From: an uncultured Candidatus Saccharibacteria bacterium
Lineage (GTDB): Bacteria > Patescibacteriota > Minisyncoccia > UBA6257 > UBA9933
Assembly: GCA_964642155.1 (NCBI GenBank)
Contig: CAZXNT010000001.1
Coordinates: 65,238-129,237 of the forward strand
Direction of reading: 5' to 3'
DNA: 64,000 nucleotides
Shown: positions 1-64,000 of the stretch, one piece after another
Position numbering within the stretch: the first letter of the stretch is position 1
How the letters are laid out: every line of letters starts with the position of its first letter
Translations under genes and position numbers: made by a program
Notes under the pieces: model-generated
Told to the model about the DNA's origin: nothing
The model's input: the letters and a program-made list of their open reading frames with translations, nothing else
Database searches by the model: none

Positions 1-882
1 CGTTTTATCCGTATCAGTCTGCGTTAAGTCTGTATTGGTCTGTGCTTCAACAAGTGGCGTAATAAGCCCGACATCGTAATGCACCACCCGTTCTTCCGAT
101 TCCTTTTCCAAACTTTCCGGCTCCTCTTTATCGCCGTACCCCACTTCCCCGATTACAGGCGCGGATTCTTTTCTCACAGCCGCTTCTTTGCCGTTCAAAA
201 ATCCAAACAATTCTCCAAGCGACTTCTTTTTCGTTTCTCCCAGTACTGTTTGCAATCCTTCTTCTTCGTGCAAAACAACCGGTTTATCCGCCATAGCTTC
301 AGCGACGGCGGACCCTTTTAAACTTTCAAACTCTGAAACTTTATCAATATCTTCAAAACCTTTTTCTTCCGCTTTCGGAACAATTAATTTTTCTTCTTCG
401 CCAACACCGACAATCCTCATTGGTTCCACTTCCGCCGGCTGAGCATATCTTACTTCTTTAGTGATTTTCACTCCGCCGGTTTCACGGCGAATATCTGTCA
501 CAACACTTTCTTCAATTTCCGGCGCCTGCGTTTCTTCTTCGGGTTTTTCAGATTCCAACGGCAACGCGTATGCCTTGTCAATTTCGCTTCTAATAGGCGC
601 GAAAATTTTCCGGTCAATTTCTTTGACAATCAAATCAATAATTTCAGAATGAATGCCCGTCGCTTCTTTAATTTCTTTCGCCAAATCTTCGGGATGAATA
701 AAGCCCATAGCCACAAAACCAGTTAATCCGGAAATTTTATCGCTTTTTTCGCCCATTACATGATTTTTCTTGCAAATTTCCAAAATCATCTTAGCTGTAT
801 CAAAAGAACATAAAATTTCCAATAAACGCATTGGTAAAACATTCCACCTATTTTCAATTTGTTGCTCAGTAATTTGAAACAT
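1..882 (-). CDS. hypothetical acidic protein, N-terminal part only (gene continues past window start)
   Basis: ATG at 880-882 (minus strand), 14 bp downstream of the stop of 897..3137. My manual translation stays open to position 1 (MFQITEQQIENRWNVLPMRLLEIL..., Glu/Lys rich, no TM). It is absent from the ORF track because no stop falls in the window. Confidence 0.4.
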   Translation of the reverse strand, partial: MFQITEQQIENRWNVLPMRLLEILCSFDTAKMILEICKKNHVMGEKSDKISGLTGFVAMGFIHPEDLAKEIKEATGIHSEIIDLIVKEIDRKIFAPIRSEIDKAYALPLESEKPEEETQAPEIEESVVTDIRRETGGVKITKEVRYAQPAEVEPMRIVGVGEEEKLIVPKAEEKGFEDIDKVSEFESLKGSAVAEAMADKPVVLHEEEGLQTVLGETKKKSLGELFGFLNGKEAAVRKESAPVIGEVGYGDKEEPESLEKESEERVVHYDVGLITPLVEAQTNTDLTQTDTDKT

Positions 883-896
883 AAATTTTATTATTT

Positions 897-3137
897 TTAT
901 GGAGTGGGTGCGGTAGCCGCGGTAGCCATGGTTGAAGGCGCTCCTCCTTCAAATATTCTGAAATTTTTAAAAATAGTTTGGATGTCTTTTTTGTCGAGAT
1001 TGGGATTTGCGTTTTCAAAATCGGCTTGAAAATTATTTACTACTTTATAACCTCCCATATTGGGCAACATTGAAGAAATAATAGCAAAATTATGGCCGAG
1101 AGCGATGGAAATTTGTTTAGCTAATGATTTTTCATCGCTGTCCCTAATTCCCAAATTGCCATAAATTCTTTTAAGAGCTTTACCGATATCAGCGGCATCG
1201 GATTTTTTAAGCCCTCCATAAAATTTCTTCGCTGCGACTGCAAATTCTTTGCTATCTGTGCCATGTTCCTTACGTGCATTAACCATTTCATTTGATTCTC
1301 CTATTTTTTTCTCAACAGCATTAAAATCCATTTTACTTCTTGCATAAAGATTCTTTATTGAATCAGGTATAAGATTATTTTTCAGCCAATTATGTTTTGC
1401 TAGGTCGTCGTCCCTTATATCTTCATATTTACCAGTTCCCCTTTCTCCTACTTTAGTTTGAATTTTCCTTCCTGTTGGAACTTTTATTTTATTTCCTTTA
1501 TCATCAGTCAAATTCGATTCTCGCATCTCATCAGTCTCTTCCATTATAGGCTCCATTATTTCTTCTCTTCTTATTCCTCCAGGAATATTTACTTTGGGAA
1601 GATTATTTAATATATGCTCGCTTAATGCCACCTTCCGCCCGCCAGGCATCAACATACTATCACTTGATAATTGAGCCATTGTTTGAGCCATTGTTAATTT
1701 TGACACTTCACTCTTATATCTTTCAGGTTCTCTTTCAGCAGGAGCGGATAAATTTGCCAGAGTACGAGCTTTAAGTCCATAATAATATCTTCCGAGCATG
1801 CTCCTGGATTTATCAGAGGCCTTTTCAGACGCTTCTATTGATTTATCTCCCCACTTCGCCGCGCCTGCTAATCGACTATATCCACCACGAAGACCACCCA
1901 ATGTTTTCCTCCCCGCCCACGCGCCGGCGCCTTTGCCGGCTTTTTGCGCCAGATTCATTGCTATATTCGCTCCGACAATACCCATTAAATTTGCCACATA
2001 AAGTCCGCCCAACATAAAACCAATTAAAATTAACATACTGCCAACATTTTCTAAAAATCCTTGCTGTCTAAATGTTCCACTCAAAACTTTTTGGACGTCC
2101 GCTTCTTTGAGTATTGGCATAAACTCAATTGATTTAATTGATAAATACATAAAAAAAGACATTACTGGCATAAAAAAAGTCCATCGCAAAAAATTATCCC
2201 ACCACTTCTTCCATAAATGTTGCGTTGACGGTAAAATCCAACACAACCAAGCTAAAGGCGACAAAACCAAAATAAATCCCAATGCCACATATCTTATTAA
2301 AAGCATTACAAAAGTTGCGAGTAAGGTAAGAACTCCTAAAAAGCTGAAAATTACGGAAAAAAATAGACTAGCAATCATAGTTAAAAATTCTGTGCTTAAG
2401 TTATCAAAACCCCCTTTTTCTTTTGCTGCTGTAAGTGCTGTATTCAAGTCACATTTACATGTAAATTCCGCTAAAATTCCAGCTCGCCAAGTACTAGCTC
2501 TTTTTGTTGTACCTTCTTCTGCTCTTAAACATGCCCCATTTGTCGAATCTACAAAATTCTCTTCTATCCAATTACAATTTTCATCGCCAACATTCATCAA
2601 CCGTTGATTATTAAAAACTGACCCTAAAGTATCGGCTGCTGTTCGTGGACCTAATTTACTCGCGTCTTGAAAATATTTTGCCGTGATATCAGACACACTA
2701 ATAAACGCACCGGCAATCACCAAGCTAAAATTCACTAAAAGCGCGGTGACAATCAATTTCCAAAGAGTTTGTTTTATGGCGTAATTTTCCAAGCGAAAAA
2801 TTGTGGCAAAAGCGATAATAATAATCGCCAAAACAAAACCGAGATTAGCAAAATTTAAAACTATATCCCAACCAACTCTAACTGCTTGGTTATTTAAAAT
2901 CCCTTCGTTAAAACCTATCGCCCATTGCACTAAATATGCGCTGAGGGCAAAAAATACTCCTCCAATAAAACCGATTATATAATTTAAAATATATGTCGTG
3001 AATCCGATTGCGCCGCTTAAAATATAATCCATACCATCTGCATGCGCTTCTTCCGGAACAAGCACAACAATAATCGCAACTATTGCAATTAACACCGTCA
3101 ACCCTATTTTTTTATTTTTTAAAAAATAAAAAGTCAT
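897..3137 (-). CDS. polytopic membrane protein with VirB6/TrbL-like topology and a ~330-aa hydrophilic C-terminal extension
   Basis: Signal peptide followed by at least six hydrophobic helices, a Cys-containing loop of about 130 aa, and a long charged tail. It overlaps the upstream gene by 4 bp, indicating an operon. The family assignment rests on topology only. Confidence 0.35.
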   Translation of the reverse strand: MTFYFLKNKKIGLTVLIAIVAIIVVLVPEEAHADGMDYILSGAIGFTTYILNYIIGFIGGVFFALSAYLVQWAIGFNEGILNNQAVRVGWDIVLNFANLGFVLAIIIIAFATIFRLENYAIKQTLWKLIVTALLVNFSLVIAGAFISVSDITAKYFQDASKLGPRTAADTLGSVFNNQRLMNVGDENCNWIEENFVDSTNGACLRAEEGTTKRASTWRAGILAEFTCKCDLNTALTAAKEKGGFDNLSTEFLTMIASLFFSVIFSFLGVLTLLATFVMLLIRYVALGFILVLSPLAWLCWILPSTQHLWKKWWDNFLRWTFFMPVMSFFMYLSIKSIEFMPILKEADVQKVLSGTFRQQGFLENVGSMLILIGFMLGGLYVANLMGIVGANIAMNLAQKAGKGAGAWAGRKTLGGLRGGYSRLAGAAKWGDKSIEASEKASDKSRSMLGRYYYGLKARTLANLSAPAEREPERYKSEVSKLTMAQTMAQLSSDSMLMPGGRKVALSEHILNNLPKVNIPGGIRREEIMEPIMEETDEMRESNLTDDKGNKIKVPTGRKIQTKVGERGTGKYEDIRDDDLAKHNWLKNNLIPDSIKNLYARSKMDFNAVEKKIGESNEMVNARKEHGTDSKEFAVAAKKFYGGLKKSDAADIGKALKRIYGNLGIRDSDEKSLAKQISIALGHNFAIISSMLPNMGGYKVVNNFQADFENANPNLDKKDIQTIFKNFRIFEGGAPSTMATAATAPTP

Positions 3138-5047
3138 TGCAATATTATGTTATCGCTGAATGTGTTTGAATAAGCGTTTGCCGCGTTGCGGAACCTCACA
3201 TAAACCGTTTTTAATCCGGCTCCGGCCGTTAAGGTCCAATTTCTCGTCGTTGAATAAGCTTCCCAAAAAGAGTTAAAGAAAACTATATCATTGGAAATCA
3301 TCATTTCCGTAACATTAACTATCCCGGAAGTGCTGGAAGCGGCGTTTAATCTTAATACTATATTGACATCCGTGGTTGTGTCCGCTCCGTCATTTATCGC
3401 AATCGGAGCGCTGCAAACCGCCAATCTTGCTGAAACAGCGCTGTTTTGAGCAATCGCGGCATCTAATCTGGCTTGCGCGTCTCTTATCGGGTCGTAAGTT
3501 GGATTAGTAATTTGTCTATTGGTCATATTCTGATTGCTTCTATTTATAAACTCGTTATAACGTTCTAAAATTACCGACCATGCCGCCGTGTCTGACGGGC
3601 TAGTCGCTCTAATGTCATTAATCAGCTGGTCGGCTTCCGATTGAGCGTCGCCTTGAGCCAAAAGATTGTCCACTTCGCTTTGAGCTGTTGCGATTTCATT
3701 CGCGCCGACTGAACATCCGCGAGATTGCATATCTTGAAACATCGCGAGTGTTGAACTTGCGTAAACTAATGTTTCTTGAGTTATGGATGACGTATCAACG
3801 CCTATGCCATTAGCCGCCGCCCTTCTAACTTCACCAATCATCATTTCTTTATCTTGCCCCTGCTCGCTCGCCCTCATATCGGCATATTCTTCGGGATAAT
3901 AATCCGGTTCCGCGTCCTTGTCCGATTCTTTCATTTCAGATAAACCTTTTTCCAATAACCGGTTAATCACTGCGTTAACCAAAGCCGAAACCCAAGAGCT
4001 GATATTGGCGGCCCATGCCGAATCGGTTGTAATGGCGCTGCCAACCGCGTCGCCAACAAGAGCGCCGGGCGTGGTTGTTTCCATATTCTTCGGGTCGCAA
4101 TACGCTCCGGTTGTGTCTTGTTTATAACCTTTATCACCCATCTCTTTATCAAATTGACCCCTTTTTTCTACACCCTTATCACTTTGCTCCCAATCTTTCA
4201 CGCATTTATTATAATCATCCTGCTTTTTTTTCACCGTTGCCTCATCATCAGTTCCCTTAAAAATTGGACTAGCGCACGCAGAATCAGAGTTTGCAGTAGC
4301 ATCCCAAGTAGTTCCCCCTCCTCCAGGTTGAACCTTGCCTTTATAATCCTTAGAAAATTCTGCCTCTTCTGCCGTCTTTTTACACCTTTCCACTCCTAAA
4401 AATCCTTTGCCTGACAACGCTTTTTGGCCGGCGACTTGAACTGCTTTGGCTTGTTTAAGCATTTTTTCGTCTTGTATCATCAGTGCCGCGCCGAAAAAAT
4501 TATTTTGCGGCTCCCAACTCGCCAAATATCCCTCCCAACCACCGACTGAAAAATCAACATAAAAATCCTTAATGTTTTTCACGGCTTTATCCAAGGTGCA
4601 AGAAACTCTCTGGCTGAATTTCGGCACCGGCAAAAACGCCAATTTCAATTGCAAACCGAACGGCGAACAAAGGTCCGCCAAAAGAAGGTCTCTTGATATG
4701 GATTCAAAAGCAATATCGCCGGCGTCTTTCAAAAATCCGTCCCAATCGGTTATAAATTTCGGGTCGCCGCCGCCCTGAACCCATTTGACGGTTTGGTCAA
4801 CGATATAATCTATAATGCGTTTAGCAACGATATCGCGCATCACTTCTTTCCAATTTGTTTTTATCCATTCAAATATACTTCTCCCTAACTTTCCAGCAAG
4901 TATTAGGAAATCAGTAACTATGTTTGAAAATGCCGCTTCCGCCTTATTAGGAGTCAATTTAAAAAATCCGGTTCTTAAAAATCCCGGGGAATTAAAAACC
5001 AGCAGAAAAATAATTAGAAAAATTATTGTTTTAGAAAAAAAGTTCAT
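3134..5047 (-). CDS. large secreted hypothetical protein (637 aa)
   Basis: N-terminal signal peptide MNFFSKTIIFLIIFLLVFNS. Cys-rich, Asp/Lys-rich middle region. Translationally coupled to its neighbours (ATGA overlaps at both ends). Confidence 0.5.
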   Translation of the reverse strand: MNFFSKTIIFLIIFLLVFNSPGFLRTGFFKLTPNKAEAAFSNIVTDFLILAGKLGRSIFEWIKTNWKEVMRDIVAKRIIDYIVDQTVKWVQGGGDPKFITDWDGFLKDAGDIAFESISRDLLLADLCSPFGLQLKLAFLPVPKFSQRVSCTLDKAVKNIKDFYVDFSVGGWEGYLASWEPQNNFFGAALMIQDEKMLKQAKAVQVAGQKALSGKGFLGVERCKKTAEEAEFSKDYKGKVQPGGGGTTWDATANSDSACASPIFKGTDDEATVKKKQDDYNKCVKDWEQSDKGVEKRGQFDKEMGDKGYKQDTTGAYCDPKNMETTTPGALVGDAVGSAITTDSAWAANISSWVSALVNAVINRLLEKGLSEMKESDKDAEPDYYPEEYADMRASEQGQDKEMMIGEVRRAAANGIGVDTSSITQETLVYASSTLAMFQDMQSRGCSVGANEIATAQSEVDNLLAQGDAQSEADQLINDIRATSPSDTAAWSVILERYNEFINRSNQNMTNRQITNPTYDPIRDAQARLDAAIAQNSAVSARLAVCSAPIAINDGADTTTDVNIVLRLNAASSTSGIVNVTEMMISNDIVFFNSFWEAYSTTRNWTLTAGAGLKTVYVRFRNAANAYSNTFSDNIILQ

Positions 5048-5883
5048 TTGATTTCCAACGCTTTTTCTTTATATTCTTGTTGAATTTTAAATTCCTCGTC
5101 AACCATATCAGGAATCATCTGCACTAATAAATCCGCTCTTATCGGGTCTTGCTTAAAAACCGTTATTCCCCGATATAAATTTTCAAATTTTTTAAACAGA
5201 ACCAAATATCTTTTATGAAGAGCAAGCCAATCAGAAGGAACCTCCGTATTTAAAAACCCGTTGAACATATTTTGATAAGTGTCGGCAAGATTATTGGCTT
5301 TGGAAATATCTCCGACAATCAAACTCTCTAAAACTTTAATCGGATTTTTATAAAGATTGTTTGAATTATTATAAATTATATTGATGGTCGCTTCAAGATA
5401 AATCATCTTCTTTTGGGAAGAATTATCGGAAGAAATTTTTAAATCTTTGTCGCTAATGGAATAATTTTCCAACAAAAGCGACGGGTCGCTGATTTTGGCG
5501 AGCGTTTGCTTAATCAACTCCTGTCCTTCCTGGCTTTGCGGGTCAAAACCGCTTGAAGGGTCAATACCCCTTTGGTCTAAATCTTTCATTTGCGTAAACA
5601 TTGATTGAGCGACAAATTCCGTTAAATTAATCTGATCGGCAACTTGGCTATTATTTAAATTTTCCGCCTGCCTGCTGGTAGGTATGGCCTTAATTTTTTG
5701 AAAATTATCTTTCACCCATTGAAGCGGATTCTTGCCGACCAAATCAACAAAATTTCCGGAAAAACCGTCCTTTGATTTCGCGCCGTCCGGTTTAATTCCG
5801 GCGCCGGATTTAACAATAAAATACGCTCCGACCAAACCGGCAATAATGATAAAAACCGCTTTTGCGGAAATAAATTTTTTCAT
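5044..5883 (-). CDS. membrane-anchored hypothetical protein, first gene of the operon
   Basis: Likely start is MKKFISAKAVFIIIAGLVGAYF (signal-anchor) at 5883. The ORF-track extension to 6189 has no start-like context and would overlap the plus-strand gene. Confidence 0.45.
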   Translation of the reverse strand: MKKFISAKAVFIIIAGLVGAYFIVKSGAGIKPDGAKSKDGFSGNFVDLVGKNPLQWVKDNFQKIKAIPTSRQAENLNNSQVADQINLTEFVAQSMFTQMKDLDQRGIDPSSGFDPQSQEGQELIKQTLAKISDPSLLLENYSISDKDLKISSDNSSQKKMIYLEATINIIYNNSNNLYKNPIKVLESLIVGDISKANNLADTYQNMFNGFLNTEVPSDWLALHKRYLVLFKKFENLYRGITVFKQDPIRADLLVQMIPDMVDEEFKIQQEYKEKALEIK

Positions 5884-5995
5884 TTTTATAACATAATAAT
5901 AATATAAAAAGCTATTTAAAGCAATGAAAAAAAGTGTTAAATATTGGATTGACATTGAATTGGACGCTGATATAATTTTATAAACATTCACAAAC

Positions 5996-7477
5996 ATGCC
6001 ATTAATAATAAAAATTTTAATCCCAGGTATAATTATAGCGGTGATAGCCGCCGGTGGCGTAATAGTTTGGAAAATGTCGTCGCAACCGACTCCGGATTTG
6101 ACGGCCGTGGCGGTTCTTAAAGCGAACGATATTGACAATTCAATCGCCGTCCCTTTTGCAACGCCCGTGGTTCTAAGTTGGGAATCCAAGAATGTCGGCG
6201 ACTGCCTTATTTCCGGCGATTGGTATAGTCCGGTTTCAAATTCCGGCTTTCAATCTGTCGGCGAAATTAAAAAATCAACAAATTATGTTTTGGTCTGCGT
6301 TGACAACGAAGGCAAGGATGTTTCCGATTCAATTGCCGTTAATATTGACGAGAAAACAATTCCTCAAAACGTTTTACTCACGGATTTGTTTAAAGATTTC
6401 CGATATCTCTGGAAAAAAGAACTTTGCTTGGGATTAACAAACGACCCCGATGTCGTGGCTTTGCAAACCGCCTTATTTTTTGAAGGCATACTTTCTCCTC
6501 AGGAAAAAATCACCGGAAATTACGATAACGACACCTTTTTGGCCGTTAAAAAATTCCAGGAAAATTACGGCATTGTTCCGCAAACCGGCTGTGTCGGTCC
6601 TCAAACAATAGCGAAATTGAACGCGCTTTTTTATTATTATAATTACAGCGACCAGTCCGCCTTCCAAGAATTGAGTCAAAAACAAATAACAACAACTCAA
6701 CAAAAAATATCTTTATATCAACAAACAAAAAGCGCGCCGGCAACGGTTCCCGCAACTCCCATTGTTCCCGCCCCCACTCTAACTCCCACCTCAACTCAAA
6801 TTCGTCCGCCGATAACCGCCCCGACGACTCCAACAATAACTACCCCCACTGCAAGACCTATTGTTGACCTGAAAGTTAATGGTTTAAGTCGCAGCACAAC
6901 CAGCGTCAAAAAAGGAGAAACTGTTACCCTTACTTGGACGTCAAAAAACGTGAAATCTTGCGTTGCTTCCGGAAGTTGGACGGGAACAAAACTGATTTCA
7001 AACACAACCGGAGAAAAAACAGAACCCATTAATAAATATTCCACTTTTAAATTAACTTGCGAAGGAGAAAATAACCAAAACGCCGCTGATTCGGTTTATG
7101 TGAGCATACCTTATGTTTATACCCCATCAACAACTGAAACTGAAAAAGCTCCTGTTATTGATAAAATAGAACCATATGCGGTTGTTCTTAATCCCGTTTC
7201 TCAATTATATGATGGAACAATAAAGATTATAGGGTCTGGATTTTCTCCTGGCTCAATAATTCATTTTGCAGGAAGAGATATAACTCCTGGCCAAGGTTCA
7301 ACAGAAAACACTTTAAAATTTAGCTTACCATTTTTTCTCCAACATGGGGAAATTGCCAACCCTAAATGTCCTTTAAATTATCAGTATCATGAAATAACAG
7401 TTGAAGAAGGTGGACTTATGGGTGAAGATGGACTCATTAGTAATAAAGAAACTTTTTGTATTTATTTTGGTAATTAA
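5996..7477 (+). CDS. cell-envelope protein: N-terminal TM, PG_binding_1-like peptidoglycan-binding domain, Pro/Thr linker, two Ig-like Cys-pair domains
   Basis: The motif LAVKKFQENYGIVPQTGCVGPQTIAKL matches the peptidoglycan-binding domain signature. PT-rich linker PATVPATPIVPAPTLTPTSTQIRPPITAPTTPTITTPT. Repeated modules of the form TWTSKNVKSC...TFKLTC. Confidence 0.6.
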   Translation: MPLIIKILIPGIIIAVIAAGGVIVWKMSSQPTPDLTAVAVLKANDIDNSIAVPFATPVVLSWESKNVGDCLISGDWYSPVSNSGFQSVGEIKKSTNYVLVCVDNEGKDVSDSIAVNIDEKTIPQNVLLTDLFKDFRYLWKKELCLGLTNDPDVVALQTALFFEGILSPQEKITGNYDNDTFLAVKKFQENYGIVPQTGCVGPQTIAKLNALFYYYNYSDQSAFQELSQKQITTTQQKISLYQQTKSAPATVPATPIVPAPTLTPTSTQIRPPITAPTTPTITTPTARPIVDLKVNGLSRSTTSVKKGETVTLTWTSKNVKSCVASGSWTGTKLISNTTGEKTEPINKYSTFKLTCEGENNQNAADSVYVSIPYVYTPSTTETEKAPVIDKIEPYAVVLNPVSQLYDGTIKIIGSGFSPGSIIHFAGRDITPGQGSTENTLKFSLPFFLQHGEIANPKCPLNYQYHEITVEEGGLMGEDGLISNKETFCIYFGN

Positions 7478-7478
7478 T

Positions 7479-8480
7479 TCAGCTATTAGATAAAGCGATG
7501 ATTCGCTCAACGCTCAAATTCTGCGGCCTCGCATTCGGCTCAACACCGATTAATTTTAATTTTTCAATAATTTCTTCTTTGATTTTTGTCTTATTTATAA
7601 TTTGTGGTTCATTTTTATTACATTGTGCCTGCGATAGCAGATCTAATGTAATATTATTTTTATTTACTTTATCTCCCGCTATCCTATCGGATAGCGTGCT
7701 ATCCGATAGGATAGCTGTATTTTTGCCCGCAATTTCTGACATTAAATTATTTACAATCGTCTTCCTCGGCTGTTTAAAAAGAATTTTGATAAATTTATAA
7801 TATTTCTCATTATTACATTTCAACCGCGATAGCAGTTGAAATGTAACCGGCGTTAATTTAATAATCGCGCTATCCACTTTCGGCGCCGGTTTAAAATCAT
7901 TACGCGACACATAACCGATAATTTTCGGCTCAGCCCAAATCTGAACGCTAGCTGCCAATAAATTAATTTGCGGCGACTTGGCGCAAACGCGCTCCGCCAC
8001 TTCTTTTTGAATTAATAAAACAATTAATTCCGGCTTGCCTGCCCCGCTGTGCCCCGTAGTGAGTTTTGCTCTACTACTGGTGTAAGAAGCTTGCTTTTCT
8101 TCAGAGTACTCCAACCCGCCCAAAATCCTGAATAAATAACCAGTTATGTAATAGGGGATATTACCAACGATTTTATAATTCTTAATTCTGAATTCTGAAT
8201 TCTGAATTAAACGCGGAAGCACTTTCAATGCGTCACCTTCAATAATTTCTATATTTTTATCTCCCTTAAATTTTTCTTTAAAATCTTCGGCTAATTTCTT
8301 ATCTTTCTCAATCGCAATAATTCTACATTCTGAATTCTGCATTCTTAATTCTTTAGTAAGTTCCCCATGCCCGGGCCCAATTTCAATCACAACATCGCCG
8401 TCTTTCAATTCCAACGCTTCAACAATTTTCCGCAATTTCTCCTTATTTTTCAAAAAATACTGTCCAAGATAATTTCCCAT
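7479..8480 (-). CDS. ksgA: 16S rRNA (adenine1518/1519-N6)-dimethyltransferase KsgA/RsmA, carrying several in-frame repeat insertions
   Basis: Conserved motifs GQYFL, VVIEIGPGHGELT and GNIPYYIT. At 333 aa it is longer than typical KsgA. The extra segments correspond exactly to DNA repeats (two 34-bp palindromes, two GAATTCT tracts, one ATCCTATCGGATAGC palindrome). Confidence 0.85.
   Translation of the reverse strand: MGNYLGQYFLKNKEKLRKIVEALELKDGDVVIEIGPGHGELTKELRMQNSECRIIAIEKDKKLAEDFKEKFKGDKNIEIIEGDALKVLPRLIQNSEFRIKNYKIVGNIPYYITGYLFRILGGLEYSEEKQASYTSSRAKLTTGHSGAGKPELIVLLIQKEVAERVCAKSPQINLLAASVQIWAEPKIIGYVSRNDFKPAPKVDSAIIKLTPVTFQLLSRLKCNNEKYYKFIKILFKQPRKTIVNNLMSEIAGKNTAILSDSTLSDRIAGDKVNKNNITLDLLSQAQCNKNEPQIINKTKIKEEIIEKLKLIGVEPNARPQNLSVERIIALSNS
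7813..7846. repeat. 34-bp palindromic repeat TTACATTTCAAC-CGCGATAGCAG-TTGAAATGTAA. Family copies also at 7618-7651, 8515-8548, 9206-9239, 16057-16090 and 44096-44129.
   Basis: Read directly. Conserved core CTGCGATAGCAG flanked by TTACATT/AATGTAA arms. Three copies lie in-frame inside ksgA and the Mur ligase gene, three are intergenic. Confidence 0.85.
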
Positions 8481-8581
8481 TAATATCTATCATATCTATA
8501 AATATTTCATCAAATTACATTTCAACCGCGATAGCAGTTGAAATGTAATTTAAATTTATAATTTATATTATATAATTTGAT

Positions 8582-9193
8582 TTAATTAAATTCAGAAAAA
8601 ATTTTTTCGTCATCTATTTCGCCAACAGTTATAATTCTAATATGATTTTTTAATTTTTTATTAATAATTTCTTTATATAATTCTTTTGATAACGGCCATT
8701 TGCCGATAAAAACGCTTTTTTGAAACGGCCGATATCCCAACCCAAATAATTTGAATCGCAACCATTCTCTTTCTTTTTTTATTTTTTCCGGAATATCAAA
8801 CATTACAATTCTCCATTTTCCATCCCATTCTTTTTTTTTATTATTTTGTTGAATTTTTTTAAAATATTTTAATCCCAATAAAGTCAATTTATATTGTTCA
8901 TCATTTTTTTCAATTAATCCTTTTTGTTGTAAACGATATAAAATAACTTTTGCGTTATTCTTTTTTAAATTTTTAAGAAATTCTTTAATCTCAATATAAT
9001 CGGAAATAAAATCTCTACTATTCCTCATCCCAAAATCAAAAGCTCCGCCCACTCCCATTCTATTACTCATTAATATTCCTTCTCCTGTTTTAATAATTCC
9101 TTGCCCAATTCCAAAAATAACTGCCAAACTTGCCGCTCCTAAACTATATGGTAAATCTTTAAATTGTTCTTTAATTCTTTTTCCTCCTTTCAT
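8582..9193 (-). CDS. PaaX-like winged-helix regulator (Cas2/VapD-fold C-terminal domain)
   Basis: C-terminal motif WDGKWRIVMFDIPEKIKKEREWLRFKLFGLGYRPFQKSVFIGKWP resembles the PaaX signature. N-terminal wHTH ILYRLQQKGLIEK. Bracketed on both sides by copies of the 34-bp palindrome. Confidence 0.4.
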   Translation of the reverse strand: MKGGKRIKEQFKDLPYSLGAASLAVIFGIGQGIIKTGEGILMSNRMGVGGAFDFGMRNSRDFISDYIEIKEFLKNLKKNNAKVILYRLQQKGLIEKNDEQYKLTLLGLKYFKKIQQNNKKKEWDGKWRIVMFDIPEKIKKEREWLRFKLFGLGYRPFQKSVFIGKWPLSKELYKEIINKKLKNHIRIITVGEIDDEKIFSEFN

Positions 9194-9248
9194 CTTTCTA
9201 TTTTATTACATTTCAACCGCGATAGCAATTGAAATGTAACCAAGTAAA

Positions 9249-11120
9249 TCAATACTCAATATAACGCTCTTCGTCGTCCAGAAAATCGCTTAATGTTTCA
9301 AATTTATCGCGATTATTACTTGTAAACTCCACTGTTTCCGGAGCGATTTCATAAAGAAAACGCGAGGGGAAATTATAGAAATTTAAAAATAATTCTTTTT
9401 TGGCGCGTGTCATCGCCACATACATCAAACGGCGCTCTTCTTCAATTTCTTCATCATTATGATATGACATTTGGTGCGGCAACAGTCCTTCATTACAACC
9501 AACGATAAAAACCGCGTCAAATTCAAGCCCTTTGGCCAAATGAATCGTCATTAAATTTATAATATTTTGAGATTTATCTACTAATAGGCGAGATTGAGAA
9601 TCTAAAATTTGAGATTTTTTTATGGCATCACTTGATTGAAAAAGCGAGATTTTTTCAAGAAAATCTTGCAAATTATTGAATTCCGAAGCATAATAAATAA
9701 GTTCATTAATGTTTTCCTCGCGTTCGCGAAAATTATCGTAATTCTTTTTTAATTGGTTTAAATATCCTGTGATTTCCAAAATAAAGCTAATTAACTCAAC
9801 TGGCGGAAGTTTTCCGGTCATTTTCGGAATTTTATCTTGAATTTCCAAAAATGGTTTTTTCAAAAAATTGGTTTTTATTCTCTCAAAACTGACCGTATCG
9901 TTCGGATTAAACGCCCAACGAAGAACCGCCACAATGTCTTTAATTTCTTTGCGTTCATAAAATTTCACGCCGCCGAAAATCTTATAAGCGATGTCGTTTT
10001 CAATAAACGCGCTTTCAATGGCGCGCGACTGCGCGTTAGTGCGATAAAGTATGGCGATAGATTTATTAGAAATTGCCTCCCTTCGGGAGGTCTCCCGCAG
10101 GGAGAGAAATTGGAAATTGGAAATTTTTTCCGCTATCCACTCCGCTTCCCCGTCTTCATCATAATGTTCAATCGCTTTTACCAAATTGCCATCGTCATTT
10201 TCCGTCCAAAGATTTTTATGCTTTTGAAATTTATTTTTGGCTATCAAAGAAGAGGCAGCCTTGATGATGTTGCCGGTTGAACGATAATTTTGTTCTAAAA
10301 AAACGGTTTTTGTTTTCGGCCAATCTTTTTCAAAATTCAAAAAAATTTTAAAATCCGACCCCCTAAATTTATAAATTGACTGTTGGTCGTCTCCGACAAC
10401 GCTTAAATTTTTATGTCCACTAGCCAATAATTTTACAAAAACATATTGCGCCGTATTTGTATCCTGAAATTCGTCAACAAGAATATAACGGAATTTTTTC
10501 TGATATTTTTCAAGAATATCCGGATGATTTTTAAAAATTTTTACCGGCTCCGTGATTAAATCGTCAAAATCAAAAGCATTATTTCTCCGCAGGGTCGTTT
10601 CATATTCCTTAAAAAGAAATTTGACAGTATCATCTTCACTCTCGGGATCGGATAATTCACTTTTAATCCGTGAAAATTCTTTTCGTAAAAATAACGGGTT
10701 AACCTCCTTCTTTTTTTCGTATTCCGAAAAATTAAGATTTTTAACAATTGTTTTTATGAGCCGGAGTGAGTCATCGCCGTCAAAAATGGAAAAATTCGGC
10801 GTTCGGCCGACAAATTTAACTTCGTTTTTTAAAATTCGCGCCCCGAGAGAATGGAAAGTGCCGATGAACGGCTGAACTTTATTTTTTATTCTTAATTCAT
10901 TATTCATTATTCTATTTTTCATTTCTTCCGCCGCCTTATTGGTAAAAGTGATGGCCACAACGCTCTCTGGATCAACTCCGGAAGCCAAAATAGCCGCCAA
11001 ACGGCTGGTTAAAGCCCTGGTTTTCCCGCTTCCGGCTCCGGCAACTATCAAAATCGTCCCCTCTAAGTTTTCCACAGCCTCCTGTTGCTTTTTGTTAAGG
11101 CTTTGATATAATGGGTTCAT
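9249..11120 (-). CDS. uvrD: ATP-dependent DNA helicase UvrD/PcrA family
   Basis: Q-motif and Walker A LNKKQQEAVENLEGTILIVAGAGSGKTRALT. UvrD blocks FTNKAAEEM and YRSTGNII. The likely start is MNPLYQSL at 11120 rather than the ORF-track 11225. Contains an in-frame hairpin element at about 10069-10127. Confidence 0.85.
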   Translation of the reverse strand: MNPLYQSLNKKQQEAVENLEGTILIVAGAGSGKTRALTSRLAAILASGVDPESVVAITFTNKAAEEMKNRIMNNELRIKNKVQPFIGTFHSLGARILKNEVKFVGRTPNFSIFDGDDSLRLIKTIVKNLNFSEYEKKKEVNPLFLRKEFSRIKSELSDPESEDDTVKFLFKEYETTLRRNNAFDFDDLITEPVKIFKNHPDILEKYQKKFRYILVDEFQDTNTAQYVFVKLLASGHKNLSVVGDDQQSIYKFRGSDFKIFLNFEKDWPKTKTVFLEQNYRSTGNIIKAASSLIAKNKFQKHKNLWTENDDGNLVKAIEHYDEDGEAEWIAEKISNFQFLSLRETSRREAISNKSIAILYRTNAQSRAIESAFIENDIAYKIFGGVKFYERKEIKDIVAVLRWAFNPNDTVSFERIKTNFLKKPFLEIQDKIPKMTGKLPPVELISFILEITGYLNQLKKNYDNFREREENINELIYYASEFNNLQDFLEKISLFQSSDAIKKSQILDSQSRLLVDKSQNIINLMTIHLAKGLEFDAVFIVGCNEGLLPHQMSYHNDEEIEEERRLMYVAMTRAKKELFLNFYNFPSRFLYEIAPETVEFTSNNRDKFETLSDFLDDEERYIEY

Positions 11121-11169
11121 TAGTACAATAGTAAGCAAAATTAAATATTTAGCAAATAAAGCGGAAAAA

Positions 11170-11808
11170 ATGAGATTTGACTGCCTCGCTATGCTCTGGT
11201 GGGGACTTTTAATTTTAGCGGTCATTACGGTAAATTTCGCTTCAAATAAGGCTAATTTGAACGTTTCTTTTGTTAAAAACAGTCTCGGTGGTCCGAGCGA
11301 AGAATATCAGCGCCAACATCAAGACGCTCTTTTGGCAGCCACGGCATTAGCGCAAGGAATTCCGGAAGAAACTTCCCAAAACACCTATTCCGACGCTCTT
11401 AATACCAAAAATTCTCCAATTAATCAAAAAATCAATAAAAAATCAAATAAATTACGGATTTCCCCTCCGACTATCGGCTGGAATTGGGGACAATTACACA
11501 CTTTTAACGCCGTTGACATTGCCAACCGTTGTGGCACGCCAATATACGCGGTAAAAGACGGAATTATCACTGAAATAAATGACGATAATAGTTGGAATAA
11601 CGGTTATGGAAATTCCATTACTATGGAGCATTCAAATAATATTGAAACGCTTTATGCGCACCTTGAAAAAGTTCAAACTCAAATCGGCCAATACGTAAAA
11701 GAGAAAGAGCTTATCGGTTATATGGGCAGTACCGGCAATACGGACGGCCCGACTGGCTGCCACCTCCATTTTGAAGTTCACGGCGCGGAAAACCCGTTGG
11801 CAAATTAA
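11170..11808 (+). CDS. M23 family metallopeptidase (lysostaphin-like), secreted
   Basis: N-terminal hydrophobic segment. Catalytic motif LYAHLEKV...GYMGSTGNTDGPTGCHLHFEVH (HxH). Confidence 0.8.
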   Translation: MRFDCLAMLWWGLLILAVITVNFASNKANLNVSFVKNSLGGPSEEYQRQHQDALLAATALAQGIPEETSQNTYSDALNTKNSPINQKINKKSNKLRISPPTIGWNWGQLHTFNAVDIANRCGTPIYAVKDGIITEINDDNSWNNGYGNSITMEHSNNIETLYAHLEKVQTQIGQYVKEKELIGYMGSTGNTDGPTGCHLHFEVHGAENPLAN

Positions 11809-13382
11809 CTCTTCTCTCTCACCCTATATTGAAATGCCTCCGCCAAGTGATTGCCTTTTATTTTTTCCGAATTTTCCAAATCGGCGATTGTTTGAGCGAT
11901 TTTTAAAACTCGGTAATATCCCCTGGCGGAAATAAAAGATTTTTCCATTATATTTTTTAATACTGATTCCGCGTCATCGGCCAACGCAACTATTTCATCA
12001 ACCATTTTTGAACTCATTTCGGAGTTTAAATAAATTTTCGGCCTAGTTTTCACAAAACGATTCTTCTGAATTTCACGCGCTTTTAAAACCGCCTCTTTTA
12101 TTTTTTTATTAATATTATTATCGCGGCTCGGCGCTTCTTTTCTTAATTCTTCTATTTTTATTCGTGGCACTTCAATTTGAATATCAATTCTATCCAGAAG
12201 CGGACCGGAAATTTTCTTTTGATAACGAAAAACTTCGTTCGCCGTGCATTGGCATTCTTTTTCCGGCGTTTCAACTCCGAAATAACCGCAAGGGCAAGGA
12301 TTCATCGCCGCCACCAAAGAAAATTTCGCCGGAAAATCAAGTGAGCCCTTGGCGCGAGAAATACAAACATTACCGCTTTCCAATGGCTGACGTAAAGATT
12401 CTAAAAGGTCGCGGCGAAATTCCGGAATTTCATCAAGAAACAAAACTCCCCGATGCGCCAAACTTATTTCTCCGGGCTTGGGATTCGCTCCGCCACCAAT
12501 AACCGAAACCATTGAAGCTGAATGGTGTGGCGCCCGAAACGGCCTAAAATTCACGAACGGATTATTGCCCAAAGCGCCAGCAGCGCTGTAAATCTGCGTT
12601 GTTTCAATGATTTCGTCTAGCGAAGGCAAAGGTAAAATCGAAACTAAGGCCTGAGCCAACATTGTTTTGCCGGCTCCCGGCGGTCCAAACATTAAGATAT
12701 TATGTCCGCCGGCAGCCGCTACCGTTAAAGCCCGCTTGGCGCTTTCCTGCCCCTTAATGTCCGAAATATTAACTAACGACTCTTCATTTGTTGAATCAAA
12801 TTCAATCTTGAACGGCTTTTGAAAAACCATTTCTTTTCTTTCTTCAAGAAAATCAATCAATTCAATTAAATTTGAAACTGGAACAATATTTATTCCTTTT
12901 ATAATCGCGGCTTCAGCCGCGTTTTCTTTCGGTAAAAATAAAAATTTAAATCCGAGTTTTTTTGCCAAACGGCTGATGCTTAAACTTCCGGAAATCTGCC
13001 TTAATCCCCCGTCTAAAGAAAGTTCGCCGATGAAAATTTTATCCTTAGTTTCAAAATTTTTAATTTGTTTAGTGGCCAGTAAATAGCCGGTGGCAATCGC
13101 CAAATCGTATTGCGAACCGGTTTTTTTAATGTCAGCCGGCGCGAGATTAACCGTAATTTTTCTGTTTTCTTTTGTCGGCGGCTTGATGCCGGAATTTTTT
13201 AAAGCCGAACTTACGCGCTCTTTCGCCTCTTTCAACGCCCTATCTGCCAAACCGACTATATTAAACGAATGAAGACCGACGTTAATGTCGGTCTCCACTT
13301 CAATAAGCCTGGCGTTAATTCCTTCAAGTTCAGCTGAATAAACTTTAGAGAAATTTTTCATAGTATTCGCGAATAATGCCAA
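11805..13382 (-). CDS. comM: YifB/ComM family Mg-chelatase-like AAA+ ATPase
   Basis: Walker A MFGPPGAGKTMLAQAL. Overall ComM-like layout. C4 cluster CPCGYFG...CQC. Confidence 0.85.
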   Translation of the reverse strand: MALFANTMKNFSKVYSAELEGINARLIEVETDINVGLHSFNIVGLADRALKEAKERVSSALKNSGIKPPTKENRKITVNLAPADIKKTGSQYDLAIATGYLLATKQIKNFETKDKIFIGELSLDGGLRQISGSLSISRLAKKLGFKFLFLPKENAAEAAIIKGINIVPVSNLIELIDFLEERKEMVFQKPFKIEFDSTNEESLVNISDIKGQESAKRALTVAAAGGHNILMFGPPGAGKTMLAQALVSILPLPSLDEIIETTQIYSAAGALGNNPFVNFRPFRAPHHSASMVSVIGGGANPKPGEISLAHRGVLFLDEIPEFRRDLLESLRQPLESGNVCISRAKGSLDFPAKFSLVAAMNPCPCGYFGVETPEKECQCTANEVFRYQKKISGPLLDRIDIQIEVPRIKIEELRKEAPSRDNNINKKIKEAVLKAREIQKNRFVKTRPKIYLNSEMSSKMVDEIVALADDAESVLKNIMEKSFISARGYYRVLKIAQTIADLENSEKIKGNHLAEAFQYRVREKS

Positions 13383-13438
13383 TTTTTTATCAATAATGCG
13401 AATAAATTATTAGCATTATTTGCGAGCAATTCGCATTA

Positions 13439-13759
13439 TTAGCGATTACTCTTGCATTCCCGGCACAATTTTGATTCCGGGCTTATTCCAAGAATTTCCG
13501 CGGAGATTTCTTTTTTACAATTTTCGCAAACTCCGTATTTGCCATTATTGATTTTTTCCAAAGCCGATTCAATATCAGATAAACGCTCTTTTAAAGTTTG
13601 GACAATGGACATCACGTTGCCGTATTCTTCGGATTCATCGGTTTCTTCATCCGGGTCCACATCGCTGCCGAAATCGGCAATCCCTTTGTGTTTTTTTAAT
13701 TCTTCCAAAACTTCCTGTTTTTCTTTTTCAAGTTTTTGTTTAAATTCAATGGTATTCAT
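13439..13759 (-). CDS. DksA/TraR family C4 zinc-finger protein
   Basis: C-terminal CENCKKEI...CRECK C4 motif preceded by an acidic coiled coil. Confidence 0.65.
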   Translation of the reverse strand: MNTIEFKQKLEKEKQEVLEELKKHKGIADFGSDVDPDEETDESEEYGNVMSIVQTLKERLSDIESALEKINNGKYGVCENCKKEISAEILGISPESKLCRECKSNR

Positions 13760-13769
13760 AAATTATAAA

Positions 13770-14114
13770 TTACAACAATTTCAATGCCAAATTATACGCT
13801 AAAAATCCCAATCCCGCAACCGCTATTATCATGATTACAACTATAATTATTATTTTTAACGAAGACTTGGCTTTGGTAACTTCGCCGGCTGTCGCCCTCA
13901 CTTCTCCCGTAGACGCGAAAATTCCTTGTTCCGAACCAACATATCCCGGCACGCCAATATTAATTTTCATTTCCTCAACAGCCGCCGGTTTTTTATCTTC
14001 GGCTAATTTTACAAACTGCATAGAAGTCGCGTCGCCGCCGCTGGCTTTAATCGCCGCAATGTCGGACTTCATTGTCCTGATTTCAATATCCTGATTTTGA
14101 GAATTATTTTCCAT
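13770..14114 (-). CDS. hypothetical tail-anchored membrane protein
   Basis: ORF with a C-terminal TM helix (IIIIVVIMIIAVAGLGFLAY). No recognisable family. Confidence 0.35.
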   Translation of the reverse strand: MENNSQNQDIEIRTMKSDIAAIKASGGDATSMQFVKLAEDKKPAAVEEMKINIGVPGYVGSEQGIFASTGEVRATAGEVTKAKSSLKIIIIVVIMIIAVAGLGFLAYNLALKLL

Positions 14115-14150
14115 TTTTGAATTATATTCAAATTTTTAAAATCACGCAAA

Positions 14151-15056
14151 TTATCTTCTTCTCCTGCCATGAAACGCTTTATGAACTTCGCGAAGTTCTT
14201 TATTGGTTAAGTGAGTATAAATTTGAGTTGTTGAAATATTGGAGTGGCCGAGCAATTCCTGCACCGAGCGCAAGTCCGCTCCGCCGATTAAAAGGTCAGT
14301 GGCAAATTGATGACGCAACTGATGAGGAGATATTCTTTCAAAAATTCCGGCTTTACGACTGTAAAAATCAACTAATCTTTGCGCCGTTCTCGGTAAAATT
14401 CTACCGATAATTTTAGAAGAATTTTTATTCAAACTGATAAATAACGCTTCTTCAATATCTCCACGCTTATCCAAATAATTTTTAAGCGCTTTTTTGGCGC
14501 GTTCGGAAAGAAAAACTACTCGTATTTTGCCGCCTTTGCCACGAACCGTGATTTCACCGCGGTCAATGTCTATGCGCCTATCCAGCGAACAAAGTTCGGA
14601 AATGCGCAAACCGGTTGAAAACAACATTTCCAAAATAGCCTTATCCCGCAAAGATTTTAAATCATCTCCCTGCGGCGCGTTAAGCAACCGTTCCATGTCT
14701 TTATACTCAACTATCTTAATCTGGCGTTCGGGAATTTTCGGCAATTCAATTTTATCCGGCGACAAAACATTATAATCATTTTTAATCAAATATTTTAAAA
14801 AATTCCTTAAAGCGATAATATAATAAGATTGCGTCGTTTTTTTAAGATATTCTCCCTTTTCATTCTTCATTCGTGCCAAATGCAACCGAAAATTTTTTAT
14901 CTTATCAACATCAATGTTTTTTTCGCTTTTAATTCCGCTAAATTTAAAAAAAACTTTAAGATAACGCTCGTAATTTTCCCGCGTTTTTAAAGAACGATTT
15001 TTTTCTATTTCAAGATAATCAAGATAATTTTGAAAAAGATTTTTAATGTCCGCCAT
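14151..15056 (-). CDS. xerD: tyrosine site-specific recombinase XerC/XerD
   Basis: Catalytic box ISPHQLRHQFATDLLIGGADLRSVQELLGHSNISTTQIYTHL with R..H..R..Y. Confidence 0.85.
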   Translation of the reverse strand: MADIKNLFQNYLDYLEIEKNRSLKTRENYERYLKVFFKFSGIKSEKNIDVDKIKNFRLHLARMKNEKGEYLKKTTQSYYIIALRNFLKYLIKNDYNVLSPDKIELPKIPERQIKIVEYKDMERLLNAPQGDDLKSLRDKAILEMLFSTGLRISELCSLDRRIDIDRGEITVRGKGGKIRVVFLSERAKKALKNYLDKRGDIEEALFISLNKNSSKIIGRILPRTAQRLVDFYSRKAGIFERISPHQLRHQFATDLLIGGADLRSVQELLGHSNISTTQIYTHLTNKELREVHKAFHGRRRR

Positions 15057-16046
15057 TTATTTTCTTTTTATGGCGCACTTCGCCGCTTTAATAATACTTT
15101 CCACACCCAAGCCATATTTTTCAATTAATTCTTCGGGCTTGCCGCTTTCGCCGAAACAATCCTGCATTCCGATAAATTCCATCGGCACCGGATAATTCTT
15201 TGCCAAAACTTCCGCCACCGCTCCGCCTAATCCTCCTAAAACATTATGTTCTTCCACGCTCACGACAGCCCCGCATTTTTTCGCAAGTTCAATGATTTTT
15301 TTATCGTCAATCGGCTTAATGGTATGATTATTTAAAACAATTGTTCCAATGTCTTCTTTTTCCAATTCTTTCGCCGCTTGCAAAGCATTATGCAAAACAG
15401 GGCCACAGCCGATTATAACGACTTGCGGTTTTTTAGATTGCCAAAAAATTTCCGCTTTTCCGGGAACAAACGGTGTTTCTTCGGTCGTAATAACCGTTGT
15501 TTTCTCGCGGGCAAAACGCAAATAAACCGGTCCCCAGATTTGCGCGACGGCGATTGTGGCTTTTTTCGCTTCAATCGCATCACAAGGAACAATCACTTTC
15601 ATATTCGGCATCGCCCGCATAGTGGTAATATCTTCAATCGCCTGATGAGTAGCGCCGTCCGGCCCCACGGAAACGCCGGCATGCGCACCGCCGATTTTCA
15701 CATTAGAATCGTTATAAGCGATTGTCGTTCTAATTTGCTCCCAATTTCTGCCCGGAGAAAAAACTGCGTAAGAAGAAATAAAAGGAATTTTTCCGGAAAC
15801 GCCCAAGCCGGCCGCTATTGCCGCCATATTCTGTTCAGCCACGCCCATTTCAAAAAATCTTTCCGGAAATTTTTTCGCAAACCAATGGCTCCGCGTCGAT
15901 TCTTTTAAATCCGCGCATAAGACAACAACATTTTTATTTTCCTCGCCGGCAATTAAAAGCCCTTCACCGTATCCGTCGCGCGTCGGTTTTTTTGCCGCAT
16001 CCTTTTCAAAAATTTTATTATTTAATTTTATTTCTTGATTAATCAT
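15057..16046 (-). CDS. tktB: transketolase, C-terminal (pyrimidine-binding) subunit
   Basis: Split transketolase. Pyr-binding and C-terminal domains. Sits immediately downstream of the N-terminal subunit gene. Confidence 0.85.
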   Translation of the reverse strand: MINQEIKLNNKIFEKDAAKKPTRDGYGEGLLIAGEENKNVVVLCADLKESTRSHWFAKKFPERFFEMGVAEQNMAAIAAGLGVSGKIPFISSYAVFSPGRNWEQIRTTIAYNDSNVKIGGAHAGVSVGPDGATHQAIEDITTMRAMPNMKVIVPCDAIEAKKATIAVAQIWGPVYLRFAREKTTVITTEETPFVPGKAEIFWQSKKPQVVIIGCGPVLHNALQAAKELEKEDIGTIVLNNHTIKPIDDKKIIELAKKCGAVVSVEEHNVLGGLGGAVAEVLAKNYPVPMEFIGMQDCFGESGKPEELIEKYGLGVESIIKAAKCAIKRK

Positions 16047-16109
16047 TAATTTAAAATTACATTACGACTGCTATCGCAGGTGTAATGTAATTATTAAAAT
16101 TTTTAATTA

Positions 16110-16970
16110 TTATTCATGTTCGGATTTAATCTGGCCTCCCAATGTCCGTAATTCATTTAATGCTTTTTTCGCCTGTTCTTTATCCGGAGGAATGCCGTGC
16201 CACAAATAATCCTGCTCCATAAAACTCACGCCCTTGCCGGGAATTGTATGTGCGATAATTACAGTCGGTTTTTCAAAAATCGCCTTAGCTTCATTACAAG
16301 CGTCAACAATCTGTTCAATATTATGACCGTCAATTTCCAAAACATGCCAGCGGAACGCTTCGTATTTTTCTTTCAAAGATTCCAATGGCATGACATCTTC
16401 GGTAAATCCGTCTATCTGGATATTATTTCTGTCAATAATCGCCGTAATATTACTTAATCTGTTTTTTCCGATAAACATCGCCGCTTCCCAAGTATTGCCA
16501 CAATTCTGCTCGCCATCGGACATTAAAGAATAAATCCGATGTTTTTTATTATCTAATTTAGCAGCCAAAGCAAAGCCTGCGGATTGCGACAATCCCGAGC
16601 CCAAAGGCCCGGAAGTTGTTTCAACTCCCGGCAAAGCGCCGCGGTGCGGATGCCCCTGCAAGCGCGAATTTAATTTTCGCAAAGTTTTCAATTCTTCTAT
16701 ATCAAAATATCCGACTCGCGCCAATGTCGCATATTGAACCGGACAAATATGTCCGTTTGATAAAATTAATCTATCCCTGTCCGGCCAAACCGGATTTTTT
16801 GGATCATGATTTAAAATATGAAAATATAAGGCTGTAAAAACATCGGCCATTCCCAAAGGCCCGGCTGAATGACCCGAACCGGCCTCAACGAGCATTTCAA
16901 TAATGTTCTGGCGAATTTGATTCGCTGTTTCTTCTAAAAATTTAAGTTTTCTTTCGTGTAATAATTCCAT
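16110..16970 (-). CDS. tktA: transketolase, N-terminal (TPP-binding) subunit
   Basis: GHSAGPLGMADVFTALYF and SNGH ThDP-binding motifs. Confidence 0.85.
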   Translation of the reverse strand: MELLHERKLKFLEETANQIRQNIIEMLVEAGSGHSAGPLGMADVFTALYFHILNHDPKNPVWPDRDRLILSNGHICPVQYATLARVGYFDIEELKTLRKLNSRLQGHPHRGALPGVETTSGPLGSGLSQSAGFALAAKLDNKKHRIYSLMSDGEQNCGNTWEAAMFIGKNRLSNITAIIDRNNIQIDGFTEDVMPLESLKEKYEAFRWHVLEIDGHNIEQIVDACNEAKAIFEKPTVIIAHTIPGKGVSFMEQDYLWHGIPPDKEQAKKALNELRTLGGQIKSEHE

Positions 16971-16972
16971 AT

Positions 16973-17629
16973 TTATATCGCCGCTAATTCTTTATAAACC
17001 TCTTGTGGATTGCCGCTTTCCCAAATATACGAACCGACCGCTAAAATATCAACTTCGGCTTCTTGGCATAATTTCGCGGTTTCCAAATTTATGCCGCCGT
17101 CAACTTCTATTATAACATCGGAAAATTTTTTCTTCAAAAATTTTATCTTATCCAAAACCTGCGGCTGAAATTTCTGACCGGACAATCCGGGATTAACAGC
17201 GAGTATTTGCACAAAATTCCTGCTTCTATTGATAGAAGCAGATAAAAAGGGAATTAAATTTTCAACCGATGTATCGGGATTTATCGCCAACCCGATTTCA
17301 ACGCCACTTAAAACTTTTAAACTTTGAAACTCTAAAACTTTAACTGCTTCCAAATGAACAATTATTCTTCTCGCCCCAGCCTTAATCCAATCGCCAATAA
17401 CCACTAATGGATTTTCAACCATTGAATGAACTTCGAGATTAATTTTCAATTTCCAATTTTCAATTTTCAATTTCTCTAAATCTTTTAGTTGATTCCAAGT
17501 TTTATGCGCAGTAAATTTGCCATCCGCGATATCAATCTGAACCCACTCCGCGCCAAATTCTACGGCTTTTTTTAATTTTTCCGCAACGCAGGCAAAATCG
17601 CCGCAATTTATCGTCGGAATAATTTTCAT
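16973..17629 (-). CDS. rpe: ribulose-phosphate 3-epimerase
   Basis: MKIIPTINCGDFA...VQIDIADGKF and the barrel motifs. Contains an in-frame (CAATTTT)n tract. Confidence 0.8.
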   Translation of the reverse strand: MKIIPTINCGDFACVAEKLKKAVEFGAEWVQIDIADGKFTAHKTWNQLKDLEKLKIENWKLKINLEVHSMVENPLVVIGDWIKAGARRIIVHLEAVKVLEFQSLKVLSGVEIGLAINPDTSVENLIPFLSASINRSRNFVQILAVNPGLSGQKFQPQVLDKIKFLKKKFSDVIIEVDGGINLETAKLCQEAEVDILAVGSYIWESGNPQEVYKELAAI

Positions 17630-17681
17630 TCCAATTAATGATACCGTAATTAAAACAAAACAAAAAGACCGATTACTCGGC

Positions 17682-18311
17682 CTAGTGGAAATTTCTAAAT
17701 TTATTTTTCATTATTATTTTGACATTTTTCATGTCAAAATAATCGGTTTCTTTAAAAAAATCATAATTCATAACGGAAAAAGGGGAGCCGTGATATCCGT
17801 CATAATCTATCGCTCCGAAAAGATGTCCGATTTCATGAGCTATAATCCGCTTTTCAAAAAAAGCGTCATCGCTTACTCCCACTAACGCATAATTTCCCAA
17901 ATATTCAGCCACACCCATCCACCAAAGATAATTTGTCTTTTGATCAGTAAAAGCCACAACAATGTCTATTTCTGGCATTATCTGGAATTTCCTTTTTACT
18001 TCATTAAGCATTGCCCTTTTATCATCACTATCCGACTCCGAACTCCATTCTTCAAAATCTTTCAAAATAAATTTAATTCTAAATTGATTTTCATAAATAA
18101 CCGAGACTTCATTAAATAAATCAACTATTCTTTCTTCCGAATTTTTATTTTTTTGCTTATATTTGTCATCAATAACAACTTTAACAATAATAATTCTAAT
18201 ATATTCATTGCCTATTCCCAAATCTTTGTAAGTAAAAATTTTTTCCGCGACGCAACCGAACATAAAAATAACAAGGGTTAAAATGACTCCCAGTCTTTTC
18301 AAAAATTTCAT
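17682..18311 (-). CDS. lipoprotein zinc metalloprotease (HEXXHXXGXXD, snapalysin-type motif)
   Basis: Lipobox FMFGC. Zinc-binding motif HEIGHLFGAID. Confidence 0.55.
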   Translation of the reverse strand: MKFLKRLGVILTLVIFMFGCVAEKIFTYKDLGIGNEYIRIIIVKVVIDDKYKQKNKNSEERIVDLFNEVSVIYENQFRIKFILKDFEEWSSESDSDDKRAMLNEVKRKFQIMPEIDIVVAFTDQKTNYLWWMGVAEYLGNYALVGVSDDAFFEKRIIAHEIGHLFGAIDYDGYHGSPFSVMNYDFFKETDYFDMKNVKIIMKNKFRNFH

Positions 18312-18353
18312 TTTCTGCCTCCTTATTTAAAAATTAAAGAACGTTTATTTTGT

Positions 18354-19561
18354 CTAAGATTTAACACAATAAACAGGATCGTCGCAATTCACTCTATAAA
18401 TAATTCCATCTTCATCATTTTCGAATAAGAGATTATTTTTATCTTCTAAAATAGCGCCTAAAATATAACTTTGACCGTCATCGCTGATACTATATGAATA
18501 AAATCGAATTGTTTTATCTTTATCTTTAATTAAAATGTCTTTTAAAAAATGCAATGAATTAGCTATGACGAGTGATTTCCCGTCAAATTTCAAATAGTCG
18601 CTTTTTGAAGCACTTGGATAATATTTTTTTGCAAGGTAATAATCGTTTAAATAAATCTGAATTTTGGAAAAATCAGACATCACCTGTTGTGCGGGATGCG
18701 CTTTTTGTTTAATTTTATTAAATCCAATACCAACTACTGACGCAAACAACACAAACAATATTATTAATAACGCTATAATCGCTCCAAATGTCGCGCAAAA
18801 AACAAAAAATCTCTTTTTAGTTTTAATCGGTTGATTAACTAACTCCGGCTTAAGCGAAATTAATGAGCGATATAAAATAAAGGAGTAAGCCACGGCAAAT
18901 GGCAATAATAAGAATGTGTATAAAATCTCATCTACTAATACTAATAAAGTATTATCTATAATATTTTTGTTAAAAATATCAAACGGGGAAATAATCACAA
19001 AACTAATACCAGTTATTATTAATGAACAAATTAATATTCTCCAAAAAATCTTCCACCAACAACCAGCCACATAATCTTTGCTTCTTAGAAGCGCTTGTAG
19101 ACCATATAAATTTTGGTCAATTAAAATATAGGCGGCAAAAATGAACCAGACGCCAAAAATGAAAATTGGAATAATCCCCATTACTAATCCGCCTAAACCA
19201 ATAAAAAAGCCAAGAACAACAAGCCATAAATAAGATTTGAATTTTGAAAGAGCTGATTTATAGGCGGCAATTACACCTAAGGATTCATCACAAAAAGCGC
19301 AAATTAAAGCCAACGGAGTAAATAAAAACAAAATAATAAACCAGCTAATCAGAATTATAAAACCTATTATTACTAAAAATATGTTGCTTTCAAAAACATA
19401 GGTGATTTGCAATAGTACCGAAAAAACAAATGGTAGTAAGCTAATAAAAATTAGTGTCTTAAAGCGATTCTTATATATTAACCAAGAAGACCCAAAAAGT
19501 TGACGGATAGAAATTAAAGATTTATTTGTGTTATTTAATTTTTGAGCTTTGAATTCGTCCA
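18354..19561 (-). CDS. polytopic membrane protein with C-terminal extracytoplasmic domain
   Basis: Multiple TM helices. The likely start is MDEFKAQKL at about 19561. The ORF-track extension to 19631 runs into the duplicated gap 3' fragment. Confidence 0.45.
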
Positions 19562-19583
19562 TTTTTAATTTAATTATATTGTT

Positions 19584-19667
19584 TCCGCCGCTTTCAAAAC
19601 GTGCTTTTTCAGCATTGCCACATATCCCCATTCGTTATCGTACCAGGAAAGAATTTTCACCAAATTC
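19584..19667. repeat. 84-bp direct repeat, identical to 20182-20265 (duplicated 3' end of gap)
   Basis: Identical strings tccgccgctttcaaaacgtgctttttcagcattgccacatatccccattcgttatcgtaccaggaaagaattttcaccaaatt at both positions. The DUF4258/DUF2283 pair lies between them. Confidence 0.9.
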
Positions 19668-19676
19668 TTTTAAAAA

Positions 19677-19922
19677 TTAATTAAATGTCATTACTCTCCT
19701 GTCTCCTGTAAAAACATTGTTAAAAGAAAAATTTTCAAATGTGGCGGTATTTAATTCTTTCCCAAATTTTTCTTTAGCCCCTATTATCTCAAGATAAAGC
19801 GGCTTTCCGCTTTTATCTAAATCCAAAAACATCTCCTTCGCGACTTCAAGAGTTCTAAAAACCTTGCCCTTTTTAAATGTGATATTTACGGCGTCAACTG
19901 CCGCATCATAGGTTATTTTCAT
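19677..19922 (-). CDS. DUF2283-family putative antitoxin
   Basis: MKITYDAAVDAVNITF...YLEIIGA matches the DUF2283 signature (M.I.YD.E.DALYI...GIEI). Overlaps the upstream gene by 4 bp. Confidence 0.6.
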   Translation of the reverse strand: MKITYDAAVDAVNITFKKGKVFRTLEVAKEMFLDLDKSGKPLYLEIIGAKEKFGKELNTATFENFSFNNVFTGDRRVMTFN

Positions 19923-20155
19923 ATTTTTTTATTGAATTTTTCATCCCAATATTGAGTTATTATGACAATTATATCGTTTTCTTTAATAAAAACAACTTTT
20001 AAATATAATTTCCCGAATTTTTTATAAGCTATTTTTCTGTTTGATAAACTTGGAGAAATTATATCAGGATTTTTAATGGTTTGAATAATTTTTTGTTTTA
20101 ATATGCTCCTTTGCTTTAATTTTAATAAAGAATGTGTGCTAAAAATAATTTTCAT
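19919..20155 (-). CDS. DUF4258-family putative toxin (BECR-fold RNase-like)
   Basis: Pattern H..L..R.I....I..T..NPD.I ... YLKVVF....IIVIITQYW typical of DUF4258. Paired with DUF2283. Confidence 0.55.
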   Translation of the reverse strand: MKIIFSTHSLLKLKQRSILKQKIIQTIKNPDIISPSLSNRKIAYKKFGKLYLKVVFIKENDIIVIITQYWDEKFNKKI

Positions 20156-20171
20156 ATTTTAAAATTTAACT

Positions 20172-21176
20172 TTACAAATTCTCCGCCGCTTTCAAAACGT
20201 GCTTTTTCAGCATTGCCACATATCCCCATTCGTTATCGTACCAGGAAAGAATTTTCACCAAATTGCCGTCGATTACTTTGGTAAATTTTAAATCAACGAT
20301 CGCTCCGTACGATTCAGAAATAATATCCGAAGAAACAATCTGGTCTTCAACGGTTTTTAAAATTCCCTGCCATTTTTGAGATCCTGTGGCTTTTTTCAAA
20401 ATATCATTAATTTCTTCAACCGAAGTTTTTCTTTTGGAAATAAAAGTGATGTCCGCGATGGAACCGGTAATCATAGGCACGCGCAAAGCAATGCCGTCAA
20501 ATTTTCCTTCCAAGTCTTTAATGATGCGATTGGTAGCAATGGCCGCGCCGGTAGTTGAAGGAATAATATTTTGCGAAGCGGCCCGGCCGCGCCGAAAATC
20601 GTTGCCCTTCACCGGACTGTCAACGGTTGTTTGAGTATTAGTCATTGCGTGAATAGTGTTTAAAACTGCTTTTTCAATTCCCGGATTTTCATTTAAAATC
20701 GCCATAACCGAAGCAATGCCGTTAGTGGTGCAGGAAGCGTTGGAAGAAATTTTAACGGATTTCAATTCATCGTCATTTATGCCGATTAAAATCGTCTTGC
20801 CCAAATCGCCGTCTGCGTCTTTTGCCGGCGCGGTCAAAACAACTCTTTTGGCTCCGGCGTCCAAATGCGCCTTGGCTTTTTCATAAGATTCAAAAACTCC
20901 CGTTGATTCAACGACAATATCCACGCCCAAATCTTTCCACGGTAATTTTGTCGGGTCTTTTTCCTGTAAAAATTTTATATTGTCAATCGGAGTTTCAAAA
21001 CGCCCGTAAACCGAATCGTACTTAAATAAATAACGCAGATTTTCAACGTCGCCCAAATCATTTATCGCGACAATTTCAATCCGCTGGCTAACGGATGGGT
21101 CGCTTAATATCTGCCTAAGGAATAATCGCCCAATCCTTCCAAAACCGTTTATCGCTATTTTAATTTTTTTATCCAT
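20172..21176 (-). CDS. gap: type I glyceraldehyde-3-phosphate dehydrogenase
   Basis: KIAINGFGRIGRLFLRQ and SNASCTTNGIASV active-site motifs. Confidence 0.9.
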   Translation of the reverse strand: MDKKIKIAINGFGRIGRLFLRQILSDPSVSQRIEIVAINDLGDVENLRYLFKYDSVYGRFETPIDNIKFLQEKDPTKLPWKDLGVDIVVESTGVFESYEKAKAHLDAGAKRVVLTAPAKDADGDLGKTILIGINDDELKSVKISSNASCTTNGIASVMAILNENPGIEKAVLNTIHAMTNTQTTVDSPVKGNDFRRGRAASQNIIPSTTGAAIATNRIIKDLEGKFDGIALRVPMITGSIADITFISKRKTSVEEINDILKKATGSQKWQGILKTVEDQIVSSDIISESYGAIVDLKFTKVIDGNLVKILSWYDNEWGYVAMLKKHVLKAAENL

Positions 21177-21257
21177 CTATTAATTTTAAACCTTTAAACT
21201 TTTAGATTTCACGCTTCTATTATAAATCCGTTTTTCTGAATAGCAATACTTTTATCA

Positions 21258-21725
21258 TCACTGATTTCCGTATTCAAGATTTCTTATTTTTTCAATCCGC
21301 CTTTTATATCTTTCTCCTCCGGAAAAAGGCGTGGACAGCCAGACACTAATGATTTTCTTGGCAATTTCTTCGCTTGTGAATTCCGCTGCCAAAGACAAAA
21401 CATTCGTATCATCATCCTTGCGGCTCAAATACGCCTGGTCCGGATTGGCGGCCAAAACCGAACGAATATCTTTAAACTTGTTTGCCGTAATATCAACGCC
21501 CGCGCCCGAACCGCAAATTAAAATTCCGCGTCGCGTAAACATATCCTGTGCCACTTGCCTCGCAACCAAAACCGCGAAATCCGGATAATCGTCGTTTTCA
21601 TCGTACTTGTCATTGCCGACATCAATTACTTCATAGCCCCGCTCTTTTAAAAATTTTTTTAAGGCGTCTTTTAATTGAAAACCTTGATGGTCTGCGCCGA
21701 TATAGATAAGCATAAATTTAGCCAC
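21258..21725 (-). CDS. rpiB: ribose-5-phosphate isomerase B
   Basis: IGADHQG and GILICGSGAGVDITANK motifs. Confidence 0.85.
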   Translation of the reverse strand: MAKFMLIYIGADHQGFQLKDALKKFLKERGYEVIDVGNDKYDENDDYPDFAVLVARQVAQDMFTRRGILICGSGAGVDITANKFKDIRSVLAANPDQAYLSRKDDDTNVLSLAAEFTSEEIAKKIISVWLSTPFSGGERYKRRIEKIRNLEYGNQ

Positions 21726-21766
21726 TAGGGTTTAACCAATAACCACTAGTGATTTTTTAATTATAA

Positions 21767-22240
21767 TCAAAAATTTACAAAATGAAATGCCACTATACCG
21801 AATGCCACGGCAACATTTAAAGATTCTTTCCTACCTTTCATCGGAATTTCCAGAATTTTATCGGCTTTTTTCAGGATTGACAACGGCAAGCCCTTAACTT
21901 CATTGCCCAACACCAAAGCAATCTTACGAGACTTAGTCTCATAAGATTTAATTTTATAATACGGAATTGATTTTTTACTTTGCTCAACAGCAAAAATTTT
22001 ATAACCGTCCTTTTTAAGTCGGTCAATTAAACGGGCTGTGGATTTAAAATGTTCCCACCCTACGTATTTCTCCGCGCCAAGTGAAACCTTTACCAATTGT
22101 TCGCGCGATCTGCCGAATTCATCAACCGGTTTCGGCGTAATGCCGCATAAATATATTTTTTTAATTCCAACGGCATCGGCGGTGCGAAATATGGAACCGA
22201 CGTTATAAAGAGAACGGATATTGTGGAGAATAAGAATCAT
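21767..22240 (-). CDS. SpoU/TrmH-family RNA 2'-O-methyltransferase
   Basis: SPOUT motifs NVGSIFRTADAVG, LVLGNEVKGL, IPMKG. Confidence 0.75.
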   Translation of the reverse strand: MILILHNIRSLYNVGSIFRTADAVGIKKIYLCGITPKPVDEFGRSREQLVKVSLGAEKYVGWEHFKSTARLIDRLKKDGYKIFAVEQSKKSIPYYKIKSYETKSRKIALVLGNEVKGLPLSILKKADKILEIPMKGRKESLNVAVAFGIVAFHFVNF

Positions 22241-25200
22241 CTTAATGATATTGGTGAAGTAATAATAAAATACAAATCTTTTTCGCCATTATAAGGAACA
22301 TAACTGTCACTATCCCAATAAACAAAATGGCCATTAATCCATGCGTCATTCTCGGAATACCCTAATTTCCAATTTTGTCCGGAACCTCTAAATACAAAAT
22401 TAAAATAATACCATTTCGAAGCGGCGAGAGTGATACGCGGAAAACTGAAAGTATTGATTCCGGTTGTTAAATCAGACGTTGTAAATGAATGATTTACCAA
22501 AGATGAACAATTAACATAATTAACGTCGCATTCATAAAAATAAAAATTGTGATTGTCCTGCTGGCCAATATCTTTCATATAAATACTTAAAGAATTAATT
22601 CCGCCGCTTAAATTATTCCCCAAAAATTGCCGATAATAAGAATACTGTGCTTGTGTCGTATTTATATAATCTATTTGTTGAGCGAATATAAATCTTTCAT
22701 TTAAAGAATACGGTATATTTATTTCTTTGCTAAAACTGGCAAGCGATTCATTTCCTGATTGGTCAATAGCCACAATAGAAAATTTATAATTGCGTCCAAC
22801 TTCATTAATTGCAATTGTTGTTGAGGTCGCGGAAGTGATTATTTCCGGTAAAACCAAAGTTGAGCTAGAAACCAAAGAACTGATATCAGTAATTCTATAA
22901 GTCGGGGCCGATGAAGAAGCGTTAAAATATCTCGGCTTATCCCAATTTAAAGAAAATGCTAATGTACTGGTTGAATAATTCGCTTCAAAATTTTGCGCCA
23001 CTGATTGAGAAATACTCGCAGGAAGTTCAATCGGCGATTGTGGCGAGCCGGTTTTTATTAAAAAATATAAATCTTTTATTCCCGCGTCAATGTACGCGCT
23101 ATTATTATCATATTTTGTCGCTTTCCCGTAGATATAAGAAGAGCTGTTGTTTGAGCCGTAAAAATAAGAATAATTTTGATAAATTTCAAATTTGAGTTTG
23201 TAGTATTTTGACGGGTCGAAAGTGAATGATTGCTGAATGGGAATCGTATAATCTTTATCAATATTAAATTCAAAATTTAAATTTGGACAATCGCTTCCGT
23301 AAATACTGCCATTGGCATAGGTGGCGCCGGGATTATCGCGAGTGCAGGTATTTGAAGAAATTTTTATAAGATTGCTATAATCTGATTCATTAGATTGCCA
23401 AAAAGTCGCGTTAATATAATAAGTTTCTATCCAATATCCGGAGGAAGGCAGTTTTGCATGAAAAGTTATGCTTTGGGGCGATCCCAATAAACCATTGCCA
23501 AGATCTTGATCAAAATGGCCGTTGCCATCGCCTTGATCAAAAACGAATTTATCAAGCTGTTGAGCAATAATTAAAGTTGAATTTGGAATTGAGATTTCTT
23601 TTTGACTTGATGTTGAATTAAAATTTTCTTTGTCAAAAGCTTGAATTGAAAATAAATAAGTTTTACCGAAATTATTTTCATTAAGTGAAATTATGGCCGC
23701 TGTTGAAGTCGTATTAATTTCCGCAAAAGTCGAACTACTATTACTAATATCGCTAATTTTGTAAATTATCGTTGAAGTGGCGCCGAAATAATCCTGCGAT
23801 ACATTCCAATTAAAATTTAATTCCATCGTGCTGGAACTGTATTGAATTGAAAAATTTTGCGGCGTTATCGGAGCGTTGCGCGGCTCAGGAAAATTTTGTG
23901 AATTTTGCGGCTCCGCTGAATTTCTTAAAATAAAATCATCCGCACTATCAGTATCATAACCATTACCGGAAAATCTATGCTCGCCGGAAACCATTAAATC
24001 AACAGTTGAGGTTGAAAACGCTTTTCGCTCCAATGATTGACCGTCTATAAAATTAACCGGATTATAATTTGCTTGGTCAATAATCGCATCATTCTCAAAC
24101 AATAAAATGCTTATGGTTTCACTGCCGCTGGTGGAAAGAGAATATGAACGATTTAATTTATCGGCGATCGCATATGTGCTACTGCCATAATTGCTTAAGC
24201 CAACCAGAAAAAAACTTTTTGCGGCAATTATCTGGCTAGATGAAAAACTGGAAAGTGAATTTGTGCTCGTGGCTGACCCTGTTTGTCTTTTTAAAGAATA
24301 ATTGCCGAGTTCAATTGAAGAATCTGTCGGATTATATAATTCCACAAAATCAAAATTATTTCCTGTTTTATCGGGATAAATTTCGCTGATAACAATATGA
24401 TTGACGCCTGCCGGTGCCAAAGAATTAATTAAAATAGTGGTTGAAGTGGCGGTTGACGAAGCGTTTTGATTGTCAAAAACAATTAAATCGACTTGGTAAT
24501 TGCCGGCTTGAGAATAAATGTGAGTAGTAGTAGCGGTTGTTGCCGAAGAAGTCGCATTATCGCCAAAATTCCATTGATAGGAAATAATTTGACCGTCAAT
24601 GTCAGTTGAAGAAGCGGCGTTAAATAAAATTAAATCGCCAACTTGAGGATTTAAAGAAGTATAAATAAAAGAGGCGACAGGACTTTGATTGTTTTGCAAA
24701 CAAGTTCTGAATTGTGTTTTCGGACTCGGACAAGTCTGAATTTCAAAATCTTGCGCATTATTATCTATATCAATAAAATCTCCACTTTGAAATTTTCTTT
24801 GAATACTTTGACCGTCCGCGGAATTTGTCGGAAAAACCGAGTTTTCAATAAAAATATTTTCCGCTTCGCCCCACGCAACGCTGTCAATAATCTGTCCCGT
24901 GTCATTCGCGCCGTAACGAATGGCAATGCCATTATTATTGCTAATTGTCTGCGTAGTGGTTGAATTCGAAACAACAGACATGTCACTACAATCGCTGTTT
25001 GCCCATAAATAATAACTATTGGCCGGAATAGAATCGCCACTCGTCCATGATTTAATTAAAGTGTCGCTTGCTCCAGTTTGAGTTCTTTTAACTAAACGGT
25101 AATTTTGAAGATTAATTACAGCGCTGTTTGGATTATAAATTTCTATAAAATCATCGTGCGTGCTTGACGCTGAAGCCAATTGAATTTCGGTAATTAAAAT

Positions 25201-26754
25201 TTTCAACGGCTCCGCACTTGTTTGCATATTATTCTGCGTATTACTGTTGCTTCCTCCACTGCTGCCACCGCTACTATTTACACTCGCGTTTCCGCTTCCG
25301 CTTCCGCCGGTATATCTAAAAACAATGGTGTTTGTTTGACCGCTTGTTTGATTACTTTGCTCATTGACGTTAATTACAATTTCTTCTTGTTGTTTCTCCT
25401 GATTTTTTATTTCTTCTTTTTTAATTCCTTCTTCATATAACAAATCACTGCCGATCGGCAGTAAACTGTTATAGTCTAAAATTTCATTTTTGATTTCTGT
25501 TGAATTATTGGTTTCTATTATTGAAGAAGTGGCTGTTTCATCAGAATTCGCATTATCAATAGCATTATCCAATAAAGAAATTTGTTGCGGCTGTTGCGAT
25601 TGATTAATCCCCAATAAATTGCCGATTGTTGATTTGACTTGGCTAAAAAGATTTTTTGCAGTTTCAATCGTTTTTGTTAAAAATGATTTATCTTCAATTT
25701 TTGTAAAATTCGGATCATTTTTCGCTTTTTCAACTTCTTGAAAGAAAAGATTAATAACTCCGGCGCCATATTGAACAGATTTAGTGGAAAGACGAGACCA
25801 GTAATCATTCACCACTCTATCTTCATCTTCTATTTTTAAAACAATATTAGATTTTGTTTCTGATATAAAACTATTGTGATAATTTTTATAAACAAATAAA
25901 TAATATAAATTATTATCTTCGTCGTATTTTGCCGCATAATAATAATCTCCATCTTTTTTCAACAATCCTTCTGTATTTGGCTGCGGCAACTCATATCCAC
26001 TCTGTATTCCAATCGTATCTTTGCTATAAAAATTATTATTTGAATATTTCGCCAACCCGTCAAAATAAGAATTTAAATCGGAAAAAATAAATGGGGGCTT
26101 ATTTGACAATCTTTTATTTAAATCAGCGTCGGGGTTAGAAAGAATAAATTTAGCGGTGTAATTTTCATAAGGACTATCTTCGGGATGTGGATCGTTCCTT
26201 GTGTGATCTGGAACAGATGCATCCTCAACTAAATGTAAAATGTGCCCCAAGATAAGCATTGCTTTTTCTTTCTCGCCTTGCGCATAAAATTTAACAGCTC
26301 TTTCCCAAATAAAATCAGTTTCCGTTGTTAAAGCGCTGATTTTTTTCTGCTGAATTGCCGTTAAAACTGAAGCAATTGTTGTTGGAACTTTATAAGTTAA
26401 GCTGTTTTGATTATAGCTATCTTGCGCCCAATCTTTAGATTTTTGCCAAGTGCCTAGATTAATCATGGGATCTATTGCCGGATCGTACGTTAATCCTCTA
26501 TTTTTTACTGGATCATAAAAATGATTCATCCAGCGCGGAATATCATCTTCTTGACGAACTCCATCTAAAAGATATGGAACTAATTCTTCATTGATTTTAT
26601 TATCTGAAAATTTTTGATTATAAAATTTAACAGCCTCATTGGTTAAATAAGCATGAGTTTCAATGCCATAAGCAAAAACATTATTAATACTAATAACAAA
26701 AAATCCTAATATAAAAATTGGGATTAAAAATTTTATATACTTTCTATTTTCCAT
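22237..26754 (-). CDS. giant secreted multidomain protein: Zn-dependent PLC/P1-nuclease-like N-domain, two lamin-tail domains, PKD domain, FN3-like repeats
   Basis: Signal peptide. HILHLVEDASVPDHTRND and YGIETHAYLTNEAV match PLC/S1-P1 zinc-site signatures. Lamin-tail-domain segments around FIEIYNPNS and FVELYNPTD. PKD signature WNFGDN...THIY. Confidence 0.6.
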   Translation of the reverse strand: MENRKYIKFLIPIFILGFFVISINNVFAYGIETHAYLTNEAVKFYNQKFSDNKINEELVPYLLDGVRQEDDIPRWMNHFYDPVKNRGLTYDPAIDPMINLGTWQKSKDWAQDSYNQNSLTYKVPTTIASVLTAIQQKKISALTTETDFIWERAVKFYAQGEKEKAMLILGHILHLVEDASVPDHTRNDPHPEDSPYENYTAKFILSNPDADLNKRLSNKPPFIFSDLNSYFDGLAKYSNNNFYSKDTIGIQSGYELPQPNTEGLLKKDGDYYYAAKYDEDNNLYYLFVYKNYHNSFISETKSNIVLKIEDEDRVVNDYWSRLSTKSVQYGAGVINLFFQEVEKAKNDPNFTKIEDKSFLTKTIETAKNLFSQVKSTIGNLLGINQSQQPQQISLLDNAIDNANSDETATSSIIETNNSTEIKNEILDYNSLLPIGSDLLYEEGIKKEEIKNQEKQQEEIVINVNEQSNQTSGQTNTIVFRYTGGSGSGNASVNSSGGSSGGSNSNTQNNMQTSAEPLKILITEIQLASASSTHDDFIEIYNPNSAVINLQNYRLVKRTQTGASDTLIKSWTSGDSIPANSYYLWANSDCSDMSVVSNSTTTQTISNNNGIAIRYGANDTGQIIDSVAWGEAENIFIENSVFPTNSADGQSIQRKFQSGDFIDIDNNAQDFEIQTCPSPKTQFRTCLQNNQSPVASFIYTSLNPQVGDLILFNAASSTDIDGQIISYQWNFGDNATSSATTATTTHIYSQAGNYQVDLIVFDNQNASSTATSTTILINSLAPAGVNHIVISEIYPDKTGNNFDFVELYNPTDSSIELGNYSLKRQTGSATSTNSLSSFSSSQIIAAKSFFLVGLSNYGSSTYAIADKLNRSYSLSTSGSETISILLFENDAIIDQANYNPVNFIDGQSLERKAFSTSTVDLMVSGEHRFSGNGYDTDSADDFILRNSAEPQNSQNFPEPRNAPITPQNFSIQYSSSTMELNFNWNVSQDYFGATSTIIYKISDISNSSSTFAEINTTSTAAIISLNENNFGKTYLFSIQAFDKENFNSTSSQKEISIPNSTLIIAQQLDKFVFDQGDGNGHFDQDLGNGLLGSPQSITFHAKLPSSGYWIETYYINATFWQSNESDYSNLIKISSNTCTRDNPGATYANGSIYGSDCPNLNFEFNIDKDYTIPIQQSFTFDPSKYYKLKFEIYQNYSYFYGSNNSSSYIYGKATKYDNNSAYIDAGIKDLYFLIKTGSPQSPIELPASISQSVAQNFEANYSTSTLAFSLNWDKPRYFNASSSAPTYRITDISSLVSSSTLVLPEIITSATSTTIAINEVGRNYKFSIVAIDQSGNESLASFSKEINIPYSLNERFIFAQQIDYINTTQAQYSYYRQFLGNNLSGGINSLSIYMKDIGQQDNHNFYFYECDVNYVNCSSLVNHSFTTSDLTTGINTFSFPRITLAASKWYYFNFVFRGSGQNWKLGYSENDAWINGHFVYWDSDSYVPYNGEKDLYFIITSPISLR

Positions 26755-27266
26755 ATTTTAGAATTTTTATTTAATTTTATTTCTATTAATAAATCAATTT
26801 CTCCATTTGAATTGTAAAGTTTAAATAAAGCCCCGTCATCATCTTTAAATGTTAATTTAATTAACGATAATTTAGATATCATCTCTTCTAATCTATTATT
26901 TGTTTTTAATTTCTCTAATCCTTCCTTCAATTTTGGGTCAACGCTCCCGTCGCTTCTTAACACAAAATATTTACTCGCCAACTCAATATCTTCTTTCTTT
27001 AACGCCTCAATAAACATTTGCAAAGTTTCTTCCGGAGTTTTACCGCCATAAATATCTTCTTCCATCGCTTTATTATAATTTTTTTCCCAAGTAAGATATT
27101 TTTCATAATTTTTCTGCGTTTCGCGTTGATATTTTGCCTGCGGACTTAAATATTTCCCCCATAACAAAAAACCTCCAATCGTAAAGATAATAATTCCTAA
27201 AAAACCTATTACAAATTTTCGGAAATTCAACTTATTTTTAAATTCATTATTAATTTGATTATTCAT
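26733..27266 (-). CDS. small membrane-anchored protein, paralog of 27833..28366
   Basis: N-terminal TM. Shared block YGGKTPEETLQMFIEAL...ELASKYF and C-terminal IWKIESI. Confidence 0.5.
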   Translation of the reverse strand: MNNQINNEFKNKLNFRKFVIGFLGIIIFTIGGFLLWGKYLSPQAKYQRETQKNYEKYLTWEKNYNKAMEEDIYGGKTPEETLQMFIEALKKEDIELASKYFVLRSDGSVDPKLKEGLEKLKTNNRLEEMISKLSLIKLTFKDDDGALFKLYNSNGEIDLLIEIKLNKNSKIWKIESI

Positions 27267-27280
27267 ATGATTTATTAAAT

Positions 27281-27817
27281 TTAATTATTTATTATATTAC
27301 TTTTATTAAAAGATGATTTTCTTTGTCTCATTCTTAATGTCGCAATAATAAAAACAAGAATTAGTTCAAAAAATGATGATGTTATTATATAAAAATTTAA
27401 AATGTTTTCTAAAATTTTAATTTCATAATCAGAATAAGAAAAAATTAAGATGTGAATAAATGGGAATATAAAAAGGGTTGCTATGATAATTAATATTGGT
27501 AAAACAAAAAAATTAAATTTATTAGATAAAATTTTTGACATCCATTTAATAATTAAAGCTGGCAATCCTATAAATAATATTAACATTATAATATATTGAG
27601 GGCTGAAATTTAAATTAAAAATATTTTTAAAGAAATTTTTGAGTATATTTAATCGTGTTTCATTTTCTAAATTTGGAAATATTATAATAAGTAATAAATT
27701 ATATAAAAATATAATAAATATAAAAAATAACAAATTAGTTAAAATAATTTTAAATTTCCAAAACTTGCTCTTCGGCTTATTATTCTTATTTAAAGAAATT
27801 AGTATTTTTTTGAACAT
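27281..27817 (-). CDS. polytopic membrane protein sharing an N-terminal motif with both flanking genes
   Basis: N-terminal KPKSKFWKFKIIL compares with KPKGKFWKFTLIF in the upstream paralog. Four or five TM helices. Confidence 0.45.
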   Translation of the reverse strand: MFKKILISLNKNNKPKSKFWKFKIILTNLLFFIFIIFLYNLLLIIIFPNLENETRLNILKNFFKNIFNLNFSPQYIIMLILFIGLPALIIKWMSKILSNKFNFFVLPILIIIATLFIFPFIHILIFSYSDYEIKILENILNFYIITSSFFELILVFIIATLRMRQRKSSFNKSNIINN

Positions 27818-27832
27818 AATTTTAATTACTAA

Positions 27833-28366
27833 TTATATTTCTATTATTTTCCAAATATTATTAGGATAAAGACCTATTCTAATATAAATTGGCTCGTCAA
27901 TAAAAAATTCTTTTCTACCAGGAATATCATCTGATGAAAAATATCCATTTGTAGATTTTTTAAGTAAACTAAGATATTTATCTATAAATTCTTTTGTCAC
28001 TTTATTTAATTTTTCCAATTCTTTTTCCTGATATTTCTCTATAAAATATTTACTCGCCAATTCGTAATTTCCTGTTTCAACGGCGCTTATGTACATTTGC
28101 AAAGTTTCCTGCGGAATTCTACCGCCATAAGTGTCCGCCATGGCTTTTTGATAATCTTCTTGTTTAATTCTTTCCAATCTTCCAGCTAATTCTTCAACCG
28201 CTTTTTCTCCCTGCCATTGCCTAAAAAAATACCAACACCAAGAACTGGCGATATACAAAACAAAAACACCGGCGATTATCGTGAAGAATATCAATGTGAA
28301 CTTCCAAAATTTGCCTTTCGGCTTATTAATTTCGTTTATTTGATTGTTTTGATTTTGATTTTCCAT
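27833..28366 (-). CDS. small membrane-anchored protein, paralog of 26733..27266
   Basis: Same architecture. Its start codon abuts the terminal inverted repeat of MITE copy 1. Confidence 0.5.
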   Translation of the reverse strand: MENQNQNNQINEINKPKGKFWKFTLIFFTIIAGVFVLYIASSWCWYFFRQWQGEKAVEELAGRLERIKQEDYQKAMADTYGGRIPQETLQMYISAVETGNYELASKYFIEKYQEKELEKLNKVTKEFIDKYLSLLKKSTNGYFSSDDIPGRKEFFIDEPIYIRIGLYPNNIWKIIEI

Positions 28367-28513
28367 CCCTCACCCTTCAAAGATTTTCCAGTACATAAAG
28401 CTTTTTATGTACTGGATTATATTGAAGTTTAATTTTATTTTATATCTCATTCATTTTACTTATCATTCCCCTTTACCACTTTCTTTATTTCTTATCTTTG
28501 AAGGGTGAGGGAT
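28365..28513. mobile_element. MITE-like element copy 1 (20-bp terminal inverted repeats ATCCCTCACCCTTCAAAGAT / ATCTTTGAAGGGTGAGGGAT)
   Basis: Termini are identical to the copies at about 50081-50223 and 55438-55584. The interior is AT-rich with a hairpin. Confidence 0.6.
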
Positions 28514-28649
28514 TTTCAAAATAAAAAGGACGTATTCCAAAAAACACGCCCCCTCACTCAGGCATAATTAAATTATAAATCGCCACATTTTTCCGTCAAC
28601 CACTCTCTCTGTGGATAACTTATTTATCTAATACATTAAACTCTAAATA

Positions 28650-29522
28650 CTACTTACAAAGACAGAGAAATGGATGAGCGCAGTCATATACATAAGTTGT
28701 ACCACATCCAACATTTAATACAGCATTACTCTCGCCAAAATATAATGTAGCTTCGCATGTTTTTCCAATTTGAGAACATTTAGTGGCGCAACTTACATCG
28801 CGACAAGTCCATTCTGAAAAAAGAGCTCCTCCGCCTGCTGTGGTTTGTGTCGTGTTATCTGGAAATTTGAAACCGCCAGCGGTACTGTGAATTGTGCCGG
28901 CAACTTCTAATTTGCTATTTGGTATAGTCGTACCGATGCCGACGTTGCCGTTTTCTAAAATTGTTAGGGTTTTAGTAGTCACAACACTGCTTACATATCT
29001 AGTAATATCAAAATCTCCAGAAGTGCCGCTTGATCCCATCTTCCAGCCGTGGATACCTCCAGCGCCGTTATTTTGCGCAAGAAAAATCTGATTCTTAGTG
29101 CCAAGAGAAGATTCTACAATTTCTAACTTATATGCAGGCGCCGTCGTCCCAATACCGACGTTGCCATTTTTTATGGTCAAAACATCTGAGTTATTATTAT
29201 TGATGATTAAGGCGGAATCGGTGCCGAGTTTGAATAAAGTGGAAGTGGCTGATTGTCTGGATAATTTAAGCACAGAATCGGAAGAAGTGGAGTAGATTTC
29301 CATTTTAGCGCCGGGATATAAGGTACCGATACCGATATTATTGCTGGAATCGGAATATAAGGTCTGGCCAGCTGGATTGGGAGGAATAGTAGTAGGGGCA
29401 TTCCAACTAAAAACTAATTTAATAATAATTGTGATTAAGAAAAGAGCGGCGAAAAATAAAGATGAATAAAAGAAGGGTTTTTGGTGATTTTTTTTGAAAA
29501 ATAAAATAACAGCCCGCGCCAA
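28650..29522 (-). CDS. secreted repeat protein with tail-fibre-like GNVGIGTT.P..KLEV repeats and a Cys-rich C-terminus
   Basis: Hydrophobic N-terminus. Three repeats NVGIGTTAPAYKLEI / NVGIGTTIPNSKLEV. The start is read as TTG directly after the (CT)n tract. Confidence 0.5.
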   Translation of the reverse strand: MARAVILFFKKNHQKPFFYSSLFFAALFLITIIIKLVFSWNAPTTIPPNPAGQTLYSDSSNNIGIGTLYPGAKMEIYSTSSDSVLKLSRQSATSTLFKLGTDSALIINNNNSDVLTIKNGNVGIGTTAPAYKLEIVESSLGTKNQIFLAQNNGAGGIHGWKMGSSGTSGDFDITRYVSSVVTTKTLTILENGNVGIGTTIPNSKLEVAGTIHSTAGGFKFPDNTTQTTAGGGALFSEWTCRDVSCATKCSQIGKTCEATLYFGESNAVLNVGCGTTYVYDCAHPFLCLCK

Positions 29523-29526
29523 TTTA

Positions 29527-29551
29527 CTCTCTCTCTCTCTCTCTCTCTCTC
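29527..29551. repeat. (CT)12 dinucleotide microsatellite immediately 5' of the start of 28650..29522
   Basis: Read directly from the sequence (ctctct...c, 25 nt). Confidence 0.9.
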
Positions 29552-29660
29552 GGATTGTGATTATTGATGAATTTCATAATATTATAGTCACTAGCATTAT
29601 AAATTATTATTATACTCTAAATTATTTTATTTAGTAAATCTCTGTATTTTAATTTTTTTA

Positions 29661-31175
29661 TTATTTCATTCCGAAACTCACCATAAATTCAACTCCTTTG
29701 TCGGTTCGGTTAATTTTAGTAATCGGAAGATCCACATTATTAAAACCCTCGGCAATCAATTTGTTTTTAAAATCAATCGCCGCGTCTTCGCTCGGCCCTA
29801 AAGCGTTAAAAAGCAAGGGCATATCAATTGACTGGACATAAATTCTTCTGATGGAAATACTATCGCCGGCCGCCAAATTGCCGATTTTTTCAAAAAACTC
29901 CGACCACGCGGAACGCTCGGCGCTCACCTTAACGGCAAAATCTATTTTTTGGTTAAAACTTTCTATATCTTTTTTAATTTTTTCAAATTCTCCCCTTTCC
30001 GATTGCTTATATTGTCCCAAACCGGAAATTTGATTATTCAACGAAACAATGGTTTTATCTAAAAACAAATTATTAATACCGATAAAAACGATTAAAACAA
30101 CCGCCAATGTGATTAAAACGACATTGCGCCAAATTTTAATAAAATCTAAAATTCTGTGTTGGAAAAATTTTTCCTCCGTTCCTATTTTCGCAAGACTTAT
30201 CATATTGTCTTTTGAGCGCGGAGTTATTCCCCTAATGGCTGAACCTAAAACTGAAAACCAGGCTGGCTGGATATTTTCCGGCGCGACATCGCCGATTTTT
30301 TTAAGACTAAGCGGTTCAACTTTGCTGAAAGAAAAATTCTCGGACACTATTTTAACAATAGCGTCGTTTAAGCCGTAGGTTACTAAAATCATCTCGTCAA
30401 TTTGCTCTTTCCAGCGGGTATTATAAAAACTTAAAACTTTTTTAACGTCGTCAATAATTAATTTTTTGAAAAGATCCATGGGAATTTCTTTTATTTCCGA
30501 ATGGACCATTTGCCAAGGAACAAAATGGTTAAAATACAAATTGCCGTTTCTCACAAGATTAAAACTTAAACCGTTGACGCCAATATAAAATAAAATAAAC
30601 GGTTTGTTTTTACTCACATTTGCCCCAAAATCAACCGCCAATCTTGCGAGAGCCAAACCGCTGAATTCAAAAGCCACCGGCATAAAATTGGCTTCTTTTA
30701 AAGATTTATCAAATTCGTCAATCATTTGCGATTCGCTAAAAGCCCCAAGAATTTCCAATTGGTCGCGGCCATCAATCACTTCTTCGCCAATTGCCTGCCA
30801 ATCAGAATAAACCTTGCTAAAATCAGTCGGGGAAATCATTTTTAAATTCAAATCAACAGCTTCTTCAAGATTACCTTCCAACATCGGCAAATTAAATACC
30901 TGAAAATAAACGTTATTATCGGGGAAGTTAATAATAACGTTAAGCTTTTCTTTCGCTTTCGCGGTTATTTGGGAATGTATAACTGACAATGCCGATACAA
31001 ATCTTTTGTAATCGCTTATTTTACCGTCCTCAACCACTCCAGCCGCCAATTTCGCGGAATAAGAAATAAATTTATCATCTTTAATAAGACTAAATTTCAA
31101 ATCAACGTCGCTTATTTCTAAAGCGCCGATTTTCGGCTGGGGATTTAAAATTTTAAAAATTTTTTTGTAATTCAT
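29661..31175 (-). CDS. pilM: type IV pilus assembly protein, PilM-PilN(-PilO) fusion
   Basis: N-terminal actin-like PilM region (LEISDVDLKFSLIK, LGSAIRGI). Single TM helix (VVLITLAVVLIVFIGI). Coiled-coil PilN/PilO-like C-terminal part. Likely start MNYKKIF at about 31175. Confidence 0.6.
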   Translation of the reverse strand: MNYKKIFKILNPQPKIGALEISDVDLKFSLIKDDKFISYSAKLAAGVVEDGKISDYKRFVSALSVIHSQITAKAKEKLNVIINFPDNNVYFQVFNLPMLEGNLEEAVDLNLKMISPTDFSKVYSDWQAIGEEVIDGRDQLEILGAFSESQMIDEFDKSLKEANFMPVAFEFSGLALARLAVDFGANVSKNKPFILFYIGVNGLSFNLVRNGNLYFNHFVPWQMVHSEIKEIPMDLFKKLIIDDVKKVLSFYNTRWKEQIDEMILVTYGLNDAIVKIVSENFSFSKVEPLSLKKIGDVAPENIQPAWFSVLGSAIRGITPRSKDNMISLAKIGTEEKFFQHRILDFIKIWRNVVLITLAVVLIVFIGINNLFLDKTIVSLNNQISGLGQYKQSERGEFEKIKKDIESFNQKIDFAVKVSAERSAWSEFFEKIGNLAAGDSISIRRIYVQSIDMPLLFNALGPSEDAAIDFKNKLIAEGFNNVDLPITKINRTDKGVEFMVSFGMK

Positions 31176-31185
31176 ATAAAAAAGT

Positions 31186-33036
31186 TTAAAAACCAACTTC
31201 GCCGTTTTTTGAATCAAAACCGACATCACTTAATCCCTGAGTGGACACGCTCTTGGCGGAACCGGTTAACTGCAAATTAACAAATTCGTCAACGGCGCTT
31301 ATTAAAGAATCTCCGATTAATATCGGATACTTCCCGATTTGATTGGCATTTGGCAATAATTCTATTTGGAAAACAGCTTCAACCGGCTTATTAATAATGC
31401 CCTTGGTTGCCGCGATTCTATCAATAAGCCAACTCACTTCTTGCGTTCTTTCATTATAAACCGGGATAGTATTTATATTGCTTTTTGCTTCACCAATAAG
31501 CCTGACACCCGGACCAAGATACGCCCCAACACTCGCATTTTTAATATCAGTGGAATAATTCCTGACAATCCAATGAACAATAAAATTTATCGGATTATTA
31601 GCTTTCGGCGGAAGCGAACCTTTATTTAAAATTCCGGAAGCTAAAATTGAAAAATCGCGGAAATAAATTTTTGAATCAAGGGCAACGGCGCCGGCAACTT
31701 TTATTTCCCAATTTGCAAAACTAGTTGTTTTATCGGTCGCCACATAATACGGAACGGTCGGCGAAGAAATATCAGCCGCGACTTTCAAAATAAAATTTTT
31801 ATCGGACAATCTTTTAATAGGATAACTCGGCTTCACACTTATTTCAAATTCAACCGCGCCGCTTCCGCCGGGTTCAATTAAATGCAATTCTGCATTGCTT
31901 GCCGCATTCCACGTTAAAGTGTTATCGCGGGAATCAAAAGAGGCATTGGTTCTTAATTGGGAAAAATCAAACATTTCTCCGCTTAATTTCGTCTTAACCA
32001 CAACGTCTCCAAGTCCAACGTCGCTATTATTTGAATAAACAACTCTGAATTTTAAATTGCCACCCGGCAAAACATATTCCGAAGAAACGTCAAATTCAAT
32101 TTTTAAAAAAAGCGGCGACGGCGCGATATTCACCTTCGCGGATTTCTCGCTGATTTTAAAAACTTGATTTTCACCTGCCTGACCGGCGGGCAAGTAAGAA
32201 GCTTCAATGTTTGAATTGATTTCAAAAAACGTTTGATTAATGCCGGAAATTTTTCCAACAACGGCGATTTCGCCTTTCTGATTTTTATTTAAATTGCCAA
32301 TATCTAAAACATTGTCGCTAACCGCGGGGTTGGAACTTTTAACGATAAAATCTTTGGGAAAATTAAAATTCAGTTTAACGCTGGAAAAATCAAATTCGGA
32401 AATATTTGAATATTTGATTACCACTTCAAACTCTTCATTGTTTAAAACTTTTTCCGGAGCGACAAGGTCAAACTTGATGGCCGGTTCGCGGACGGAAACT
32501 TCCACGGTTTGTTTTTTTTCAAAAGTAGTTCCCAGAGCCGAGGTATAACTTACTGAAACATTGAATTTTTTAACTGACTCGCCGTCGCTAAAAATTAAAA
32601 TTTTTATTTTCTCGCTGAAACCGCTTTCTGGATTGATATCTCCGATTTCTTTTTCAAAATTTCTTTTTTCTTTGCTAATATTCAACGCCGCCACTCCTTC
32701 TGGCAATAAAACAGAAAGCCTAACGTTTTCCAAAACTTTTTTTGAACCATTGTTAAAATCCACCGCCAAATCAAACGGAACACCCATTAGAACATTGTCT
32801 TTGGCAGATGCGATAAGCGATATTTCGCGGCTGGCTGAGAAATAATTATAAAAATAAAAACTTGACACTGCCACTCCTATCGTCGCCAAAGCAACCAACA
32901 CCCAAAATATCCGATGGCTTATGAGGCTAATTTTTACGACGGGCGCGCCGGCTTTTTTGCCAAAATTTTGCGCTAAATCAAACTTTTGTTCCTTATTCCA
33001 ACTTGAACCGTAATTTTTATTATCTTCTTGGGCCAT
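31186..33036 (-). CDS. membrane-anchored protein with multiple beta-sandwich (CARDB/DUF11-like) domains, pilus-associated by position
   Basis: N-terminal TM (IFWVLVALATIGVAVSSF). Repeated V.V.Y.N beta-rich modules. Likely start MAQEDNK at about 33036. Confidence 0.45.
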   Translation of the reverse strand: MAQEDNKNYGSSWNKEQKFDLAQNFGKKAGAPVVKISLISHRIFWVLVALATIGVAVSSFYFYNYFSASREISLIASAKDNVLMGVPFDLAVDFNNGSKKVLENVRLSVLLPEGVAALNISKEKRNFEKEIGDINPESGFSEKIKILIFSDGESVKKFNVSVSYTSALGTTFEKKQTVEVSVREPAIKFDLVAPEKVLNNEEFEVVIKYSNISEFDFSSVKLNFNFPKDFIVKSSNPAVSDNVLDIGNLNKNQKGEIAVVGKISGINQTFFEINSNIEASYLPAGQAGENQVFKISEKSAKVNIAPSPLFLKIEFDVSSEYVLPGGNLKFRVVYSNNSDVGLGDVVVKTKLSGEMFDFSQLRTNASFDSRDNTLTWNAASNAELHLIEPGGSGAVEFEISVKPSYPIKRLSDKNFILKVAADISSPTVPYYVATDKTTSFANWEIKVAGAVALDSKIYFRDFSILASGILNKGSLPPKANNPINFIVHWIVRNYSTDIKNASVGAYLGPGVRLIGEAKSNINTIPVYNERTQEVSWLIDRIAATKGIINKPVEAVFQIELLPNANQIGKYPILIGDSLISAVDEFVNLQLTGSAKSVSTQGLSDVGFDSKNGEVGF

Positions 33037-33041
33037 TTTAT

Positions 33042-33614
33042 TTATATTAATAATAATTGATTTTGAGCAATTTTTCCAGCGCATTTGACGCATAAAAAAA
33101 TATGCTCGGGTTTTAAAAAATAATCGGCTCGCGGATTATCGCAAACAACGCAAGAAGCGTGTTCCGGGTCAAATCCCAAAATTTTCAACAAGCCGCGATA
33201 AATTACCCTATCTTCAAGGCCGGCCAAATCGGCGCTGAAAATTTTTTTAATCGCCTGCCAAAGACGCAAATCCTGATGAAGCTCAAAAGTCATTTCATTG
33301 ATAAATTGCGCGATATTCAAAAATTTCGCGAGATTTTCCGGATTTTTTTCCAATTGAGAACCGTCTTCAATAGTCAACGCATCAACCACCTGAAATCCCT
33401 GCCTGCCGGCAGATAAGGCATTCTTCTCAATCAACCGACAATTGACAAAATTAAGCGGCTGAAGATGGCTGTTGAGTTTGGAAGTTATTTTTCTCGCGCT
33501 TTTCGCCATGGCAATCACTTTACCGAAATCGCGGGTATATAAAGTAATAATGGCATCCAATTCTTTGCTTATTTTATTGTCGAAAACAAACGCCTCAGTA
33601 TAATGTTCAAGCAT
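33042..33614 (-). CDS. recO: DNA repair protein RecO
   Basis: OB-fold N-terminus and C-terminal zinc finger CVVC...CVKC. Confidence 0.6.
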   Translation of the reverse strand: MLEHYTEAFVFDNKISKELDAIITLYTRDFGKVIAMAKSARKITSKLNSHLQPLNFVNCRLIEKNALSAGRQGFQVVDALTIEDGSQLEKNPENLAKFLNIAQFINEMTFELHQDLRLWQAIKKIFSADLAGLEDRVIYRGLLKILGFDPEHASCVVCDNPRADYFLKPEHIFLCVKCAGKIAQNQLLLI

Positions 33615-33631
33615 ATGTTATAATTATATAT

Positions 33632-33713
33632 GCTCCCGTGGCGGAACTGGAATACGCGCGGCGTTTAGAACGCCGTCCCGCAAGGGTTAGAGGTTCAAAT
33701 CCTCTCGGGAGCA
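33632..33713 (+). tRNA. tRNA-Leu (anticodon TAG), long variable arm
   Basis: Acceptor stem GCTCCCG/CGGGAGC. Anticodon stem CGGCG/CGCCG with loop TTTAGAA. T-loop GGTTCAAATCC. Confidence 0.75.
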
Positions 33714-33715
33714 CA

Positions 33716-34051
33716 TTATTTCCCCCTGTCGCCGTATTTTTCAAAAATCGTCCAAAAACTGAAAATTTTTTCTCCTTCGTTATAAACTTTATGAAAATCG
33801 CCGGCGGGTATAAGAACAACATCCTCTGCTTTAACGGAAATTTTTTGTTCCGCCACTTCTATTAATCCTTCTCCATCAATAAAAATATGAACCTCATCAG
33901 CATCGCTATGAGAATGACCGGTTGTGGCTTTCCCCGGATAAAGTTCTGTTAAGGAAAGAGTTAAATGATTTAAACTGGACAAGTCATAAACCTTATAAAT
34001 TTCATTGTCTCGTATGAGTTTGGCTGATTGTTTATATTCTTTGATATTCAT
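33716..34051 (-). CDS. cupin-domain protein
   Basis: Cupin motifs GHSHSDADEVHIFIDGEG and VVLIPAGDFHKVYN. Confidence 0.65.
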   Translation of the reverse strand: MNIKEYKQSAKLIRDNEIYKVYDLSSLNHLTLSLTELYPGKATTGHSHSDADEVHIFIDGEGLIEVAEQKISVKAEDVVLIPAGDFHKVYNEGEKIFSFWTIFEKYGDRGK

Positions 34052-34060
34052 ATTATTATT

Positions 34061-34132
34061 TGCCCTCGCGAGGAATCGAACCTCAATTTTAGGTTTAGGA
34101 AACCCATGTCCTATCCGTTGAACGACGAGGGC
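34061..34132 (-). tRNA. tRNA-Arg (anticodon CCT)
   Basis: Reverse complement folds with acceptor stem GCCCTCG/CGAGGGC, anticodon loop TTCCTAA and T-loop TTCGATT. Confidence 0.7.
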
Positions 34133-34229
34133 TTATTGTCAAATTATGATTGCTTGAATATAATAATTAAAACACAAATAATAATAATTTCAAAGGTCGT
34201 TTTAATTTTTTAATTTATAATTTAAAACA

Positions 34230-34535
34230 ATGATGCAAGGATTTTTTGGAAGCGGGAGTTTTGGAGCCGGCTTCAACAATATGATGAATAACTGGGGAAA
34301 TTGGGGAATGCCTTTCAGTGCCGGCGTGTTTTTTGGATTCGGCAGCCTGATTATGCTCGCTCTTATAGTTTGGGTTCTTTATTGGAAAGGAATCGCATTG
34401 TGGAAAGCCGCGCGCGCCGGAGAAAAATATTGGTTTATTGCCATACTTATAATCAATACGCTTGGTATTTTGGAAATACTTTATATTTACGTATTCAGCA
34501 AAAAACAAATTAAGGAAGAAAAACAAACGGCATAA
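34230..34535 (+). CDS. small Gly-rich two-TM membrane protein
   Basis: Gly/Asn-rich N-terminus and two hydrophobic helices. Preferred over the antisense ORF 34215..34619, which overlaps a tRNA. Confidence 0.4.
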   Translation: MMQGFFGSGSFGAGFNNMMNNWGNWGMPFSAGVFFGFGSLIMLALIVWVLYWKGIALWKAARAGEKYWFIAILIINTLGILEILYIYVFSKKQIKEEKQTA

Positions 34536-34547
34536 AATGCCGTTTAT

Positions 34548-34618
34548 GGGCCTATGGTATAGTGGTAACACGACTCCATGGCATGGAGTAGTCGGCGGTC
34601 CGATTCCGCCTAGGTCCA
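34548..34618 (+). tRNA. tRNA-Ala (anticodon GGC)
   Basis: G3:U70 identity pair in the acceptor stem GGGCCTA/TAGGTCC. Anticodon loop ATGGCAT. The T-loop reads TCCGATT (C at position 55 by my parse), which is unusual. Confidence 0.55.
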
Positions 34619-34663
34619 AAATTTTAATTTAATAAAGGTCGGCTAAATAAAAATTATATTTTT

Positions 34664-34909
34664 ATGTCAAAAAATGTAGGCGCGATAGATAGAGTTATTA
34701 GGATTATTGTCGGATTGGTTTTGTTGTATGGCGGATATTATTTCGGTATCTCAACTATTGTCGGAATTATTTTGATTGTATTAGGCGCGATTTCCATTAT
34801 TGACGCTATTACAGGATTTTGTTTGATTTATAAAATTTTGGGGATCAGCACCGCTAAATCAAAAAATCAAGAACAGACAACCCCGCCAATTCCACCCCAA
34901 GGACAATAA
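34664..34909 (+). CDS. DUF2892 (YgaP-like) small membrane protein
   Basis: GAIDRVIRIIVGLVLLYGG ... TGFCLIYKILGIST matches the DUF2892 pattern. Confidence 0.6.
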   Translation: MSKNVGAIDRVIRIIVGLVLLYGGYYFGISTIVGIILIVLGAISIIDAITGFCLIYKILGISTAKSKNQEQTTPPIPPQGQ

Positions 34910-35062
34910 TAATTTTGTGGGTAAGGGGAATCGGCTACAAGTAAATTTCCTAACGGAAATTTCTCGCAGCCCGCTCCTCGCGGCGCTCGCCTTTCGCCTT
35001 CGGCGAAAACTCGCGCATCGCTGCGGTCTTCGATTCCCCTTAAATAAACTTCAAGTTGAAAT

Positions 35063-35092
35063 AAAAACTTCCCGATTGGGAAGTTTTTATTT
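35063..35092. terminator. rho-independent terminator hairpin (aaaacttccc gatt gggaagtttt)
   Basis: Perfect 10-bp stem with T/A runs on both sides. Confidence 0.6.
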
Positions 35093-35098
35093 CAATTG

Positions 35099-35169
35099 AG
35101 CGGGTAAGGGGAATCGAACCCCTGTCATCAGCTTGGAAAGCTGAGGTAATACCATTATACGATACCCGC
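35099..35169 (-). tRNA. tRNA-Gly (anticodon TCC)
   Basis: Reverse complement has acceptor stem GCGGGTA/TACCCGC, anticodon loop TTTCCAA and T-loop TTCGATT. Confidence 0.75.
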
Positions 35170-35227
35170 GATTTTTAAATTATATCCGTTTTGTTGCTTT
35201 TTTCAAGAATTCACGCAATAATTTAAC

Positions 35228-35854
35228 ATGCTCAGAAATACAACTTTGATTAAAAATCTGTATTTAAAAATTCCCCGCCGAATGCGAATTTTAATTATTT
35301 TTCTGCTGATTGTCGCGGCGGTTTGGTTAATCGTCAAGATATTGACTCCCGACGCAAAAAATACGCCAAAAGAATTTTTGGAAACCCGCCAGGAAGCTTC
35401 TCTTATTGCCAAAGACATTATTAATATTTCCGGCCGCACCGCTGAAAATATAAAAAAAATATCCGACCTTGATAAAAATAAAGAATATACCGAAGCGCTT
35501 AACTTGATTTCGGAGGAATTAAACAATAACCGCAAAGCGAGAGAGAGTGCCATAAAATTGTCTTCCCAATTGGAAATAATGGCAAAAAACGTTTCGCAAA
35601 TATCGCCGGCAGCCGCCGGACAAATCGCCATTCAAGCAATCAGTTCGGAAACCGCTCTAATCAGCCGGCTTATTACTTATAACGACTACCTAATAAAGCT
35701 TCTGGAAATTTTGCAGGCTAAATTTTTGGAAAAAGAAAAAAATGCCAACGATAAAATAGCGGACTTAATTGAAAAAATTAACGATGAAGCGCGGGCAATC
35801 AACGACCTGAATAATAATTTTAACAGCTTAATGACAGAATTTGATAAAATATGA
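35228..35854 (+). CDS. membrane-anchored coiled-coil protein
   Basis: N-terminal TM (ILIIFLLIVAAVWLIV) and a long coiled coil. Sits upstream of two receiver-domain genes and the pilin gene. Confidence 0.4.
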   Translation: MLRNTTLIKNLYLKIPRRMRILIIFLLIVAAVWLIVKILTPDAKNTPKEFLETRQEASLIAKDIINISGRTAENIKKISDLDKNKEYTEALNLISEELNNNRKARESAIKLSSQLEIMAKNVSQISPAAAGQIAIQAISSETALISRLITYNDYLIKLLEILQAKFLEKEKNANDKIADLIEKINDEARAINDLNNNFNSLMTEFDKI

Positions 35855-35879
35855 TACAATAAGCGCAATATAAAAAATA

Positions 35880-36254
35880 ATGACCGAAATACAAAACAAA
35901 AAAATTCTGGTTGTTGAAGATGAAAAACCTCTTTGTGATGCGATTAAATTTAGATTGGAACGCTATGGAATAACGACTTTTATCTCCAATTCAGCAGAAG
36001 AAGCGATGGAAATTCTAAAAAAGGAAAATGTTGATTTGATATGGCTTGATATAAAATTGCCGAGAGTAAACGGCATTGATTTTTTAAAAATAATTAGAAA
36101 TAATCCTGATTGGAAAGATAAAAAAGTGATAGTTGTTTCCGCTTCCGGAAGCGATGAAATGAAAAATACAATGAGAGAAATGGGAATTTTAGATTATATA
36201 GTGAAAAACGAGATGAAATTAGATGACATAGTCGCGCGCGCCGCGAACGCTTAA
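35880..36254 (+). CDS. stand-alone response-regulator receiver (CheY-like) protein
   Basis: ILVVEDE...DLIWLDIKLP...VVSASG pattern with conserved phospho-acceptor Asp. Confidence 0.8.
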   Translation: MTEIQNKKILVVEDEKPLCDAIKFRLERYGITTFISNSAEEAMEILKKENVDLIWLDIKLPRVNGIDFLKIIRNNPDWKDKKVIVVSASGSDEMKNTMREMGILDYIVKNEMKLDDIVARAANA

Positions 36255-36269
36255 AATTTAAAACATATT

Positions 36270-36644
36270 ATGGATGATAAAAAAACAATTTTAGTGGTTG
36301 AGGACGATTTCTTTGTTTCCAGAGCTTATGCCATTAAGCTTGAAAAAGAAAATTTGAATGTCCAATCCGTCACTGACGGCGAAGCGGCTATTGATTATCT
36401 GAAAAAAAACGAAGTGCCAAATTTGGTGCTTCTTGATTTAATGATTCCGAAAAAAAGCGGTTTTGAAGTTTTGAAAGAAATTAAGGAGAATGAAAAATGG
36501 AAAAATATTCCTGTAATTATTCTTTCCAATCTCGGCCAAGAAAGCGATATTAAAAAAGGTAAAGAAATGGGCGCCGCGGAATATATAATCAAGGCGGATG
36601 TTGATATTGAAGAAATTATTGAAAAAGCGAAAAAATATCTGTAA
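36270..36644 (+). CDS. stand-alone response-regulator receiver (CheY-like) protein, tandem paralog
   Basis: ILVVEDD...LVLLDLMIPKKSG...IILSNLG receiver motifs. Confidence 0.8.
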   Translation: MDDKKTILVVEDDFFVSRAYAIKLEKENLNVQSVTDGEAAIDYLKKNEVPNLVLLDLMIPKKSGFEVLKEIKENEKWKNIPVIILSNLGQESDIKKGKEMGAAEYIIKADVDIEEIIEKAKKYL

Positions 36645-36670
36645 AATAATCATGAACTGAAAAGGTCGAG

Positions 36671-37321
36671 TTGATTTTAAATAAAATTATGAATTCAAAA
36701 AATATTAAAAAAGGTTTTACATTACTTGAACTTTTAATCGTTATCTCCATTTTGGCGGTTTTGGGCGCGATTGTTATTTTCCTGCTAAATCCGGCGGAAA
36801 CATTGAAAAAAGCGAGGGACTCGCAAAGAATCAGCGATTTATCAACGATTAAAACAGCGATTGGTATTTATATGACCAGCGTATCGTCTCCGCAGTTTGA
36901 CGGCATAAGCGGAACGAAAAATGATAAATGTTTAGGTGGTGCTGGAATAATAACGGCATATACAAGTTTTGTTGGGACAGCTACTACTACTCCAACTAGC
37001 GATTATAGCCCCACTTTTACAGTGGTGACTAATTCCACTACAGCTTCTTCATCTCTTGTTGATGGCACTGGCTGGATTCCTGTTAATTTAACTTCCCTTA
37101 CAGGCGGTTCGCCGATTTCTAATATGCCAGTTGATCCCATTAACGATAATACGGATTTAATATATCGTTATGCTTGCAGAAAATCTCCATTAGGGTTTGA
37201 AGTTGACTCGACTTTGGAAAGCACCGCGTTTACGGTTGATGACGATAAAGGGGCAAAAGACGGAGGCAATAATAGCGCTCGTTTTGAAGCAGGAACCGAT
37301 TTAAAAATTTTGAAGATTTAA
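36671..37321 (+). CDS. pilA: type IV pilin (prepilin with N-terminal methylation motif)
   Basis: KKGFTLLELLIVISILAVLGAIV gives the class III signal G|FTLLE. Variable beta-rich C-terminus. Confidence 0.8.
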   Translation: MILNKIMNSKNIKKGFTLLELLIVISILAVLGAIVIFLLNPAETLKKARDSQRISDLSTIKTAIGIYMTSVSSPQFDGISGTKNDKCLGGAGIITAYTSFVGTATTTPTSDYSPTFTVVTNSTTASSSLVDGTGWIPVNLTSLTGGSPISNMPVDPINDNTDLIYRYACRKSPLGFEVDSTLESTAFTVDDDKGAKDGGNNSARFEAGTDLKILKI

Positions 37322-37357
37322 CTATTTTGCCGTAATTAATATTCAAAAGTATTTTTT

Positions 37358-37392
37358 AAAAACAGCCCATTGATTTTCGGGCTGTTTTTGTT
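37358..37392. terminator. rho-independent terminator after the pilin gene (aaaaacagccc...gggctgttttt)
   Basis: GC stem followed by a T run. Confidence 0.6.
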
Positions 37393-37408
37393 TAATATAA
37401 ATTTATAA

Positions 37409-38650
37409 ATGAAACGTCCGATATTTTTATTCTTTATAATTATTCTTTTGGCCATTATAGCGGTTTTTTTTGTCTATCCAAAATTTCCCCAACCCTTTAA
37501 CTGGTTGGAAAAAAAATTACCCTGGAAATTAGGTCTTGATTTAGTCGGCGGCACACACCTTATTTATGAAATTAACATGAGTCAAGTGGCCGGCGTTGAC
37601 CGCGATTCGGTTATTTCCGGTCTTCGCGATGTGATAGAAAAAAGAGTGAATCTTTTCGGCATTGCCGAACCCTCAATCGTTACCGCCAAAGAAGGTGATA
37701 ACTATCGTTTAATAGTTGAACTCGCCGGAATAAAAGACGTTAAAGAAGCCGTAAACCAAATTGGCTCAACTCCGCTTTTGGAATTTTACGAAACTTCAGC
37801 GGTCGGGACATCAACGCAATTTATTCCAACTAATTTAACCGGCCGCTATTTAAAAGGCAGCCAGATTGATTTTGACCAGACCACCGGCGCTCCGCAAATA
37901 GCTTTACAATTCAATGACGAAGGCGCAAAAATCTTTGAAGAAATAACCGGCCACAATGTCGGCAAATTGGTTTGTGTTTCCATTGACCGCCAAATTAACG
38001 ACAATGACTGCGCCACTGTTCAGGAAAAAATTTCCGGCGGACGAGCGCAAATCACCGGTCGTTTCACTCCCGAAGAAGCCAAAAGAATCGTTTCCCGATT
38101 TAACGCTGGCGCCCTGCCAGCGCCCATAAATTTAATCAGCCAGCAATTAGTCGGCGCGAGCTTGGGACAAGAATCGCTTAAAAAAGCCATTTACGGCGGT
38201 CTTATCGGCACATTAGCGGTTATGGTTTTTATGCTCATTTATTACCGAACGCGCGGTATTTTCGCTTCCTTGGCGCTTTTAATTTACACCGCCCTGACAC
38301 TGGCTATTTTAAAATTATTTTCCGCCACAATGACTTTATCGGGCATTGCCGGTTTTATCCTTTCAATCGGAATGGCGGTTGATGCCAATATTCTTATTTT
38401 TGAAAGAACGAAGGAGGAAATTAAAAAGGGCTTAACGAAAATATCGGCGATTGAAGAAGGATTTAAGCGCGCTTGGCCGTCAATCCGCGACTCAAATGTG
38501 AGCACGATTATTACTTCACTTATTCTTTATTTTTTCACCACCAGTTTTGTCAAAGGATTCGCCTTAACGCTTTTAATCGGCGTTCTGGTTTCCATGTTTT
38601 CGGCAATAACCATTACAAGAACAATGATGAGAATATTTATTAAAAAATAA
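37409..38650 (+). CDS. secD: protein translocase subunit SecD
   Basis: LGLDLVGGTHLIYE motif with the expected TM topology. Confidence 0.85.
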   Translation: MKRPIFLFFIIILLAIIAVFFVYPKFPQPFNWLEKKLPWKLGLDLVGGTHLIYEINMSQVAGVDRDSVISGLRDVIEKRVNLFGIAEPSIVTAKEGDNYRLIVELAGIKDVKEAVNQIGSTPLLEFYETSAVGTSTQFIPTNLTGRYLKGSQIDFDQTTGAPQIALQFNDEGAKIFEEITGHNVGKLVCVSIDRQINDNDCATVQEKISGGRAQITGRFTPEEAKRIVSRFNAGALPAPINLISQQLVGASLGQESLKKAIYGGLIGTLAVMVFMLIYYRTRGIFASLALLIYTALTLAILKLFSATMTLSGIAGFILSIGMAVDANILIFERTKEEIKKGLTKISAIEEGFKRAWPSIRDSNVSTIITSLILYFFTTSFVKGFALTLLIGVLVSMFSAITITRTMMRIFIKK

Positions 38651-38654
38651 AATT

Positions 38655-39563
38655 ATGAATATAATAAAATTTCGCTACATATTTTTCTTCATTTCCACTG
38701 TTTTAACAATCGCAAGTGTTGCAGCGATTTTTATTTATGGCTTAAAACCCGGAATTGATTTTACCGGCGGCACTTTGTGGCAACTTCGCCTAACACAGAC
38801 CAATACAGACTCAACACGGACTTATACGGAAGAATTGAGAAATTTTTTTGAAAACGAATTAAATATAAAAAACACGACTATTTATCCGGAAGCTGAAAGC
38901 CAAAGTTATTTAATCAAACTTGGCCACATTTCTGAAGAAGAGCATCAAAATTATCTGACGGCGCTTAATTATAAATTCGGCCAAATTGAAGAAATGCGCT
39001 ACGAAGCCATCGGACCGGCAATCGGCAAAGAATTAAAAGGAAAGGCGGTTTGGGCGATTATTCTTGTGATTTTGGGCATTTCCCTATATGTTGCTTACGC
39101 TTTCCGCAAAGTTTCTTATCCTGTTAAATCATGGAAATACGGAATAATTACCCTAATTACTCTTTTTCATGATGTTATTGTTTCAGTCGGCGCGCTCACA
39201 CTTTTGAGATGGAAATTCGGCGTTGAACTGGACACAAAATTTATCGTCGCCTTATTGGTTATAATCGGCTTTTCAGTCCACGACACGATAGTTGTTTTTG
39301 ACAGAATCAGAGAAAATCTTTTACTTGATAGAGGCCGAAAAGATTTAAAAGAAATTATCAACGACAGCGTTCGTCAAACTTTCGCGCGCTCCGTCAACAC
39401 TTCTCTTACCTTAGTTTTAACGCTTTTAGCTCTTTTCTTTTATGGCCCGCTCACCTTAAAATATTTTGTCTTATTAATTATGACCGGCACAATTATCGGC
39501 ACTTATTCATCAATTTTTATCGCCTCTCCAATGTTGTTGTTTTTTAAGAATAAACCCCGTTAG
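38655..39563 (+). CDS. secF: protein translocase subunit SecF
   Basis: GIDFTGGT motif and six TM helices, directly downstream of secD. Confidence 0.85.
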   Translation: MNIIKFRYIFFFISTVLTIASVAAIFIYGLKPGIDFTGGTLWQLRLTQTNTDSTRTYTEELRNFFENELNIKNTTIYPEAESQSYLIKLGHISEEEHQNYLTALNYKFGQIEEMRYEAIGPAIGKELKGKAVWAIILVILGISLYVAYAFRKVSYPVKSWKYGIITLITLFHDVIVSVGALTLLRWKFGVELDTKFIVALLVIIGFSVHDTIVVFDRIRENLLLDRGRKDLKEIINDSVRQTFARSVNTSLTLVLTLLALFFYGPLTLKYFVLLIMTGTIIGTYSSIFIASPMLLFFKNKPR

Positions 39564-39590
39564 AAGTAAAACTTCTAACGGGGTAAATAA
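39561..39590. terminator. terminator hairpin built from the CCCGTTAGAAG motif (ccccgttagaag taaaa cttctaacgggg)
   Basis: Perfect 12-bp stem at the secF stop. The same motif recurs at 60700-60860. Confidence 0.6.
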
Positions 39591-39636
39591 AAAATCCTCG
39601 CCAATGTTCTGGCGAGGATAGACAGTTCACAAAAAA

Positions 39637-40401
39637 TTATCCTGTTATGATAAACGCAGCGTTGCGATATTTAATGCCGTTTTTATCATCGCGAGAATAA
39701 CACCAGTATTTCCCGCTACAACAGACACATTCGCCCGTATCATTAATTTTTTTATAGCCTTTTTCCGTAAATAATTCTCGGATAAGGCCGACTAAATTGA
39801 AATTAATGGAACGGTTTTCTATATGAATAAATTGATCGTTATCATTCGGCCTCATGACTTTGATAATAGGATAAACGGTCTTTAAAAAATAATTATAACC
39901 GTCTTTCTCATATTTGAGACAATCGCCGCACATTGAAGGAAGAAAAACTATCTGCGTAGTTTCTTTTCTCCCGCTGACATTTTCCCATAACGTTAAAAAT
40001 CTATCAACGATATTTTGCGTTATTGATTTCCAACCTCCGTGAAGAAGGCCTGAGATATTTGCCTTTTCATCACAAAGAATAATCGTCGGACACCCGCCGG
40101 GAAAGAATATGGCCGATCCTGGTCCATAGTAAATAACACCATCGCAAAATACCTGAGTAGATTTATTTTTTTTCAACTTTTCAAAAAACCAAACATCATC
40201 GCCGTGATTTTCCGCCCGCATAACAACATATCCAACCTGATTAAAGCCGGATATTGTTAAAGCCATATCAGCCATTTTAAACGCCTCAGCAAACGAACTA
40301 TTGGGGGAAAAATTACCCGCACCTTTAAGCGTCATACCTGCCAGTACTTTATTACTAACGTCAAATTGGCTGAATAAAAAATGAGTTTCTTTCTTCATCA
40401 C
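39637..40401 (-). CDS. pgeF: peptidoglycan editing factor PgeF / YfiH (DUF152) family
   Basis: IILCDEKANISGLLHGGWKSI and the C-terminal Cys cluster are characteristic of DUF152. Confidence 0.55.
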   Translation of the reverse strand: MMKKETHFLFSQFDVSNKVLAGMTLKGAGNFSPNSSFAEAFKMADMALTISGFNQVGYVVMRAENHGDDVWFFEKLKKNKSTQVFCDGVIYYGPGSAIFFPGGCPTIILCDEKANISGLLHGGWKSITQNIVDRFLTLWENVSGRKETTQIVFLPSMCGDCLKYEKDGYNYFLKTVYPIIKVMRPNDNDQFIHIENRSINFNLVGLIRELFTEKGYKKINDTGECVCCSGKYWCYSRDDKNGIKYRNAAFIITG

Positions 40402-40510
40402 AACCTCCTATATTTAATTTTTTATTTTTTACTAATAATAGAATAAAACACGTTTTATAAAATGTCAACTTTTCTTTTTATTTTTAAACCAATATAATAA
40501 TAATGCGATT

Positions 40511-41080
40511 ATGGAAACATTGCTGTTCCAATACCTGCTTTTATGGAAGCCCTTGGGCTATTTTTTAATCTTTCTCGGTCTCGCGCTTGAAGGCGATACC
40601 GCGCTGTTCATAACTTCGTTTTTAACCTACCATGGATTTTTTGATATCTGGAAATTTCTTTTAGCCGCTTTCAGCGGAGCTATAATTGGAGATATCTTCT
40701 GGTATTGGCTTGGCCAGCGTATCAACAATTCCTCGTCTTTTATTAATAAAATAACTAATCGCATAAAATTCGCCGATAACCACCTTATTAACAGATTGCC
40801 GCATACAATTTTTGTTTCAAAATTCATTTACGGCACTCATCATCTCATCATGCTCCGCGCCGGCGCCTTAAACATTGATTTAAAAAAAATAATAAAATAT
40901 AATTTTTTGCCGACTCTTCTTTGGATTTTATTAATCGGCGGATTGGGATATTTGTCCGGCGCGTCTTTTATTATTATAAAAAAATACGTGCGATTTATTG
41001 AAATAGGCCTGCTTATCGCTTTGATAATTTTCTTTATTGTGGAACGCTTTATTAAAAAACGCTCCGAGAAAAAATTGTGA
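40511..41080 (+). CDS. DedA/VTT-domain membrane protein
   Basis: LGLALEGDTALFITSFL ... GDIFWYWLG motif. Confidence 0.7.
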   Translation: METLLFQYLLLWKPLGYFLIFLGLALEGDTALFITSFLTYHGFFDIWKFLLAAFSGAIIGDIFWYWLGQRINNSSSFINKITNRIKFADNHLINRLPHTIFVSKFIYGTHHLIMLRAGALNIDLKKIIKYNFLPTLLWILLIGGLGYLSGASFIIIKKYVRFIEIGLLIALIIFFIVERFIKKRSEKKL

Positions 41081-41128
41081 TATAATTTTTATCATTGACG
41101 AAAACAATTAAATAAAGATAATTAAATT

Positions 41129-41884
41129 ATGGAAAATACACCAAAGGAAAATAAAGATTATTTTTTGCCGGCAAGCATCGTTATCGCCGCCCTGCTTATC
41201 GCCGGCGCGTGGATTTATACTGCCGGATTAAAAAATATTGAATTGAAAAAATCCGACCAAGCGCCGCAAGCTGAAAAAACCGTTCCAAGCATAGAAAACG
41301 TAATTCCAATAAGCGATAGAGACCACCTCCGGGGAGACAAAAACGTTCCCGTTCAAATTATTGAATTCTCCGACATGGAATGCCCATATTGTAAAAATTT
41401 CCATCAAACAATGTTGAAAATAATGGAAGAATACGGCAAAAACGGCCAAGTGGCTTGGATTTACCGACATTTTCCGCTTGAGCAACTTCATCCCTTAGCG
41501 CAAAAAGCAGCTGAAGCATCGGAATGCGCGACAAAAATTGGCGGTAACGATATTTTTTGGAAATATCTTGACCAATATATGACGTTATCGTCTTCTGAAG
41601 AAAATTTAATATCAAATAAATTTACCGAAATAGCCGAAAATATCGGATTAAATAAAACACAATTTGAAAATTGTTTGAACAGCGGAGAATTCAAAGAGAA
41701 AATAGACGGCCATGCTCAAGATGCCATGAATTCTGGCGCCATGGGCACTCCTTATAGTATTATTATTGGAAAAAACAACAAAAAATACGAAATCAACGGC
41801 GCCTTGCCAATTGACGATTTTAAAGATCAATACGGCATAATGCAAAAAGGCATAAAAACACTTATTGAAGAAGCGCTAAAATGA
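41129..41884 (+). CDS. DsbA-like thiol:disulfide oxidoreductase, membrane-anchored
   Basis: N-terminal TM. Thioredoxin CxxC motif ECPYCKNF. Confidence 0.75.
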   Translation: MENTPKENKDYFLPASIVIAALLIAGAWIYTAGLKNIELKKSDQAPQAEKTVPSIENVIPISDRDHLRGDKNVPVQIIEFSDMECPYCKNFHQTMLKIMEEYGKNGQVAWIYRHFPLEQLHPLAQKAAEASECATKIGGNDIFWKYLDQYMTLSSSEENLISNKFTEIAENIGLNKTQFENCLNSGEFKEKIDGHAQDAMNSGAMGTPYSIIIGKNNKKYEINGALPIDDFKDQYGIMQKGIKTLIEEALK

Positions 41885-43146
41885 TTTTTAAAAATCTTCA
41901 AAAAACCGACTCTGAAATTTACAAACTTATCGTTGCTGAAGATAAACGGCAGAAAGAAACAATAAACCTGATTGCTTCGGAAAATTTTGTTTCCGAAAGT
42001 GTTCTTGAAGCGTTGGGTTCGGTTTTCACTAATAAATACAGCGAAGGATATCCTCATGCCAGATATTACGGAGGCAATGAATTTTGCGACAAATTGGAAG
42101 AATTATGCCAAAAAAGAGCACTTAAACTTTTTAAACTTTCGGCGCGCGAATGGAGCGTTAATGTTCAACCGTATTCCGGTTCTCCGGCAAATCTAGCCGT
42201 CTATTTGGCGCTTGTGCCAATTGACGAATCCGCCTTCGCGCAAGGCTACGGCGGACGAGGAAAAATAATGGGAATGCAACTTGATATGGGCGGGCATCTG
42301 ACGCACGGACACAAAGCGAGCGCCACGGGGAAATTATGGCAACAAATTCCTTACGGCGTTGATGAAAAAACCGAGCAATTAAATTATGATGAAATTTTAC
42401 AAATTGCCAAAAAAGAAAAACCGAAATTGATTGTTTGCGGCTATACCGCTTATTCGCGAATTATTGATTTTAAAAAATTCCGAAAAATCGCCGATGCTGT
42501 TAATGCTATTTTAATGATTGATATGTCTCATTTTGCCGGATTGGTTGCCGGAGGCGTTTATCCTTCTCCTTTTAAATACGCTGACGTTATCACGACAACA
42601 ACGCACAAAACTTTGCGAGGACCCCGCGCCGCGCTCATATTTACGAATAAAAATAAAAAATTACATTACACCAGCGATAGCATGTCTAATGTAATAAATA
42701 AAGCTGTTTTCCCGGGATTGCAAGGCGGGCCACATATGAACGCCGTTGCCGCCGTTGCCGTAGCCTTACAAGAAGCCGCCAAACCGGCTTTTAAAAAATA
42801 TAGCCAACAAATAATAAAAAACGCTAAAACTTTTGCTTTGGAACTGCAAAAACTCGGCTGGCGAATTATTGCTAACGGCACGGATACGCATTTATTTTTA
42901 GTTGATACATGGTCGCGCGGAATTAGTGGAAAAACCGCCGAAACCGCGCTTGAAAAAGCCGGTATAATTGTTAATAAAAATACGATTCCGTTTGACAAAC
43001 GAAGCCCAATTGACCCATCCGGAATAAGAATCGGAACAGCGGCAATCACCAGTCAGGGACTAAAAGAAAAAGATATGAAAAAAATCGCGAAAAAAATAGA
43101 TAAAATTCTAACGGGGTTGACAAAAAAATATAGTAAGTTAAAATAA
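41881..43146 (+). CDS. glyA: serine hydroxymethyltransferase
   Basis: LIASENFVSESVLEALGS and TTTTHKTLRGPR (PLP-binding Lys). Confidence 0.9.
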   Translation: MIFKNLQKTDSEIYKLIVAEDKRQKETINLIASENFVSESVLEALGSVFTNKYSEGYPHARYYGGNEFCDKLEELCQKRALKLFKLSAREWSVNVQPYSGSPANLAVYLALVPIDESAFAQGYGGRGKIMGMQLDMGGHLTHGHKASATGKLWQQIPYGVDEKTEQLNYDEILQIAKKEKPKLIVCGYTAYSRIIDFKKFRKIADAVNAILMIDMSHFAGLVAGGVYPSPFKYADVITTTTHKTLRGPRAALIFTNKNKKLHYTSDSMSNVINKAVFPGLQGGPHMNAVAAVAVALQEAAKPAFKKYSQQIIKNAKTFALELQKLGWRIIANGTDTHLFLVDTWSRGISGKTAETALEKAGIIVNKNTIPFDKRSPIDPSGIRIGTAAITSQGLKEKDMKKIAKKIDKILTGLTKKYSKLK

Positions 43147-43212
43147 AATTGTAGTACTTACAAAATTTTATAAAAAGGAGAGGGGTGGTTATGAAAAATA
43201 AGGAGGGGGTCA

Positions 43213-43395
43213 ATGAAAAGATGGATGCCTAGTGGACCTGTATGTCCACACTGTAAAGCGCCAAATGCCGACAATCATGACAAATGTGGCAGTTGCGACC
43301 AAAATACACAAACATCATCACCCTTATTACCACCAGACGCTCGACTTACGGCCGAAGAATTACTGTGGCATTCCGTAACCTTATTAAGCTCATAA
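43213..43395 (+). CDS. small zinc-ribbon protein (CPHC...CGSC)
   Basis: 60-aa ORF with two CxxC pairs, preceded by strong SD-like tracts aaggagagggg and aaggaggggg. Local GC is raised. Confidence 0.3.
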   Translation: MKRWMPSGPVCPHCKAPNADNHDKCGSCDQNTQTSSPLLPPDARLTAEELLWHSVTLLSS

Positions 43396-43404
43396 TGTAT
43401 AATT

Positions 43405-44826
43405 TTATATTATTACATTGTGGGCTTTTTTATTTTCCAAAATTTCCTCCACGATTTTTTTTTCGTCCCACGGAATTTTTTTATTGCCCGCAACGCACAT
43501 TGACGACTCCCCTCCCTTCCCCGTTAAAATAACAACATCTCCTTTTTGCGCCAAAAACAGCGCCTTTTTAATCGCTTCTCTCCTATCTATAATTTCATAA
43601 ATTTTGGAAATTGGAAATTGTCTGGCTTCGCCAGATCTCGCGAAGCGAGAGAAATTGGAAATTCCAGATTTTATTTCCGATAAAATCTGGCTGGGTTTTT
43701 CGTCATATGGGTCTTCATTCGTCAAAATAACTTCATCGCAATATCGCGTTGCTATTTCGCCCATTTTCGGCCTTTTCCATTTATCCCGTCCTCCGCCCTG
43801 CGCCCCCAATAAACATATCAACTTTGAATTCTGAATTCTGAATTCTGAATTCTGAATTGTTTGATATACTGCTTCCAAACTCACCGGTTCATGGGCGTAA
43901 TCAACAATCACGGTAAAATCACTTACCTTGATAATCTCCATTCTGCCTGCCGGCGATTTTGCCTGCGCCAACGCTTCTTTTATTTTTTCAATCGGGATAT
44001 TTAGCGACAAAGTAACCGCAATCGCCGCCACGGCATTATAAACATTAAATTCCCCAACTAATAGTATTCCAATAATTAATGGTATTTCAATTTTATTACA
44101 TTGCATCTGCGATAGCAGATGTAATGTAACTTCGAATTTTGTTTTATCTGAATATAATTTAATATTTTCTACTTCTAAAATTTTATTTACTTTTGACTTT
44201 TGATTTGAACTTTTGACTTTTATTCCGTATCCGTATTTATTTTTAATTTCCGGTTTTAAAAAATATTCAACGTTTTCATCGTCTAAGTTATAAATCCCAA
44301 CACCATTTTTCTTTCGTGCCACTCTTTCAAATAATTTTATTTTTGCGTTCCGATAATTTTCAAAACCGCCGTGCCGTTCAATATGTTCAGGCGATAAATT
44401 TGTAAAAACCGCGATATCATAATCAATAAAACGATGTCTGTATTGCAAAATCCCCTCTGAAGAAGTTTCTACCACCGCGTATTCGCATTTTTCCGCAACC
44501 ATTTGCCTCAGCAATTTTTGCAGCTGAAACCTGCCGAGCATTGTCTGCTTTGATTCGTTTTTCCATTCCCGCTCGCCTATCCGAAAATCCACCGTGGTTG
44601 CCATTCCGACTTTATGGCCGCTGAAATTCAAAATTTGAGCGATTAAATTGCAAGTGGTGGTTTTTCCTTTGGTTCCGGTAACACCGATGACTTTCATTTT
44701 GTGAGACGGAAAACCATAAATCAAGGCTGAAAAAAATGCCAGAGAAAAATGATAAATCGGCTGGCCGAGCCGATATAAAAATTTCGGAATAATATGTTTT
44801 TCAAAAAATCTTAAAATTTTCTCCAT
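43405..44826 (-). CDS. murE: Mur ligase family protein (MurE-like), with in-frame repeat insertions
   Basis: VIGVTGTKGKTTT P-loop, NLSPEHIERHGGFENYRNAK and a C-terminal GGGRDKWKRP Mur-ligase motif. Contains a 34-bp palindrome, a (GAATTCT)4 tract and a double-hairpin element. Confidence 0.7.
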   Translation of the reverse strand: MEKILRFFEKHIIPKFLYRLGQPIYHFSLAFFSALIYGFPSHKMKVIGVTGTKGKTTTCNLIAQILNFSGHKVGMATTVDFRIGEREWKNESKQTMLGRFQLQKLLRQMVAEKCEYAVVETSSEGILQYRHRFIDYDIAVFTNLSPEHIERHGGFENYRNAKIKLFERVARKKNGVGIYNLDDENVEYFLKPEIKNKYGYGIKVKSSNQKSKVNKILEVENIKLYSDKTKFEVTLHLLSQMQCNKIEIPLIIGILLVGEFNVYNAVAAIAVTLSLNIPIEKIKEALAQAKSPAGRMEIIKVSDFTVIVDYAHEPVSLEAVYQTIQNSEFRIQNSKLICLLGAQGGGRDKWKRPKMGEIATRYCDEVILTNEDPYDEKPSQILSEIKSGISNFSRFARSGEARQFPISKIYEIIDRREAIKKALFLAQKGDVVILTGKGGESSMCVAGNKKIPWDEKKIVEEILENKKAHNVII

Positions 44827-44827
44827 T

Positions 44828-46075
<1,248 letters not shown>

Positions 46076-46077
46076 TA

Positions 46078-46653
46078 TTATTTTGATAAAAATTTCAAAG
46101 CCACCCTTATTCTTTCTTCAATCTTTTTAATTTTCGGAGGCACTTTTTTTATAGCTTCTTTAATTTCGTTTTGTCTATAGCCCAAATTTTCCAAAGCCTT
46201 TTCAATATCAACGTCTATTTCCATTAATGCGATTTCTTCTTCGCTTTTATAATGCTTAATTTTATCTCTTAATTCCAAAATAAGGCGCTGGGCTTTTTTA
46301 TCGCCGATACCCGCAACCTTGGTAAGCAAATCGCTTCTGCCCTGCTTTATGGCGGCCAATAAATTATCAATTTTTATCGCTTCAAAAATTTTCAAACCGG
46401 CTTTCGGGCCAATGCCGTTGGCGGAAATTAAAAGCTCAAAAATTTCCAACTCTCTTTCGCTTGCAAATCCATAGAGCTGAGCGCCGTCTTGCTTAATATT
46501 CGTATAGCAAAATAACGCTGAGTGCGAACCGATTTTCGGCAATTGACGCGCTGTTTTTGATGAAACAAAAAGCTTAAAACCAATGCCGTTAGCTTCAATA
46601 ACAACAAAGCTCTGTTTTTTAACAATTAATTTCCCGGAGATGGAATAAAACAT
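46078..46653 (-). CDS. ruvA: Holliday junction DNA helicase subunit RuvA
   Basis: OB-fold N-terminus and GIGPKAGLKIFEA helix-hairpin-helix motif. Confidence 0.85.
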   Translation of the reverse strand: MFYSISGKLIVKKQSFVVIEANGIGFKLFVSSKTARQLPKIGSHSALFCYTNIKQDGAQLYGFASERELEIFELLISANGIGPKAGLKIFEAIKIDNLLAAIKQGRSDLLTKVAGIGDKKAQRLILELRDKIKHYKSEEEIALMEIDVDIEKALENLGYRQNEIKEAIKKVPPKIKKIEERIRVALKFLSK

Positions 46654-46813
46654 AGAATAACTGCATTATATCTTAAAAAGCGTTGACTTTCAAATTTTTA
46701 TCTGCTATATTCTAAATACTATAAATATAAATCATCCGCGCCTTTGGCGGGATGCTCGATTCTGTAGATAAATTTTCATCGTCTACAGACTTGAAAATTT
46801 ATACATAATCGGC

Positions 46814-47071
46814 ATGCCAATAATCAAATCCGCAAAAAAAGCTCTTCGACAAAATATCCGCCGGAGAAAAACAAACGTAAAAAGAAAAACTGAACTGAAA
46901 TCGGTTATTAAACAGTTTAAAAAATTGGTTGTTGAAGGAAAAAAGGAAGAAGCGCAAAAATACCTTTCCCAAGTTTATAAAAAACTTGATAAATCCGCGA
47001 AGGTTAATCTCATAAAAAAGAATAAAGCTTCAAGATTAAAGTCCCGATTAAGTAAAAAATTGGCAAAATAA
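46814..47071 (+). CDS. rpsT: 30S ribosomal protein S20
   Basis: MPIIKSAKKALRQNIRRR... is a typical bS20 sequence. Confidence 0.85.
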   Translation: MPIIKSAKKALRQNIRRRKTNVKRKTELKSVIKQFKKLVVEGKKEEAQKYLSQVYKKLDKSAKVNLIKKNKASRLKSRLSKKLAK

Positions 47072-47103
47072 AAAATCCCCACAACGCGGGGGATTTTTTA
47101 TTA
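47072..47103. terminator. rho-independent terminator after rpsT (tccccacaacgcggggga followed by a T run)
   Basis: Hairpin plus TTTTTTATT. Confidence 0.65.
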
Positions 47104-47119
47104 CTTATCAGCTTTTAAG

Positions 47120-49204
47120 CTAAGCGGCTACTTGTTTTAATGACAATCCTATTCTTCCGTCTTCAACACGAATCACTTTTACGCGCACCTTATCGCCCAT
47201 TTTAACCACATCTTCAACTTTTTTCACAAAGCCGTCTCTGAGCTCAGAAACATGAGCCATGCCGTCCTTGCCGCCGCCCAAATCAATAATCGCGCCGAAA
47301 TCTAAAATTTTAATGACTTCTCCTTCAACAATTTCGCCGACTTCAAATTCTCGGGTTAAATCTTCTATCATTTTCTTGGCGGCATCCGTGTCTTTGTGAT
47401 TTTTACCGGTGATGAGCACCGTGCCGTCCTGTTCAATGTCAATTTCCGCGCCAGTTTTTTCCGTAATGCCCTTAATAACTTTTCCAGCCGGACCGATAAC
47501 CGCCCCGATTTTCTCCGGGTCAATCATTATTTTAATTATTCTCGGCGCGTAAGAGGAAAGCTCCTTTCTTGATTCGGGGATTTCTTTAAGCATCGTTTCC
47601 ATTATTTCTTCCCTTGCCTTCTTCGCTTGCTTTAAAGTTTTTTCCAAAATTTCCACAGTCACGCCGTCAACCTTAACATCCATCTGAATAGCCGTAACGC
47701 CGTCCTTCGTTCCCGCCACTTTAAAATCCATATCACCGTGATGGTCTTCCGGACCTTGAATGTCGGTCAAAACCTTATAATTCTTTTCGTTTTTCATCAT
47801 CAAGCCCATGGCAATGCCCGCCACCGGCGCCTTAATCGGCACACCAGCGTCCATCAACGCCAAAACAGAGGCGCAAATTGAACCCTGCGAAGTGGAACCG
47901 TTTGACGCCATTGATTCGGAAACAATTCTTATGGTGTAAGGAAATTCTTCGCGAGAAGGAATAACCGCTGATAACGCCCGTTCCGCCAGCGCGCCATGTC
48001 CGATTTCACGCCTGCCCGGATTACCCATCCTGCCTGTTTCGCCGGTGGAAAACGGCGGAAAATTATAATGATGCATAAAATGTTTTTTCATCTGCACTTC
48101 CATTCCTTCAATTAATTGGACATCCTTCGGTCCGCCAAGAGTAACCACTGAAAGCACATGCGTTCCGCCCCTAAAGAAAACACCGGAGCCGTGAAGAGTC
48201 GGCAAGAATCCCGTCTTGGCGAAAATATTCCTTAACTCGTCCATTTTTCTTCCGTCCGGCCTTTTGTCATTTTCCAAAATTTCTTTATGAATAATATTAT
48301 TCACTTCTTCCTCATAAAGGTCGTCGGCCTGATTTTTCTTTTCCGGCCCGAATTTTTCCGCGGCGACTTTCATCCATTGATATTTAAAGTCGCCGATGTC
48401 TCCTTTTACGCCACCGTAAATAACCTTATCTAAGTTTTGGGAAATTTCTTTTTTGAAAAATTCACGCATATCGGCCGGTATTTCGTCCAGTTCAACTTTT
48501 GCCTTTTCTTTCCCGATTTCCAAAATTATTTTTTCCTGAAATTTTTGAACAGTAGCGATTTCTTCAAGCGCCTTTTCCATTCCCTTAATGGCGATGTCTT
48601 CCGGAATTTCTTTCGCGCCAGCCTCTATCATATTTATTTTTCCTTTTGTTCCGCAGATGACGGCATCAAGAGTGGAGTTGCCGCGTTCTTCATAGGTGGG
48701 GTTGACGAGAAGATTTTGTCCGTCATAGCCGATACGGACGGCACCGACTGGCCCGCCCCAAGGGATATCCGATACGCCAAGCGCCAACGAAGCAGCAATA
48801 ATAGCCGGAATATCAGAATCATTTTTAGTATCAATAGAAAGAATGAGTATGGTCACCTGCACTTCGTTTCTTATTTTTTGGTCAAAAAGTGGCCTAATGG
48901 TGCGGTCAATAACGCGCCCCGAAAGTATCGCCTCTTCCGACGGTCTGCCCTCGCGTCTCATAAATCTGCTTCCCAAAATTTGGCCTGCAGCGTAAAATCT
49001 TTCTTCGTAATCAACGGAAAGCGGAAAATAATCAAGGCCTTCGCGCTTGTTCTTTCCCATCACCGCCGTGGCGAAAACCGCCGTATCTTCATAACGGACG
49101 AGAACGGAGCCATTGGCCTGGTCGGCCAAATCGGATATTTCAACAGACAATTTCTTGCCGCCGAAATTAGTTTCGTATTTTTTTATCTGCATAGTTTTTA
49201 CCAT
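47120..49204 (-). CDS. pnp: polyribonucleotide nucleotidyltransferase (PNPase)
   Basis: Two RNase PH-like domains, KH and S1 domains. N-terminus MQIKKYETNFGGKKLSVE. Confidence 0.9.
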   Translation of the reverse strand: MVKTMQIKKYETNFGGKKLSVEISDLADQANGSVLVRYEDTAVFATAVMGKNKREGLDYFPLSVDYEERFYAAGQILGSRFMRREGRPSEEAILSGRVIDRTIRPLFDQKIRNEVQVTILILSIDTKNDSDIPAIIAASLALGVSDIPWGGPVGAVRIGYDGQNLLVNPTYEERGNSTLDAVICGTKGKINMIEAGAKEIPEDIAIKGMEKALEEIATVQKFQEKIILEIGKEKAKVELDEIPADMREFFKKEISQNLDKVIYGGVKGDIGDFKYQWMKVAAEKFGPEKKNQADDLYEEEVNNIIHKEILENDKRPDGRKMDELRNIFAKTGFLPTLHGSGVFFRGGTHVLSVVTLGGPKDVQLIEGMEVQMKKHFMHHYNFPPFSTGETGRMGNPGRREIGHGALAERALSAVIPSREEFPYTIRIVSESMASNGSTSQGSICASVLALMDAGVPIKAPVAGIAMGLMMKNEKNYKVLTDIQGPEDHHGDMDFKVAGTKDGVTAIQMDVKVDGVTVEILEKTLKQAKKAREEIMETMLKEIPESRKELSSYAPRIIKIMIDPEKIGAVIGPAGKVIKGITEKTGAEIDIEQDGTVLITGKNHKDTDAAKKMIEDLTREFEVGEIVEGEVIKILDFGAIIDLGGGKDGMAHVSELRDGFVKKVEDVVKMGDKVRVKVIRVEDGRIGLSLKQVAA

Positions 49205-49299
49205 GCCGAGAAGCCCGAACTTTCAGATTTTAGAACACAAAAATGATTTTTCTGTTCTACTTATCCGCAAACCCGGAACCCTTACGACATAGAATTAAA

Positions 49300-49812
49300 T
49301 TATTTTTTTAATATTACTCTTGGCATTCGATCTAAGTCAATAAAATAATCGGCTACTTCTTTAAGTTTAGCGGACGCGCTTCTGCCGAACGCCGCCACCT
49401 CCACTTCTCTGCCCAATCCCCATTTTAGATATTCAACTAAAGGAATAAAATCTCCATCGCCGGTCACTAAAATAATAGCGTCCAAAGAATTTGCCATCCT
49501 GATGGCGTCAACCGCCATCCCCACGTCCCAGTCAGCTTTTTTCATTCCGCCCGCGAAAATCTGAAGGTCTTTCATTCTTAATTCAATACCGGATTTTTCC
49601 AAGGCTTCAAAAAAAGACGCTTCGCCGGAAATAGCCGATTGCTCGCTCTTTACCACATAGCCGATCGCCCTTATTAATTGGCGATTGCCAATAAGCGTTT
49701 TTATCAATTCTTTATAATTGACTCTGGCGTGATGGATATTCTTCGCCGAATGGTAAAGATTTTGAATATCAATAAAAATTCCGACTCGCTGATCTTTGTG
49801 TTTAACTAACAT
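49300..49812 (-). CDS. NYN/LabA-like PIN-fold domain protein
   Basis: VGIFIDIQNLYHS ... AIILVTGDGDFIPLVEYLK motif. Inserted between rpsO and pnp. Confidence 0.65.
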   Translation of the reverse strand: MLVKHKDQRVGIFIDIQNLYHSAKNIHHARVNYKELIKTLIGNRQLIRAIGYVVKSEQSAISGEASFFEALEKSGIELRMKDLQIFAGGMKKADWDVGMAVDAIRMANSLDAIILVTGDGDFIPLVEYLKWGLGREVEVAAFGRSASAKLKEVADYFIDLDRMPRVILKK

Positions 49813-50082
49813 TTATTTTTTCAAGCCGAGTTTTCGCACTAAGCTTGTATAACTTTTATTATCACTGCTTTCCAAATAAGAAAGGAATTTCTTTCTTTTG
49901 CCAACCATTTTTAAGAGCCCGCGGCGGGAATGATTGTCTTTAGCATTCTTCTTAAGATGGTCAGCTAATTCATTAATCTGCTTGGTTAAAAGCGCGATTT
50001 GAATTTCAACCGACCCGGTGTCGGTTTCATGAAGCCCGTACTCTTTCGCGATATTTTGTTTTTGCCTGACGGTTAAAGCCAT
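49813..50082 (-). CDS. rpsO: 30S ribosomal protein S15
   Basis: [16 protein letters not shown]...[20 protein letters not shown]. Confidence 0.9.
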
Positions 50083-50223
50083 CCCTCACCCTTCAAAGAT
50101 TTTTTATGAATTTTATTTATTAAAATTCATAAAATTATGATAATTGAAGATTAATTTTAATTTATTTATTATTTATTCCCTGCGCCATAAAATGATATTT
50201 ATTATCTTTAAAGGGTGAGGGAT
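50081..50223. mobile_element. MITE-like element copy 2, abutting the rpsO start codon
   Basis: Left terminus ATCCCTCACCCTTCAAAGAT at 50081-50100, right terminus ATCTTTAAAGGGTGAGGGAT at 50204-50223. Internal palindrome. Confidence 0.6.
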
Positions 50224-50314
50224 AATTTATAAAATTTAACACAGGTTAAAATAAAAAACAAGGGCAGTAAAAAAGTTTTGTTTGCAAAGAAGAAGAGGGC
50301 GCGAAAGGGACTCC

Positions 50315-50710
50315 CTATAAGATTTTTGAATACTCTTGATAATTTTTTCTTACCACCGCTTTCCAACTTGCGGTTTCGTTTTCACCCCCTAAATCATTTT
50401 TACTATATACCAATAAAACACGGACGGTTGAAGTGTGTTTATGAACAGCGATAATGCACCTATTGCCGGAAGCGTGTCTAGACTCTTGAGTTCCATGCAC
50501 ACGGAACTCTGTTTTGCAAACCCTTACATCCCCAGCTTCAGTAATGGTTTCTGCTATGTTTGTTTGCCCGATCAATGTATCAATGCGCTTAAACTCCTCG
50601 TGCATAGCAGTCCAAGTTACATCCCATGCCCCTTTATGCTTCTTTTTAAATTTAGAGATAAAGTGTCGTTCCGCGTATCGTTCTATAATAACCGTATAAT
50701 TAGTAAACAT
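50315..50710 (-). CDS. putative toxin partner of the HTH-Panacea antitoxin (family not recognised)
   Basis: 131-aa ORF overlapping the upstream antitoxin-like gene by 11 bp. GC-rich relative to its surroundings. Confidence 0.4.
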   Translation of the reverse strand: MFTNYTVIIERYAERHFISKFKKKHKGAWDVTWTAMHEEFKRIDTLIGQTNIAETITEAGDVRVCKTEFRVHGTQESRHASGNRCIIAVHKHTSTVRVLLVYSKNDLGGENETASWKAVVRKNYQEYSKIL

Positions 50711-51377
50711 AATCGGGGTCCTGTTGAGTTATCAATTCATACGGAATCATTTCATCTGGAGCGCAGAGTTTGTAGGGTAACTGTTCGTGAGTAAAATCAA
50801 TAATTTCTTGAGTTCTTTTATTTTTCCACTTTGTGGATATTTTTTTCATTAAATTAACTTCTTCGGTTTTAAGAAAATCAAGTTTTTGGTGTTGCGCGCC
50901 CGCGCCAATAAGAATGGCGCCACCCTTATAATCAACAGTTATTTTCCCTTCCTCCTCAAGCTCTGCAAGCGCTCTGAAATACGAATCGGGCACAGGACCA
51001 TACGTTCGGCGCAAATATTGCATCCCGCTCATACTCTCAAGATTCGTGTAATACCACGCGAAATCAGCCAAATAGAGAAGCTTGGCTAATTTAGTTTTTG
51101 GAACTTTTCCGTCAGTAGAAATTGAAGATTTAAGAAAAGCAATAATCATTTGCTTATATTTTTCATACTTTGGCAAAGTGGCTTTTGCAAATTCTTCGAT
51201 AGAAATGCCGAACAGATTTTTTAACTTCTGCGCTTCATCTAGGGTGAGACCCCTGTTCCCGCGCTCAATGGCTACATATGAAGGACGGGAAAGCCCCAAT
51301 TTATCCGCGACAAAAGACTGCGAAAAATCCCGCTCTGTTCGAAGAGCTTTTATAAATTGCGCATATTTATTAATCAT
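50700..51377 (-). CDS. HTH (XRE-family) plus Panacea/DUF4065-domain protein, putative antitoxin
   Basis: N-terminal Cro/C1-type HTH (FVADKLGLSRPSYVAIERG). C-terminal KLAKLLYLADFAWYY resembles the DUF4065 signature. Confidence 0.55.
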   Translation of the reverse strand: MINKYAQFIKALRTERDFSQSFVADKLGLSRPSYVAIERGNRGLTLDEAQKLKNLFGISIEEFAKATLPKYEKYKQMIIAFLKSSISTDGKVPKTKLAKLLYLADFAWYYTNLESMSGMQYLRRTYGPVPDSYFRALAELEEEGKITVDYKGGAILIGAGAQHQKLDFLKTEEVNLMKKISTKWKNKRTQEIIDFTHEQLPYKLCAPDEMIPYELITQQDPDYVY

Positions 51378-51481
51378 ACTAGAAGTATATTTATGTATGT
51401 AAAAAAGTCAAGCATTAAGTGTTGATAAATTTTACATTTAAAAATTAAGGTTGTAAGATAACGGCGACGATCATCCTTTGG

Positions 51482-52294
51482 TCATGGACGCCCTAGTGGA
51501 AATGCCCGAGGCGCAAATGCCCTTATGTTTGCCCCTCCTACCCCTTTTGCGCGCACAGAGAAACGCTCCCGTCCTTTCAAACTATACTTAAAAACATCGT
51601 TCACTTCTCGAATATTTTTATTTGCTTCTTTTACATATATAGGTTGAACTTCTGTTCCTAAATAATTTCTTCTATGTAATAAAGCAGCTACGGCAGTGGA
51701 ACCCGAACCCATAAATGGGTCCAAAATAGTATCTCCTTCTTTGCTGAAAAGTCGCATGAACCACGAAGGTAATTCAATTGGAAAAACAGCGCTATGATTT
51801 TTTCTCGAAGAGGATTCGACAGCTGATTCAAATATATTACTCAAATACAATCTATGTTCTTCTTCAAAAACTATTACATTATGCGGGAAAACCTTTTTCT
51901 TATTAAGCCAATTTGAAACATTGCGACCTAAATGAGAATTGTTTTTAGAAATGTGTCTGACAAAATCATTTTCGCTCATTGATTTAAAACGCTTCTCTGC
52001 CCAGCTCCCAATTGGAACCTTAACCGCATCTTGATACATTTTGAAATCTTTTTGCTTTGTGAATTGTAAACAACATTCCCATGAATCACGAAACCGATTG
52101 GGCCATTTTCCAGGGAATGAATTTTTCTTATACCAACAATACTCTTCGATCCAAAACCATCCTTGCTTTTTCAATTCCAAAATTAACTCCAGAACATAAG
52201 TTTCTCGCTCACCATTTTTGGGATGTTCTTTTATATTGAGAATAAATAAACCATCGTCTTTTAGTACTCTGTAAAGTTCTTTTGTGATCGGCAA
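51482..52294 (-). pseudogene. N-4/N-6 DNA methyltransferase (PF01555-like), N-terminally truncated and lacking the DPPY motif
   Basis: C-terminal SAM motif DPFMGSGSTAVAA and RVLKDDG block are present. The frame is closed by an upstream stop about 30 codons before TTG, with no DPPY/NPPY. The sortase gene's 3' end occupies the expected N-terminal coding region. Confidence 0.5.
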
Positions 52295-52371
52295 AAACCA
52301 CTGAACATATTTATCTGGATGAGTACCACCATACGATTTTTTTCTTTTTTCCCGACGGGGTTTGTATTTTG

Positions 52372-53007
52372 TTATTCTTTATCAGTAAAAACTATGAGTC
52401 GATCAGAACGAGTTTTCTCGGCCTTATTCCAAACTCCCGCGCAAGTAATAAGGTTAAGGTGCGCTTTTCCGTCACTTGAACCAAATACATCCGAGGCATC
52501 CGCGTTCTTGTCATATCTCCGAATTTCGCGCACAACAAAAGTAACAATCGCCCCTTTTTCATTTTCAATATACATTTTATCACCTTTGCGTATTTTATGT
52601 AAATTATCAAATACTGCCGGTATATCATTTTTCCAGCCATAGTGCCCGGCAATAACAGAACTTCCGTTTTCTCCGGGGCGCGGGCCGAGATTAAACCACG
52701 CTACCCCAATAGGACCTTTAGGCACGTCCATTGCTCCGTCGGATGTAAGACCTACATACTCGACGGAGGCATCAACCTTTATACTTGGAATTTTGAGATG
52801 CACCGGAAGTCCCATACCCCCTTGTTGCTGGGTCAGTATTTGGGATAATTGCTGCTGAAGCTGGACTATCTGTTGTTGAATCTGGGTAATTAATGTTTGA
52901 AGTTGGCTGTCAGTCATTCGCTGAGCCTTTACGACAAGGTTCGGCGATAATAAAAAAAACACTACTATAAATAATAAGATTGATAAACTCTTTCGGAAAA
53001 ATTTCAT
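52372..53007 (-). CDS. sortase (TLITC active site) with N-terminal TM and Gln-rich coiled coil
   Basis: Catalytic His (VIAGHYGW), Cys (LNLITCAG) and Arg (TRSDRLIVF). Signal-anchor MKFFRKSLSILLFIVVFFLL. Confidence 0.75.
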   Translation of the reverse strand: MKFFRKSLSILLFIVVFFLLSPNLVVKAQRMTDSQLQTLITQIQQQIVQLQQQLSQILTQQQGGMGLPVHLKIPSIKVDASVEYVGLTSDGAMDVPKGPIGVAWFNLGPRPGENGSSVIAGHYGWKNDIPAVFDNLHKIRKGDKMYIENEKGAIVTFVVREIRRYDKNADASDVFGSSDGKAHLNLITCAGVWNKAEKTRSDRLIVFTDKE

Positions 53008-53113
53008 ATTTTTATAGTTTAATTACTTTATTTATTATACTACAACCAAAAACTACTCATAAAAGGTGGCTATAGAAAATACGCAGGCAAAAGAAGAAAA
53101 AGATAACTAATAC

Positions 53114-54355
53114 CTACTTAACACTAGGAGGAAAACCTGTATTTGGCAGTTTTATCATTGCTGAGAGTTGAGCTTGAAGTAATTGTACTAATTGCTGCAT
53201 CAGAGGAATGAGCTGTTGTTTAATCTGGTTAATCTGGGCTAAAATCTGCTGGTTTGATACAGGTGTCGGTGTCGGTGTCGGAGCTACTGTTAGTACAACC
53301 ACAGGAGTTGAGGTTGGTGTTGGTGTTGGGGTAGGGGTAGGGGTAGGTGTTGGTGTTGGTTGGGTAACATTAACCACCACACTGTTCGACGCACCAGCAC
53401 AATTTATTGAATACGTTGTATTTGATGTCGGTGAAACGCTAACACTTCCTGAAATAGCATTTCCTGTTGAGAAGTTGGTACCAGAACAACTTGCCGCATT
53501 TGAGCTTGACCACGATAGGGTTGACGAATTACCACTTATGATTGAGGTTGGATTTGCTGAAATTGTTGCTGTTGGGGTTGGTGGTGGAGTAACGGCAACA
53601 ATTGGCTTGGTAACAGTGTTTGCATCTAACGTAGCTGCGGTCTGTGCGAGTGCCCTGCCGTTTAGCGTTGCACCGGTGTTCAGCACAATTGCTGTTTGAT
53701 CCAATATATTTCCATTAAAGACAGCTGTCGTTCCAAGTGTCGTTTGGCCAGCAACCTGCCAGAAGATGTTAGCGGCCTGCGCACCGCCACTCAGGACAAC
53801 CTGCACAGCGGAACTCACAGTGAGATTTTGCGCTATCTGAAATATCCAAACATCATTGGCACCGCCCGAGAGAGTGACATTCGTTGGTATTGTCACGCCG
53901 GTACTCCATTTATAAAGTCCCGGAGCTAATGTCATTCCGCCAATATTTCCCGCACCCAATTCAGTCGCAGTCGGATTTGTTCTCCCCGCGGCATCAGTGT
54001 ACGCGGTTTCCATGTCACTTACCGCTGTAGTCATTGTAGCTGGAGTAGGAGCCGTATAGTCGGCTGCATATACTTTTCCGGTTACTATGGCTGATGTCGA
54101 AAATGTATTCGAAGCGTCCAGTATTAATCCGAATCCAGTTATGGCAGTCGCGGCGATTGGGCTCACTCCAATATCTCCAGTAATTGAGGTATTTCCGGTG
54201 GTTGAGATCCCCGACTTCGTTAGAATCACGAAATTGCCTGCTGATCCGAGATTTACTGTCGCTGGACCTGCAGCAAGCACAGCCATTGGCCCGGTGAGAC
54301 CAAACATAAATGCAAGACCTAATACAACCACTAAACCCTTGTTAAATTTTTTCAT
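53114..54355 (-). CDS. surface protein with DUF3494 (ice-binding-like) domain, Ig-like domain, PT linker, Gln-rich coiled coil and C-terminal LPNTG
   Basis: LGSAGNFVILTKSGISTTGNTSITGDIGVSP matches the DUF3494 signature. (PT)n linker. The ORF ends KLPNTGFPPSVK. Confidence 0.7.
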   Translation of the reverse strand: MKKFNKGLVVVLGLAFMFGLTGPMAVLAAGPATVNLGSAGNFVILTKSGISTTGNTSITGDIGVSPIAATAITGFGLILDASNTFSTSAIVTGKVYAADYTAPTPATMTTAVSDMETAYTDAAGRTNPTATELGAGNIGGMTLAPGLYKWSTGVTIPTNVTLSGGANDVWIFQIAQNLTVSSAVQVVLSGGAQAANIFWQVAGQTTLGTTAVFNGNILDQTAIVLNTGATLNGRALAQTAATLDANTVTKPIVAVTPPPTPTATISANPTSIISGNSSTLSWSSSNAASCSGTNFSTGNAISGSVSVSPTSNTTYSINCAGASNSVVVNVTQPTPTPTPTPTPTPTPTSTPVVVLTVAPTPTPTPVSNQQILAQINQIKQQLIPLMQQLVQLLQAQLSAMIKLPNTGFPPSVK

Positions 54356-54454
54356 ATATTTTATTTATTTATTATTTTGTTAATGACTTTTATTGGTGGC
54401 AAGTATGGTCGACTACATACATGTTCCAATAATCGATTATTTTTTACGACCTTT

Positions 54455-54500
54455 ATTATAGTTTACCCCCCCCCCCGATAATTTTGCAATGTGTATTAAG
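54455..54500 (-). promoter_or_regulatory. candidate promoter with a G12 homopolymer (C12 on the plus strand, 54466-54477) between a TTGCAA -35-like hexamer and a perfect TATAAT
   Basis: Minus-strand read: TTGCAA aattatc G12 taaac TATAAT, about 95 nt upstream of the start of 53114..54355. Confidence 0.45.
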
Positions 54501-54815
54501 TCCACCCCTTTCATATCTCAGTGTTAGCCGCCGAAAATCCAAAAACAAAATCAGTCTCGGTTTTGCCAAATCCCTTCTCCCAGAAAATAGTTTTGGCAAA
54601 ACCGAGTCCGCATTAGTTCCGCCACACTGCCCAAATACTTGGAGAGCAGAACCTCGAAAAAAAATGTCTTTTCTTTTTTAAAAGAAATTGGTCGCGCGCA
54701 AATCCGAAAATGCGAACAAAACTTTTCTGTGGTGTGGCGAGCGTTAGCGAGCGGCGGCGGGGCGGGTCAGTTGTTCCGCTCAAAATGGGTTCGTGCATTT
54801 TCAAACAAAGGGCAG

Positions 54816-54890
54816 TGTCCTCGACAGGAATCGAACCTGTACCGCCTCCTTCGGAGGGAGGCATTGTATCCATTCAACTACGAGGACTTA
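54816..54890 (-). tRNA. tRNA-Arg (anticodon CCG)
   Basis: Reverse complement has acceptor stem GTCCTCG/CGAGGAC, anticodon stem CCTCC/GGAGG with loop CTCCGAA, and T-loop TTCGATT. Confidence 0.75.
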
Positions 54891-54923
54891 GCAATCTAAT
54901 TCTGAATTTATAATTCTAAATTA

Positions 54924-55439
54924 TTAATTAAAGCGAAGCTTTATATACGCCACGTCGCTGGGCTGAGGAGAATAAGAAATTTTCATATCAATCCGCCATT
55001 TGACAGATTTAAAAGTGTCTTTGATTTTTTTGGCAATTTTTACGGCAAGTTGGTTTTCGGTAACGGTTATCGTCATTTCGCTTTTATTTTTTTTAACGGC
55101 AATCAGCCTGTCCATCGGGTCGCGTTCATAAGCCCGCCGGCCGAATGTCATTATTAAATGTTCAATTTCGCTGAAAATTTCAGAAGGAATGTTTTTAATA
55201 ATAATCTCTCCCTCAAACTGTCTGTTTTTAATCATCTTGCAAGCCGGACATAAAGAAAATTTAATGGGCAAATTTTCGCGGAGATTTTTATAATTTCGCA
55301 AATTGTGATGCCAAGATTTTTTATAATAAACCGCGTTGCAATCTTTGCAAAAAACCAAACCCAGTTTCCCTTTTGGTAATTCACGCTCTTCTGTTCGCGG
55401 CAAAATTATTTTATTGTCATATTGTTTGCGCCTTTCCAT
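54924..55439 (-). CDS. hypothetical zinc-ribbon protein (CKDC...CPAC)
   Basis: Two CxxC pairs. The start codon abuts MITE copy 3. Confidence 0.4.
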   Translation of the reverse strand: MERRKQYDNKIILPRTEERELPKGKLGLVFCKDCNAVYYKKSWHHNLRNYKNLRENLPIKFSLCPACKMIKNRQFEGEIIIKNIPSEIFSEIEHLIMTFGRRAYERDPMDRLIAVKKNKSEMTITVTENQLAVKIAKKIKDTFKSVKWRIDMKISYSPQPSDVAYIKLRFN

Positions 55440-55584
55440 CCCTCACCCTTCAAAGATCTATTTTTAATTTTAATATAATTAAAATTAAAAATAAAATTCT
55501 TTAAATTATTATTTTATTAAAATTTTATTTTTTACTCTTTAATCCTTTATCCTTCAATTTTCCAATCTCTGAAGGGTGAGGGAT
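55438..55584. mobile_element. MITE-like element copy 3
   Basis: Termini ATCCCTCACCCTTCAAAGAT ... ATCTCTGAAGGGTGAGGGAT. AT-rich palindromic interior. Confidence 0.6.
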
Positions 55585-56768
55585 TAATAAATTAATTTAT
55601 ATCCTATTCCGGCCGCGAAAACAAGCAGAAGAAAAGCGATAATTATCGGATGGATTTTGTTAATAATTTTTTCCTGCCCGAGCAAGTCCGCGCCCCGAGA
55701 CGCCTTAAGCCACATTAAGATTATAAAAATTCCTTCCAGCCCGATAATAATCGCGCCAACGAATTCCACTAGCTGTAAAAAATTCTGGGAACCGACAATA
55801 TAAAACAAAATCGGGATTGCGACAACAATCAAACCCGAGAAAACCAAGGGCATATTAAAATCGTGTTCCAGACTTTTTTTAATGTCGCGGCCGATGATAA
55901 TATACGTGCTCCAAAGAGAGATTATGCCCAAGGCTCCTAAAATCCAAAGAATTATTGATGGCAGATTTTTAACCAATCCGGAAACCGCGTCCTGCGAAAC
56001 GCCGTTTGAAAGACCTAAAATCCCGAAAATAAAAACCGCGTAAATAAAAACCGGCGCGATACTGCCGATAATAATAGGCCACTTGCTCTTTATCGGCGAC
56101 TGACCGTTATTGCGAAAATAGCCAAGTAAGGTCGGTATCGCCGACCGACCGTACATTGAAAATAAAACCGCGCCAAACGGCAAAAAAATATTGCCGAAAT
56201 TAAACAAGGAAACAGTTTTTATTTTTTCCAATCCGCCGGAAAATCCGAATCCGAATATTATAAAAATCATCGCGGCTATCGCCAGAAAAATAAAAAAATC
56301 GGAAACCGCCAATTCATTGATTTTTAAAAAAATTGCCAATGAGCCAAAAAGCCAAAAAATAAAAATAACATAGATATCCGGAGCGGCCGGCAAAATCAAT
56401 TTTATAAAACTTACCGACAAAACAAGATAAATCGTCAAAACCAAAAGCGCGCCGAAAATTGTCATAAAAATACTTGACCAATGTCCGAGCCGTCCCAAAT
56501 AAATTTTGGCGTAACCGGAAAAACGCCTATTTTCCGAAGTACGAACGATAATATCGGCGTACATTAAATGAATCAAAGCGAATACGGCGCCAAAAATAAA
56601 TAAATAAAATAAGCTTATGGCAACGCCGGCTTTATTAAATAAATAGGGTAGAGCGAACATTCCGGCGCCGATAATAGTGGTCGCCAAAAGCGAAGCTGGA
56701 AAAACCAACTGGCTAAATATTCTCCTCATTTTGTTTACCGATAATCTTGTCCAAAACTTTTTTTTCAA
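55584..56768 (-). CDS. amino acid permease (aromatic/tyrosine transporter-like)
   Basis: IIGAGMFALPYLF motif and 10-11 TM helices. The true start is probably downstream of 56768 (MRRIFSQ). Confidence 0.6.
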   Translation of the reverse strand: MKKKFWTRLSVNKMRRIFSQLVFPASLLATTIIGAGMFALPYLFNKAGVAISLFYLFIFGAVFALIHLMYADIIVRTSENRRFSGYAKIYLGRLGHWSSIFMTIFGALLVLTIYLVLSVSFIKLILPAAPDIYVIFIFWLFGSLAIFLKINELAVSDFFIFLAIAAMIFIIFGFGFSGGLEKIKTVSLFNFGNIFLPFGAVLFSMYGRSAIPTLLGYFRNNGQSPIKSKWPIIIGSIAPVFIYAVFIFGILGLSNGVSQDAVSGLVKNLPSIILWILGALGIISLWSTYIIIGRDIKKSLEHDFNMPLVFSGLIVVAIPILFYIVGSQNFLQLVEFVGAIIIGLEGIFIILMWLKASRGADLLGQEKIINKIHPIIIAFLLLVFAAGIGYKLIY

Positions 56769-57177
56769 AAATCCAGAAAATTGTAAAAATCATAAGCGTT
56801 ATAATTACGGTAAAAACGGCTATCGCATAAAATCCAAAACCCGTTGCCATTCCAACCGCCGCGGCAACCAATAAACCGGCGGCTGTTGTAACTCCGCTGG
56901 GATGAGAGCCGTGAAAAATAATAAGTCCCGCGCCGATAAAACCGATTCCGCCGATAATGCTGGGAGGTATTACAGCAACGTTAAAATTGGGGAAAATTTT
57001 ATCAAGAGAAATTGAAATAACCACCAGAAGACACGAGCTTAAGCTGATTAAAGAAAAAGTTCTCAATCCGGCTGTTTTATGCGCTATTTGCCTTTCAATG
57101 CCGATTAAACCGCCGAAAATAACCGCTAAAACAAGCCGCATAAAAATTTCCCAATTTTGAAAAAATAAAATTTCCAT
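56713..57177 (-). CDS. mgtC: MgtC/SapB family membrane protein
   Basis: VIFGGLIGIERQIAHKTAGLRT motif. Confidence 0.75.
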   Translation of the reverse strand: MEILFFQNWEIFMRLVLAVIFGGLIGIERQIAHKTAGLRTFSLISLSSCLLVVISISLDKIFPNFNVAVIPPSIIGGIGFIGAGLIIFHGSHPSGVTTAAGLLVAAAVGMATGFGFYAIAVFTVIITLMIFTIFWIFEKKVLDKIIGKQNEENI

Positions 57178-57178
57178 C

Positions 57179-57790
57179 CTATAAAACTTTGTGGTTATTG
57201 TTTTTTTCTTTCTTGATTATCTCAATCAGTTTGTCCAAAAGCCGCTTCGGGTCGCTGTCAAAAACTATTTTCCCTTTCATTTCTTCGGCGCGATGAGATT
57301 TTTCAATCAATTCCTTAAAAAGTTCGTCAGTTTCCCACTCACCCTGCAAAATTCCTATCGGCTTTTTATCTTCAAAGGTGATTGTGAATTCATTTAATGT
57401 ACCCATTCTGCCACATCCGAAAATCACAGCATCGGAAGACCTCACCAAAAGCAAGTTTCTGCCGGAATAATTAAAACCCGTGTAAATTATCATATCGTGA
57501 TATTCTGTCGGCAATTGATAAACTTGAATATGCTCTTTCTCGGTGGCAGCCGGCGAAAGACCGATAACAATACCTCCTTCTTGCTTCGCGCCCTTAGCAG
57601 CCCAAAAAGGAAAACCTGTAGTGGCGCCGTCAATTAAAACCGCGTCGTGCCGGACAATTTCCCTCCCTAATTCTTCGGCCAAATTAAAAGCATCCACTCC
57701 GCAATGGTTTGTTTCCGCGGCTCCGGAAACGCAAATTTTATATTTATGGTCAGTATGACAGATATTTTTATTCATTAATTTATTATAACT
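57179..57790 (-). CDS. SLOG/LOG-like Rossmann protein (TIGR00725-like)
   Basis: ICVSGAAE ... VLIDGATTG ... GGIVIGLSP ... AVIFGCGRMGTLNE pattern. Likely start MNKNICH at about 57790. Confidence 0.5.
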   Translation of the reverse strand, partial: SYNKLMNKNICHTDHKYKICVSGAAETNHCGVDAFNLAEELGREIVRHDAVLIDGATTGFPFWAAKGAKQEGGIVIGLSPAATEKEHIQVYQLPTEYHDMIIYTGFNYSGRNLLLVRSSDAVIFGCGRMGTLNEFTITFEDKKPIGILQGEWETDELFKELIEKSHRAEEMKGKIVFDSDPKRLLDKLIEIIKKEKNNNHKVL

Positions 57791-59159
57791 CAATACTTTC
57801 TCCTTGTGAAGGAATAACTGCGTCAATCGCCATTTCATCCCTGATTTTATCCAATAGAGGTTTTGACTGGTCTTCGTCGCCTTGCACCACAAAAACTTTT
57901 TTTAATGTCTTGCTTCGAGGCCTCAACCATTCCATTAATTTTTTCTGGTCCGCGTGCGCCGAATATCCGCTGATTGTTTTTATTCTGCAATTAACTGCTA
58001 TGTCTTCTCCGAAAATTCTCACGTTCTTTTCTCCTTCTAGAATCTGCCTGCCCAAAGAATCTTTCGCCTGATAACCGATAAATAAAATCGCGCTTTTCGG
58101 ATCGGATAAATAACGCATTTCATGATGTAAAATCCTTCCTCCCTGCGACATTCCGCTTCCGGCAATAATTACCTTGGGACCCTTCACATCATTGATTTCT
58201 TTTGATTGCTGAGTGGTTAAGGTAAATTTTAATCCCGGAAAATCAAAGATAGCATCGCCCTTTCTTATTAAGGCCAGCGATTCGGCATCAAAATAATCGG
58301 GGTTTTGGGAATATTTTTTGTAAACCTCGGTAAGTTTTATCGCCAGCGGACTGTCAATAAAAACCGGCAAACGGGGAATCCGCCCGTTTTCAACAAGTTC
58401 GTTCATTTCATACAAAAGGTCCTGCGTGCGTTCCATGGCAAAAGCCGGAATTATAAGCGTTCCGCCAACTTTCACGGTTTCTTCAATCGCATCCTCTAAA
58501 ATATCTTTTCTAATAGCCAAGTCTTCGTGTAAACGATTGCCGTAAGTTGATTCAATTAAAACATAATCAGTGTCAGCCAGTGGTTCCGTATCTTTTACCA
58601 ATGGCGTGGCGACATTGCCCAAATCTCCGGAAAAAACAACTTTTTTGCCTTTTTTGTCTTTTACTAAAATAGACGCCGAACCGAGAATATGACCGGCATC
58701 AAAAAATTCAATCTCAAACCCGTTATCCGGCGAACCAATCTGAATTTTCTGATGATATTTAACTCCCTCCCACAATTTCATCATTTCATTAACATCTTCA
58801 ATCGCATAAATCGGAGCGCGATTTCTTTTTTCTGCTTCTTTATATAAAATATTTTCCGAATCAATTAATGAATATTCGCTAAAATCTTTCGTCGGCGCGG
58901 TGGAAAAAATTTTCCCGCGGAAGCCATGTTTATAAAGTTTCGGCAAACGGCCGATATGGTCAATGTGAGCATGAGTGATAAAAACCGCGTCAATTTCTTT
59001 GGGGTCATAAGGGAACTTCTCAAAATTGAGATTTTCGCAAAAAGACGAGCCCTGAAAAAGCCCGCAGTCAATTAAAATTTTTACGCCATCTGTTTCCAAT
59101 AAATAATTGGAGCCAGTTACCACCCCCGCCCCGCCGTGAAAAGTAAGTTTCATGCTCAT
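57783..59159 (-). CDS. MBL-fold beta-CASP family RNA-metabolising hydrolase
   Basis: Metallo-beta-lactamase motif HAHIDHIG within LTFHGGAGVVTGSNYLLETDGVKILIDCGLFQG, plus a beta-CASP-like C-terminal region. Confidence 0.7.
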   Translation of the reverse strand: MSMKLTFHGGAGVVTGSNYLLETDGVKILIDCGLFQGSSFCENLNFEKFPYDPKEIDAVFITHAHIDHIGRLPKLYKHGFRGKIFSTAPTKDFSEYSLIDSENILYKEAEKRNRAPIYAIEDVNEMMKLWEGVKYHQKIQIGSPDNGFEIEFFDAGHILGSASILVKDKKGKKVVFSGDLGNVATPLVKDTEPLADTDYVLIESTYGNRLHEDLAIRKDILEDAIEETVKVGGTLIIPAFAMERTQDLLYEMNELVENGRIPRLPVFIDSPLAIKLTEVYKKYSQNPDYFDAESLALIRKGDAIFDFPGLKFTLTTQQSKEINDVKGPKVIIAGSGMSQGGRILHHEMRYLSDPKSAILFIGYQAKDSLGRQILEGEKNVRIFGEDIAVNCRIKTISGYSAHADQKKLMEWLRPRSKTLKKVFVVQGDEDQSKPLLDKIRDEMAIDAVIPSQGESIEL

Positions 59160-59248
59160 AATATTTTAAATTATAACTCAAAATCTATTTTCAGCAAAGA
59201 GCTGTGATATAATATCAATATATGTTTCTACCGATTCTTTAATCTTTT

Positions 59249-60628
59249 TTGGGGATTTTGGCATTTTTGCCTTTTGATTATTTCTGGCCATTTGGTTTTT
59301 TTTATCTTGTTCCGCTTTTTATTTTTTTAATTAAAGAAAAAAGTTTATGGAAATTATTGGCCGGCGGTCTTGTTTTTCGAGTAATTTTTAGTCTCGGAAC
59401 GGTTTATTTTACCTTAGAACCAATTCTCTGGCTACTTTCAATCCCGCTTTTTTTAGGCCTTCCAATTTCTGTTTTTTTTCTTAAAAAATTCTTAAACCGT
59501 TTTAATAATTCCTTAATTCTTAATTCTTACTTCTTAATTCTATCTTTGCCGTTCCTCTGGGCTTTTTTTGACCATTTTCAAGCCCGTTTTTCGCTCTTCC
59601 CGACTTATATAATGACTGCCGGCAATTCATTGGGCTCATCGCCATTTCTCGGACTGGCTTCAATTAGCGGATTAATTTCACTTACTTTTTTTGCGGCTTT
59701 AATAAATACTTTAATCGCTATTTTGATTTTAAAAATAAAATCACAAAATACCAAAATCATAATTCTTAATTCATTATTAGTAATTTTTATAATAATAAGC
59801 GCTTGGCAAATTTCCCAACTTCAACTTCAAAAAAATTCTGAAACCTATGAAAATCTTGAAAATTCTTTTAAAATCGCCGCTGTTTCCGTTAATGAAAATT
59901 TCAACTATTCCGATTTAGAAAAAATCAAAAATAAAATAATAAACAACGAAATTGATTTCTTAATCCTGCCTGAAGATATTTTTAATAACTCGCCCCAAGA
60001 ATTAGATCTAAAATTTTGGCGCGACTTTGCTCAAAAAATAAACGCTGGTCTTTTAGCAACCGGCGACCGACAAGAAAACAACAAACGCTATGATTCAAGC
60101 ATTTTAATGGATAAAAACGGTAAAATTGCCGATATTTACGACAAAAACCGCCTGACTTTTATAGGCGAATACTGGCCTTTCGGCAAATGGATTCCCTTCT
60201 ATCTTAACTGGTTAAAAAAAACTCAGCCGGAAATCAAAAATTACGCGGTTTTTAATTTTAAAAATGCTTATTCTTCCGGCAATCAAAAACTGCTAACCGT
60301 AAAATCAAAAAATGGAGATCTTAAATTTGCTTCTCTGATTTGTTTAGAAATTCATTATCTCCGCGATTTGAAAAATTATAAAAAAATGGGAATACAACTC
60401 TTTATTAATCCCACCAGCAACCGTTGGCTGGATTTAGGTTTGTACCATTTTTTATATCTGACTAATAATTTAAGAAAGATTGAATCTGTTTGGCTAAAAG
60501 CGCCGATTGTTTCAAGCGGAGTTAAAGATTATGCTGGAATTATTGAGCCGACAGGCATTAGCCGCTTGATTAATTTTGAAAATCAAAATAAAAATTACGG
60601 ATTATTTCTGGGAGAAGTTAGGTATTAA
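59249..60628 (+). CDS. lnt: apolipoprotein N-acyltransferase-like protein (multi-TM N-terminus plus CN-hydrolase domain)
   Basis: Six or seven N-terminal TM helices. Nitrilase-fold E/K/C triad candidates (LPEDIF, DKNRLTFIGEYWP, ASLICLEI). Confidence 0.5.
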   Translation: MGILAFLPFDYFWPFGFFYLVPLFIFLIKEKSLWKLLAGGLVFRVIFSLGTVYFTLEPILWLLSIPLFLGLPISVFFLKKFLNRFNNSLILNSYFLILSLPFLWAFFDHFQARFSLFPTYIMTAGNSLGSSPFLGLASISGLISLTFFAALINTLIAILILKIKSQNTKIIILNSLLVIFIIISAWQISQLQLQKNSETYENLENSFKIAAVSVNENFNYSDLEKIKNKIINNEIDFLILPEDIFNNSPQELDLKFWRDFAQKINAGLLATGDRQENNKRYDSSILMDKNGKIADIYDKNRLTFIGEYWPFGKWIPFYLNWLKKTQPEIKNYAVFNFKNAYSSGNQKLLTVKSKNGDLKFASLICLEIHYLRDLKNYKKMGIQLFINPTSNRWLDLGLYHFLYLTNNLRKIESVWLKAPIVSSGVKDYAGIIEPTGISRLINFENQNKNYGLFLGEVRY

Positions 60629-60699
60629 AATATTATTTCGTAAGAAATAGCGGTGGCGGCGCTCAGGAAAACCGAAAGGTTAATAAAAAACATTGATAA

Positions 60700-60860
60700 A
60701 TTTTATCCCGTTAGAAGCAGAATATCCTGCGGCTTTGCCGCGGGGATGAATCCCGTTAGAAGCCACAATCGCGGATCGCGATCTGCTTCTAACGGGATGG
60801 ATGCCATCATTTTAACAGCTAGCGCGGAGTTTAATACCCCGTATAAGCTTCTAACGGGAT
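60700..60860. repeat. cluster of four copies of a 15-bp motif ATCCCGTTAGAAGC(A/C), two forward and two inverted (REP/BIME-like)
   Basis: Forward copies at about 60703 and 60754, inverted copies at about 60783 and 60846. Lies in the convergent intergenic region. Confidence 0.6.
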
Positions 60861-61169
60861 TTATTGAAGCTGTTGAGGAAATTGTATCTGCTGAATGTTC
60901 AATTTCGGAACCAATAATCCTTGCGCGGCCATCCAGTCAAGCAACCAAGGGCCGACTACAAAATAACTGAGCAAAGCCCAGGCAATGGCAAAAACGATAA
61001 TAATTATACCCTCTCTTCTGTGATTTTTTTCTAAAAGCAAAACGATGCCGTATATCAATCCGGCAAGGGCGTGAATAAAAGCGATAATAATTCCAATCCA
61101 AAACCATTTCTTGCCCAGTTTAAATTTATCAACAGAAATCATCTCCACTTGATTGTCGGTTATGTTCAT
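60861..61169 (-). CDS. small two-TM membrane protein
   Basis: Hydrophobic helices WFWIGIIIAFIHALAGLIYGIVLLL and IIIIVFAIAWALLSYFVVGPWLL. Confidence 0.4.
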   Translation of the reverse strand: MNITDNQVEMISVDKFKLGKKWFWIGIIIAFIHALAGLIYGIVLLLEKNHRREGIIIIVFAIAWALLSYFVVGPWLLDWMAAQGLLVPKLNIQQIQFPQQLQ

Positions 61170-61204
61170 ATTTTTATTTTATTTATAATTTCTATCGACC
61201 TTAA

Positions 61205-61627
61205 TTAATAACTCGGTATCACTTCATATACTCTGGGTTTGAAACCTATATTAACGGAAGTTTGATAAGAACTTGTTCCGTCAACAGTGCTACAAGTAAG
61301 GGTATAAGTGGTTGCTTGGGAAGGCCTTACGCTCTTAGAGCCCAGAATAGAGTTTACACTGCCTATGCCTTGGTTAATTGAGCAAGAGTCAGAACCTTCG
61401 TTCGGTCCGCCTCCGACATAACGGCAATCCCAGGAAAGAGTGGAAGTAGCGGGAAGAACTTCAATAGTGGAAGGATCGGCGGAAAAAGTGCAGTTGGGAT
61501 ATTTAAACACGGTTACTTGAACGCTGTCGGAAAGAGTTTTGTTTTTTTGAGGGAATTCGCAACTCATGGAATAATTGTATTGTTTGCCCTTACCGGGATT
61601 AGATATTCCCCTGGCTATTCTGCCCAA
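61205..61627 (-). CDS. Ig-like Cys-pair domain protein, possibly the C-terminal part of a frameshifted gene
   Basis: LSWDCRYVGG ... TTYTLTC module as in 5996..7477. TTG start. The open frame continues upstream to 61697. Confidence 0.35.
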   Translation of the reverse strand: MGRIARGISNPGKGKQYNYSMSCEFPQKNKTLSDSVQVTVFKYPNCTFSADPSTIEVLPATSTLSWDCRYVGGGPNEGSDSCSINQGIGSVNSILGSKSVRPSQATTYTLTCSTVDGTSSYQTSVNIGFKPRVYEVIPSY

Positions 61628-61721
61628 ATCTTGAGAAGCCGAAGCTGGGCCTTTGTTGTCGCTCCAATCTCCGGAAGCGGTGCAGGAAGCGGCAACTATC
61701 GTATCCCATCTAAGGCTTACA

Positions 61722-62486
61722 TTATCTCTGGCAACGAAAACATTGAGGGGGCCCGTCTGAATTATTGGCTTTGAGGTCTAGTTTGATGCAATCGGTATAT
61801 GCATACATTTCCGGATATCTGTATTGTTGACCGTTTTTGTTGGTTAATACTACGTCGTATTTATAAGTGATGTTTAGAGCTAAATTGCTGTCTGTGTATG
61901 AGAAGCTGGTGTTGTATGGGGAGGGTTGAACAATGGTGTTTAATGTCCCTTGGTTTATTAAAGCGCCGTCTCTGTATATTCCATATTGGTAAGCGTCTGT
62001 GACGCTATATAATAAAGTAAATCCGGTTACGCAATTTCCATCTGAGCTTACAGTCGGAGTCGCTGTTTGACTTTGTAATGTGGGAGAACCAGGAGAGCCG
62101 GCGACGCCTTGCCGTGGAGAAGCGCCTCCACCACTGCTGTTGCCATCGCCTCCGCCGCCGCCTCCGCCGCATTCATTATTTTTTACAAGACTAGTAGCAA
62201 CACCGGCGCCACTTTGTCCTCCCCCTCCTTGAAAAGCAAGCATACCAGCGGCTGTTTTATTACATGGAAAAACTTTTGCCCCTATTACTCCCCAGAAAAT
62301 TGATGTTTGAGTAAATGACGCACCGAAGATGGCAAGAACAGTTGTTGCTGGCTTTGGTATAACTCTAATAACCTCTTGAACAGCCCGAACAGCGCCTCTT
62401 GCCTCGGCAGTTTTAATTGGAAAACCGTAAAACAATACCGTTAAAATCAAAAAAGAAATAAAGAACTTATTTGAAAAGACTTTCAT
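61722..62486 (-). CDS. secreted Gly-rich hypothetical protein
   Basis: Signal peptide MKVFSNKFFISFLILTVLFYG. Poly-Gly region ECGGGGGGGDGNSSGGG. Confidence 0.45.
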   Translation of the reverse strand: MKVFSNKFFISFLILTVLFYGFPIKTAEARGAVRAVQEVIRVIPKPATTVLAIFGASFTQTSIFWGVIGAKVFPCNKTAAGMLAFQGGGGQSGAGVATSLVKNNECGGGGGGGDGNSSGGGASPRQGVAGSPGSPTLQSQTATPTVSSDGNCVTGFTLLYSVTDAYQYGIYRDGALINQGTLNTIVQPSPYNTSFSYTDSNLALNITYKYDVVLTNKNGQQYRYPEMYAYTDCIKLDLKANNSDGPPQCFRCQR

Positions 62487-62585
62487 TAACTTAATTTTAA
62501 CAAATCAAAAAATAAGCGCAAGAGTTGGACTGTGGATAACTAAAAATGGGAAGGACGCTGTGCCCTCCCCATAAAATCAATAAAT

Positions 62586-63113
62586 TTAAATCTCCCGCTC
62601 CTCTATCAGCTCGTACTGATAAGAAATGGTATTAGATTTCCTTCCGGTGCTGTCTTTCAAAAAGATGAGATACGTTATAGTATCTCCTGATTTTAATTCT
62701 ATAATATCCTTGGCTTCAAGCAAGGGAACAATGATCTGAAATTTTCCCGCCTCAAAAGCATCCATTTTAAATTCAGACGCCTTTCCCAAATCCGGAGCAA
62801 ACCTCAAATTGGTTATAACATTTGATTCCATAACCAATCCACTTCTCTCAATAATATAACCGATGGTGAACTTTGCCTCTGCGAGTCCACCATTAATATT
62901 ATCAAAAGAAAAACTGAGGCTTAAATCTTCCCCGTTTTTCACAATCTCAAAATCTTTTATCGCCGGCATGCCGTTATAATCCTCGGCCATCAATTCGGCG
63001 CCAAGGGCAAAAATAAAAAGAACAACCAAAAACCATACTAAAGATTTCAAATTTTCTTTCATTTTATTATACCTCCATAATCTTTTGAGCGGTTGAAAAC
63101 CGCTGTTTATCAA
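62586..63113 (-). CDS. secreted hypothetical protein
   Basis: Probable start MKENLKSLVWFLVVLFIFALG (signal peptide) at about 63062. Confidence 0.4.
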   Translation of the reverse strand: MINSGFQPLKRLWRYNKMKENLKSLVWFLVVLFIFALGAELMAEDYNGMPAIKDFEIVKNGEDLSLSFSFDNINGGLAEAKFTIGYIIERSGLVMESNVITNLRFAPDLGKASEFKMDAFEAGKFQIIVPLLEAKDIIELKSGDTITYLIFLKDSTGRKSNTISYQYELIEEREI

Positions 63114-63160
63114 GTTGCGCTTAAATTATACTTAAATTTAAATAAAAAGTCAACCCCAAA

Positions 63161-64000
63161 TCACGCGCCGCCGACCATTACGGTCTGGCTATTTATCAAG
63201 CGTTGGTAAGTTTTGCAGGTTTTTAACAATTCATTATGCTTGCCTTCGCCGACTATTTTCCCCTTTTCCATCACAATTATTTTATCGGCGTCTTTTATGG
63301 TTGATAAGCGATGGGCAATAATAATGGTTGTTCTGCCTTTTGACGCCCTTTCAATGGACGCGCGGATAAGCGTTTCATTTTCCGTGTCCAAGCTTGATGT
63401 CGCTTCGTCAAAGATTAAAATTGACGGATTTTTAATAAGCGCGCGGGCGATGCCGACTCTTTGACGTTCGCCACCGGAAAGTTTTATGCCCCGCTCGCCG
63501 ATAATCGTGTCAAAACCGTTCTCTAATTTAGAAATAAATTTGTCAATGCAAGCCATTTTCGCTACTTGTTGTAATTGCTCTTCGGATACGGCCCGCTGAT
63601 TAAGAATGCCGAAAATAATATTGTATCGCAAAGTGTTGTCAAAAAGAGAAATGTCTTGCGACGCTACTCCGATATGCGAACGAAAATTTTTTAAATCAAG
63701 ATTTTTTAAATCAACGCCGTCAATTAAAATTTGACCTTTTTCGGGGTCATAAGCGCGAATAAGTAAATGCGCCAAACTTGTTTTGCCAACGCCAGAAGGG
63801 CCGACAATCGCGACTTTTTGCCCGGGCTCAATTAAAAGATTGATATTTTTTAAAACATATTCCTTGCCGGTTCTTTTATTACTTTCAATAATTTTGACGG
63901 TTTTCTTGTTTTCATTTTCATTAATATATTCCCGTTTCGGATATTTGAAATAAATATCTTTAAATTCAATTTTACCGGATAATTTTTCAAATTTAACGGG
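63161..64000 (-). CDS. ABC transporter ATP-binding domain (exporter type), gene continues past window end
   Basis: ABC signature LSGGERQRVGIARAL and Walker B ILIFDEATSSLD. Walker A GPSGVGKTSLAHLL is encoded upstream of the ORF-track M, so the gene extends beyond 64000. Confidence 0.8.
   Translation of the reverse strand, partial: PVKFEKLSGKIEFKDIYFKYPKREYINENENKKTVKIIESNKRTGKEYVLKNINLLIEPGQKVAIVGPSGVGKTSLAHLLIRAYDPEKGQILIDGVDLKNLDLKNFRSHIGVASQDISLFDNTLRYNIIFGILNQRAVSEEQLQQVAKMACIDKFISKLENGFDTIIGERGIKLSGGERQRVGIARALIKNPSILIFDEATSSLDTENETLIRASIERASKGRTTIIIAHRLSTIKDADKIIVMEKGKIVGEGKHNELLKTCKTYQRLINSQTVMVGGA

Follow-up and report, generated by a model that had tools for sequence, protein, structure and literature searches.

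Palindromic elements in and around bacterial genes

REP sequences are imperfect palindromes of 20–40 nt that are repeated many times, as a rule immediately downstream of genes, and the RAYT gene, which encodes a Y1 HUH transposase of the IS200/IS605 type, is bracketed by palindromes of its own; the pairing of REP or REPIN elements with a RAYT gene was reportedly described by Nunvar in 2010 and by Bertels and Rainey in 2011. Palindromic operators within coding sequence have precedents in lac O2 and gal OI, and the HIP1 word (GCGATCGC) of cyanobacteria is also found in coding sequence. Rickettsia palindromic elements (RPEs; Ogata et al., 2000, 2002), as far as the summary in PMC10969869 describes them, measure ~100–150 bp, encode a conserved peptide of 30–50 aa and are confined to Rickettsia. 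As in that description, the palindromes reported here lie in intergenic regions and inside unrelated housekeeping genes, in frame and at sites tolerated by the fold, in a host with a reduced genome (PMC10969869). They differ from it in that the modules measure 30–69 nt, belong to several unrelated families and are found in Patescibacteria, the host here being Wolfebacteria-like, which sets them apart from RPE families 1–10 as described there, and in that one family is tied to a PaaX-like neighbor gene and includes, inside a gene, a copy whose position is conserved.

A large part of bacterial diversity falls within the Patescibacteria, whose genomes are tiny and which do not grow on their own in culture, so that their gene regulation and genome change are almost unknown; no account of coding palindromes or REP-like elements in Patescibacteria/CPR came up in literature searches directed at this group. 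The locus analyzed here lies in a 64,000-nt stretch of contig CAZXNT010000001.1, referred to as a whole as the window. Our main reading, to which we assign a probability of roughly 60%, is that its ksgA is an intact gene whose translation runs through short DNA modules of three kinds, and that one of these, a palindrome in the interdomain linker, belongs to a trio of copies cognate to the neighboring PaaX-like gene. Coding palindromes, until now seen as a peculiarity of Rickettsia, have a counterpart in an unrelated lineage with reduced genomes.

In-frame modules of ksgA

The window ksgA carries, in frame, two copies of a 34-nt palindrome, one 38-nt palindrome, two 7-nt periodic tracts and a 69-nt insert with nested hairpins:

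7479–8480, minus strand: ksgA/rsmA coding sequence, intact, 333 aa (ORF list, Pfam RrnaAD)
7618–7651, minus strand: second ksgA copy of the 34-nt palindrome, ITLDLLSQAQCN, inside a 48-nt lineage-specific insertion (7620–7667)
7678–7715, minus strand: 38-nt palindrome, perfectly paired over a 17-bp stem (AILSDSTLSDRIA), encoding ILSDSTLSDRIA, single copy in the window
7813–7846, minus strand: linker copy of the 34-nt palindrome ("site 5"), between the two KsgA domains, read VTFQLLSRLKCN, 54 bits with the covariance model
8038–8106, minus strand: 69-nt in-frame insertion with nested hairpins, aa ~124–146, a clean gap in L001 and CAYOSD01
8177–8208, minus strand: 7-nt periodic tract, sense (AGAATTC)n, read QNSEFRIKN, ~21 nt longer than in L001
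8319–8350, minus strand: 7-nt periodic tract read MQNSECRI, located where a native helix ends and strand beta2 begins

The initial annotation had described a KsgA of 333 aa that keeps the motifs GQYFL, GPGHGELT and NIPY, and whose repeats introduce neither a stop codon nor a frameshift, and both statements hold; the stop-free frames of the coding palindrome copies are trivial in intact genes and are not counted as evidence. The protein has all the marks of a KsgA/RsmA dimethyltransferase, namely the RrnaAD domain (PF00398, 1.6e-43, aa 5–263), the GxGxG SAM-binding motif, N-(I/L)-P-Y and collinearity with solved structures, of which B. subtilis KsgA is the best match (6ifs, 1.8e-25, with two matching blocks that flank the 69-nt insert). 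Exactly this protein (P0001) is carried by a 170-kb NCBI contig. With 333 aa it exceeds the median of its 120 closest homologues (273 aa), and, when aligned to B. subtilis KsgA, it has its additional residues in the stretches that separate conserved blocks. In the AF2 model, the core has pLDDT values >85 and only aa 1–5, 126–146 and 254–292 fall below 50; the latter two, which are the large extra blocks, are modeled without secondary structure and are predicted to be disordered loops.

The repeats are not all additions to the protein. The two heptamer tracts encoding QNSEFRI and MQNSECRI are indeed present, but it was wrong to take them for extra peptide, as they add 1–2 residues relative to B. 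subtilis KsgA (~1 residue for the tract at 8177–8208) and, judging from this alignment, replace native loop sequence. The tract at 8319–8350 is modeled with pLDDT >90, and a different periodic tract occupies its site in L001 and CAYOSD01. The same correction largely applies to the linker palindrome, which adds three residues relative to B. subtilis KsgA and is modeled as a helix with pLDDT ~80. The separate palindrome that had been placed at 7676–7716 measures 38 nt, and the claim that every segment is repeated elsewhere in the window fails for it; outside the window, the sole match of a DNA search was the orthologous position in the ksgA of L001. It is common to L001, P0003 and P0011; P0023/P0028, which are otherwise near-identical, lack it, as does CAYOSD01, the whole block that holds it being absent from CAYOSD01/P0012. 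The 69-nt insert, which the initial annotation had not flagged, is the largest clean insertion in ksgA and has no second copy in the window; P0010/P0024 carry a shorter 12-aa relative (E.QQAVYGAGK) at this site, and P0054 carries one elsewhere. The palindrome at 7618 is missing from L001 and CAYOSD01 and lies within the disordered segment aa 254–292.

Window and L001 are 89% identical over the 12 kb aligned, and three blocks of the window ksgA are missing from L001, namely a 69-nt block, a 48-nt block that holds the 7618 palindrome and heptamers amounting to 21 nt, which MAFFT split into 17 + 4 nt. All intragenic indels of at least 9 nt that MAFFT resolved as a single block between these two sequences are multiples of three, and many, though not all, of the intragenic indels are short hairpin modules. 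In-frame hairpin indels likewise occur in uvrD, the Mur ligase gene and glyA, the uvrD double-hairpin insertion being exact and without a target-site duplication (TSD); comparison of the window with L013 gives a like pattern in glyA and the Mur ligase gene, and P0008 and P0018, which are 98% identical, are one 30-nt GC-rich hairpin apart. Among close relatives, many length differences of housekeeping genes are thus short hairpin modules inserted in frame, which helps to explain the odd low-complexity inserts of CPR proteins and bears on their annotation, alignment and phylogeny. The likeness to RPEs that had been suggested holds as a functional analogy because the inserts are lineage-specific, in frame and in disordered loops, and are also found in uvrD, the Mur ligase gene and glyA; in-frame palindromes in coding genes at fold-compatible sites are shared with RPEs, whereas the RPE length, peptide, families and Rickettsia host are not, so that these are not RPEs proper.

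The 34-nt palindrome family and its PaaX-like neighbor

Beyond the two copies in ksgA, which had been reported at 7618–7651 and 7813–7846 and stand as given, the family has five further members in the window, listed here with the PaaX-like ORF:

8515–8548, minus strand: 34-nt palindrome between the PaaX-like ORF and ksgA
8582–9193, minus strand: PaaX-like ORF, 203 aa, winged helix-turn-helix and Cas2 fold, palindromes on both sides (Pfam PaaX_M, 3e-17)
9206–9239, minus strand: 34-nt palindrome in the spacer that separates the PaaX-like ORF from the uvrD stop codon
16057–16090, no strand assigned: dispersed intergenic copy between two transketolase genes; the sequence of L001 differs here
42661–42694, plus strand: dispersed copy inside glyA (SHMT), read LHYTSDSMSNV (pattern search, Pfam)
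44096–44129, minus strand: dispersed copy inside a Mur ligase gene, VTLHLLSQMQCN (pattern search, Pfam)

The palindrome has the form TTACATT-N6-GCGATAGC-N6-AATGTAA, and across the family the 7-nt ends and a CGATCG-like center are conserved and the arms vary. Seven copies (starting at 7618, 7813, 8515, 9206, 16057, 42661 and 44096) compare with 0 expected from 100 shuffles; all are solitary, the shortest distance between two being 195 nt, and a covariance model found these seven and no diverged extras in the window, and nothing except a weak match in L032 over 80 more distant KsgA loci. A scan of a genome collection returned 26 stretches, Patescibacteria MAGs throughout. The general 34-nt pattern has only three matches in 360 kb of other KsgA loci, all at the ORF flank or in the ksgA linker, and by this measure the family is restricted in most lineages to the trio formed by the linker copy and the copies at 8515 and 9206. 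The latter two, upstream of ksgA and bracketing the neighbor ORF, had been missed by the initial annotation.

The search pattern preset the outer 7 nt and the center, so the invariance of ends and center in the covariation test is an ascertainment effect. All six variable stem pairs covary (45 double-change cells versus 17 in shuffles, with 0/500 shuffles as high), a signal dominated by lineages with near-perfect hairpins, arm complementarity being only about half in L112 and L118; quasi-palindrome template switching or gene conversion, rather than selection, could be its source. At the dispersed sites, the orthologous Mur ligase copy of L013 has different, compensated arms and a relative bears a different CGATCG-centered palindrome at the glyA site.

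Profile searches of the PaaX-like ORF against the PDB matched PaaX (8a39), PadR and Cas2, the best Foldseek matches were PaaX, Rv0674 and then Cas2, and FDIPE and QKSV are invariant motifs of the Cas2-like domain; nothing specific on a PaaX-like/Cas2-like winged-helix family was found in the literature. All 18 loci examined have a palindrome on at least one flank of the homologous ORF, and 14 of them on both flanks, in at least four contexts (uvrD/murD-ORF-ksgA, ORF-clpB, ORF-grpE-dnaK-dnaJ and ORF beside a tRNA synthetase gene). A recent cassette insertion of the ORF between uvrD and ksgA was considered and rejected, as the adjacency of ORF and ksgA is conserved down to ~45% identity.

The linker palindrome is found at the same position in 30 of the 120 KsgA homologues, and the part of the earlier interpretation that counted it among the tolerated insertions does not stand; the 69-, 48- and 21-nt blocks are lineage-specific insertions. 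Its ends and center are conserved and its arms wholly changed, while the surrounding gene is only ~74% identical. The termini and center match those of the local ORF-flanking copies in the window, L012, L112, L113, L117, L118 and L036, and the copies of the trio have changed in concert in at least seven lineages. This shared flank type contradicts the view of the linker palindrome as a merely tolerated insertion; as far as these comparisons go, it is old and positionally fixed. In L001, L003 and L004 the linker palindrome is kept and the PaaX-like gene is missing from the uvrD-ksgA spacer, and the gene may lie elsewhere in these genomes; in L032 the ksgA copy differs in type from the palindromes that flank the local, more distant ORF homologue. 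A palindromic site that adjoins a candidate regulator gene and has lineage-specific variants is the arrangement of a repressor and its operator, with site positions that are ambiguous because each is downstream of one gene and upstream of another.

Proposed origin and function of the modules

Under the proposed explanation, the first kind of module is the 34-bp palindrome family, with a basal trio that would comprise one copy upstream of the PaaX-like gene, one between this gene and ksgA and one inside the ksgA linker, which separates the methyltransferase domain from the C-terminal domain. Since all three share one sequence within each lineage, the PaaX-like protein most likely recognizes the palindromes as its cognate sites, and the linker copy would have to serve as coding sequence and DNA site at once. 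The protein would accordingly be expected to bind these sites and to regulate or mobilize something through them. In the window lineage, the palindrome would have been copied onward in a REP-like manner, to the second ksgA site, glyA, the Mur ligase gene and an intergenic spacer. The second kind comprises unrelated hairpin insertions (69 nt, 38 nt), lineage-specific, in multiples of three and in predicted disordered loops. The third kind is the 7-nt periodic tracts, subject to turnover at two sites in loops, one of them ~21 nt, or three units, longer than in L001. The inserts are presumably translated, and selection would retain only stop-free, in-frame copies in tolerant loops.

A more far-reaching version, to which we give somewhat less than even odds, is that the PaaX-like protein and its 34-bp sites form an undescribed module of Paceibacteria-type Patescibacteria, in whose standard layout 12 codons of ksgA, a gene for an essential-type enzyme, double as a cis-element, while a stress regulon might stand in for HrcA/CIRCE and, in some lineages, the site has escaped in a REP-like fashion and entered genes in frame. 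PaaX-like homologues located before dnaK or beside clpB suggest such a regulon, which could replace HrcA/CIRCE. As with HrcA and CIRCE, the palindrome adjoins a winged-helix gene, other homologues are next to clpB, and one precedes grpE-dnaK-dnaJ with two palindromes in front, as in the classical hrcA operon; in contrast to them, the gene encodes a PaaX-like protein instead of HrcA, the 34-bp site is built around a CGATCG center and not as 9-N9-9, and regulation is a candidate role by analogy. The half-site TAGCACTT of L115 resembles what we take to be the CIRCE half-site, TTAGCACTC, which is a lead and not a test. A palindrome family with a candidate cognate protein offers a directly testable pair, including an intragenic site, in a group without genetics, and, if the proposal is true, the escaped 34-bp palindrome would be a regulatory site turned selfish DNA or selfish DNA that has become a regulatory site.

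Alternative explanations

The most probable alternative, unlikely but to be reckoned with, is the view taken by the initial annotation, that every segment, the linker palindrome included, is a selfish, RPE-like element, i.e., a neutral, tolerated mobile insertion without a cognate host function. Presence/absence polymorphism among close genomes, copies in unrelated genes and the position of the large inserts in disordered loops would all be expected of such elements, as would the excess of intergenic copies (3/7, with 4/7 intragenic, in a window that is very largely coding), which looks as if coding insertions were selected against. The linker copy does not fit, however, with its fixed position, its conserved ends and center amid replaced arms and a diverged gene, and its change together with the two ORF-flanking copies; neither does the restriction of the family to the trio in most lineages, and no TSD, transposase or parent insertion sequence (IS) bearing terminal inverted repeats was seen. 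Still less probable, and in our view largely refuted by the ortholog alignments to the point of being hardly credible, is that the segments belong to the ancestral KsgA sequence or arose as artefacts of assembly: the linker palindrome and the heptamer tracts do sit at positions present in all KsgA and add few residues, but close relatives have clean gaps for the 69-nt, 48-nt and 38-nt-palindrome blocks, the lengths of KsgA homologues vary between 223 and 334 aa, their indels clustering at a few recurrent hot spots, and the same elements recur in independent NCBI, JGI, ENA and Logan assemblies.

Two further alternatives accept the palindromes as functional and assign them other roles. The PaaX-like Cas2-fold protein might be a domesticated nuclease that maintains and copies the hairpins, as in REP-RAYT systems, and not a transcription factor, which we consider quite unlikely. 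The multi-copy 34-nt palindrome, the recurrent palindrome-gene-palindrome layout across contexts, the own palindrome variant of each protein lineage, the invariant Cas2-domain motifs and the dispersed copies in the window lineage and in the Paceibacterota genome DeMMO6_38 speak for it, most DeMMO6_38 copies lying directly 3' of stop codons and looking more REP- or terminator-like than operator-like. Against it, the bracketed gene is not a RAYT gene, since profile and fold are nearest to PaaX, a repressor, and Rv0674, and Pfam, profile and fold searches of the ORF gave no match to a Y1_Tnp or HUH domain; the palindrome has no GTAG head and is not confined to extragenic positions, most lineages have three copies only, without dispersal past the trio, and the ORF-grpE-dnaK-dnaJ arrangement with two upstream palindromes and the ORF beside clpB have the look of a regulator with its operators. 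Very unlikely, finally, is a role in RNA, with hairpins in the mRNA that act as terminators, stabilizers against 3' exonucleases, RNase processing sites or translation pause sites, a role for which the coding copies would have been selected. Compensatory changes in the stems, intergenic copies located 2–33 nt past stop codons and a partner protein with a Cas2/GhoS-type fold, known from RNases, would agree with this, but the asymmetric center of the intergenic copies is found both ways round relative to transcription (8515 and 9206 vs. 16057 in the window, upstream vs. downstream in L115, and 274 in L001), the stems are AT-rich with no clear U-tract after them, a terminator within ksgA, glyA or the mur gene would do harm, and Rfam at gathering thresholds yielded five tRNAs in the window and no match to the palindrome.

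Other repeat classes considered

MITEs have terminal inverted repeats and a target-site duplication and derive from a parent IS. This class was rejected: no TSD was detected in 41 palindrome copies or at exact empty sites, the flanks extend the palindrome (R...Y, AG...CT) instead of forming direct repeats, the uvrD insertion is exact, and no transposase was among the 36 window ORFs scanned. TIGR-Tas was considered because of the edge-variable-loop-variable-edge look of the palindrome; TIGR-Tas arrays consist of tandem ~36-nt units with two spacers beside a Nop-domain Tas gene, and they were rejected as there are no tandem arrays, the arms pair mutually and no scanned ORF matched a Nop domain. 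Perfect hairpins are modestly in excess genome-wide (25 vs. ~16 in shuffles), which is uninformative. As in HIP1, the palindrome center is GCGATCGC in several lineages, but the conserved unit here is the whole 34-nt palindrome, and an iterated word of the HIP1 or DNA-uptake type was rejected with one occurrence of GCGATCGC in the window versus 4.0 expected. The terminal heptamer TTACATT occurs 20 times in the window, as often as expected (19.5), and 14 of these 20 occurrences lie within the seven palindromes.

Repeats and Insertions in ksgA

Judged by its sequence, the product of 7479..8480 is a bona fide KsgA/RsmA, as the 333-aa ORF with GQYFL, GPGHGELT and NIPY motifs was confirmed and its closest solved structure is B. 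subtilis KsgA. The window has a low GC content (~38%) and its source lineage is Wolfebacteria-like Patescibacteria, the homologues being named Candidatus Wolfebacteria, Parcubacteria or Patescibacteria in the source databases. The repeats described in the initial annotation are real, except that the 38-nt palindrome, said to recur elsewhere in the window, has no second copy there. The 34-nt palindrome, TTACATT-N6-GCGATAGC-N6-AATGTAA, is present in seven copies vs none expected by chance, and a covariance model trained on 25 distinct copies retrieved exactly these seven from the window and none weaker.

Repeats and insertions of ksgA, with the further palindrome copies
7479..8480, minus strand: ksgA/RsmA ORF, 333 aa, Pfam RrnaAD (1.6e-43)
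7618, 7813: 34-nt palindrome, copies within ksgA
8515, 9206, 16057, 42661, 44096: 34-nt palindrome, five more copies
8177-8208, 8319-8350: (GAATTCT)n heptamer tracts in ksgA
7678-7715: 38-nt palindrome in ksgA, 17-bp perfect stem
8038-8106: 69-nt nested-hairpin insertion, lineage-specific, unflagged in the initial annotation
7620-7667: 48-nt insertion, lineage-specific, holding the 7618 palindrome
~8197-8217: ~21-nt heptamer insertion (three units), lineage-specific

The 120 closest KsgA homologues measure 223-334 aa (median 273), and alignment of the window protein with 24 close homologues revealed that they vary chiefly by presence/absence blocks at a few recurrent hot spots, with the KNYELRI and E.KQASYGAG blocks at differing positions in different orthologues. 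The DNA of the ksgA region was aligned to the related metagenome loci L001 (89% identity, 12 kb), L003 and L004, and to CAYOSD01, whose KsgA is P0012. In these close-relative alignments the supposed lineage specificity of the extra segments held for the 69-nt, 48-nt and ~21-nt insertions and for the 38-nt palindrome block, which is common to the window, L001 and the homologues P0003 and P0011, and missing from the otherwise near-identical P0023/P0028 and from CAYOSD01. The heptamer tracts and the 7813 palindrome add only 1-2 and 3 residues, respectively, relative to B. subtilis KsgA and occupy native loop/linker positions.

An AlphaFold model of the window KsgA, computed from the alignment (mean pLDDT 76), shows three stretches of low confidence and without structure: the N-terminus, aa 126-146, which come from the 69-nt insert, and aa 254-292, which cover the 38-nt palindrome and the 48-nt insert. 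The loop location of these three inserts agrees with the model; the 8319 tract is placed in a confident helix-strand region. The peptide of the 7813 palindrome forms a short modeled helix within the interdomain linker (pLDDT ~80). Elsewhere (L038, 3565-3705; L042; L034), this linker position carries other repeat-derived peptides, namely the heptamer-tract RIRNYESGIG and KNHESRIRN, and also RIYTDKNTDLCG; the linker is a general hot spot of module turnover.

Hairpin Modules in Other Genes

In-frame hairpin modules were also found in uvrD, a Mur ligase gene and glyA.

Hairpin modules outside ksgA
10076-10105: two tandem 15-nt mini-hairpins (30 nt; 6-bp GC-rich stems, 3-nt loops) in the (CAATTTC)n tract of uvrD
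43622-43657: same two-hairpin module in the Mur ligase gene, within a (CAATTTC)n / (GAAATTG)n heptamer tract, in frame and with no target duplication
42224-42256: 33-nt GC-rich hairpin in glyA
L004 3290-3320; L006 28-58, 376-406: further copies of the GC-rich hairpin family in related loci

Intragenic indels of ≥9 nt between the window and L001 are all multiples of three where they form a single block (the alignment splits the ksgA heptamer difference into 17 + 4 = 21 nt), and many, not all, are short hairpin modules. Compared with L001, the uvrD pair is an exact, in-frame insertion inside the heptamer tract, without target duplication, and its stems differ in sequence from those of the Mur ligase gene, fully compensated. 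The GC-rich family (CCCGCC..GCCAAGGCT..GGCGGG, read as ..RRQGYGGQG..) recurs in various genes and genomes as an in-frame indel of 30-33 nt, and the ksgA genes of P0018 and P0008 (98% identity) differ by a sole indel, of 30 nt, from the same family as the glyA hairpin. Taken together, these indels show in-frame colonization of housekeeping genes by hairpin modules to be a genome-wide process in this clade. For such colonization the proposed likeness to Rickettsia palindromic elements (RPEs), which are likewise coding palindromes, is apt (PMC10969869), but the elements differ from RPEs in size, family and host. Literature searches targeted at Patescibacteria/CPR yielded no account of coding palindromes or of REP-like elements in this group; the RPE literature was retrieved separately.

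No partner gene was detected for the other modules, namely the GC-rich hairpins, the heptamer tracts, the 69-nt insert and the 38-nt palindrome; they are best read as tolerated hairpin/slippage indels that selection filters for an intact reading frame and for placement in loops. The (GAATTCT)n repeat is coding only as (AGAATTC)n, the opposite strand bringing an in-frame TGA within three units, and the (AGAATTC)n orientation is seen in both genes with the tract.

A Palindrome Trio Associated With a PaaX-Like Gene

The intergenic copies at 8515 and 9206 flank a 203-aa ORF (8582..9193, minus strand) between uvrD and ksgA, which has a Pfam match to PaaX_M, the Cas2-like domain at the center of PaaX. 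A profile of 23 members of the ORF family matched E. coli PaaX (8a39), PadR/MarR winged helices and Cas2 in the PDB, and the predicted ORF structure (pLDDT 69) is nearest to PaaX and Rv0674, followed by Cas2 proteins for the C-terminal half and MarR proteins for the N-terminal half. FDIPE and QKSV are invariant in the family, on which nothing specific was found in the literature on PaaX-like/Cas2-like winged-helix proteins.

When one genome per species was scanned for the palindrome, 26 stretches were retrieved, and all of them come from Patescibacteria MAGs. L009, L030, L007, L021, L012 and L027 were fetched for the palindrome alone, yet an ORF homologue directly adjoins it, and ksgA is absent nearby in the first four. 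Eight further diverse ORF homologues were collected with their surroundings, and a palindrome lies on at least one side of the ORF in 18/18 loci and on both sides in 14/18. Its build is constant (34 nt, 7-nt ends, CGATCG-like center) and its sequence varies by lineage.

Lineage variants of the ORF-flanking palindrome
TTACATT...AATGTAA: window, L012, L027
TTACACT...AGTGTAA: L112, L117, L118
TATA(A/G)CACTT...AAGTG(T/C)TATA: L113, L115
TAACAA...TTGTTA: L036, L119
TGTAA(T/C)...TTACA: L114, L116

The ORF is immediately upstream of ksgA in the window, L012, L027, L036, L038, L112, L113, L115, L117 and L118, and this adjacency persists to ~45% protein identity and is therefore old, hence the absence of the ORF from this site in L001, L003 and L004 is most simply explained by loss or relocation. 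A third palindrome, matched to the lineage so that the trio changes in concert, lies within ksgA in the window, L012, L112, L113, L117, L118 and L036, constantly in the interdomain linker (~aa 186-212), and the corresponding linker peptide, x-T-x4-[S/P]-x3-C-[N/Y], was identified in 30 of 120 KsgA homologues, invariably at the same site. Searched across other Patescibacteria KsgA loci (360 kb), the general family pattern matched only three times, and every match falls at an ORF flank or the ksgA linker; in L032, the ksgA palindrome differs in type from the local ORF-flanking ones. The conserved site and the lineage-matched copies argue against a casual RPE-like insertion at 7813-7846, as initially annotated, and indicate a member of a conserved trio under concerted evolution.

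Possible Function of the Palindrome System

The palindromes beside the PaaX-like gene resemble the layout of a repressor-operator pair. The PaaX-like protein would recognize the 34-nt palindrome, probably as a dimer on the two 7-nt half-sites and the center, and the three sites, one ahead of the protein's own gene, one before ksgA and one within ksgA, would together serve regulation, with the intragenic one as an auxiliary site comparable to lac O2 or gal OI. Besides the PaaX fold, this is favored by the chaperone-gene contexts of ORF homologues. In L119, the homologue (10001-10519) is the first gene of a grpE-dnaK-dnaJ operon and is preceded by two tandem palindromes (9914-9989), the arrangement seen for hrcA and CIRCE; in L114 (palindrome 10611-10648, clpB 11135) and L021 it adjoins clpB, the palindromes lying between them, and in L026 a palindrome (6466-6499) follows clpB. 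The half-site in L115, TAGCACTT, is similar to that of CIRCE, TTAGCACTC, a likeness that serves as a lead only. The PaaX-like ORF may be a heat-shock regulator of Patescibacteria.

Alternatively, the trio could be a maintenance system like REP-RAYT (RAYT, REP-associated Y1 transposase gene), which is similar in layout, although the window system is without a Y1 transposase and its copies are not restricted to extragenic positions. An operator is again favored by the fact that the palindrome family, in most lineages, does not occur outside the trio, whereas a REP-like system is favored by additional copies in the window lineage (7618, 16057, glyA and the Mur ligase gene), by a copy between rpe and tkt in L001 where the window has none, and by DeMMO6_38, in which at least 11 copies occur, most of them shortly after a stop codon. 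All relatives are metagenome assemblies, and copy numbers per genome are lower bounds. The REP-like system is also favored by near-perfect arms with strong covariation at all 6 variable pairs (0/500 shuffles reach the observed value; ends and center were preset by the search pattern), which could stem from template switching or gene conversion instead of selection. The asymmetric center occurs in both orientations among intergenic copies, which is evidence against a strand-specific RNA role, and the window palindromes lack the target-site duplication and TIR features of MITEs.

Other Elements

An intergenic element of ~160 nt, unrelated to the 34-nt palindrome, occurs in three copies (28363-28524, 50079-50234, 55436-55595) with ~20-nt terminal inverted repeats (CCATCCCTCACCCTTCAAAGAT ... 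ATCTTTGAAGGGTGAGGGAT) and looks like a MITE. The GAPDH gene (20172..21176) has its 3′ end duplicated as an exact 83-nt direct repeat (19584-19666, 20182-20264; ~515 nt between), and an ORF without Pfam match (18354..19631) begins within the downstream copy; in L031, a further 2.7 kb is inserted at this spot, adjoining a 34-nt palindrome, and the spot looks like an integration hot spot. Another intergenic palindromic family, GCGAATAATGC / GCATTATTCGC (window 13366-13428, L001 1186-1276), is present or absent among close relatives. It lies just 5′ of start codons (..TTCGCGAATACTATG) and may have a connection with ribosome-binding sites or promoters. Downstream of ksgA, several of L112-L118 carry type IV secretion/conjugation-like genes (TrbL_3, PrgI, TraC-like, VirB4/P-loop_TraG), of which the window ORFs at 897..6189, without Pfam match, may be divergent counterparts. 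Also without Pfam match, three paralogous ORFs (177-178 aa) stand in tandem at 26733-28366, within the lowest-GC part of the window (~25% GC), and share repeated DNA blocks.

What the first reader, a model, noticed from the sequence alone, without database searches (positions are those of the whole stretch)
7618..44129. Dispersed 34-bp palindrome family with six copies, half of them inside coding sequence
Copies lie at 7618-7651, 7813-7846, 8515-8548, 9206-9239, 16057-16090 and 44096-44129. All share the TTACATT / AATGTAA arms and the CTGCGATAGCAG core, or its complement CTGCTATCGCAG in the 16057 copy. Three are intergenic: two bracket the PaaX-like gene and one sits between tktB and tktA. Three are in-frame inside ksgA and the Mur ligase gene. 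This density, about one copy per 10 kb, together with coding-sequence tolerance, suggests an active or recently active REP/RPE-like element. Its conserved GATA-centred core could equally be a protein-binding site.
Basis: seen in the sequence. Interest (0 to 1): 0.65.

Follow-up and report, generated by a model that had tools for sequence, protein, structure and literature searches.

The report
Regulator binding palindromes spread into genes
The 34-bp palindromes are most likely the DNA-binding sites of the small PaaX/Cas2-like regulator encoded between two of them. This regulator-plus-site module is conserved across CPR bacteria, and in this lineage extra copies have spread into housekeeping genes and gene junctions.

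Summary
All six copies are at the stated coordinates, and there is a seventh at 42661-42694 inside glyA (0 expected by chance). The window is from a CPR/Patescibacteria genome (Moranbacteria-like).

Three copies form a conserved module. O1 (9206) lies over the promoter of a 203-aa wHTH + Cas2-like (PaaX_M) gene. O2 (8515) lies between that gene and ksgA. O3 (7813) lies inside the ksgA linker. The module recurs in lineages whose regulator is only 37-90% identical. The arm sequences differ between lineages but agree among O1, O2 and O3 within a genome. This marks them as cognate sites of the encoded dimeric protein. E. coli PaaX is comparable: it autorepresses through TGATTC-N27-GAATCA.

The other four window copies (7618, 16057, 42661, 44096) are imperfect. 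Three are present in some close relatives and absent in others; 44096 is conserved. One SHMT loop holds a different palindrome type in relatives, so a REP/RPE-like spread of operator copies is real here. I found no transposase, no target duplication and mostly no net insertion.

Verdict: an operator family with secondary dispersal, a new variant of a known kind.

The parts
9206..9239 (-). O1: palindrome immediately upstream of the PaaX/Cas2-like gene, ending 12 nt before its ATG. It overlaps a promoter-like site.
   Evidence: A palindrome holds the same position in front of every homologous gene found. O1-specific T gives TTGCTA where O2 and O3 have CTGCTA.
9200..9228 (-). Promoter-like site TTGCTA-17-TAAAAT. 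The -35 lies inside the palindrome core and the -10 abuts the right arm. The ATG follows 6 nt after the -10, so the mRNA is inferred to be leaderless or nearly so.
   Evidence: Consensus scan, (a weak 9-of-12 match in AT-rich DNA). The same geometry is seen in L017 (TTGCTA-17-TATAAT), L043 (TTGCTA-17-TAAAAT) and L039 (TTGACG-18-TAAAAT), read. Function is inferred, not shown.
8582..9193 (-). Gene for a 203-aa winged-helix + Cas2-like (PaaX_M) protein, the proposed cognate binder of the palindromes.
   Evidence: Pfam PF20803 3e-17 and Cas2 PF09827 6e-5. AF2 model with wHTH at 67-103 and a ferredoxin-like fold at 126-191. Best Foldseek match is E. coli PaaX 8a39, then Rv0674, then Cas2 proteins. 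113 homologues; every source name that gives a taxon is CPR.
8515..8548 (-). O2: palindrome between the regulator gene and ksgA. Identical in sequence to O3.
   Evidence: A downstream copy is present in the window, L010, L014, L017, L026, L034, L001, L011, L021, L032, L033, L039, L041, L043, L045, L049 and L050.
7813..7846 (-). O3: palindrome inside the ksgA linker (aa 211-222, VTFQLLSRLKCN), in the only open one of its six reading frames.
   Evidence: Orthologous position in L014, L008, L027, L017, L039 and L043; absent in L045, L049 and L050. Frame analysis. Short-read contigs of this organism end inside it.
7479..8480 (-). ksgA (16S rRNA dimethyladenosine transferase), downstream partner of the module and host of O3 and of copy 7618.
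   Evidence: Pfam RrnaAD 1.6e-43. PaaX-like followed by ksgA is conserved in L039, L043, L045, L049 and L050.
7618..7651 (-). Secondary, imperfect copy in the C-terminal part of ksgA (ITLDLLSQAQCN). Specific to the window lineage.
   Evidence: Absent at the orthologous place in L027, L014, L017 and L008. The hairpin has an internal loop, -12.7 kcal/mol.
16057..16090 (.). Secondary, imperfect copy between the transketolase N-half and C-half genes, 10 nt upstream of the C-half ATG. Its core is in the opposite orientation.
   Evidence: A copy sits just upstream of the C-half gene in L025. The junction is occupied by a 150-bp TIR element in L010/L037 and by another palindromic element in L027.
42661..42694 (.). 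Secondary, most degenerate copy, in-frame in a variable surface loop of glyA/SHMT (LHYTSDSMSNV).
   Evidence: Relatives L002/L016 carry a different ('type B') palindrome in the same loop, and L018 a degenerate one.
44096..44129 (-). Secondary copy in-frame in the MurE-like ligase (VTLHLLSQMQCN). Conserved at the orthologous position in relatives, with changes on both arms.
   Evidence: L002, L015, L016 and L018 have a perfect TCAAC-type copy (ITFQLLSQLKCN) at the same position. No net insertion relative to solved MurE-like chains.

Best explanation
The 34-bp palindromes are the cognate DNA sites of the 203-aa winged-helix + Cas2-like (PaaX-family-like) protein encoded at 8582-9193.

Proposed mechanism:
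- The protein dimerises through its Cas2-like domain (inferred from the fold and from PaaX).
- Its two winged helices are placed on the outer arms TTACATT / AATGTAA. The dimer body lies over the core GC(T/G)AT(C/A)GC (inferred).
- O1 overlaps the -35 and spacer of the protein's own promoter and abuts its -10. Binding there would repress its own transcription, as E. coli PaaX does at Px (inferred).
- O2, in front of ksgA, and O3, inside ksgA about 700 bp further on, are auxiliary sites of the same module. Their likely roles are control of ksgA, looping or roadblock (inferred).

The module O1-gene-O2-ksgA(O3) is ancestral in this part of the CPR (shown by comparison).

In the window's lineage, copies of the site have also appeared at other places: a second ksgA position, the transketolase gene junction, a glyA loop and a murE-like gene. 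These copies are imperfect. Three of them differ between close relatives, and the murE-like one is conserved (shown). The process that spreads them is not identified. It behaves like REP/RPE spread, but usually overwrites existing sequence rather than adding length.
For: 1. Association with the gene.
- Every PaaX-like gene recovered has a palindrome just upstream. These are 22 ORFs on 22 loci, some of them duplicate contigs, at 37-100% identity.
- All but L044 and the truncated contigs L036/L037 also have one downstream.

2. Concerted change.
- Arms differ by lineage: TTACATT (window), TTACACTT (L039), ATAACACTT (L043), ATAGCACTT (L045), ATATTTCATCAT (L049), GTAACATAT (L044).
- Within a genome they are the same among O1, O2 and O3. 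The central CGAT(A/C)G is kept everywhere.

3. O3 sits at the orthologous ksgA linker position in the window, L014, L017, L039 and L043. There the protein sequence follows the DNA motif.

4. Promoter overlap at O1. The scan finds TTGCTA-17-TAAAAT, and the same geometry is seen in three other lineages.

5. The protein.
- Pfam PaaX_M 3e-17.
- AF2 model with a wHTH plus a ferredoxin-like fold.
- Best structural match is E. coli PaaX 8a39.
- PaaX binds TGATTC-N27-GAATCA and represses its own promoter (PMC9493321).

6. Symmetry statistics.
- 88.6% of cells are symmetric against 74.5% in shuffles.
- 13 of 17 positions change on both sides.
- Departures from symmetry are concentrated in columns 13-16, between the arms and the core. 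This fits two protein-contact zones better than a uniformly selected hairpin stem.

7. In the other lineages, only the 1-3 local copies occur within 18-20-kb loci.

8. The recognition-helix residue after 'IL' varies with arm type: Y or H with TTACAT/TTACAC arms, W with CACTT arms, C with type B. The sample is small, so this is only suggestive.

9. In a related organism the palindrome lies 33 nt downstream of a canonical TTGACA-N17-TATAAT promoter. It is part of a repeated cassette in front of several operons, which is operator-like placement.
Against: - No binding has been shown; everything rests on comparative sequence evidence.
- Four of the seven window copies lie inside genes. Two secondary copies (16057, 42661) have the core in the opposite orientation, with no consistent relation to promoters.
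- Secondary copies come and go between genomes that are about 72-90% identical in DNA. That is unusual for a regulon.
- The same SHMT loop holds type A in the window and type B in L002/L016.
- L049 has type-B sites around its regulator but a perfect type-A copy inside fpg. This needs either a second regulator paralogue, which was not seen, or a copying process independent of regulation.
- L027 lacks the whole O1-gene-O2 segment yet keeps O3 and another perfect copy.
- The promoter match is weak (9 of 12) in AT-rich DNA, where 10.1 such hits per 2 kb are expected by chance.
Confidence: 0.6

Rival explanations
1. REP-RAYT-like selfish system built on a Cas2 fold. In this reading the palindromes are mobilisable elements. 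The wHTH-Cas2-like protein that they flank is the site- or structure-specific nuclease, or the recombination-promoting factor, that copies them to new places. The conserved trio would be the 'home' locus, as RAYT genes are flanked by their REPs.
For: - The gene is flanked on both sides by its palindromes in nearly all lineages.
- Secondary copies are polymorphic between close relatives.
- Two palindrome types occupy the same SHMT loop.
- A type-A copy lies in fpg in a genome whose regulator has type-B flanks.
- Identical 34-mers occur at several loci.
- An Asp (D133, in FDIPE) is invariant in the family. It lies at the position that the Cas2 profiles align to Cas2's beta-1. That this Asp is the Cas2 metal ligand is from my own knowledge of Cas2 and was not verified here.
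- The NCBIfam cas2 model scores just above its cut-off (24.9 against 24.5).
Against: - The gene sits in conserved synteny (ComM-UvrD-gene-ksgA) and is single-copy in every locus. RAYTs are also vertically inherited, so this is weak evidence.
- In most lineages there is no dispersal beyond the local 1-3 copies.
- No target duplication was found, and the in-gene copies mostly replace sequence rather than add it.
- No transposition chemistry is known for Cas2 folds. In PaaX the same domain serves dimerisation.
- The best structural match is a repressor.
Confidence: 0.17
2. General palindrome-invasion phenomenon. These CPR genomes are colonised by several unrelated families of short hairpin-forming elements, spread by an unidentified common mechanism such as template switching or a transposase encoded elsewhere. 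In this reading, type A is just one such family. Its position next to the PaaX-like gene would reflect a favoured landing site rather than recognition by that protein.
For: Other elements that invade genes or gene junctions are present:
- a 150-bp TIR element;
- a 63-nt double hairpin in UvrD and MurE;
- the CCCCCACAT...ATGTGGGGG palindromes, found in the same ksgA loop of L014 and L045;
- the 38-bp palindrome at 7678-7715.

Gene junctions swap occupants between relatives.
Against: - It does not explain why the arms change in concert at O1, O2 and O3 in each lineage while the position next to the gene is kept down to 37% protein identity.
- It does not explain the -35/-10 geometry at O1.
- In the window, type A is the only long palindrome family with several copies.
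Confidence: 0.1
3. RNA-level element. The palindromes act as transcribed hairpins, for mRNA stability, processing or translation control, possibly recognised by the Cas2-like domain acting as an RNA-binding or RNase module.
For: - Stable predicted hairpins: -19 to -25 kcal/mol for the trio, z-scores -6 to -11.
- Most copies have the core in the same orientation relative to transcription.
- In the L012-type cassette the palindrome lies in the 5' leader.
- Some Cas2/VapD proteins are ribonucleases (my own knowledge).
Against: - The orientation bias of in-gene copies is explained by reading frames: only one of six frames is open.
- At O1 the orientation is explained by the -35 embedded in the core.
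- L039 has a perfectly symmetric core, GACGATCGTC, with no loop asymmetry.
- Symmetry is relaxed in the middle of the would-be stem.
- Two window copies are in the opposite orientation.
- The palindromes do not score as terminator-like, because no T-run follows them. There is no Rfam match.
Confidence: 0.06
4. Chromosome-organisation sites of the parS, NBS or matS kind. A DNA-binding protein marks a chromosomal region through dispersed palindromic sites, which are tolerated inside genes.
For: - The sites are dispersed, partly inside genes, and palindromic.
- The binder gene lies next to its sites.
Against: - Most lineages have only the 1-3 local sites.
- Secondary sites are not conserved between relatives.
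- The protein is not of the ParB, Noc, SlmA or MatP type.
Confidence: 0.04

Closest known systems
PaaX repressor and its operators (E. coli/Pseudomonas phenylacetate regulon)
   Same: - N-terminal winged helix plus a central Cas2-like (PaaX_M) domain.
- PaaX is the best structural match.
- The operator is made of widely spaced inverted half-sites: TGATTC-N27-GAATCA for PaaX, TTACATT-N20-AATGTAA here.
- The repressor's own promoter is covered by the site (PMC9493321).
   Different: - No PaaX C-terminal domain (203 aa against about 310).
- It scores far below the PaaX equivalog cut-off (23 against 264.55 bits).
- No paa genes nearby. The partner gene is ksgA.
- It has a conserved central core motif, an operator inside a coding sequence, and secondary dispersal. 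I do not know of any of these being described for PaaX.
REP sequences with their RAYT (REP-associated tyrosine transposase)
   Same: - A single-copy, vertically inherited gene flanked on both sides by the short palindromes it is associated with.
- The palindrome sequence is specific to the gene's lineage.
- Extra copies are dispersed in the genome.
   Different: - The protein is not a Y1/HUH transposase.
- Copy number is low.
- Four of the seven copies are inside genes, whereas REPs are extragenic.
- Most lineages show no dispersal.
Rickettsia palindromic elements (RPE)
   Same: - Palindromic repeats found in-frame inside housekeeping genes, in permissive loops or linkers.
- Kept at orthologous positions in related genomes.
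   Different: - 34 bp rather than about 100-150 bp.
- Usually no net gain in length.
- Tied to a DNA-binding protein gene.
- Only one of six frames is open.
Auxiliary operators inside coding sequence (lac O2 in lacZ, gal OI in galE)
   Same: O3 lies inside the downstream structural gene, a few hundred bp from the promoter-proximal operators. It has the same sequence as they do.
   Different: - The spacing is about 640-720 bp.
- Conservation reaches across very distant lineages, with the coding sequence following the site.
- Looping has not been shown.

Membership tests
PaaX-family transcriptional regulator with operator | N-terminal winged helix plus central Cas2-like PaaX_M domain | tested here: met
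   PF20803 3e-17 at aa 121-190 and a weak wHTH hit at 75-120. The AF2 model shows both domains. Foldseek top hit is 8a39, E. coli PaaX.
PaaX-family transcriptional regulator with operator | Full-length PaaX (C-terminal PaaX_C domain; passes the TIGR02277 equivalog cut-off) | tested here: not met
   The protein is 203 aa and no PaaX_C hit was found. TIGR02277 scores 23 bits against a cut-off of 264.55. It is a PaaX-like minimal relative, not a PaaX orthologue.
PaaX-family transcriptional regulator with operator | Operator made of two inverted half-sites separated by more than two helical turns, covering the regulator's own promoter | tested here: inconclusive
   The geometry is present (TTACATT-N20-AATGTAA), and O1 overlaps TTGCTA-17-TAAAAT. 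Binding and repression cannot be tested with these tools.
PaaX-family transcriptional regulator with operator | Linked to phenylacetate catabolic (paa) genes | tested here: not met
   The neighbours are UvrD, ksgA, ComM and M23 peptidase. No paa genes occur in any locus.
REP/RAYT system | Cognate gene encodes a Y1 (HUH) transposase of the IS200/IS605 type | tested here: not met
   The flanked gene is wHTH + Cas2-like. No other candidate lies next to any copy. The rest of the genome was not available.
REP/RAYT system | Gene flanked by its own palindromes | tested here: met
   Palindromes lie on both sides in the window and in most other loci.
REP/RAYT system | Tens to hundreds of mainly extragenic copies per genome | tested here: inconclusive
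   There are 7 copies in 64 kb, 4 of them inside genes, and none in a further 6 kb of the same organism. No whole genome was available.
RPE-like in-frame selfish insertion | The element adds its own length in-frame to the host protein | tested here: not met
   No net insertion at ksgA O3, MurE or SHMT relative to distant homologues. Only copy 7618 sits in extra sequence that the closest relative lacks.
MITE | Terminal inverted repeats plus a target-site duplication, with clean filled and empty sites | tested here: not met
   Filled/empty comparisons show no duplication, and the indel boundaries do not coincide with the 34 bp (L027 9571 against window 16970; window 7618 against L027).
Cas2 (CRISPR adaptation) | Stand-alone protein of about 90 aa encoded next to cas1 and a CRISPR array | tested here: not met
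   It is fused to a wHTH. The neighbours are housekeeping genes. The repeat survey shows no regularly spaced array. Cas2 models score at or below their cut-offs.
Intrinsic terminator | G+C-rich stem followed by a T-run | tested here: not met
   None of the seven copies is reported by the terminator scan of 7400-9400, and the flanks lack T-runs.
Known RNA family | Match to an Rfam model at gathering score | tested here: not met
   Only five tRNAs are found in the window.

The most novel reading that the evidence does not exclude
The wHTH-Cas2-like protein may be more than a repressor. It could be a site- or structure-specific nuclease, or a recombination-promoting factor, that copies its own palindromic recognition site into new chromosomal positions, including permissive loops of essential genes. 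That would be a REP-RAYT analogue built on a Cas2 fold in CPR bacteria, with several specificity types (A and B) coexisting in a genome.
Probability: 0.12. Interest if true: 0.9.

Novelty: new variant of a known kind. Interest (0 to 1): 0.55.

Why it matters
- Regulation in CPR/Patescibacteria is almost unexplored. This gives a concrete, widely conserved regulator-and-site pair that can be tested in vitro without culturing the organisms. It comes with a natural series of co-varying protein and site variants.
- It shows a DNA-binding site dictating 12 codons of an essential gene (ksgA) across deep lineages. It also shows the same site appearing inside murE, glyA and fpg.
- It flags that proteins annotated 'Cas2' in CPR genomes without CRISPR are likely DNA-binding regulators.
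- If the minority reading is right, it would be a new way for short palindromes to spread, based on a Cas2-like fold.
- The identical 34-mers also break short-read assemblies of these genomes.

Tried and rejected
1. The correct spacing is N4.

2. Chance or local duplication is rejected by the shuffles and by hits in other genomes.

3. CRISPR repeat is rejected. The spacing is irregular and no cas genes are present.

4. Terminator or Rfam family: neither was found.

5. Excision of the regulator gene by recombination between O1 and O2 as the origin of the L027 state is rejected. L027 keeps no palindrome copy in the 38-bp spacer.

The E-value ceiling is 10 and the minimum query is 40 aa. The host-gene census is therefore limited to the loci in hand.

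7. The viral-contig scan found nothing.

8. Sequence search of the regulator, or of its Cas2-like half, against PDB gave nothing useful. Only fold comparison worked.

9. Literature searches combining PaaX, Cas2-like, CPR and palindromes found no prior description.

10. A search for type-B palindromes in the window found none.

11. I looked for a functional theme among genes next to dispersed copies in relatives (trmD, NIF3-like, class-II aaRS, glycosyltransferase, ksgA). None emerged.

Full report
**1. Observation**

- With the correct N4 spacing, TTACATT-N4-CTGCGATAGCAG-N4-AATGTAA (up to 3 mismatches) finds seven sites against 0.00 expected.
- The arms alone find the same seven against 1.11 expected.
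- The seventh copy, 42661-42694, was missed. It lies in-frame in glyA/SHMT.

Placement by ORFs and Pfam:

| Copy | Location |
|---|---|
| 9206, 8515 | bracket a 203-aa ORF (8582-9193, minus strand) |
| 7813, 7618 | in-frame in ksgA |
| 16057 | between the two transketolase half-genes |
| 44096 | in-frame in a MurE-like ligase |
| 42661 | in-frame in glyA/SHMT |

The window has 37% G+C.

**2. Where else it occurs**

Exact-pattern scans found 11 stretches in species-representative genomes. All are CPR/Patescibacteria MAGs, mostly labelled Moranbacteria. A further 27 stretches came from metagenomes and none from viral contigs. Several loci are syntenic with the window at about 72-90% DNA identity, which allowed site-by-site comparison.

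**3. The bracketed gene**

The ORF 8582-9193 carries a weak winged-helix match and a clear PaaX_M (Cas2-like) domain: PF20803 at 3e-17, with Cas2 PF09827 at its threshold.
- The AF2 model (mean pLDDT 75) shows a wHTH at residues 67-103 and a ferredoxin-like domain at 126-191.
- The best fold matches are E. coli PaaX (8a39) and Rv0674, followed by many Cas2 chains.
- NCBIfam scores it just over the cas2 cut-off and far below the PaaX equivalog cut-off. This explains why sources name it Cas2, PadR, PaaX or hypothetical.
- There are 113 homologues of about 200 aa, and every source name that gives a taxon is CPR.
- D133 in WDGKWRIVMFDIPE is invariant.

**4. Association of gene and palindrome**

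tblastn and an HMM search find one such gene per locus. In every case a palindrome lies just upstream. In almost every case another lies downstream. This holds down to 37-47% protein identity (L001, L011, L021, L032, L033).

I then fetched loci through more distant homologues:

| Locus | Regulator homologue (identity) | Arrangement |
|---|---|---|
| L039 | P0046 (46%) | TTACACTT-N-GACGATCGTC-N-AAGTGTAA upstream, downstream and inside ksgA |
| L043 | P0022 (51%) | the same trio, with ATAACACTT arms |
| L045 | P0027 (52%) | O1 and O2 with ATAGCACTT arms; no O3 |
| L050 | P0016 (59%) | TTACATT arms with a CCGATCGG-type core |
| L041 | P0073 (Wolfebacteria) | 42-44-bp palindromes around GCGATCG |
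| L044 | P0101 | a palindrome around GCTATAGC |
| L049 | P0017 (62%) | a distinct 'type B' palindrome, ATATTTCATCAT-ATCAACGATCGTGGGC-ATGATGAAATAT, on both sides |

Three things follow.
- The position is conserved.
- The arms differ by lineage but agree among the copies within a genome.
- A central CGAT(A/C)G is kept throughout.

The order ComM-(M23)-UvrD-gene-ksgA is also conserved.

**5. O3 inside ksgA**

A protein alignment places the palindrome-encoded 12 residues at the same linker position in the window, L014, L017, L039 and L043. L045 has an unrelated linker only 3 aa shorter. Against B. subtilis KsgA the segment is only 3 aa longer. The motif is therefore written over a variable linker and kept at the DNA level. 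For the perfect copy, only one of the six reading frames is open (TFQLLS[R/Q]LKC). That is the frame used in ksgA, in MurE of relatives and in fpg of L049.

**6. Promoter overlap**

At O1 the core reads TTGCTA, where O2 and O3 have CTGCTA. This is followed by 17 nt and then TAAAAT, which abuts the right arm. The consensus scan reports this site. L017 (TTGCTA-17-TATAAT), L043 (TTGCTA-17-TAAAAT) and L039 (TTGACG-18-TAAAAT) share the geometry. The ATG follows 6 nt after the -10, which suggests a leaderless or near-leaderless mRNA. This is an inference from weak consensus matches in AT-rich DNA.

**7. Symmetry**

I analysed 32 distinct copies from all lineages.
- 88.6% of arm positions are complementary, against 74.5% in shuffles.
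- 13 of 17 positions change on both sides.
- The covariation score is 0.415 against 0.17, and about 0.06-0.11 when partners are slid.
- Non-complementary cells are concentrated in columns 13-16, between the outer arms and the core.

This pattern fits two symmetric protein-contact zones better than a hairpin selected along its whole stem. Hairpins are nevertheless predicted to be stable: -19 to -25 kcal/mol for the trio and -10 to -18 for the secondary copies.

**8. Known parallel**

E. coli PaaX binds TGATTC-N27-GAATCA and represses its own promoter by occluding RNA polymerase (review PMC9493321). I found no paper linking PaaX-like or Cas2-like proteins of CPR bacteria with palindromes.

**9. 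Secondary copies and mobility**

- Copy 7618 is absent from the orthologous place in L027, L014, L017 and L008.
- L014 and L008 instead have a copy right after the ksgA stop.
- The transketolase junction holds the palindrome in the window. In L025 a small extra ORF lies at this junction and the palindrome sits just upstream of the C-half gene. L010/L037 have a 150-bp TIR element there and L027 another palindromic element. L027 has a copy one junction further on, where the window has none.
- The MurE copy is conserved in four relatives but with different inner arms on both sides.
- The SHMT copy is window-specific. At the same loop L002 and L016 carry a type-B palindrome, and L018 a degenerate one.
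- L049, whose regulator is flanked by type B, has a perfect type-A copy inside fpg.
- L027 lacks the whole O1-gene-O2 segment. Only a 38-bp AT-rich spacer remains, with no palindrome.
- In another related organism the palindrome is part of a near-identical cassette of about 130 bp (TTGACA-N17-TATAAT, then 33 nt, then the palindrome). The cassette precedes a RiPP-like/radical-SAM operon, lipoprotein genes and others.

I found no target duplication and no clean 34-bp indel. At ksgA O3, MurE and SHMT there is no net gain in length. In other lineages only the local copies occur within 18-20 kb.

**10. Interpretation**

The comparative evidence best fits cognate binding sites of the encoded wHTH-Cas2-like dimer. 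O1 would act as an autoregulatory operator, with O2 and O3 as auxiliary sites of a regulator-ksgA module (confidence about 0.6). In the window's lineage the site has multiplied and turns over between strains, which is REP/RPE-like behaviour. The mechanism is unknown. The architecture (gene flanked by its palindromes, lineage-specific palindrome types, invariant Cas2-position Asp) leaves room for a REP-RAYT-like role of the protein (about 0.15-0.2). A purely RNA-level role, a generic palindrome invasion unrelated to the protein, and chromosome-organisation sites are each less likely, for the reasons given under the rivals.

**11. Limits**

- No binding, transcription or nuclease data exist.
- Promoter calls are consensus matches.
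- The helix-to-arm correlation rests on 11 proteins.

Noticed in passing
window 28363-28524, 50079-50234, 55436-55595: Three copies of a MITE-like element of about 150 bp. It has 22-bp terminal inverted repeats (CCATCCCTCACCCTTCAAAGAT / ATCTTTGAAGGGTGAGGGAT) and a variable AT-rich interior. In relatives it fills gene junctions that are empty in the window: the transketolase junction in L010/L037, and the 13759/13791 junction.
   Followed up: partly
window 10065-10127 (UvrD) and 43610-43672 (MurE-like): A 63-nt repeat forming two adjacent hairpins, with compensatory stem changes between the two copies. It is in-frame in both proteins (SNFQFLSLRETSRREAISN / SNFSRFARSGEARQFPIS). This is a second structured repeat family embedded in coding sequence.
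   Followed up: partly
window 8177-8212, 8319-8354 (ksgA) and 43813-43862 (MurE-like): (GAATTCT)n heptamer tracts inside coding sequence, encoding QNSEFRI(K/Q)N in both proteins.
   Followed up: no
window 7678-7715 (inside ksgA): A perfect 18+18-bp palindrome, GCTATCCTATCGGATAGC-GT-GCTATCCGATAGGATAGC, translated in-frame. It is shared only with L027 and absent from L014, L017 and L008.
   Followed up: partly
window ~8040-8108 (inside ksgA); L017 ksgA: A window-specific 69-nt in-frame insertion containing CTACGGGGCAC/AGCGGGGCAGGC. A related CTACGGGGCAGGC motif is inserted at a different ksgA position in L017.
   Followed up: no
L002 1707, 3009, 4286; L014 1587; L045 11206; L016, L015, L035: A third palindrome family (ATGAATCCCCCACATAAA...TTTATGTGGGGGAT) in relatives. 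It sits in the same KsgA loop in L014 and L045 (MNPPHK.. / MNPTHR..) but is absent from the window.
   Followed up: partly
L049 9909 and 10672; L002 2513; L016 3448: The 'type B' palindrome, TTTCATC-N6-ACGATCGT-N3-CATGATGAAA, flanks the PaaX-like gene of L049. It also sits in the SHMT loop of genomes whose own PaaX-like gene has type-A flanks. Two specificity types appear to coexist in one genome.
   Followed up: partly
L046 and L047 position 1 (= window ~7840): Short-read (Logan) contigs of the window organism begin exactly inside the O3 palindrome. The identical O2 and O3 34-mers break assemblies.
   Followed up: yes
window 19584-19666 and 20182-20264: An exact 83-nt direct duplicate 598 bp apart, at the ends of two minus-strand ORFs.
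   Followed up: no
window 13362-13450: An 89-bp imperfect palindrome (44-nt arms, 77% complementary) in an intergenic spacer. A related element occupies the transketolase junction in L027.
   Followed up: no
window 8582-9193, protein residues 16-65: The regulator's N-terminal region has a conserved hydrophobic stretch (LPYSLGAASLAVIFGIGQGII), followed by a low-confidence segment. This may be a membrane or amphipathic helix in front of the wHTH.
   Followed up: no
L026 10022-11818; L037 ~1420-1890: Relatives carry extra genes at junctions that are tight in the window. L026 has a 1.8-kb insert between the transketolase halves. L026/L037 have an extra gene of about 430 nt upstream of the N-half gene, which I read (my own knowledge, not tested) as a GxxExxY/PD-(D/E)XK-like ORF.
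   Followed up: no
window 897-5047 and neighbours; L039, L043, L045: Type IV secretion-like genes (TrbL_3, PrgI, TraC-like, P-loop TraG) lie next to the ksgA locus in the window organism and in distant relatives.
   Followed up: no

Follow-up and report, generated by a model that had tools for sequence, protein, structure and literature searches.

Tandem copies of a 7-nucleotide unit, GAATTCT, lie inside two housekeeping genes of the window (the whole stretch of 64,000 nucleotides analysed here). The question that this locus raises is how such repeats come to sit in genes of this kind and what keeps them there, given that the gain or loss of one 7-nt unit would, by simple arithmetic, shift the reading frame. 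An earlier note on this DNA had placed the tracts in ksgA and a Mur ligase gene, in frame at their present copy numbers, and had proposed that they are either slippage-prone or the footprints of an insertion element. Direct reading, Tandem Repeats Finder (TRF) calls and homology bear out the coordinates, the unit and the host genes, and the reading frame is open across all three tracts.

Heptamer tracts in ksgA and murE

7479..8480, minus strand: ksgA/rsmA (16S rRNA dimethyladenosine transferase), 333 aa; open reading frame, match to KsgA in the PDB (E=1.8e-25)
8177-8208, minus strand: GAATTCT tract, ksgA site 2; TRF period 7, 4.6 copies, 96% matches
8319-8352, minus strand: degenerate GAATTCT tract, ksgA site 1; TRF period 7, 4.9 copies, 77% matches
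43405..44826, minus strand: murE-type Mur ligase gene, 473 aa; open reading frame, match to MurE/MurE-like proteins in the PDB (E=3.7e-57)
43825-43858, minus strand: GAATTCT tract, murE site A; TRF period 7, 4.9 copies, 100% matches

The homologues of the ksgA product bear PF00398, and those of the murE-type ligase bear PF08245 and PF02875. The GAATTCT tracts are genuine 7-base tandem repeats, in frame within both genes. With up to two mismatches allowed, the window contains 16 matches to GAATTCTGAATTCT where 1.48 would be expected, and 16 or more matches occurred in none of 100 shuffles. Their sense sequence, on the minus strand, is (AGAATTC)n, whose translation is a cyclic peptide, RIQNSEF, in which a three-residue strand (F-R-I) precedes a four-residue turn (Q-N-S-E). 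Every GAATTCT-type tract of the window lies within a gene; the three in KsgA and MurE occupy internal positions of the protein (residues 43-54, 90-103 and 322-334).

Each tract stands in for native sequence, lengthening the protein by 0 to 4 aa, and the tracts map to turn or loop segments beside β-strands, as judged from an AlphaFold model of KsgA (pTM 0.74). At ksgA site 2, the perfect run spans 8184-8208 (3.6 units); the sense sequence, (AGAATTC)x4.6, encodes LIQNSEFRIKN immediately ahead of the β-strand KIVGNIPY. The segment is a predicted loop (pLDDT ~67) that adds no net length compared with KsgA of B. subtilis. At ksgA site 1, AGAATKY units encode ELRMQNSECRI, C-terminal to SAM-binding motif I; here the model shows a helix end, a turn and a strand (pLDDT >90), and there are two more residues than in B. 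subtilis KsgA. At murE site A, the sense sequence (AGAATTC)x4.9 encodes TIQNSEFRIQNS immediately ahead of the strand KLICLLG, four residues longer than in a plant MurE-like protein. For single strands of the GAATTC type, the predicted folding energies are -6.2 and -6.5 kcal/mol (z = -4.5 and -2.7). Since significant folding was found for GAATTC-type units only, the idea that the tracts form hairpins in general was rejected.

A close relative, represented by the loci L002 and L124 (DNA 84-95% and neighbouring proteins 82-97% identical to the window), reveals turnover at all three sites. At ksgA site 2, L002 is shorter by exactly 21 nt, or three units. At ksgA site 1, it has AAAGTTG-type sequence instead of the AGAATTC type, and at murE site A, L124 has (AAAGTTN)x4 where the window has (AGAATTC)x4.9 and is 6 nt shorter. 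A unique 13-mer is common to ksgA site 1 and murE site A in the relative and absent in the window, where both sites are of the AGAATTC type. A strict rule that each genome has its own flavour of units was considered and rejected: AGAATTA, CAATTTC and GAAAATT units, in uvrD and rpe, are common to the window and the relative. In a distant orthologue, L001, 35 of 36 tract bases are identical at ksgA site 2, against 74% over the gene, and between it and the window the tract is conserved to the same degree as the catalytic motif.

In sets of 120 KsgA and 120 MurE orthologues drawn from Wolfebacteria-like genomes, 21 and 30 proteins, respectively, contain stretches of 8 aa or more that heptamers could encode, with 0.0 expected. 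These stretches sit at the same sites as in the window and at others, and are retained at the same sites across orthologues of 55-75% identity. The unit types number 29, AGAATTC alone occurs at five different sites, and a single site can present a continuum from perfect to degenerate tracts. The frame is intact in all 240 orthologues inspected. A gap-based survey of length changes in ~87 pairs of related loci yielded only one further heptamer-tract case, which we attribute to unit replacement dominating over clean unit indels. A flank-anchored, variable-gap search of JGI metagenomes for variants of the murE tract returned 0 matches, and the 90%-identity protein clusters of KsgA and of MurE have a single member each.

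Repeats and palindromes elsewhere in the window and related DNA

Heptamers are not limited to the two genes, and a condition under which the earlier note would have been refuted therefore does not hold here. The window contains at least eight perfect period-7 tracts, against 0.2 in shuffles, and at least nine heptamer tracts across six genes, among them lnt (with the unit TAATTCT), uvrD, rpe and an M23 peptidase gene:

10065..10127, minus strand: uvrD site 2, (CAATTTC)n split by a 30-nt double palindrome (10076-10105); repeat family D15; encodes ISNFQFLSLRETSRREAISN
10877..10913, minus strand: uvrD site 1, AGAATAA/TGAATAA-type heptamer tract; encodes RIMNNELRIKNK
17441..17473, minus strand: (GAAAATT)x4.7 tract in rpe; encodes LEKLKIENWKLKI
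43604..43672, minus strand: composite element, murE site B, (CAATTTC)n heptamers around two 15-nt perfect palindromes; repeat family D15
44189..44221, minus strand: degenerate CAAAAGT-type heptamer tract in murE; TRF period 7, 4.9 copies, 77% matches
46032..46060, minus strand: CTACTTT-type tract in the signal-peptide region of the M23 peptidase gene, from repeat calls
59506..59541, plus strand: TAATTCT x5 tract in lnt; encodes NSLILNSYFLIL in a membrane segment

The tract in lnt (identified by the Pfam families LNT_N and CN_hydrolase) lies in the stop-containing orientation, and a TAA-to-TAC change rescues the frame. The rpe tract is kept in L002, the M23 peptidase tract is perfect in L124 and L140 (x4.3), and the murE tract at 44189..44221, which encodes KVKSSNQKSKV, lies in a region that differs between the window and L124. 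At uvrD site 1, L002 has AGAATTA units and L191/L131 carry a 21-nt palindromic insert. At uvrD site 2, the L002 tract is uninterrupted; relative to it, the double palindrome of the window is inserted cleanly, at a unit boundary and without target duplication. At murE site B, where the palindromes occupy 43621-43650 and the element encodes ISNFSRFARSGEARQFPIS, orthologues have the heptamer peptides and lack the palindromes. Of ~9 indels formed by such GC-rich palindromic inserts, 3, of 21, 30 and 36 nt, lie within heptamer tracts. They show no target duplication, and in the nested insert that was compared the unit count equals that of the empty site.

In 455 kb of related DNA, perfect tracts number 41 at period 7, against 1-12 at periods 5, 6, 8, 9 and 11 (12 at period 6, 6 at period 5, 3 at period 8 and 1 at period 9) and none at period 10. 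Open frames of at least 150 aa contain 31 of the 41 period-7 tracts, and the longest perfect heptamer runs have 4.3-4.9 units. In this Wolfebacteria-like CPR lineage, the repeat class that predominates is the 7-nt one, with ~3-5 units and ~30 unit types. Most of these repeats are intragenic and occupy strand/turn or loop positions where nearly every hydrophilic peptide is tolerated. The earlier note had called heptamers inside housekeeping genes unusual; this holds in general but not for the present lineage, in which they are common.

A second class of small elements shares the window with the heptamers:

7617..7651: in-frame copy of a 34-nt hairpin family in ksgA; peptide LLSQAQCN
7678..7715: perfect 38-nt palindrome (18-bp stem) in ksgA; encodes AILSDSTLSDRIAG
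7812..7846: another member of this hairpin family, in frame in ksgA; peptide TFQLLSRLKCN
8037..8108, minus strand: GC-richer insert of 69-72 nt in ksgA; encodes YSEEKQASYTSSRAKLTTGHSGAG
42661..42695: member of the hairpin family, in frame in glyA; peptide LHYTSDSMSNV
44095..44129: member of the hairpin family, in frame in murE; peptide TLHLLSQMQCN

The hairpin family has the GC-centred, 34-nt consensus TTACATT-N6-GCKATMGC-N6-AATGTAA (fold z = -5.1), with 7 copies in the window and 77 in loci from metagenomes, of which 67 lie outside long open reading frames. A short GC-centred hairpin that is mainly extragenic and present in many copies resembles REP/REPIN elements, a comparison that covers this co-resident family only and not the heptamer tracts. 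No gene for a RAYT (IS200/IS605-like) transposase was noticed in the window. The ksgA copy at 7617..7651 belongs to a 48-nt insert absent in L002, and the 38-nt palindrome is found also in L002 and in P0003/P0011. The insert at 8037..8108 (pLDDT <50) is missing from L002 and L001. It is because of small inserts that KsgA is ~40-70 aa longer than most of its orthologues. In glyA, the hairpin copy stands in place of a longer native segment, which L124 keeps. A search of Rfam at gathering thresholds identified five tRNAs only, with no match at the tracts or hairpins.

Heptamer peptides also extend beyond the lineage. In other phyla, (AGAATTC)n occurs in frame in CobN, CarB, UvrA, IleRS, MetH, RecG, LeuRS, YceG and LpxB, and (GAATTCT)n is frequent in Nostoc genomes.

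Origin and maintenance of the tracts

The reading that we favour, and to which we give about an even chance of being right, is that the tracts are non-adaptive heptamers of the long-SSR/STRR kind, presumably translated (as the intact frames suggest), which misalignment and short-patch exchange maintain and of which selection passes the frame-preserving states. As self-perpetuating DNA, a tract would have the identity of its units kept up by strand misalignment, aided in the case of the palindromic GAATTC unit by three-unit (21-nt) hairpins, and tracts at different loci would swap unit types through short-patch exchange. Of the resulting changes, purifying selection on the host protein would let pass only those of 21 nt or another multiple of 3, same-length replacements and the stop-free orientation, and small GC-rich palindromic inserts would land preferentially in the tracts. 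The slippage proposed in the earlier note is plausible: GAATTC strands fold, and the sole clean difference at a GAATTCT site, the three units missing from L002, suggests that slippage may be ongoing.

Simple slippage fails to predict the same-length replacement of native sequence, the wholesale switching of unit type from one close relative to another or the upper limit of ~4-5 units, and the first 7- or 14-nt duplications of a nascent tract would themselves shift the frame. Selection acting at the DNA or RNA level, or active copying, could alternatively account for the near-identity of tracts in distant orthologues and for the recurrence of the very same unit in several phyla.

Active copying is the basis of a second explanation, which we regard as unlikely. 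The ~30-35-nt tracts and the palindromes would be very small dispersed repeats, akin to SDR, REPIN or RPE elements, that dedicated trans-acting machinery, or the uptake and annealing of short DNA, writes over loop-coding segments. The replacement between close relatives is cassette-like, and the unit type co-varies at two loci within a genome, although ordinary ectopic gene conversion could yield the same pattern. The same unit recurs at different sites and in different lineages, identical even across phyla; 35 of 36 bases agree between distant orthologues, and palindrome insertions are nested cleanly, yet terminal signals and target duplications are absent and the window has yielded no candidate enzyme with a link to the tracts. 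The longest perfect runs fall in a narrow size range, but the unit types number 29 instead of a few families and grade from perfect to degenerate at one site. It seems to us improbable that a self-propagating cassette of ~30-35 nt (~4-5 heptamers, with (AGAATTC)n as one type) overwrites loops of essential genes across phyla, at little or no cost in length, by a hitherto undescribed templated patch replacement, for which reiterative gap filling and retro- or oligonucleotide-templated repair are candidates, and seeds palindromes.

That the heptamers are functional cis-elements, bound in DNA or mRNA by a translational regulator, a nucleoid protein or a DNA-uptake receptor at tolerant positions, is quite improbable. 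Conservation of the tract on a par with the catalytic motif between the window and L001 would suit such a role, the array size of ~4-5 units recalls the regulator sites proposed in Geobacter, Nostoc and Beggiatoaceae, and the unit type may co-vary genome-wide. The close relative, however, replaces or loses the unit yet keeps the gene, orthologues display dozens of unit types at a single site, the host genes are not related to one another, the tracts are internal and not at 5' ends, and no Rfam family matches.

The earlier note implied a frameshift switch, in which slippage by a single 7-nt unit reversibly frameshifts ksgA and murE and thereby causes phase variation. In favour of this, 7 nt is not divisible by 3, the tracts are perfect and tend to form hairpins, and heptanucleotide SSRs do underlie phase variation at the Haemophilus hmw promoters. 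We nevertheless consider a switch very improbable here. MurE is essential for peptidoglycan synthesis, and ksgA and murE are single-copy housekeeping genes, with every orthologue and locus read in frame and the sites kept at 55-75% identity. The tracts are short (≤5 units) and mid-gene, and their only clean length difference is one of 21 nt. The hosts, ksgA, murE, uvrD and rpe, with their internal tracts, are not dispensable environment-facing genes with a tract at the 5' end.

An origin as target duplications or end remnants of an IS or transposon, the other proposal of the earlier note, is barely credible. The tracts look like tandem duplications, and small inserts do land in them, but no inverted-repeat remnant, target duplication or nearby transposase was seen, and the nested insert is flanked by as many units as the empty site has. 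The native loop is replaced at nearly unchanged length; four or five identical units would need repeated cycles of insertion and excision, and a 7-nt footprint would frameshift the gene. Assembly or sequencing error is a negligible prospect: repeats can mis-assemble, but the same tracts occur at the same sites and in the same frame in independent NCBI, ENA, JGI and Logan assemblies and in isolate genomes.

Essential genes of streamlined CPR bacteria carry fast-turnover repeat DNA that is presumably translated. We ascribe to this turnover the observation that KsgA is only 66-77% identical between genomes whose neighbouring genes are >90% identical, and such segments should not be taken for functional insertions in annotation. 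The frame filter amounts to a natural experiment in which only 21-nt steps and same-length replacements can be seen, and with it the long-puzzling excess of heptanucleotide repeats in bacteria becomes testable.

Comparison with known repeat systems

A literature search found no account of such repeats in CPR or Patescibacteria. The nearest relatives of the tracts are long heptanucleotide SSRs and the STRR heptamers that are reportedly found in cyanobacteria. As relayed by PMC4679880, heptanucleotides are the most abundant class of long SSRs in many bacteria (Mrazek, Guo & Shah 2007), and polymerase slippage has been proposed for them (Mrazek 2007); arrays of ~4 units are preferred (PMC4692102; PMC2700814). 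The present tracts likewise consist of at least ~3 head-to-tail 7-nt units in short, dispersed, over-represented arrays at many loci and with many unit types. The cases described are mostly intergenic and under-represented in genes. In contrast, about three quarters of the tracts here lie within open reading frames, including those of essential housekeeping genes; they are in frame, the sites they occupy are homologous from one orthologue to another, and the predominance of intergenic copies described for Nostoc, Xanthomonas and Beggiatoaceae is absent.

The TAACTGA repeats of Beggiatoaceae, Cyanobacteria and Bacteroidetes (MacGregor 2015, PMC4679880) are also heptamer arrays, of 2-6 copies, with stops in all three frames in one direction and a cyclic heptapeptide in the other, some copies within open reading frames, and a patchy cross-phylum spread suggesting transfer. 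Unlike the tracts here, which are internal, beside conserved motifs and drawn from a large unit vocabulary, they lie mainly just upstream of start codons, and their copies in reading frames are at protein termini (PMC4679880). GGACCGG of Geobacter metallireducens (PMC2700814) and GGGNATC of Xanthomonas and Nostoc (PMC4692102) form arrays of about four units, as here, and the Geobacter family occurs both within and between genes (PMC2700814). Those units are GC-rich and GGGNATC forms G-quadruplexes (PMC4692102), whereas those of the window are rich in AT, with a tendency to form hairpins in the GAATTC type only.

Rickettsia palindromic elements (RPE), 100-150 bp long, are selfish repeats that insert in frame into conserved protein genes, where they occupy permissive positions on the protein surface and are translated as part of the host protein. 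The tracts resemble them in being dispersed, in frame in conserved genes, absent from orthologues and at permissive sites. They differ in being tandem heptamers of 30-35 nt, and the palindromes here are much shorter (15-38 nt); neither a long palindrome of ~100-150 bp nor homology to an RPE family was found, and Rfam gave no match. The small dispersed repeats (SDR) of Nostoc, 21-27 nt long, are reportedly mobile-looking, present or absent between close strains and associated with tandem heptamers and hairpins, and occupancy of coding regions is said not to be their main feature. They resemble the palindromic inserts nested in the tracts here, although in another phylum and with other sequences. 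Phase-variable SSR loci of Haemophilus and Neisseria are surface, LPS or restriction-modification genes with long polymorphic tracts near the 5' end that switch expression ON and OFF. They have in common with the present tracts a unit length in the reading frame that is not a multiple of 3, and slippage chemistry, but none of those other traits was seen here.

The tracts, their nested palindromes and the recurrence of units across phyla tie together the reports on STRRs, TAACTGA repeats, Geobacter elements and SDRs, which may share one common mechanism. If self-propagating cassettes were at work, they would constitute a new kind of coding-region mobile DNA in CPR bacteria, cyanobacteria, Bacteroidota and Planctomycetota.

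Heptanucleotide tracts in ksgA, murE and other genes

GAATTCT repeats, which an earlier note had located in ksgA and the Mur ligase gene, were seen both on direct reading of the sequence and by Tandem Repeats Finder. Perfect GAATTCT runs extend over 8184-8208 and 43825-43858. In the window, whose G+C content is about 30-41%, a two-unit GAATTCT probe allowing up to two mismatches gives 16 matches against 1.48 expected, a count reached in 0 of 100 shuffles. Perfect period-7 tracts (at least two units plus 3 nt) number 8, compared with 0.2 in shuffles. The named homologues of KsgA and MurE belong to "Candidatus Wolfebacteria" or Patescibacteria, and the window is assigned on this basis to a Wolfebacteria-like CPR bacterium.

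Heptamer tracts of the window and host genes of the GAATTCT repeats
7479..8480 (-): ksgA/rsmA ORF; B. subtilis KsgA structures, E=1.8e-25; PF00398 on homologues
8177-8208: ksgA site 2; period 7, 4.6 copies, 96% matches (Tandem Repeats Finder)
8319-8352: ksgA site 1; period 7, 4.9 copies, 77% matches (Tandem Repeats Finder)
43405..44826 (-): MurE-type ligase ORF; structure match, E=3.7e-57
43825-43858: murE site A; period 7, 4.9 copies, 100% matches (Tandem Repeats Finder)
43604-43620 and 44189-44221: two further murE tracts
10877-10913 and 10106-10125: two uvrD tracts
17441-17473: (GAAAATT)4.7 tract in rpe
46032-46060: tract in the signal-peptide region of the M23 peptidase
59506-59541: (TAATTCT)5 tract in lnt

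On the coding strand, the GAATTCT tracts of ksgA and murE are built of AGAATTC units. As three of these span 21 nt, or seven codons, all frames specify one cyclic peptide, RIQNSEF; the tract peptides are ELRMQNSECRI and LIQNSEFRIKN in ksgA and TIQNSEFRIQNS at murE site A. The GAATTCT orientation has a TGA stop in all frames. In lnt the tract runs in the orientation that carries stops, here with TAA replaced by TAC, which fits gene-blind generation followed by selection. All four NAATTCT-type tracts of the window, including that of the plus-strand gene lnt, share the same plus-strand orientation; this may hint at replication-strand-specific tract generation, with lnt as the single informative case.

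Placement, distribution and turnover

The tracts cluster at permissive positions in the protein, in strand/turn or loop segments. Relative to the B. subtilis KsgA structure, ksgA site 1 is 2 aa longer and site 2 of equal length (0 aa), while murE site A is 4 aa longer than in the structure of a plant MurE-like protein; with net differences of 0 to +4 aa, the tracts are not simple insertions. In an AlphaFold model of KsgA (pTM 0.74), site 1 forms a helix end, turn and strand with pLDDT >90, site 2 forms a loop ahead of strand 102-107 (pLDDT ~67), and the larger palindromic inserts at residues 127-146 and 254-292 have pLDDT <50. A beta-strand (RIIAIE, KIVGN or KLICLLG) directly follows each tract, and F-R-I plus Q-N-S-E probably constitutes a benign strand-turn module.

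These are genuine tracts that keep the reading frame and recur across the lineage. Among aligned KsgA (250-334 aa) and MurE orthologues, heptamer-type peptides occur at matching sites in many lineages, such as IQNSEFRIQN, IHNSELRIKN, IHNSSFIIQN and IIQDYRLQTTNYK at KsgA site 2 and ISNFQFSIS, MNYELRIKN, QIPNSKFQIP and QIRNPKSEIR at a second MurE site (site B). When all peptide stretches of 8 aa or more encodable by a perfect heptamer repeat free of stops were listed, 21/120 KsgA and 30/120 MurE proteins contained at least one, compared with 0.0 expected from shuffled sequences. Their 29 unit types are all A/T-rich; AAATCTC leads with 10 stretches, followed by AGAATTC, whose 6 stretches occupy five distinct positions across KsgA and MurE. 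Perfect heptamers were verified in the DNA of several loci, including (CAGAATT)4.6 in L001, from a distant relative, and (GCAAATC)4.3 in the metagenome locus L126. The lineage DNA compared, 455 kb from the window and 67 metagenome loci, contains 41 perfect tandem repeats of period 7, against 6, 12, 3 and 1 for periods 5, 6, 8 and 9; open frames of 150 aa or more hold 31 of these 41. The longest perfect heptamer runs group at 4.3-4.9 units, and none exceeds five.

The repeat also extends to other phyla. Matches to the exact 20-mer GAATTCTGAATTCTGAATTC number at least 120 in species-representative genomes; hosts among the matches listed include many Nostoc and other cyanobacteria, Bacteroidota, Phycisphaerales, Acidobacteriota, Clostridia and one Uhrbacteria (CPR) genome. 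Of the tracts listed, 33 fall within open frames of 300 aa or longer, every time in the RIQNSEF sense, and nine of ten frames tested are conserved enzymes (CobN, CarB, UvrA, IleRS, MetH, RecG with two tracts, LeuRS, YceG and LpxB). In MetH of the isolate Xanthomarina gelatinilytica, IEIQNSEFRIQNYKF replaces the E. coli segment IEIYRDETRTHVINV with essentially unchanged length; the CarB tract is part of a longer insert.

Turnover between close relatives takes two forms, a 21-nt indel or a change to another unit type. In one such relative, R (loci L002/L003 and L124/L125, syntenic with the window; DNA identity 84-95%), neighbouring proteins are 82-97% identical but KsgA only 77%, and the KsgA differences lie mostly at repeat sites. 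Site 2 of R is exactly 21 nt (three units) shorter, with ACTACAA-type units. At murE site A, R carries (AAAGTTN)4 and is 6 nt shorter than the window with (AGAATTC)4.9, the last unit AAGTTGA being common to both. The unique 13-mer TTAAAAGTTGAAA is common to ksgA site 1 and murE site A of R and is missing from the window, in which both sites are AGAATTC-type; this co-variation points to inter-locus exchange or a common constraint. The unit types of the rpe, uvrD site 1 (10877-10913) and M23 tracts are unchanged. Tracts are sometimes near-identical in distant relatives: ksgA of L001 has 74.4% gene-wide identity to the window, yet 35/36 tract bases agree at site 2, in the top 1.8% of 36-nt windows and on par with the catalytic motif.

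Palindromic inserts and other repeats

Heptamer tracts are preferred sites of small palindromic inserts. In uvrD of the window, the 15-nt perfect palindromes TCTCCCTGCGGGAGA and CCTCCCGAAGGGAGG together form a 30-nt insert (10076-10105). It falls exactly between units of a (CAATTTC)n tract that R has without a break, with otherwise identical flanks; the equal unit count on both sides indicates that there was no target duplication. The same composite of heptamers and double palindrome, with compensatory stem changes, occurs in murE (43604-43672). All-against-all comparison of related loci revealed a 21-nt palindromic insert (CCATGCCTACCGGTAGGCAGG) within an AGAATTA tract in uvrD of L191/L131, and a 36-nt double hairpin within a (GGAATTT)n tract of L136 that L132 lacks. 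About three of nine GC-rich palindromic indels fall inside heptamer tracts, which make up an estimated ~0.5% of the sequence, and the insert lengths (21, 30, 33 and 36 nt) are all multiples of 3.

In-frame mini-inserts 21-36 nt long, rich in GC and imperfectly palindromic (e.g. CCTTGTCTACCGGCAGGCAGG, CTTGCCCGCCGGTCAGGCAGG; peptides such as LVYRQAG and GKQASYGAG) were also observed at 32174-32194, 42228-42260 and 8037-8108. The family recurs in L002 UvrD, L191, L131, L136 and L145, and its presence varies among close relatives, across genes and across sites within one gene family.

The window has 12 perfect palindromes with a stem of 10 bp or longer, against 1.7 expected, and ksgA contains one perfect 38-nt palindrome. 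A 34-nt hairpin family, TTACATT-N6-GCKATMGC-N6-AATGTAA, has seven copies, four of them intragenic and in frame (two in ksgA, one each in glyA and murE). In metagenomes, 67/77 copies lie outside long ORFs; the family is thus mostly intergenic and REP-like, in contrast to the palindromic inserts nested in heptamer tracts. Rfam gave no match to the heptamer tracts, TTACATT hairpins or palindromes of the window.

Other features of the window
42661-42695: glyA hairpin (34 nt) in place of a longer native segment (HLLDDHGYDEIKEKQKKSISELI) kept by the close relative L124, giving a shorter loop directly ahead of the conserved VFPG motif
8582-9193 (-): 203-aa ORF with a PaaX central/Cas2-like domain (PF20803, E=3e-17), bracketed by near-identical TTACATT...AATGTAA hairpins (8515-8549, 9205-9239) and absent in L002 (uvrD-ksgA spacing 28 nt); it looks like a hairpin-flanked gene cassette
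19584-19666 and 20182-20264: exact 83-nt direct repeat, a copy of the GAPDH gene 3' end
17682-19631 region: M12/reprolysin-like metallopeptidase ORF and 425-aa ORF without Pfam match between rpe and gap, ~2.5 kb apart here and adjacent in L002; it looks like an insertion with target duplication
28363-28524, 50079-50234 and 55436-55595: ~150-nt intergenic elements with common 22-nt terminal inverted repeats (CCATCCCTCACCCTTCAAAGAT ... ATCTTTGAAGGGTGAGGGAT) and AT-rich, non-conserved interiors, either MITE-like or a large conserved stem; the right arm has a copy in L191
29527-29551: perfect dinucleotide run, (CT)12.5 or, on the minus strand, (AG)n; ORF 28650..29522 (-) has its TTG start 5 nt downstream of this run, which is a better candidate than the heptamers for a slippage-controlled expression tract
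33632-35169 and 54816-54887: five tRNA genes, four clustered at 33.6-35.2 kb amid short ORFs and strong perfect hairpins (e.g. 35056-35095, 18-bp stem)
8-44 and 38794-38830: 37-nt inverted repeat, 89% complementary (TCCGTATCAGTCTGCGTTAAGTCTGTATTGGTCTGTG), one arm within secF, which is there 21-27 nt longer than in L124, with octamer-like GTCTGTAT/CAGACCAA periodicity

Origin of the tracts and relation to known repeats

GAATTC is a palindromic unit whose strands fold at -6.2 and -6.5 kcal/mol (z = -4.5 and -2.7). Together with the 21-nt indel, this makes the slippage-prone character suggested by the earlier note plausible. Misalignment may keep tract units homogeneous, and a three-unit, 21-nt hairpin of a GAATTC-type strand would yield slips that preserve the frame. 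Short-patch exchange between loci could swap unit types, and selection would weed out every frame-breaking or stop-containing outcome. The tracts are probably translated and non-adaptive.

Three features go beyond simple slippage: native sequence is replaced at the same length, arrays have a ceiling of ~5 units, and the unit is identical across phyla. They leave room for an active or templated copying process, which is unlikely overall, and for a cis-acting function, which is less probable still. Three further readings are poorly supported. Phase variation, implied by the earlier note, with 7-nt changes switching the gene by frameshift, is very improbable; footprints of an insertion element, also raised there, are slightly more so, and an artefact can practically be dismissed.

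The tracts are heptanucleotide SSR/STRR-type repeats, unusual in lying in frame within essential genes of a CPR lineage, and they are coupled to nested palindromic mini-inserts. A literature search for heptamer repeats of this kind in CPR bacteria found none. In-frame or very small mobile repeats have their closest precedents in the Rickettsia palindromic elements and the Nostoc SDRs. A regulatory role has been proposed for promoter-near heptamers of Nostoc. In many prokaryotes, no class of long SSR is more abundant than the heptanucleotides, and a polymerase interaction was proposed to favour 7-nt slippage (PMC4679880). In the TAACTGA heptamers of Beggiatoaceae, cyanobacteria and Bacteroidetes, one orientation contains stops and the opposite one encodes LSVISYQ; most copies precede start codons, and the rare ones inside ORFs sit at protein ends (PMC4679880). 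Geobacter metallireducens carries 49 four-unit heptamer elements, both intragenic and intergenic (PMC2700814), and the GGGNATC repeats of Xanthomonas and Nostoc favour arrays of four units and avoid coding sequence (PMC4692102).
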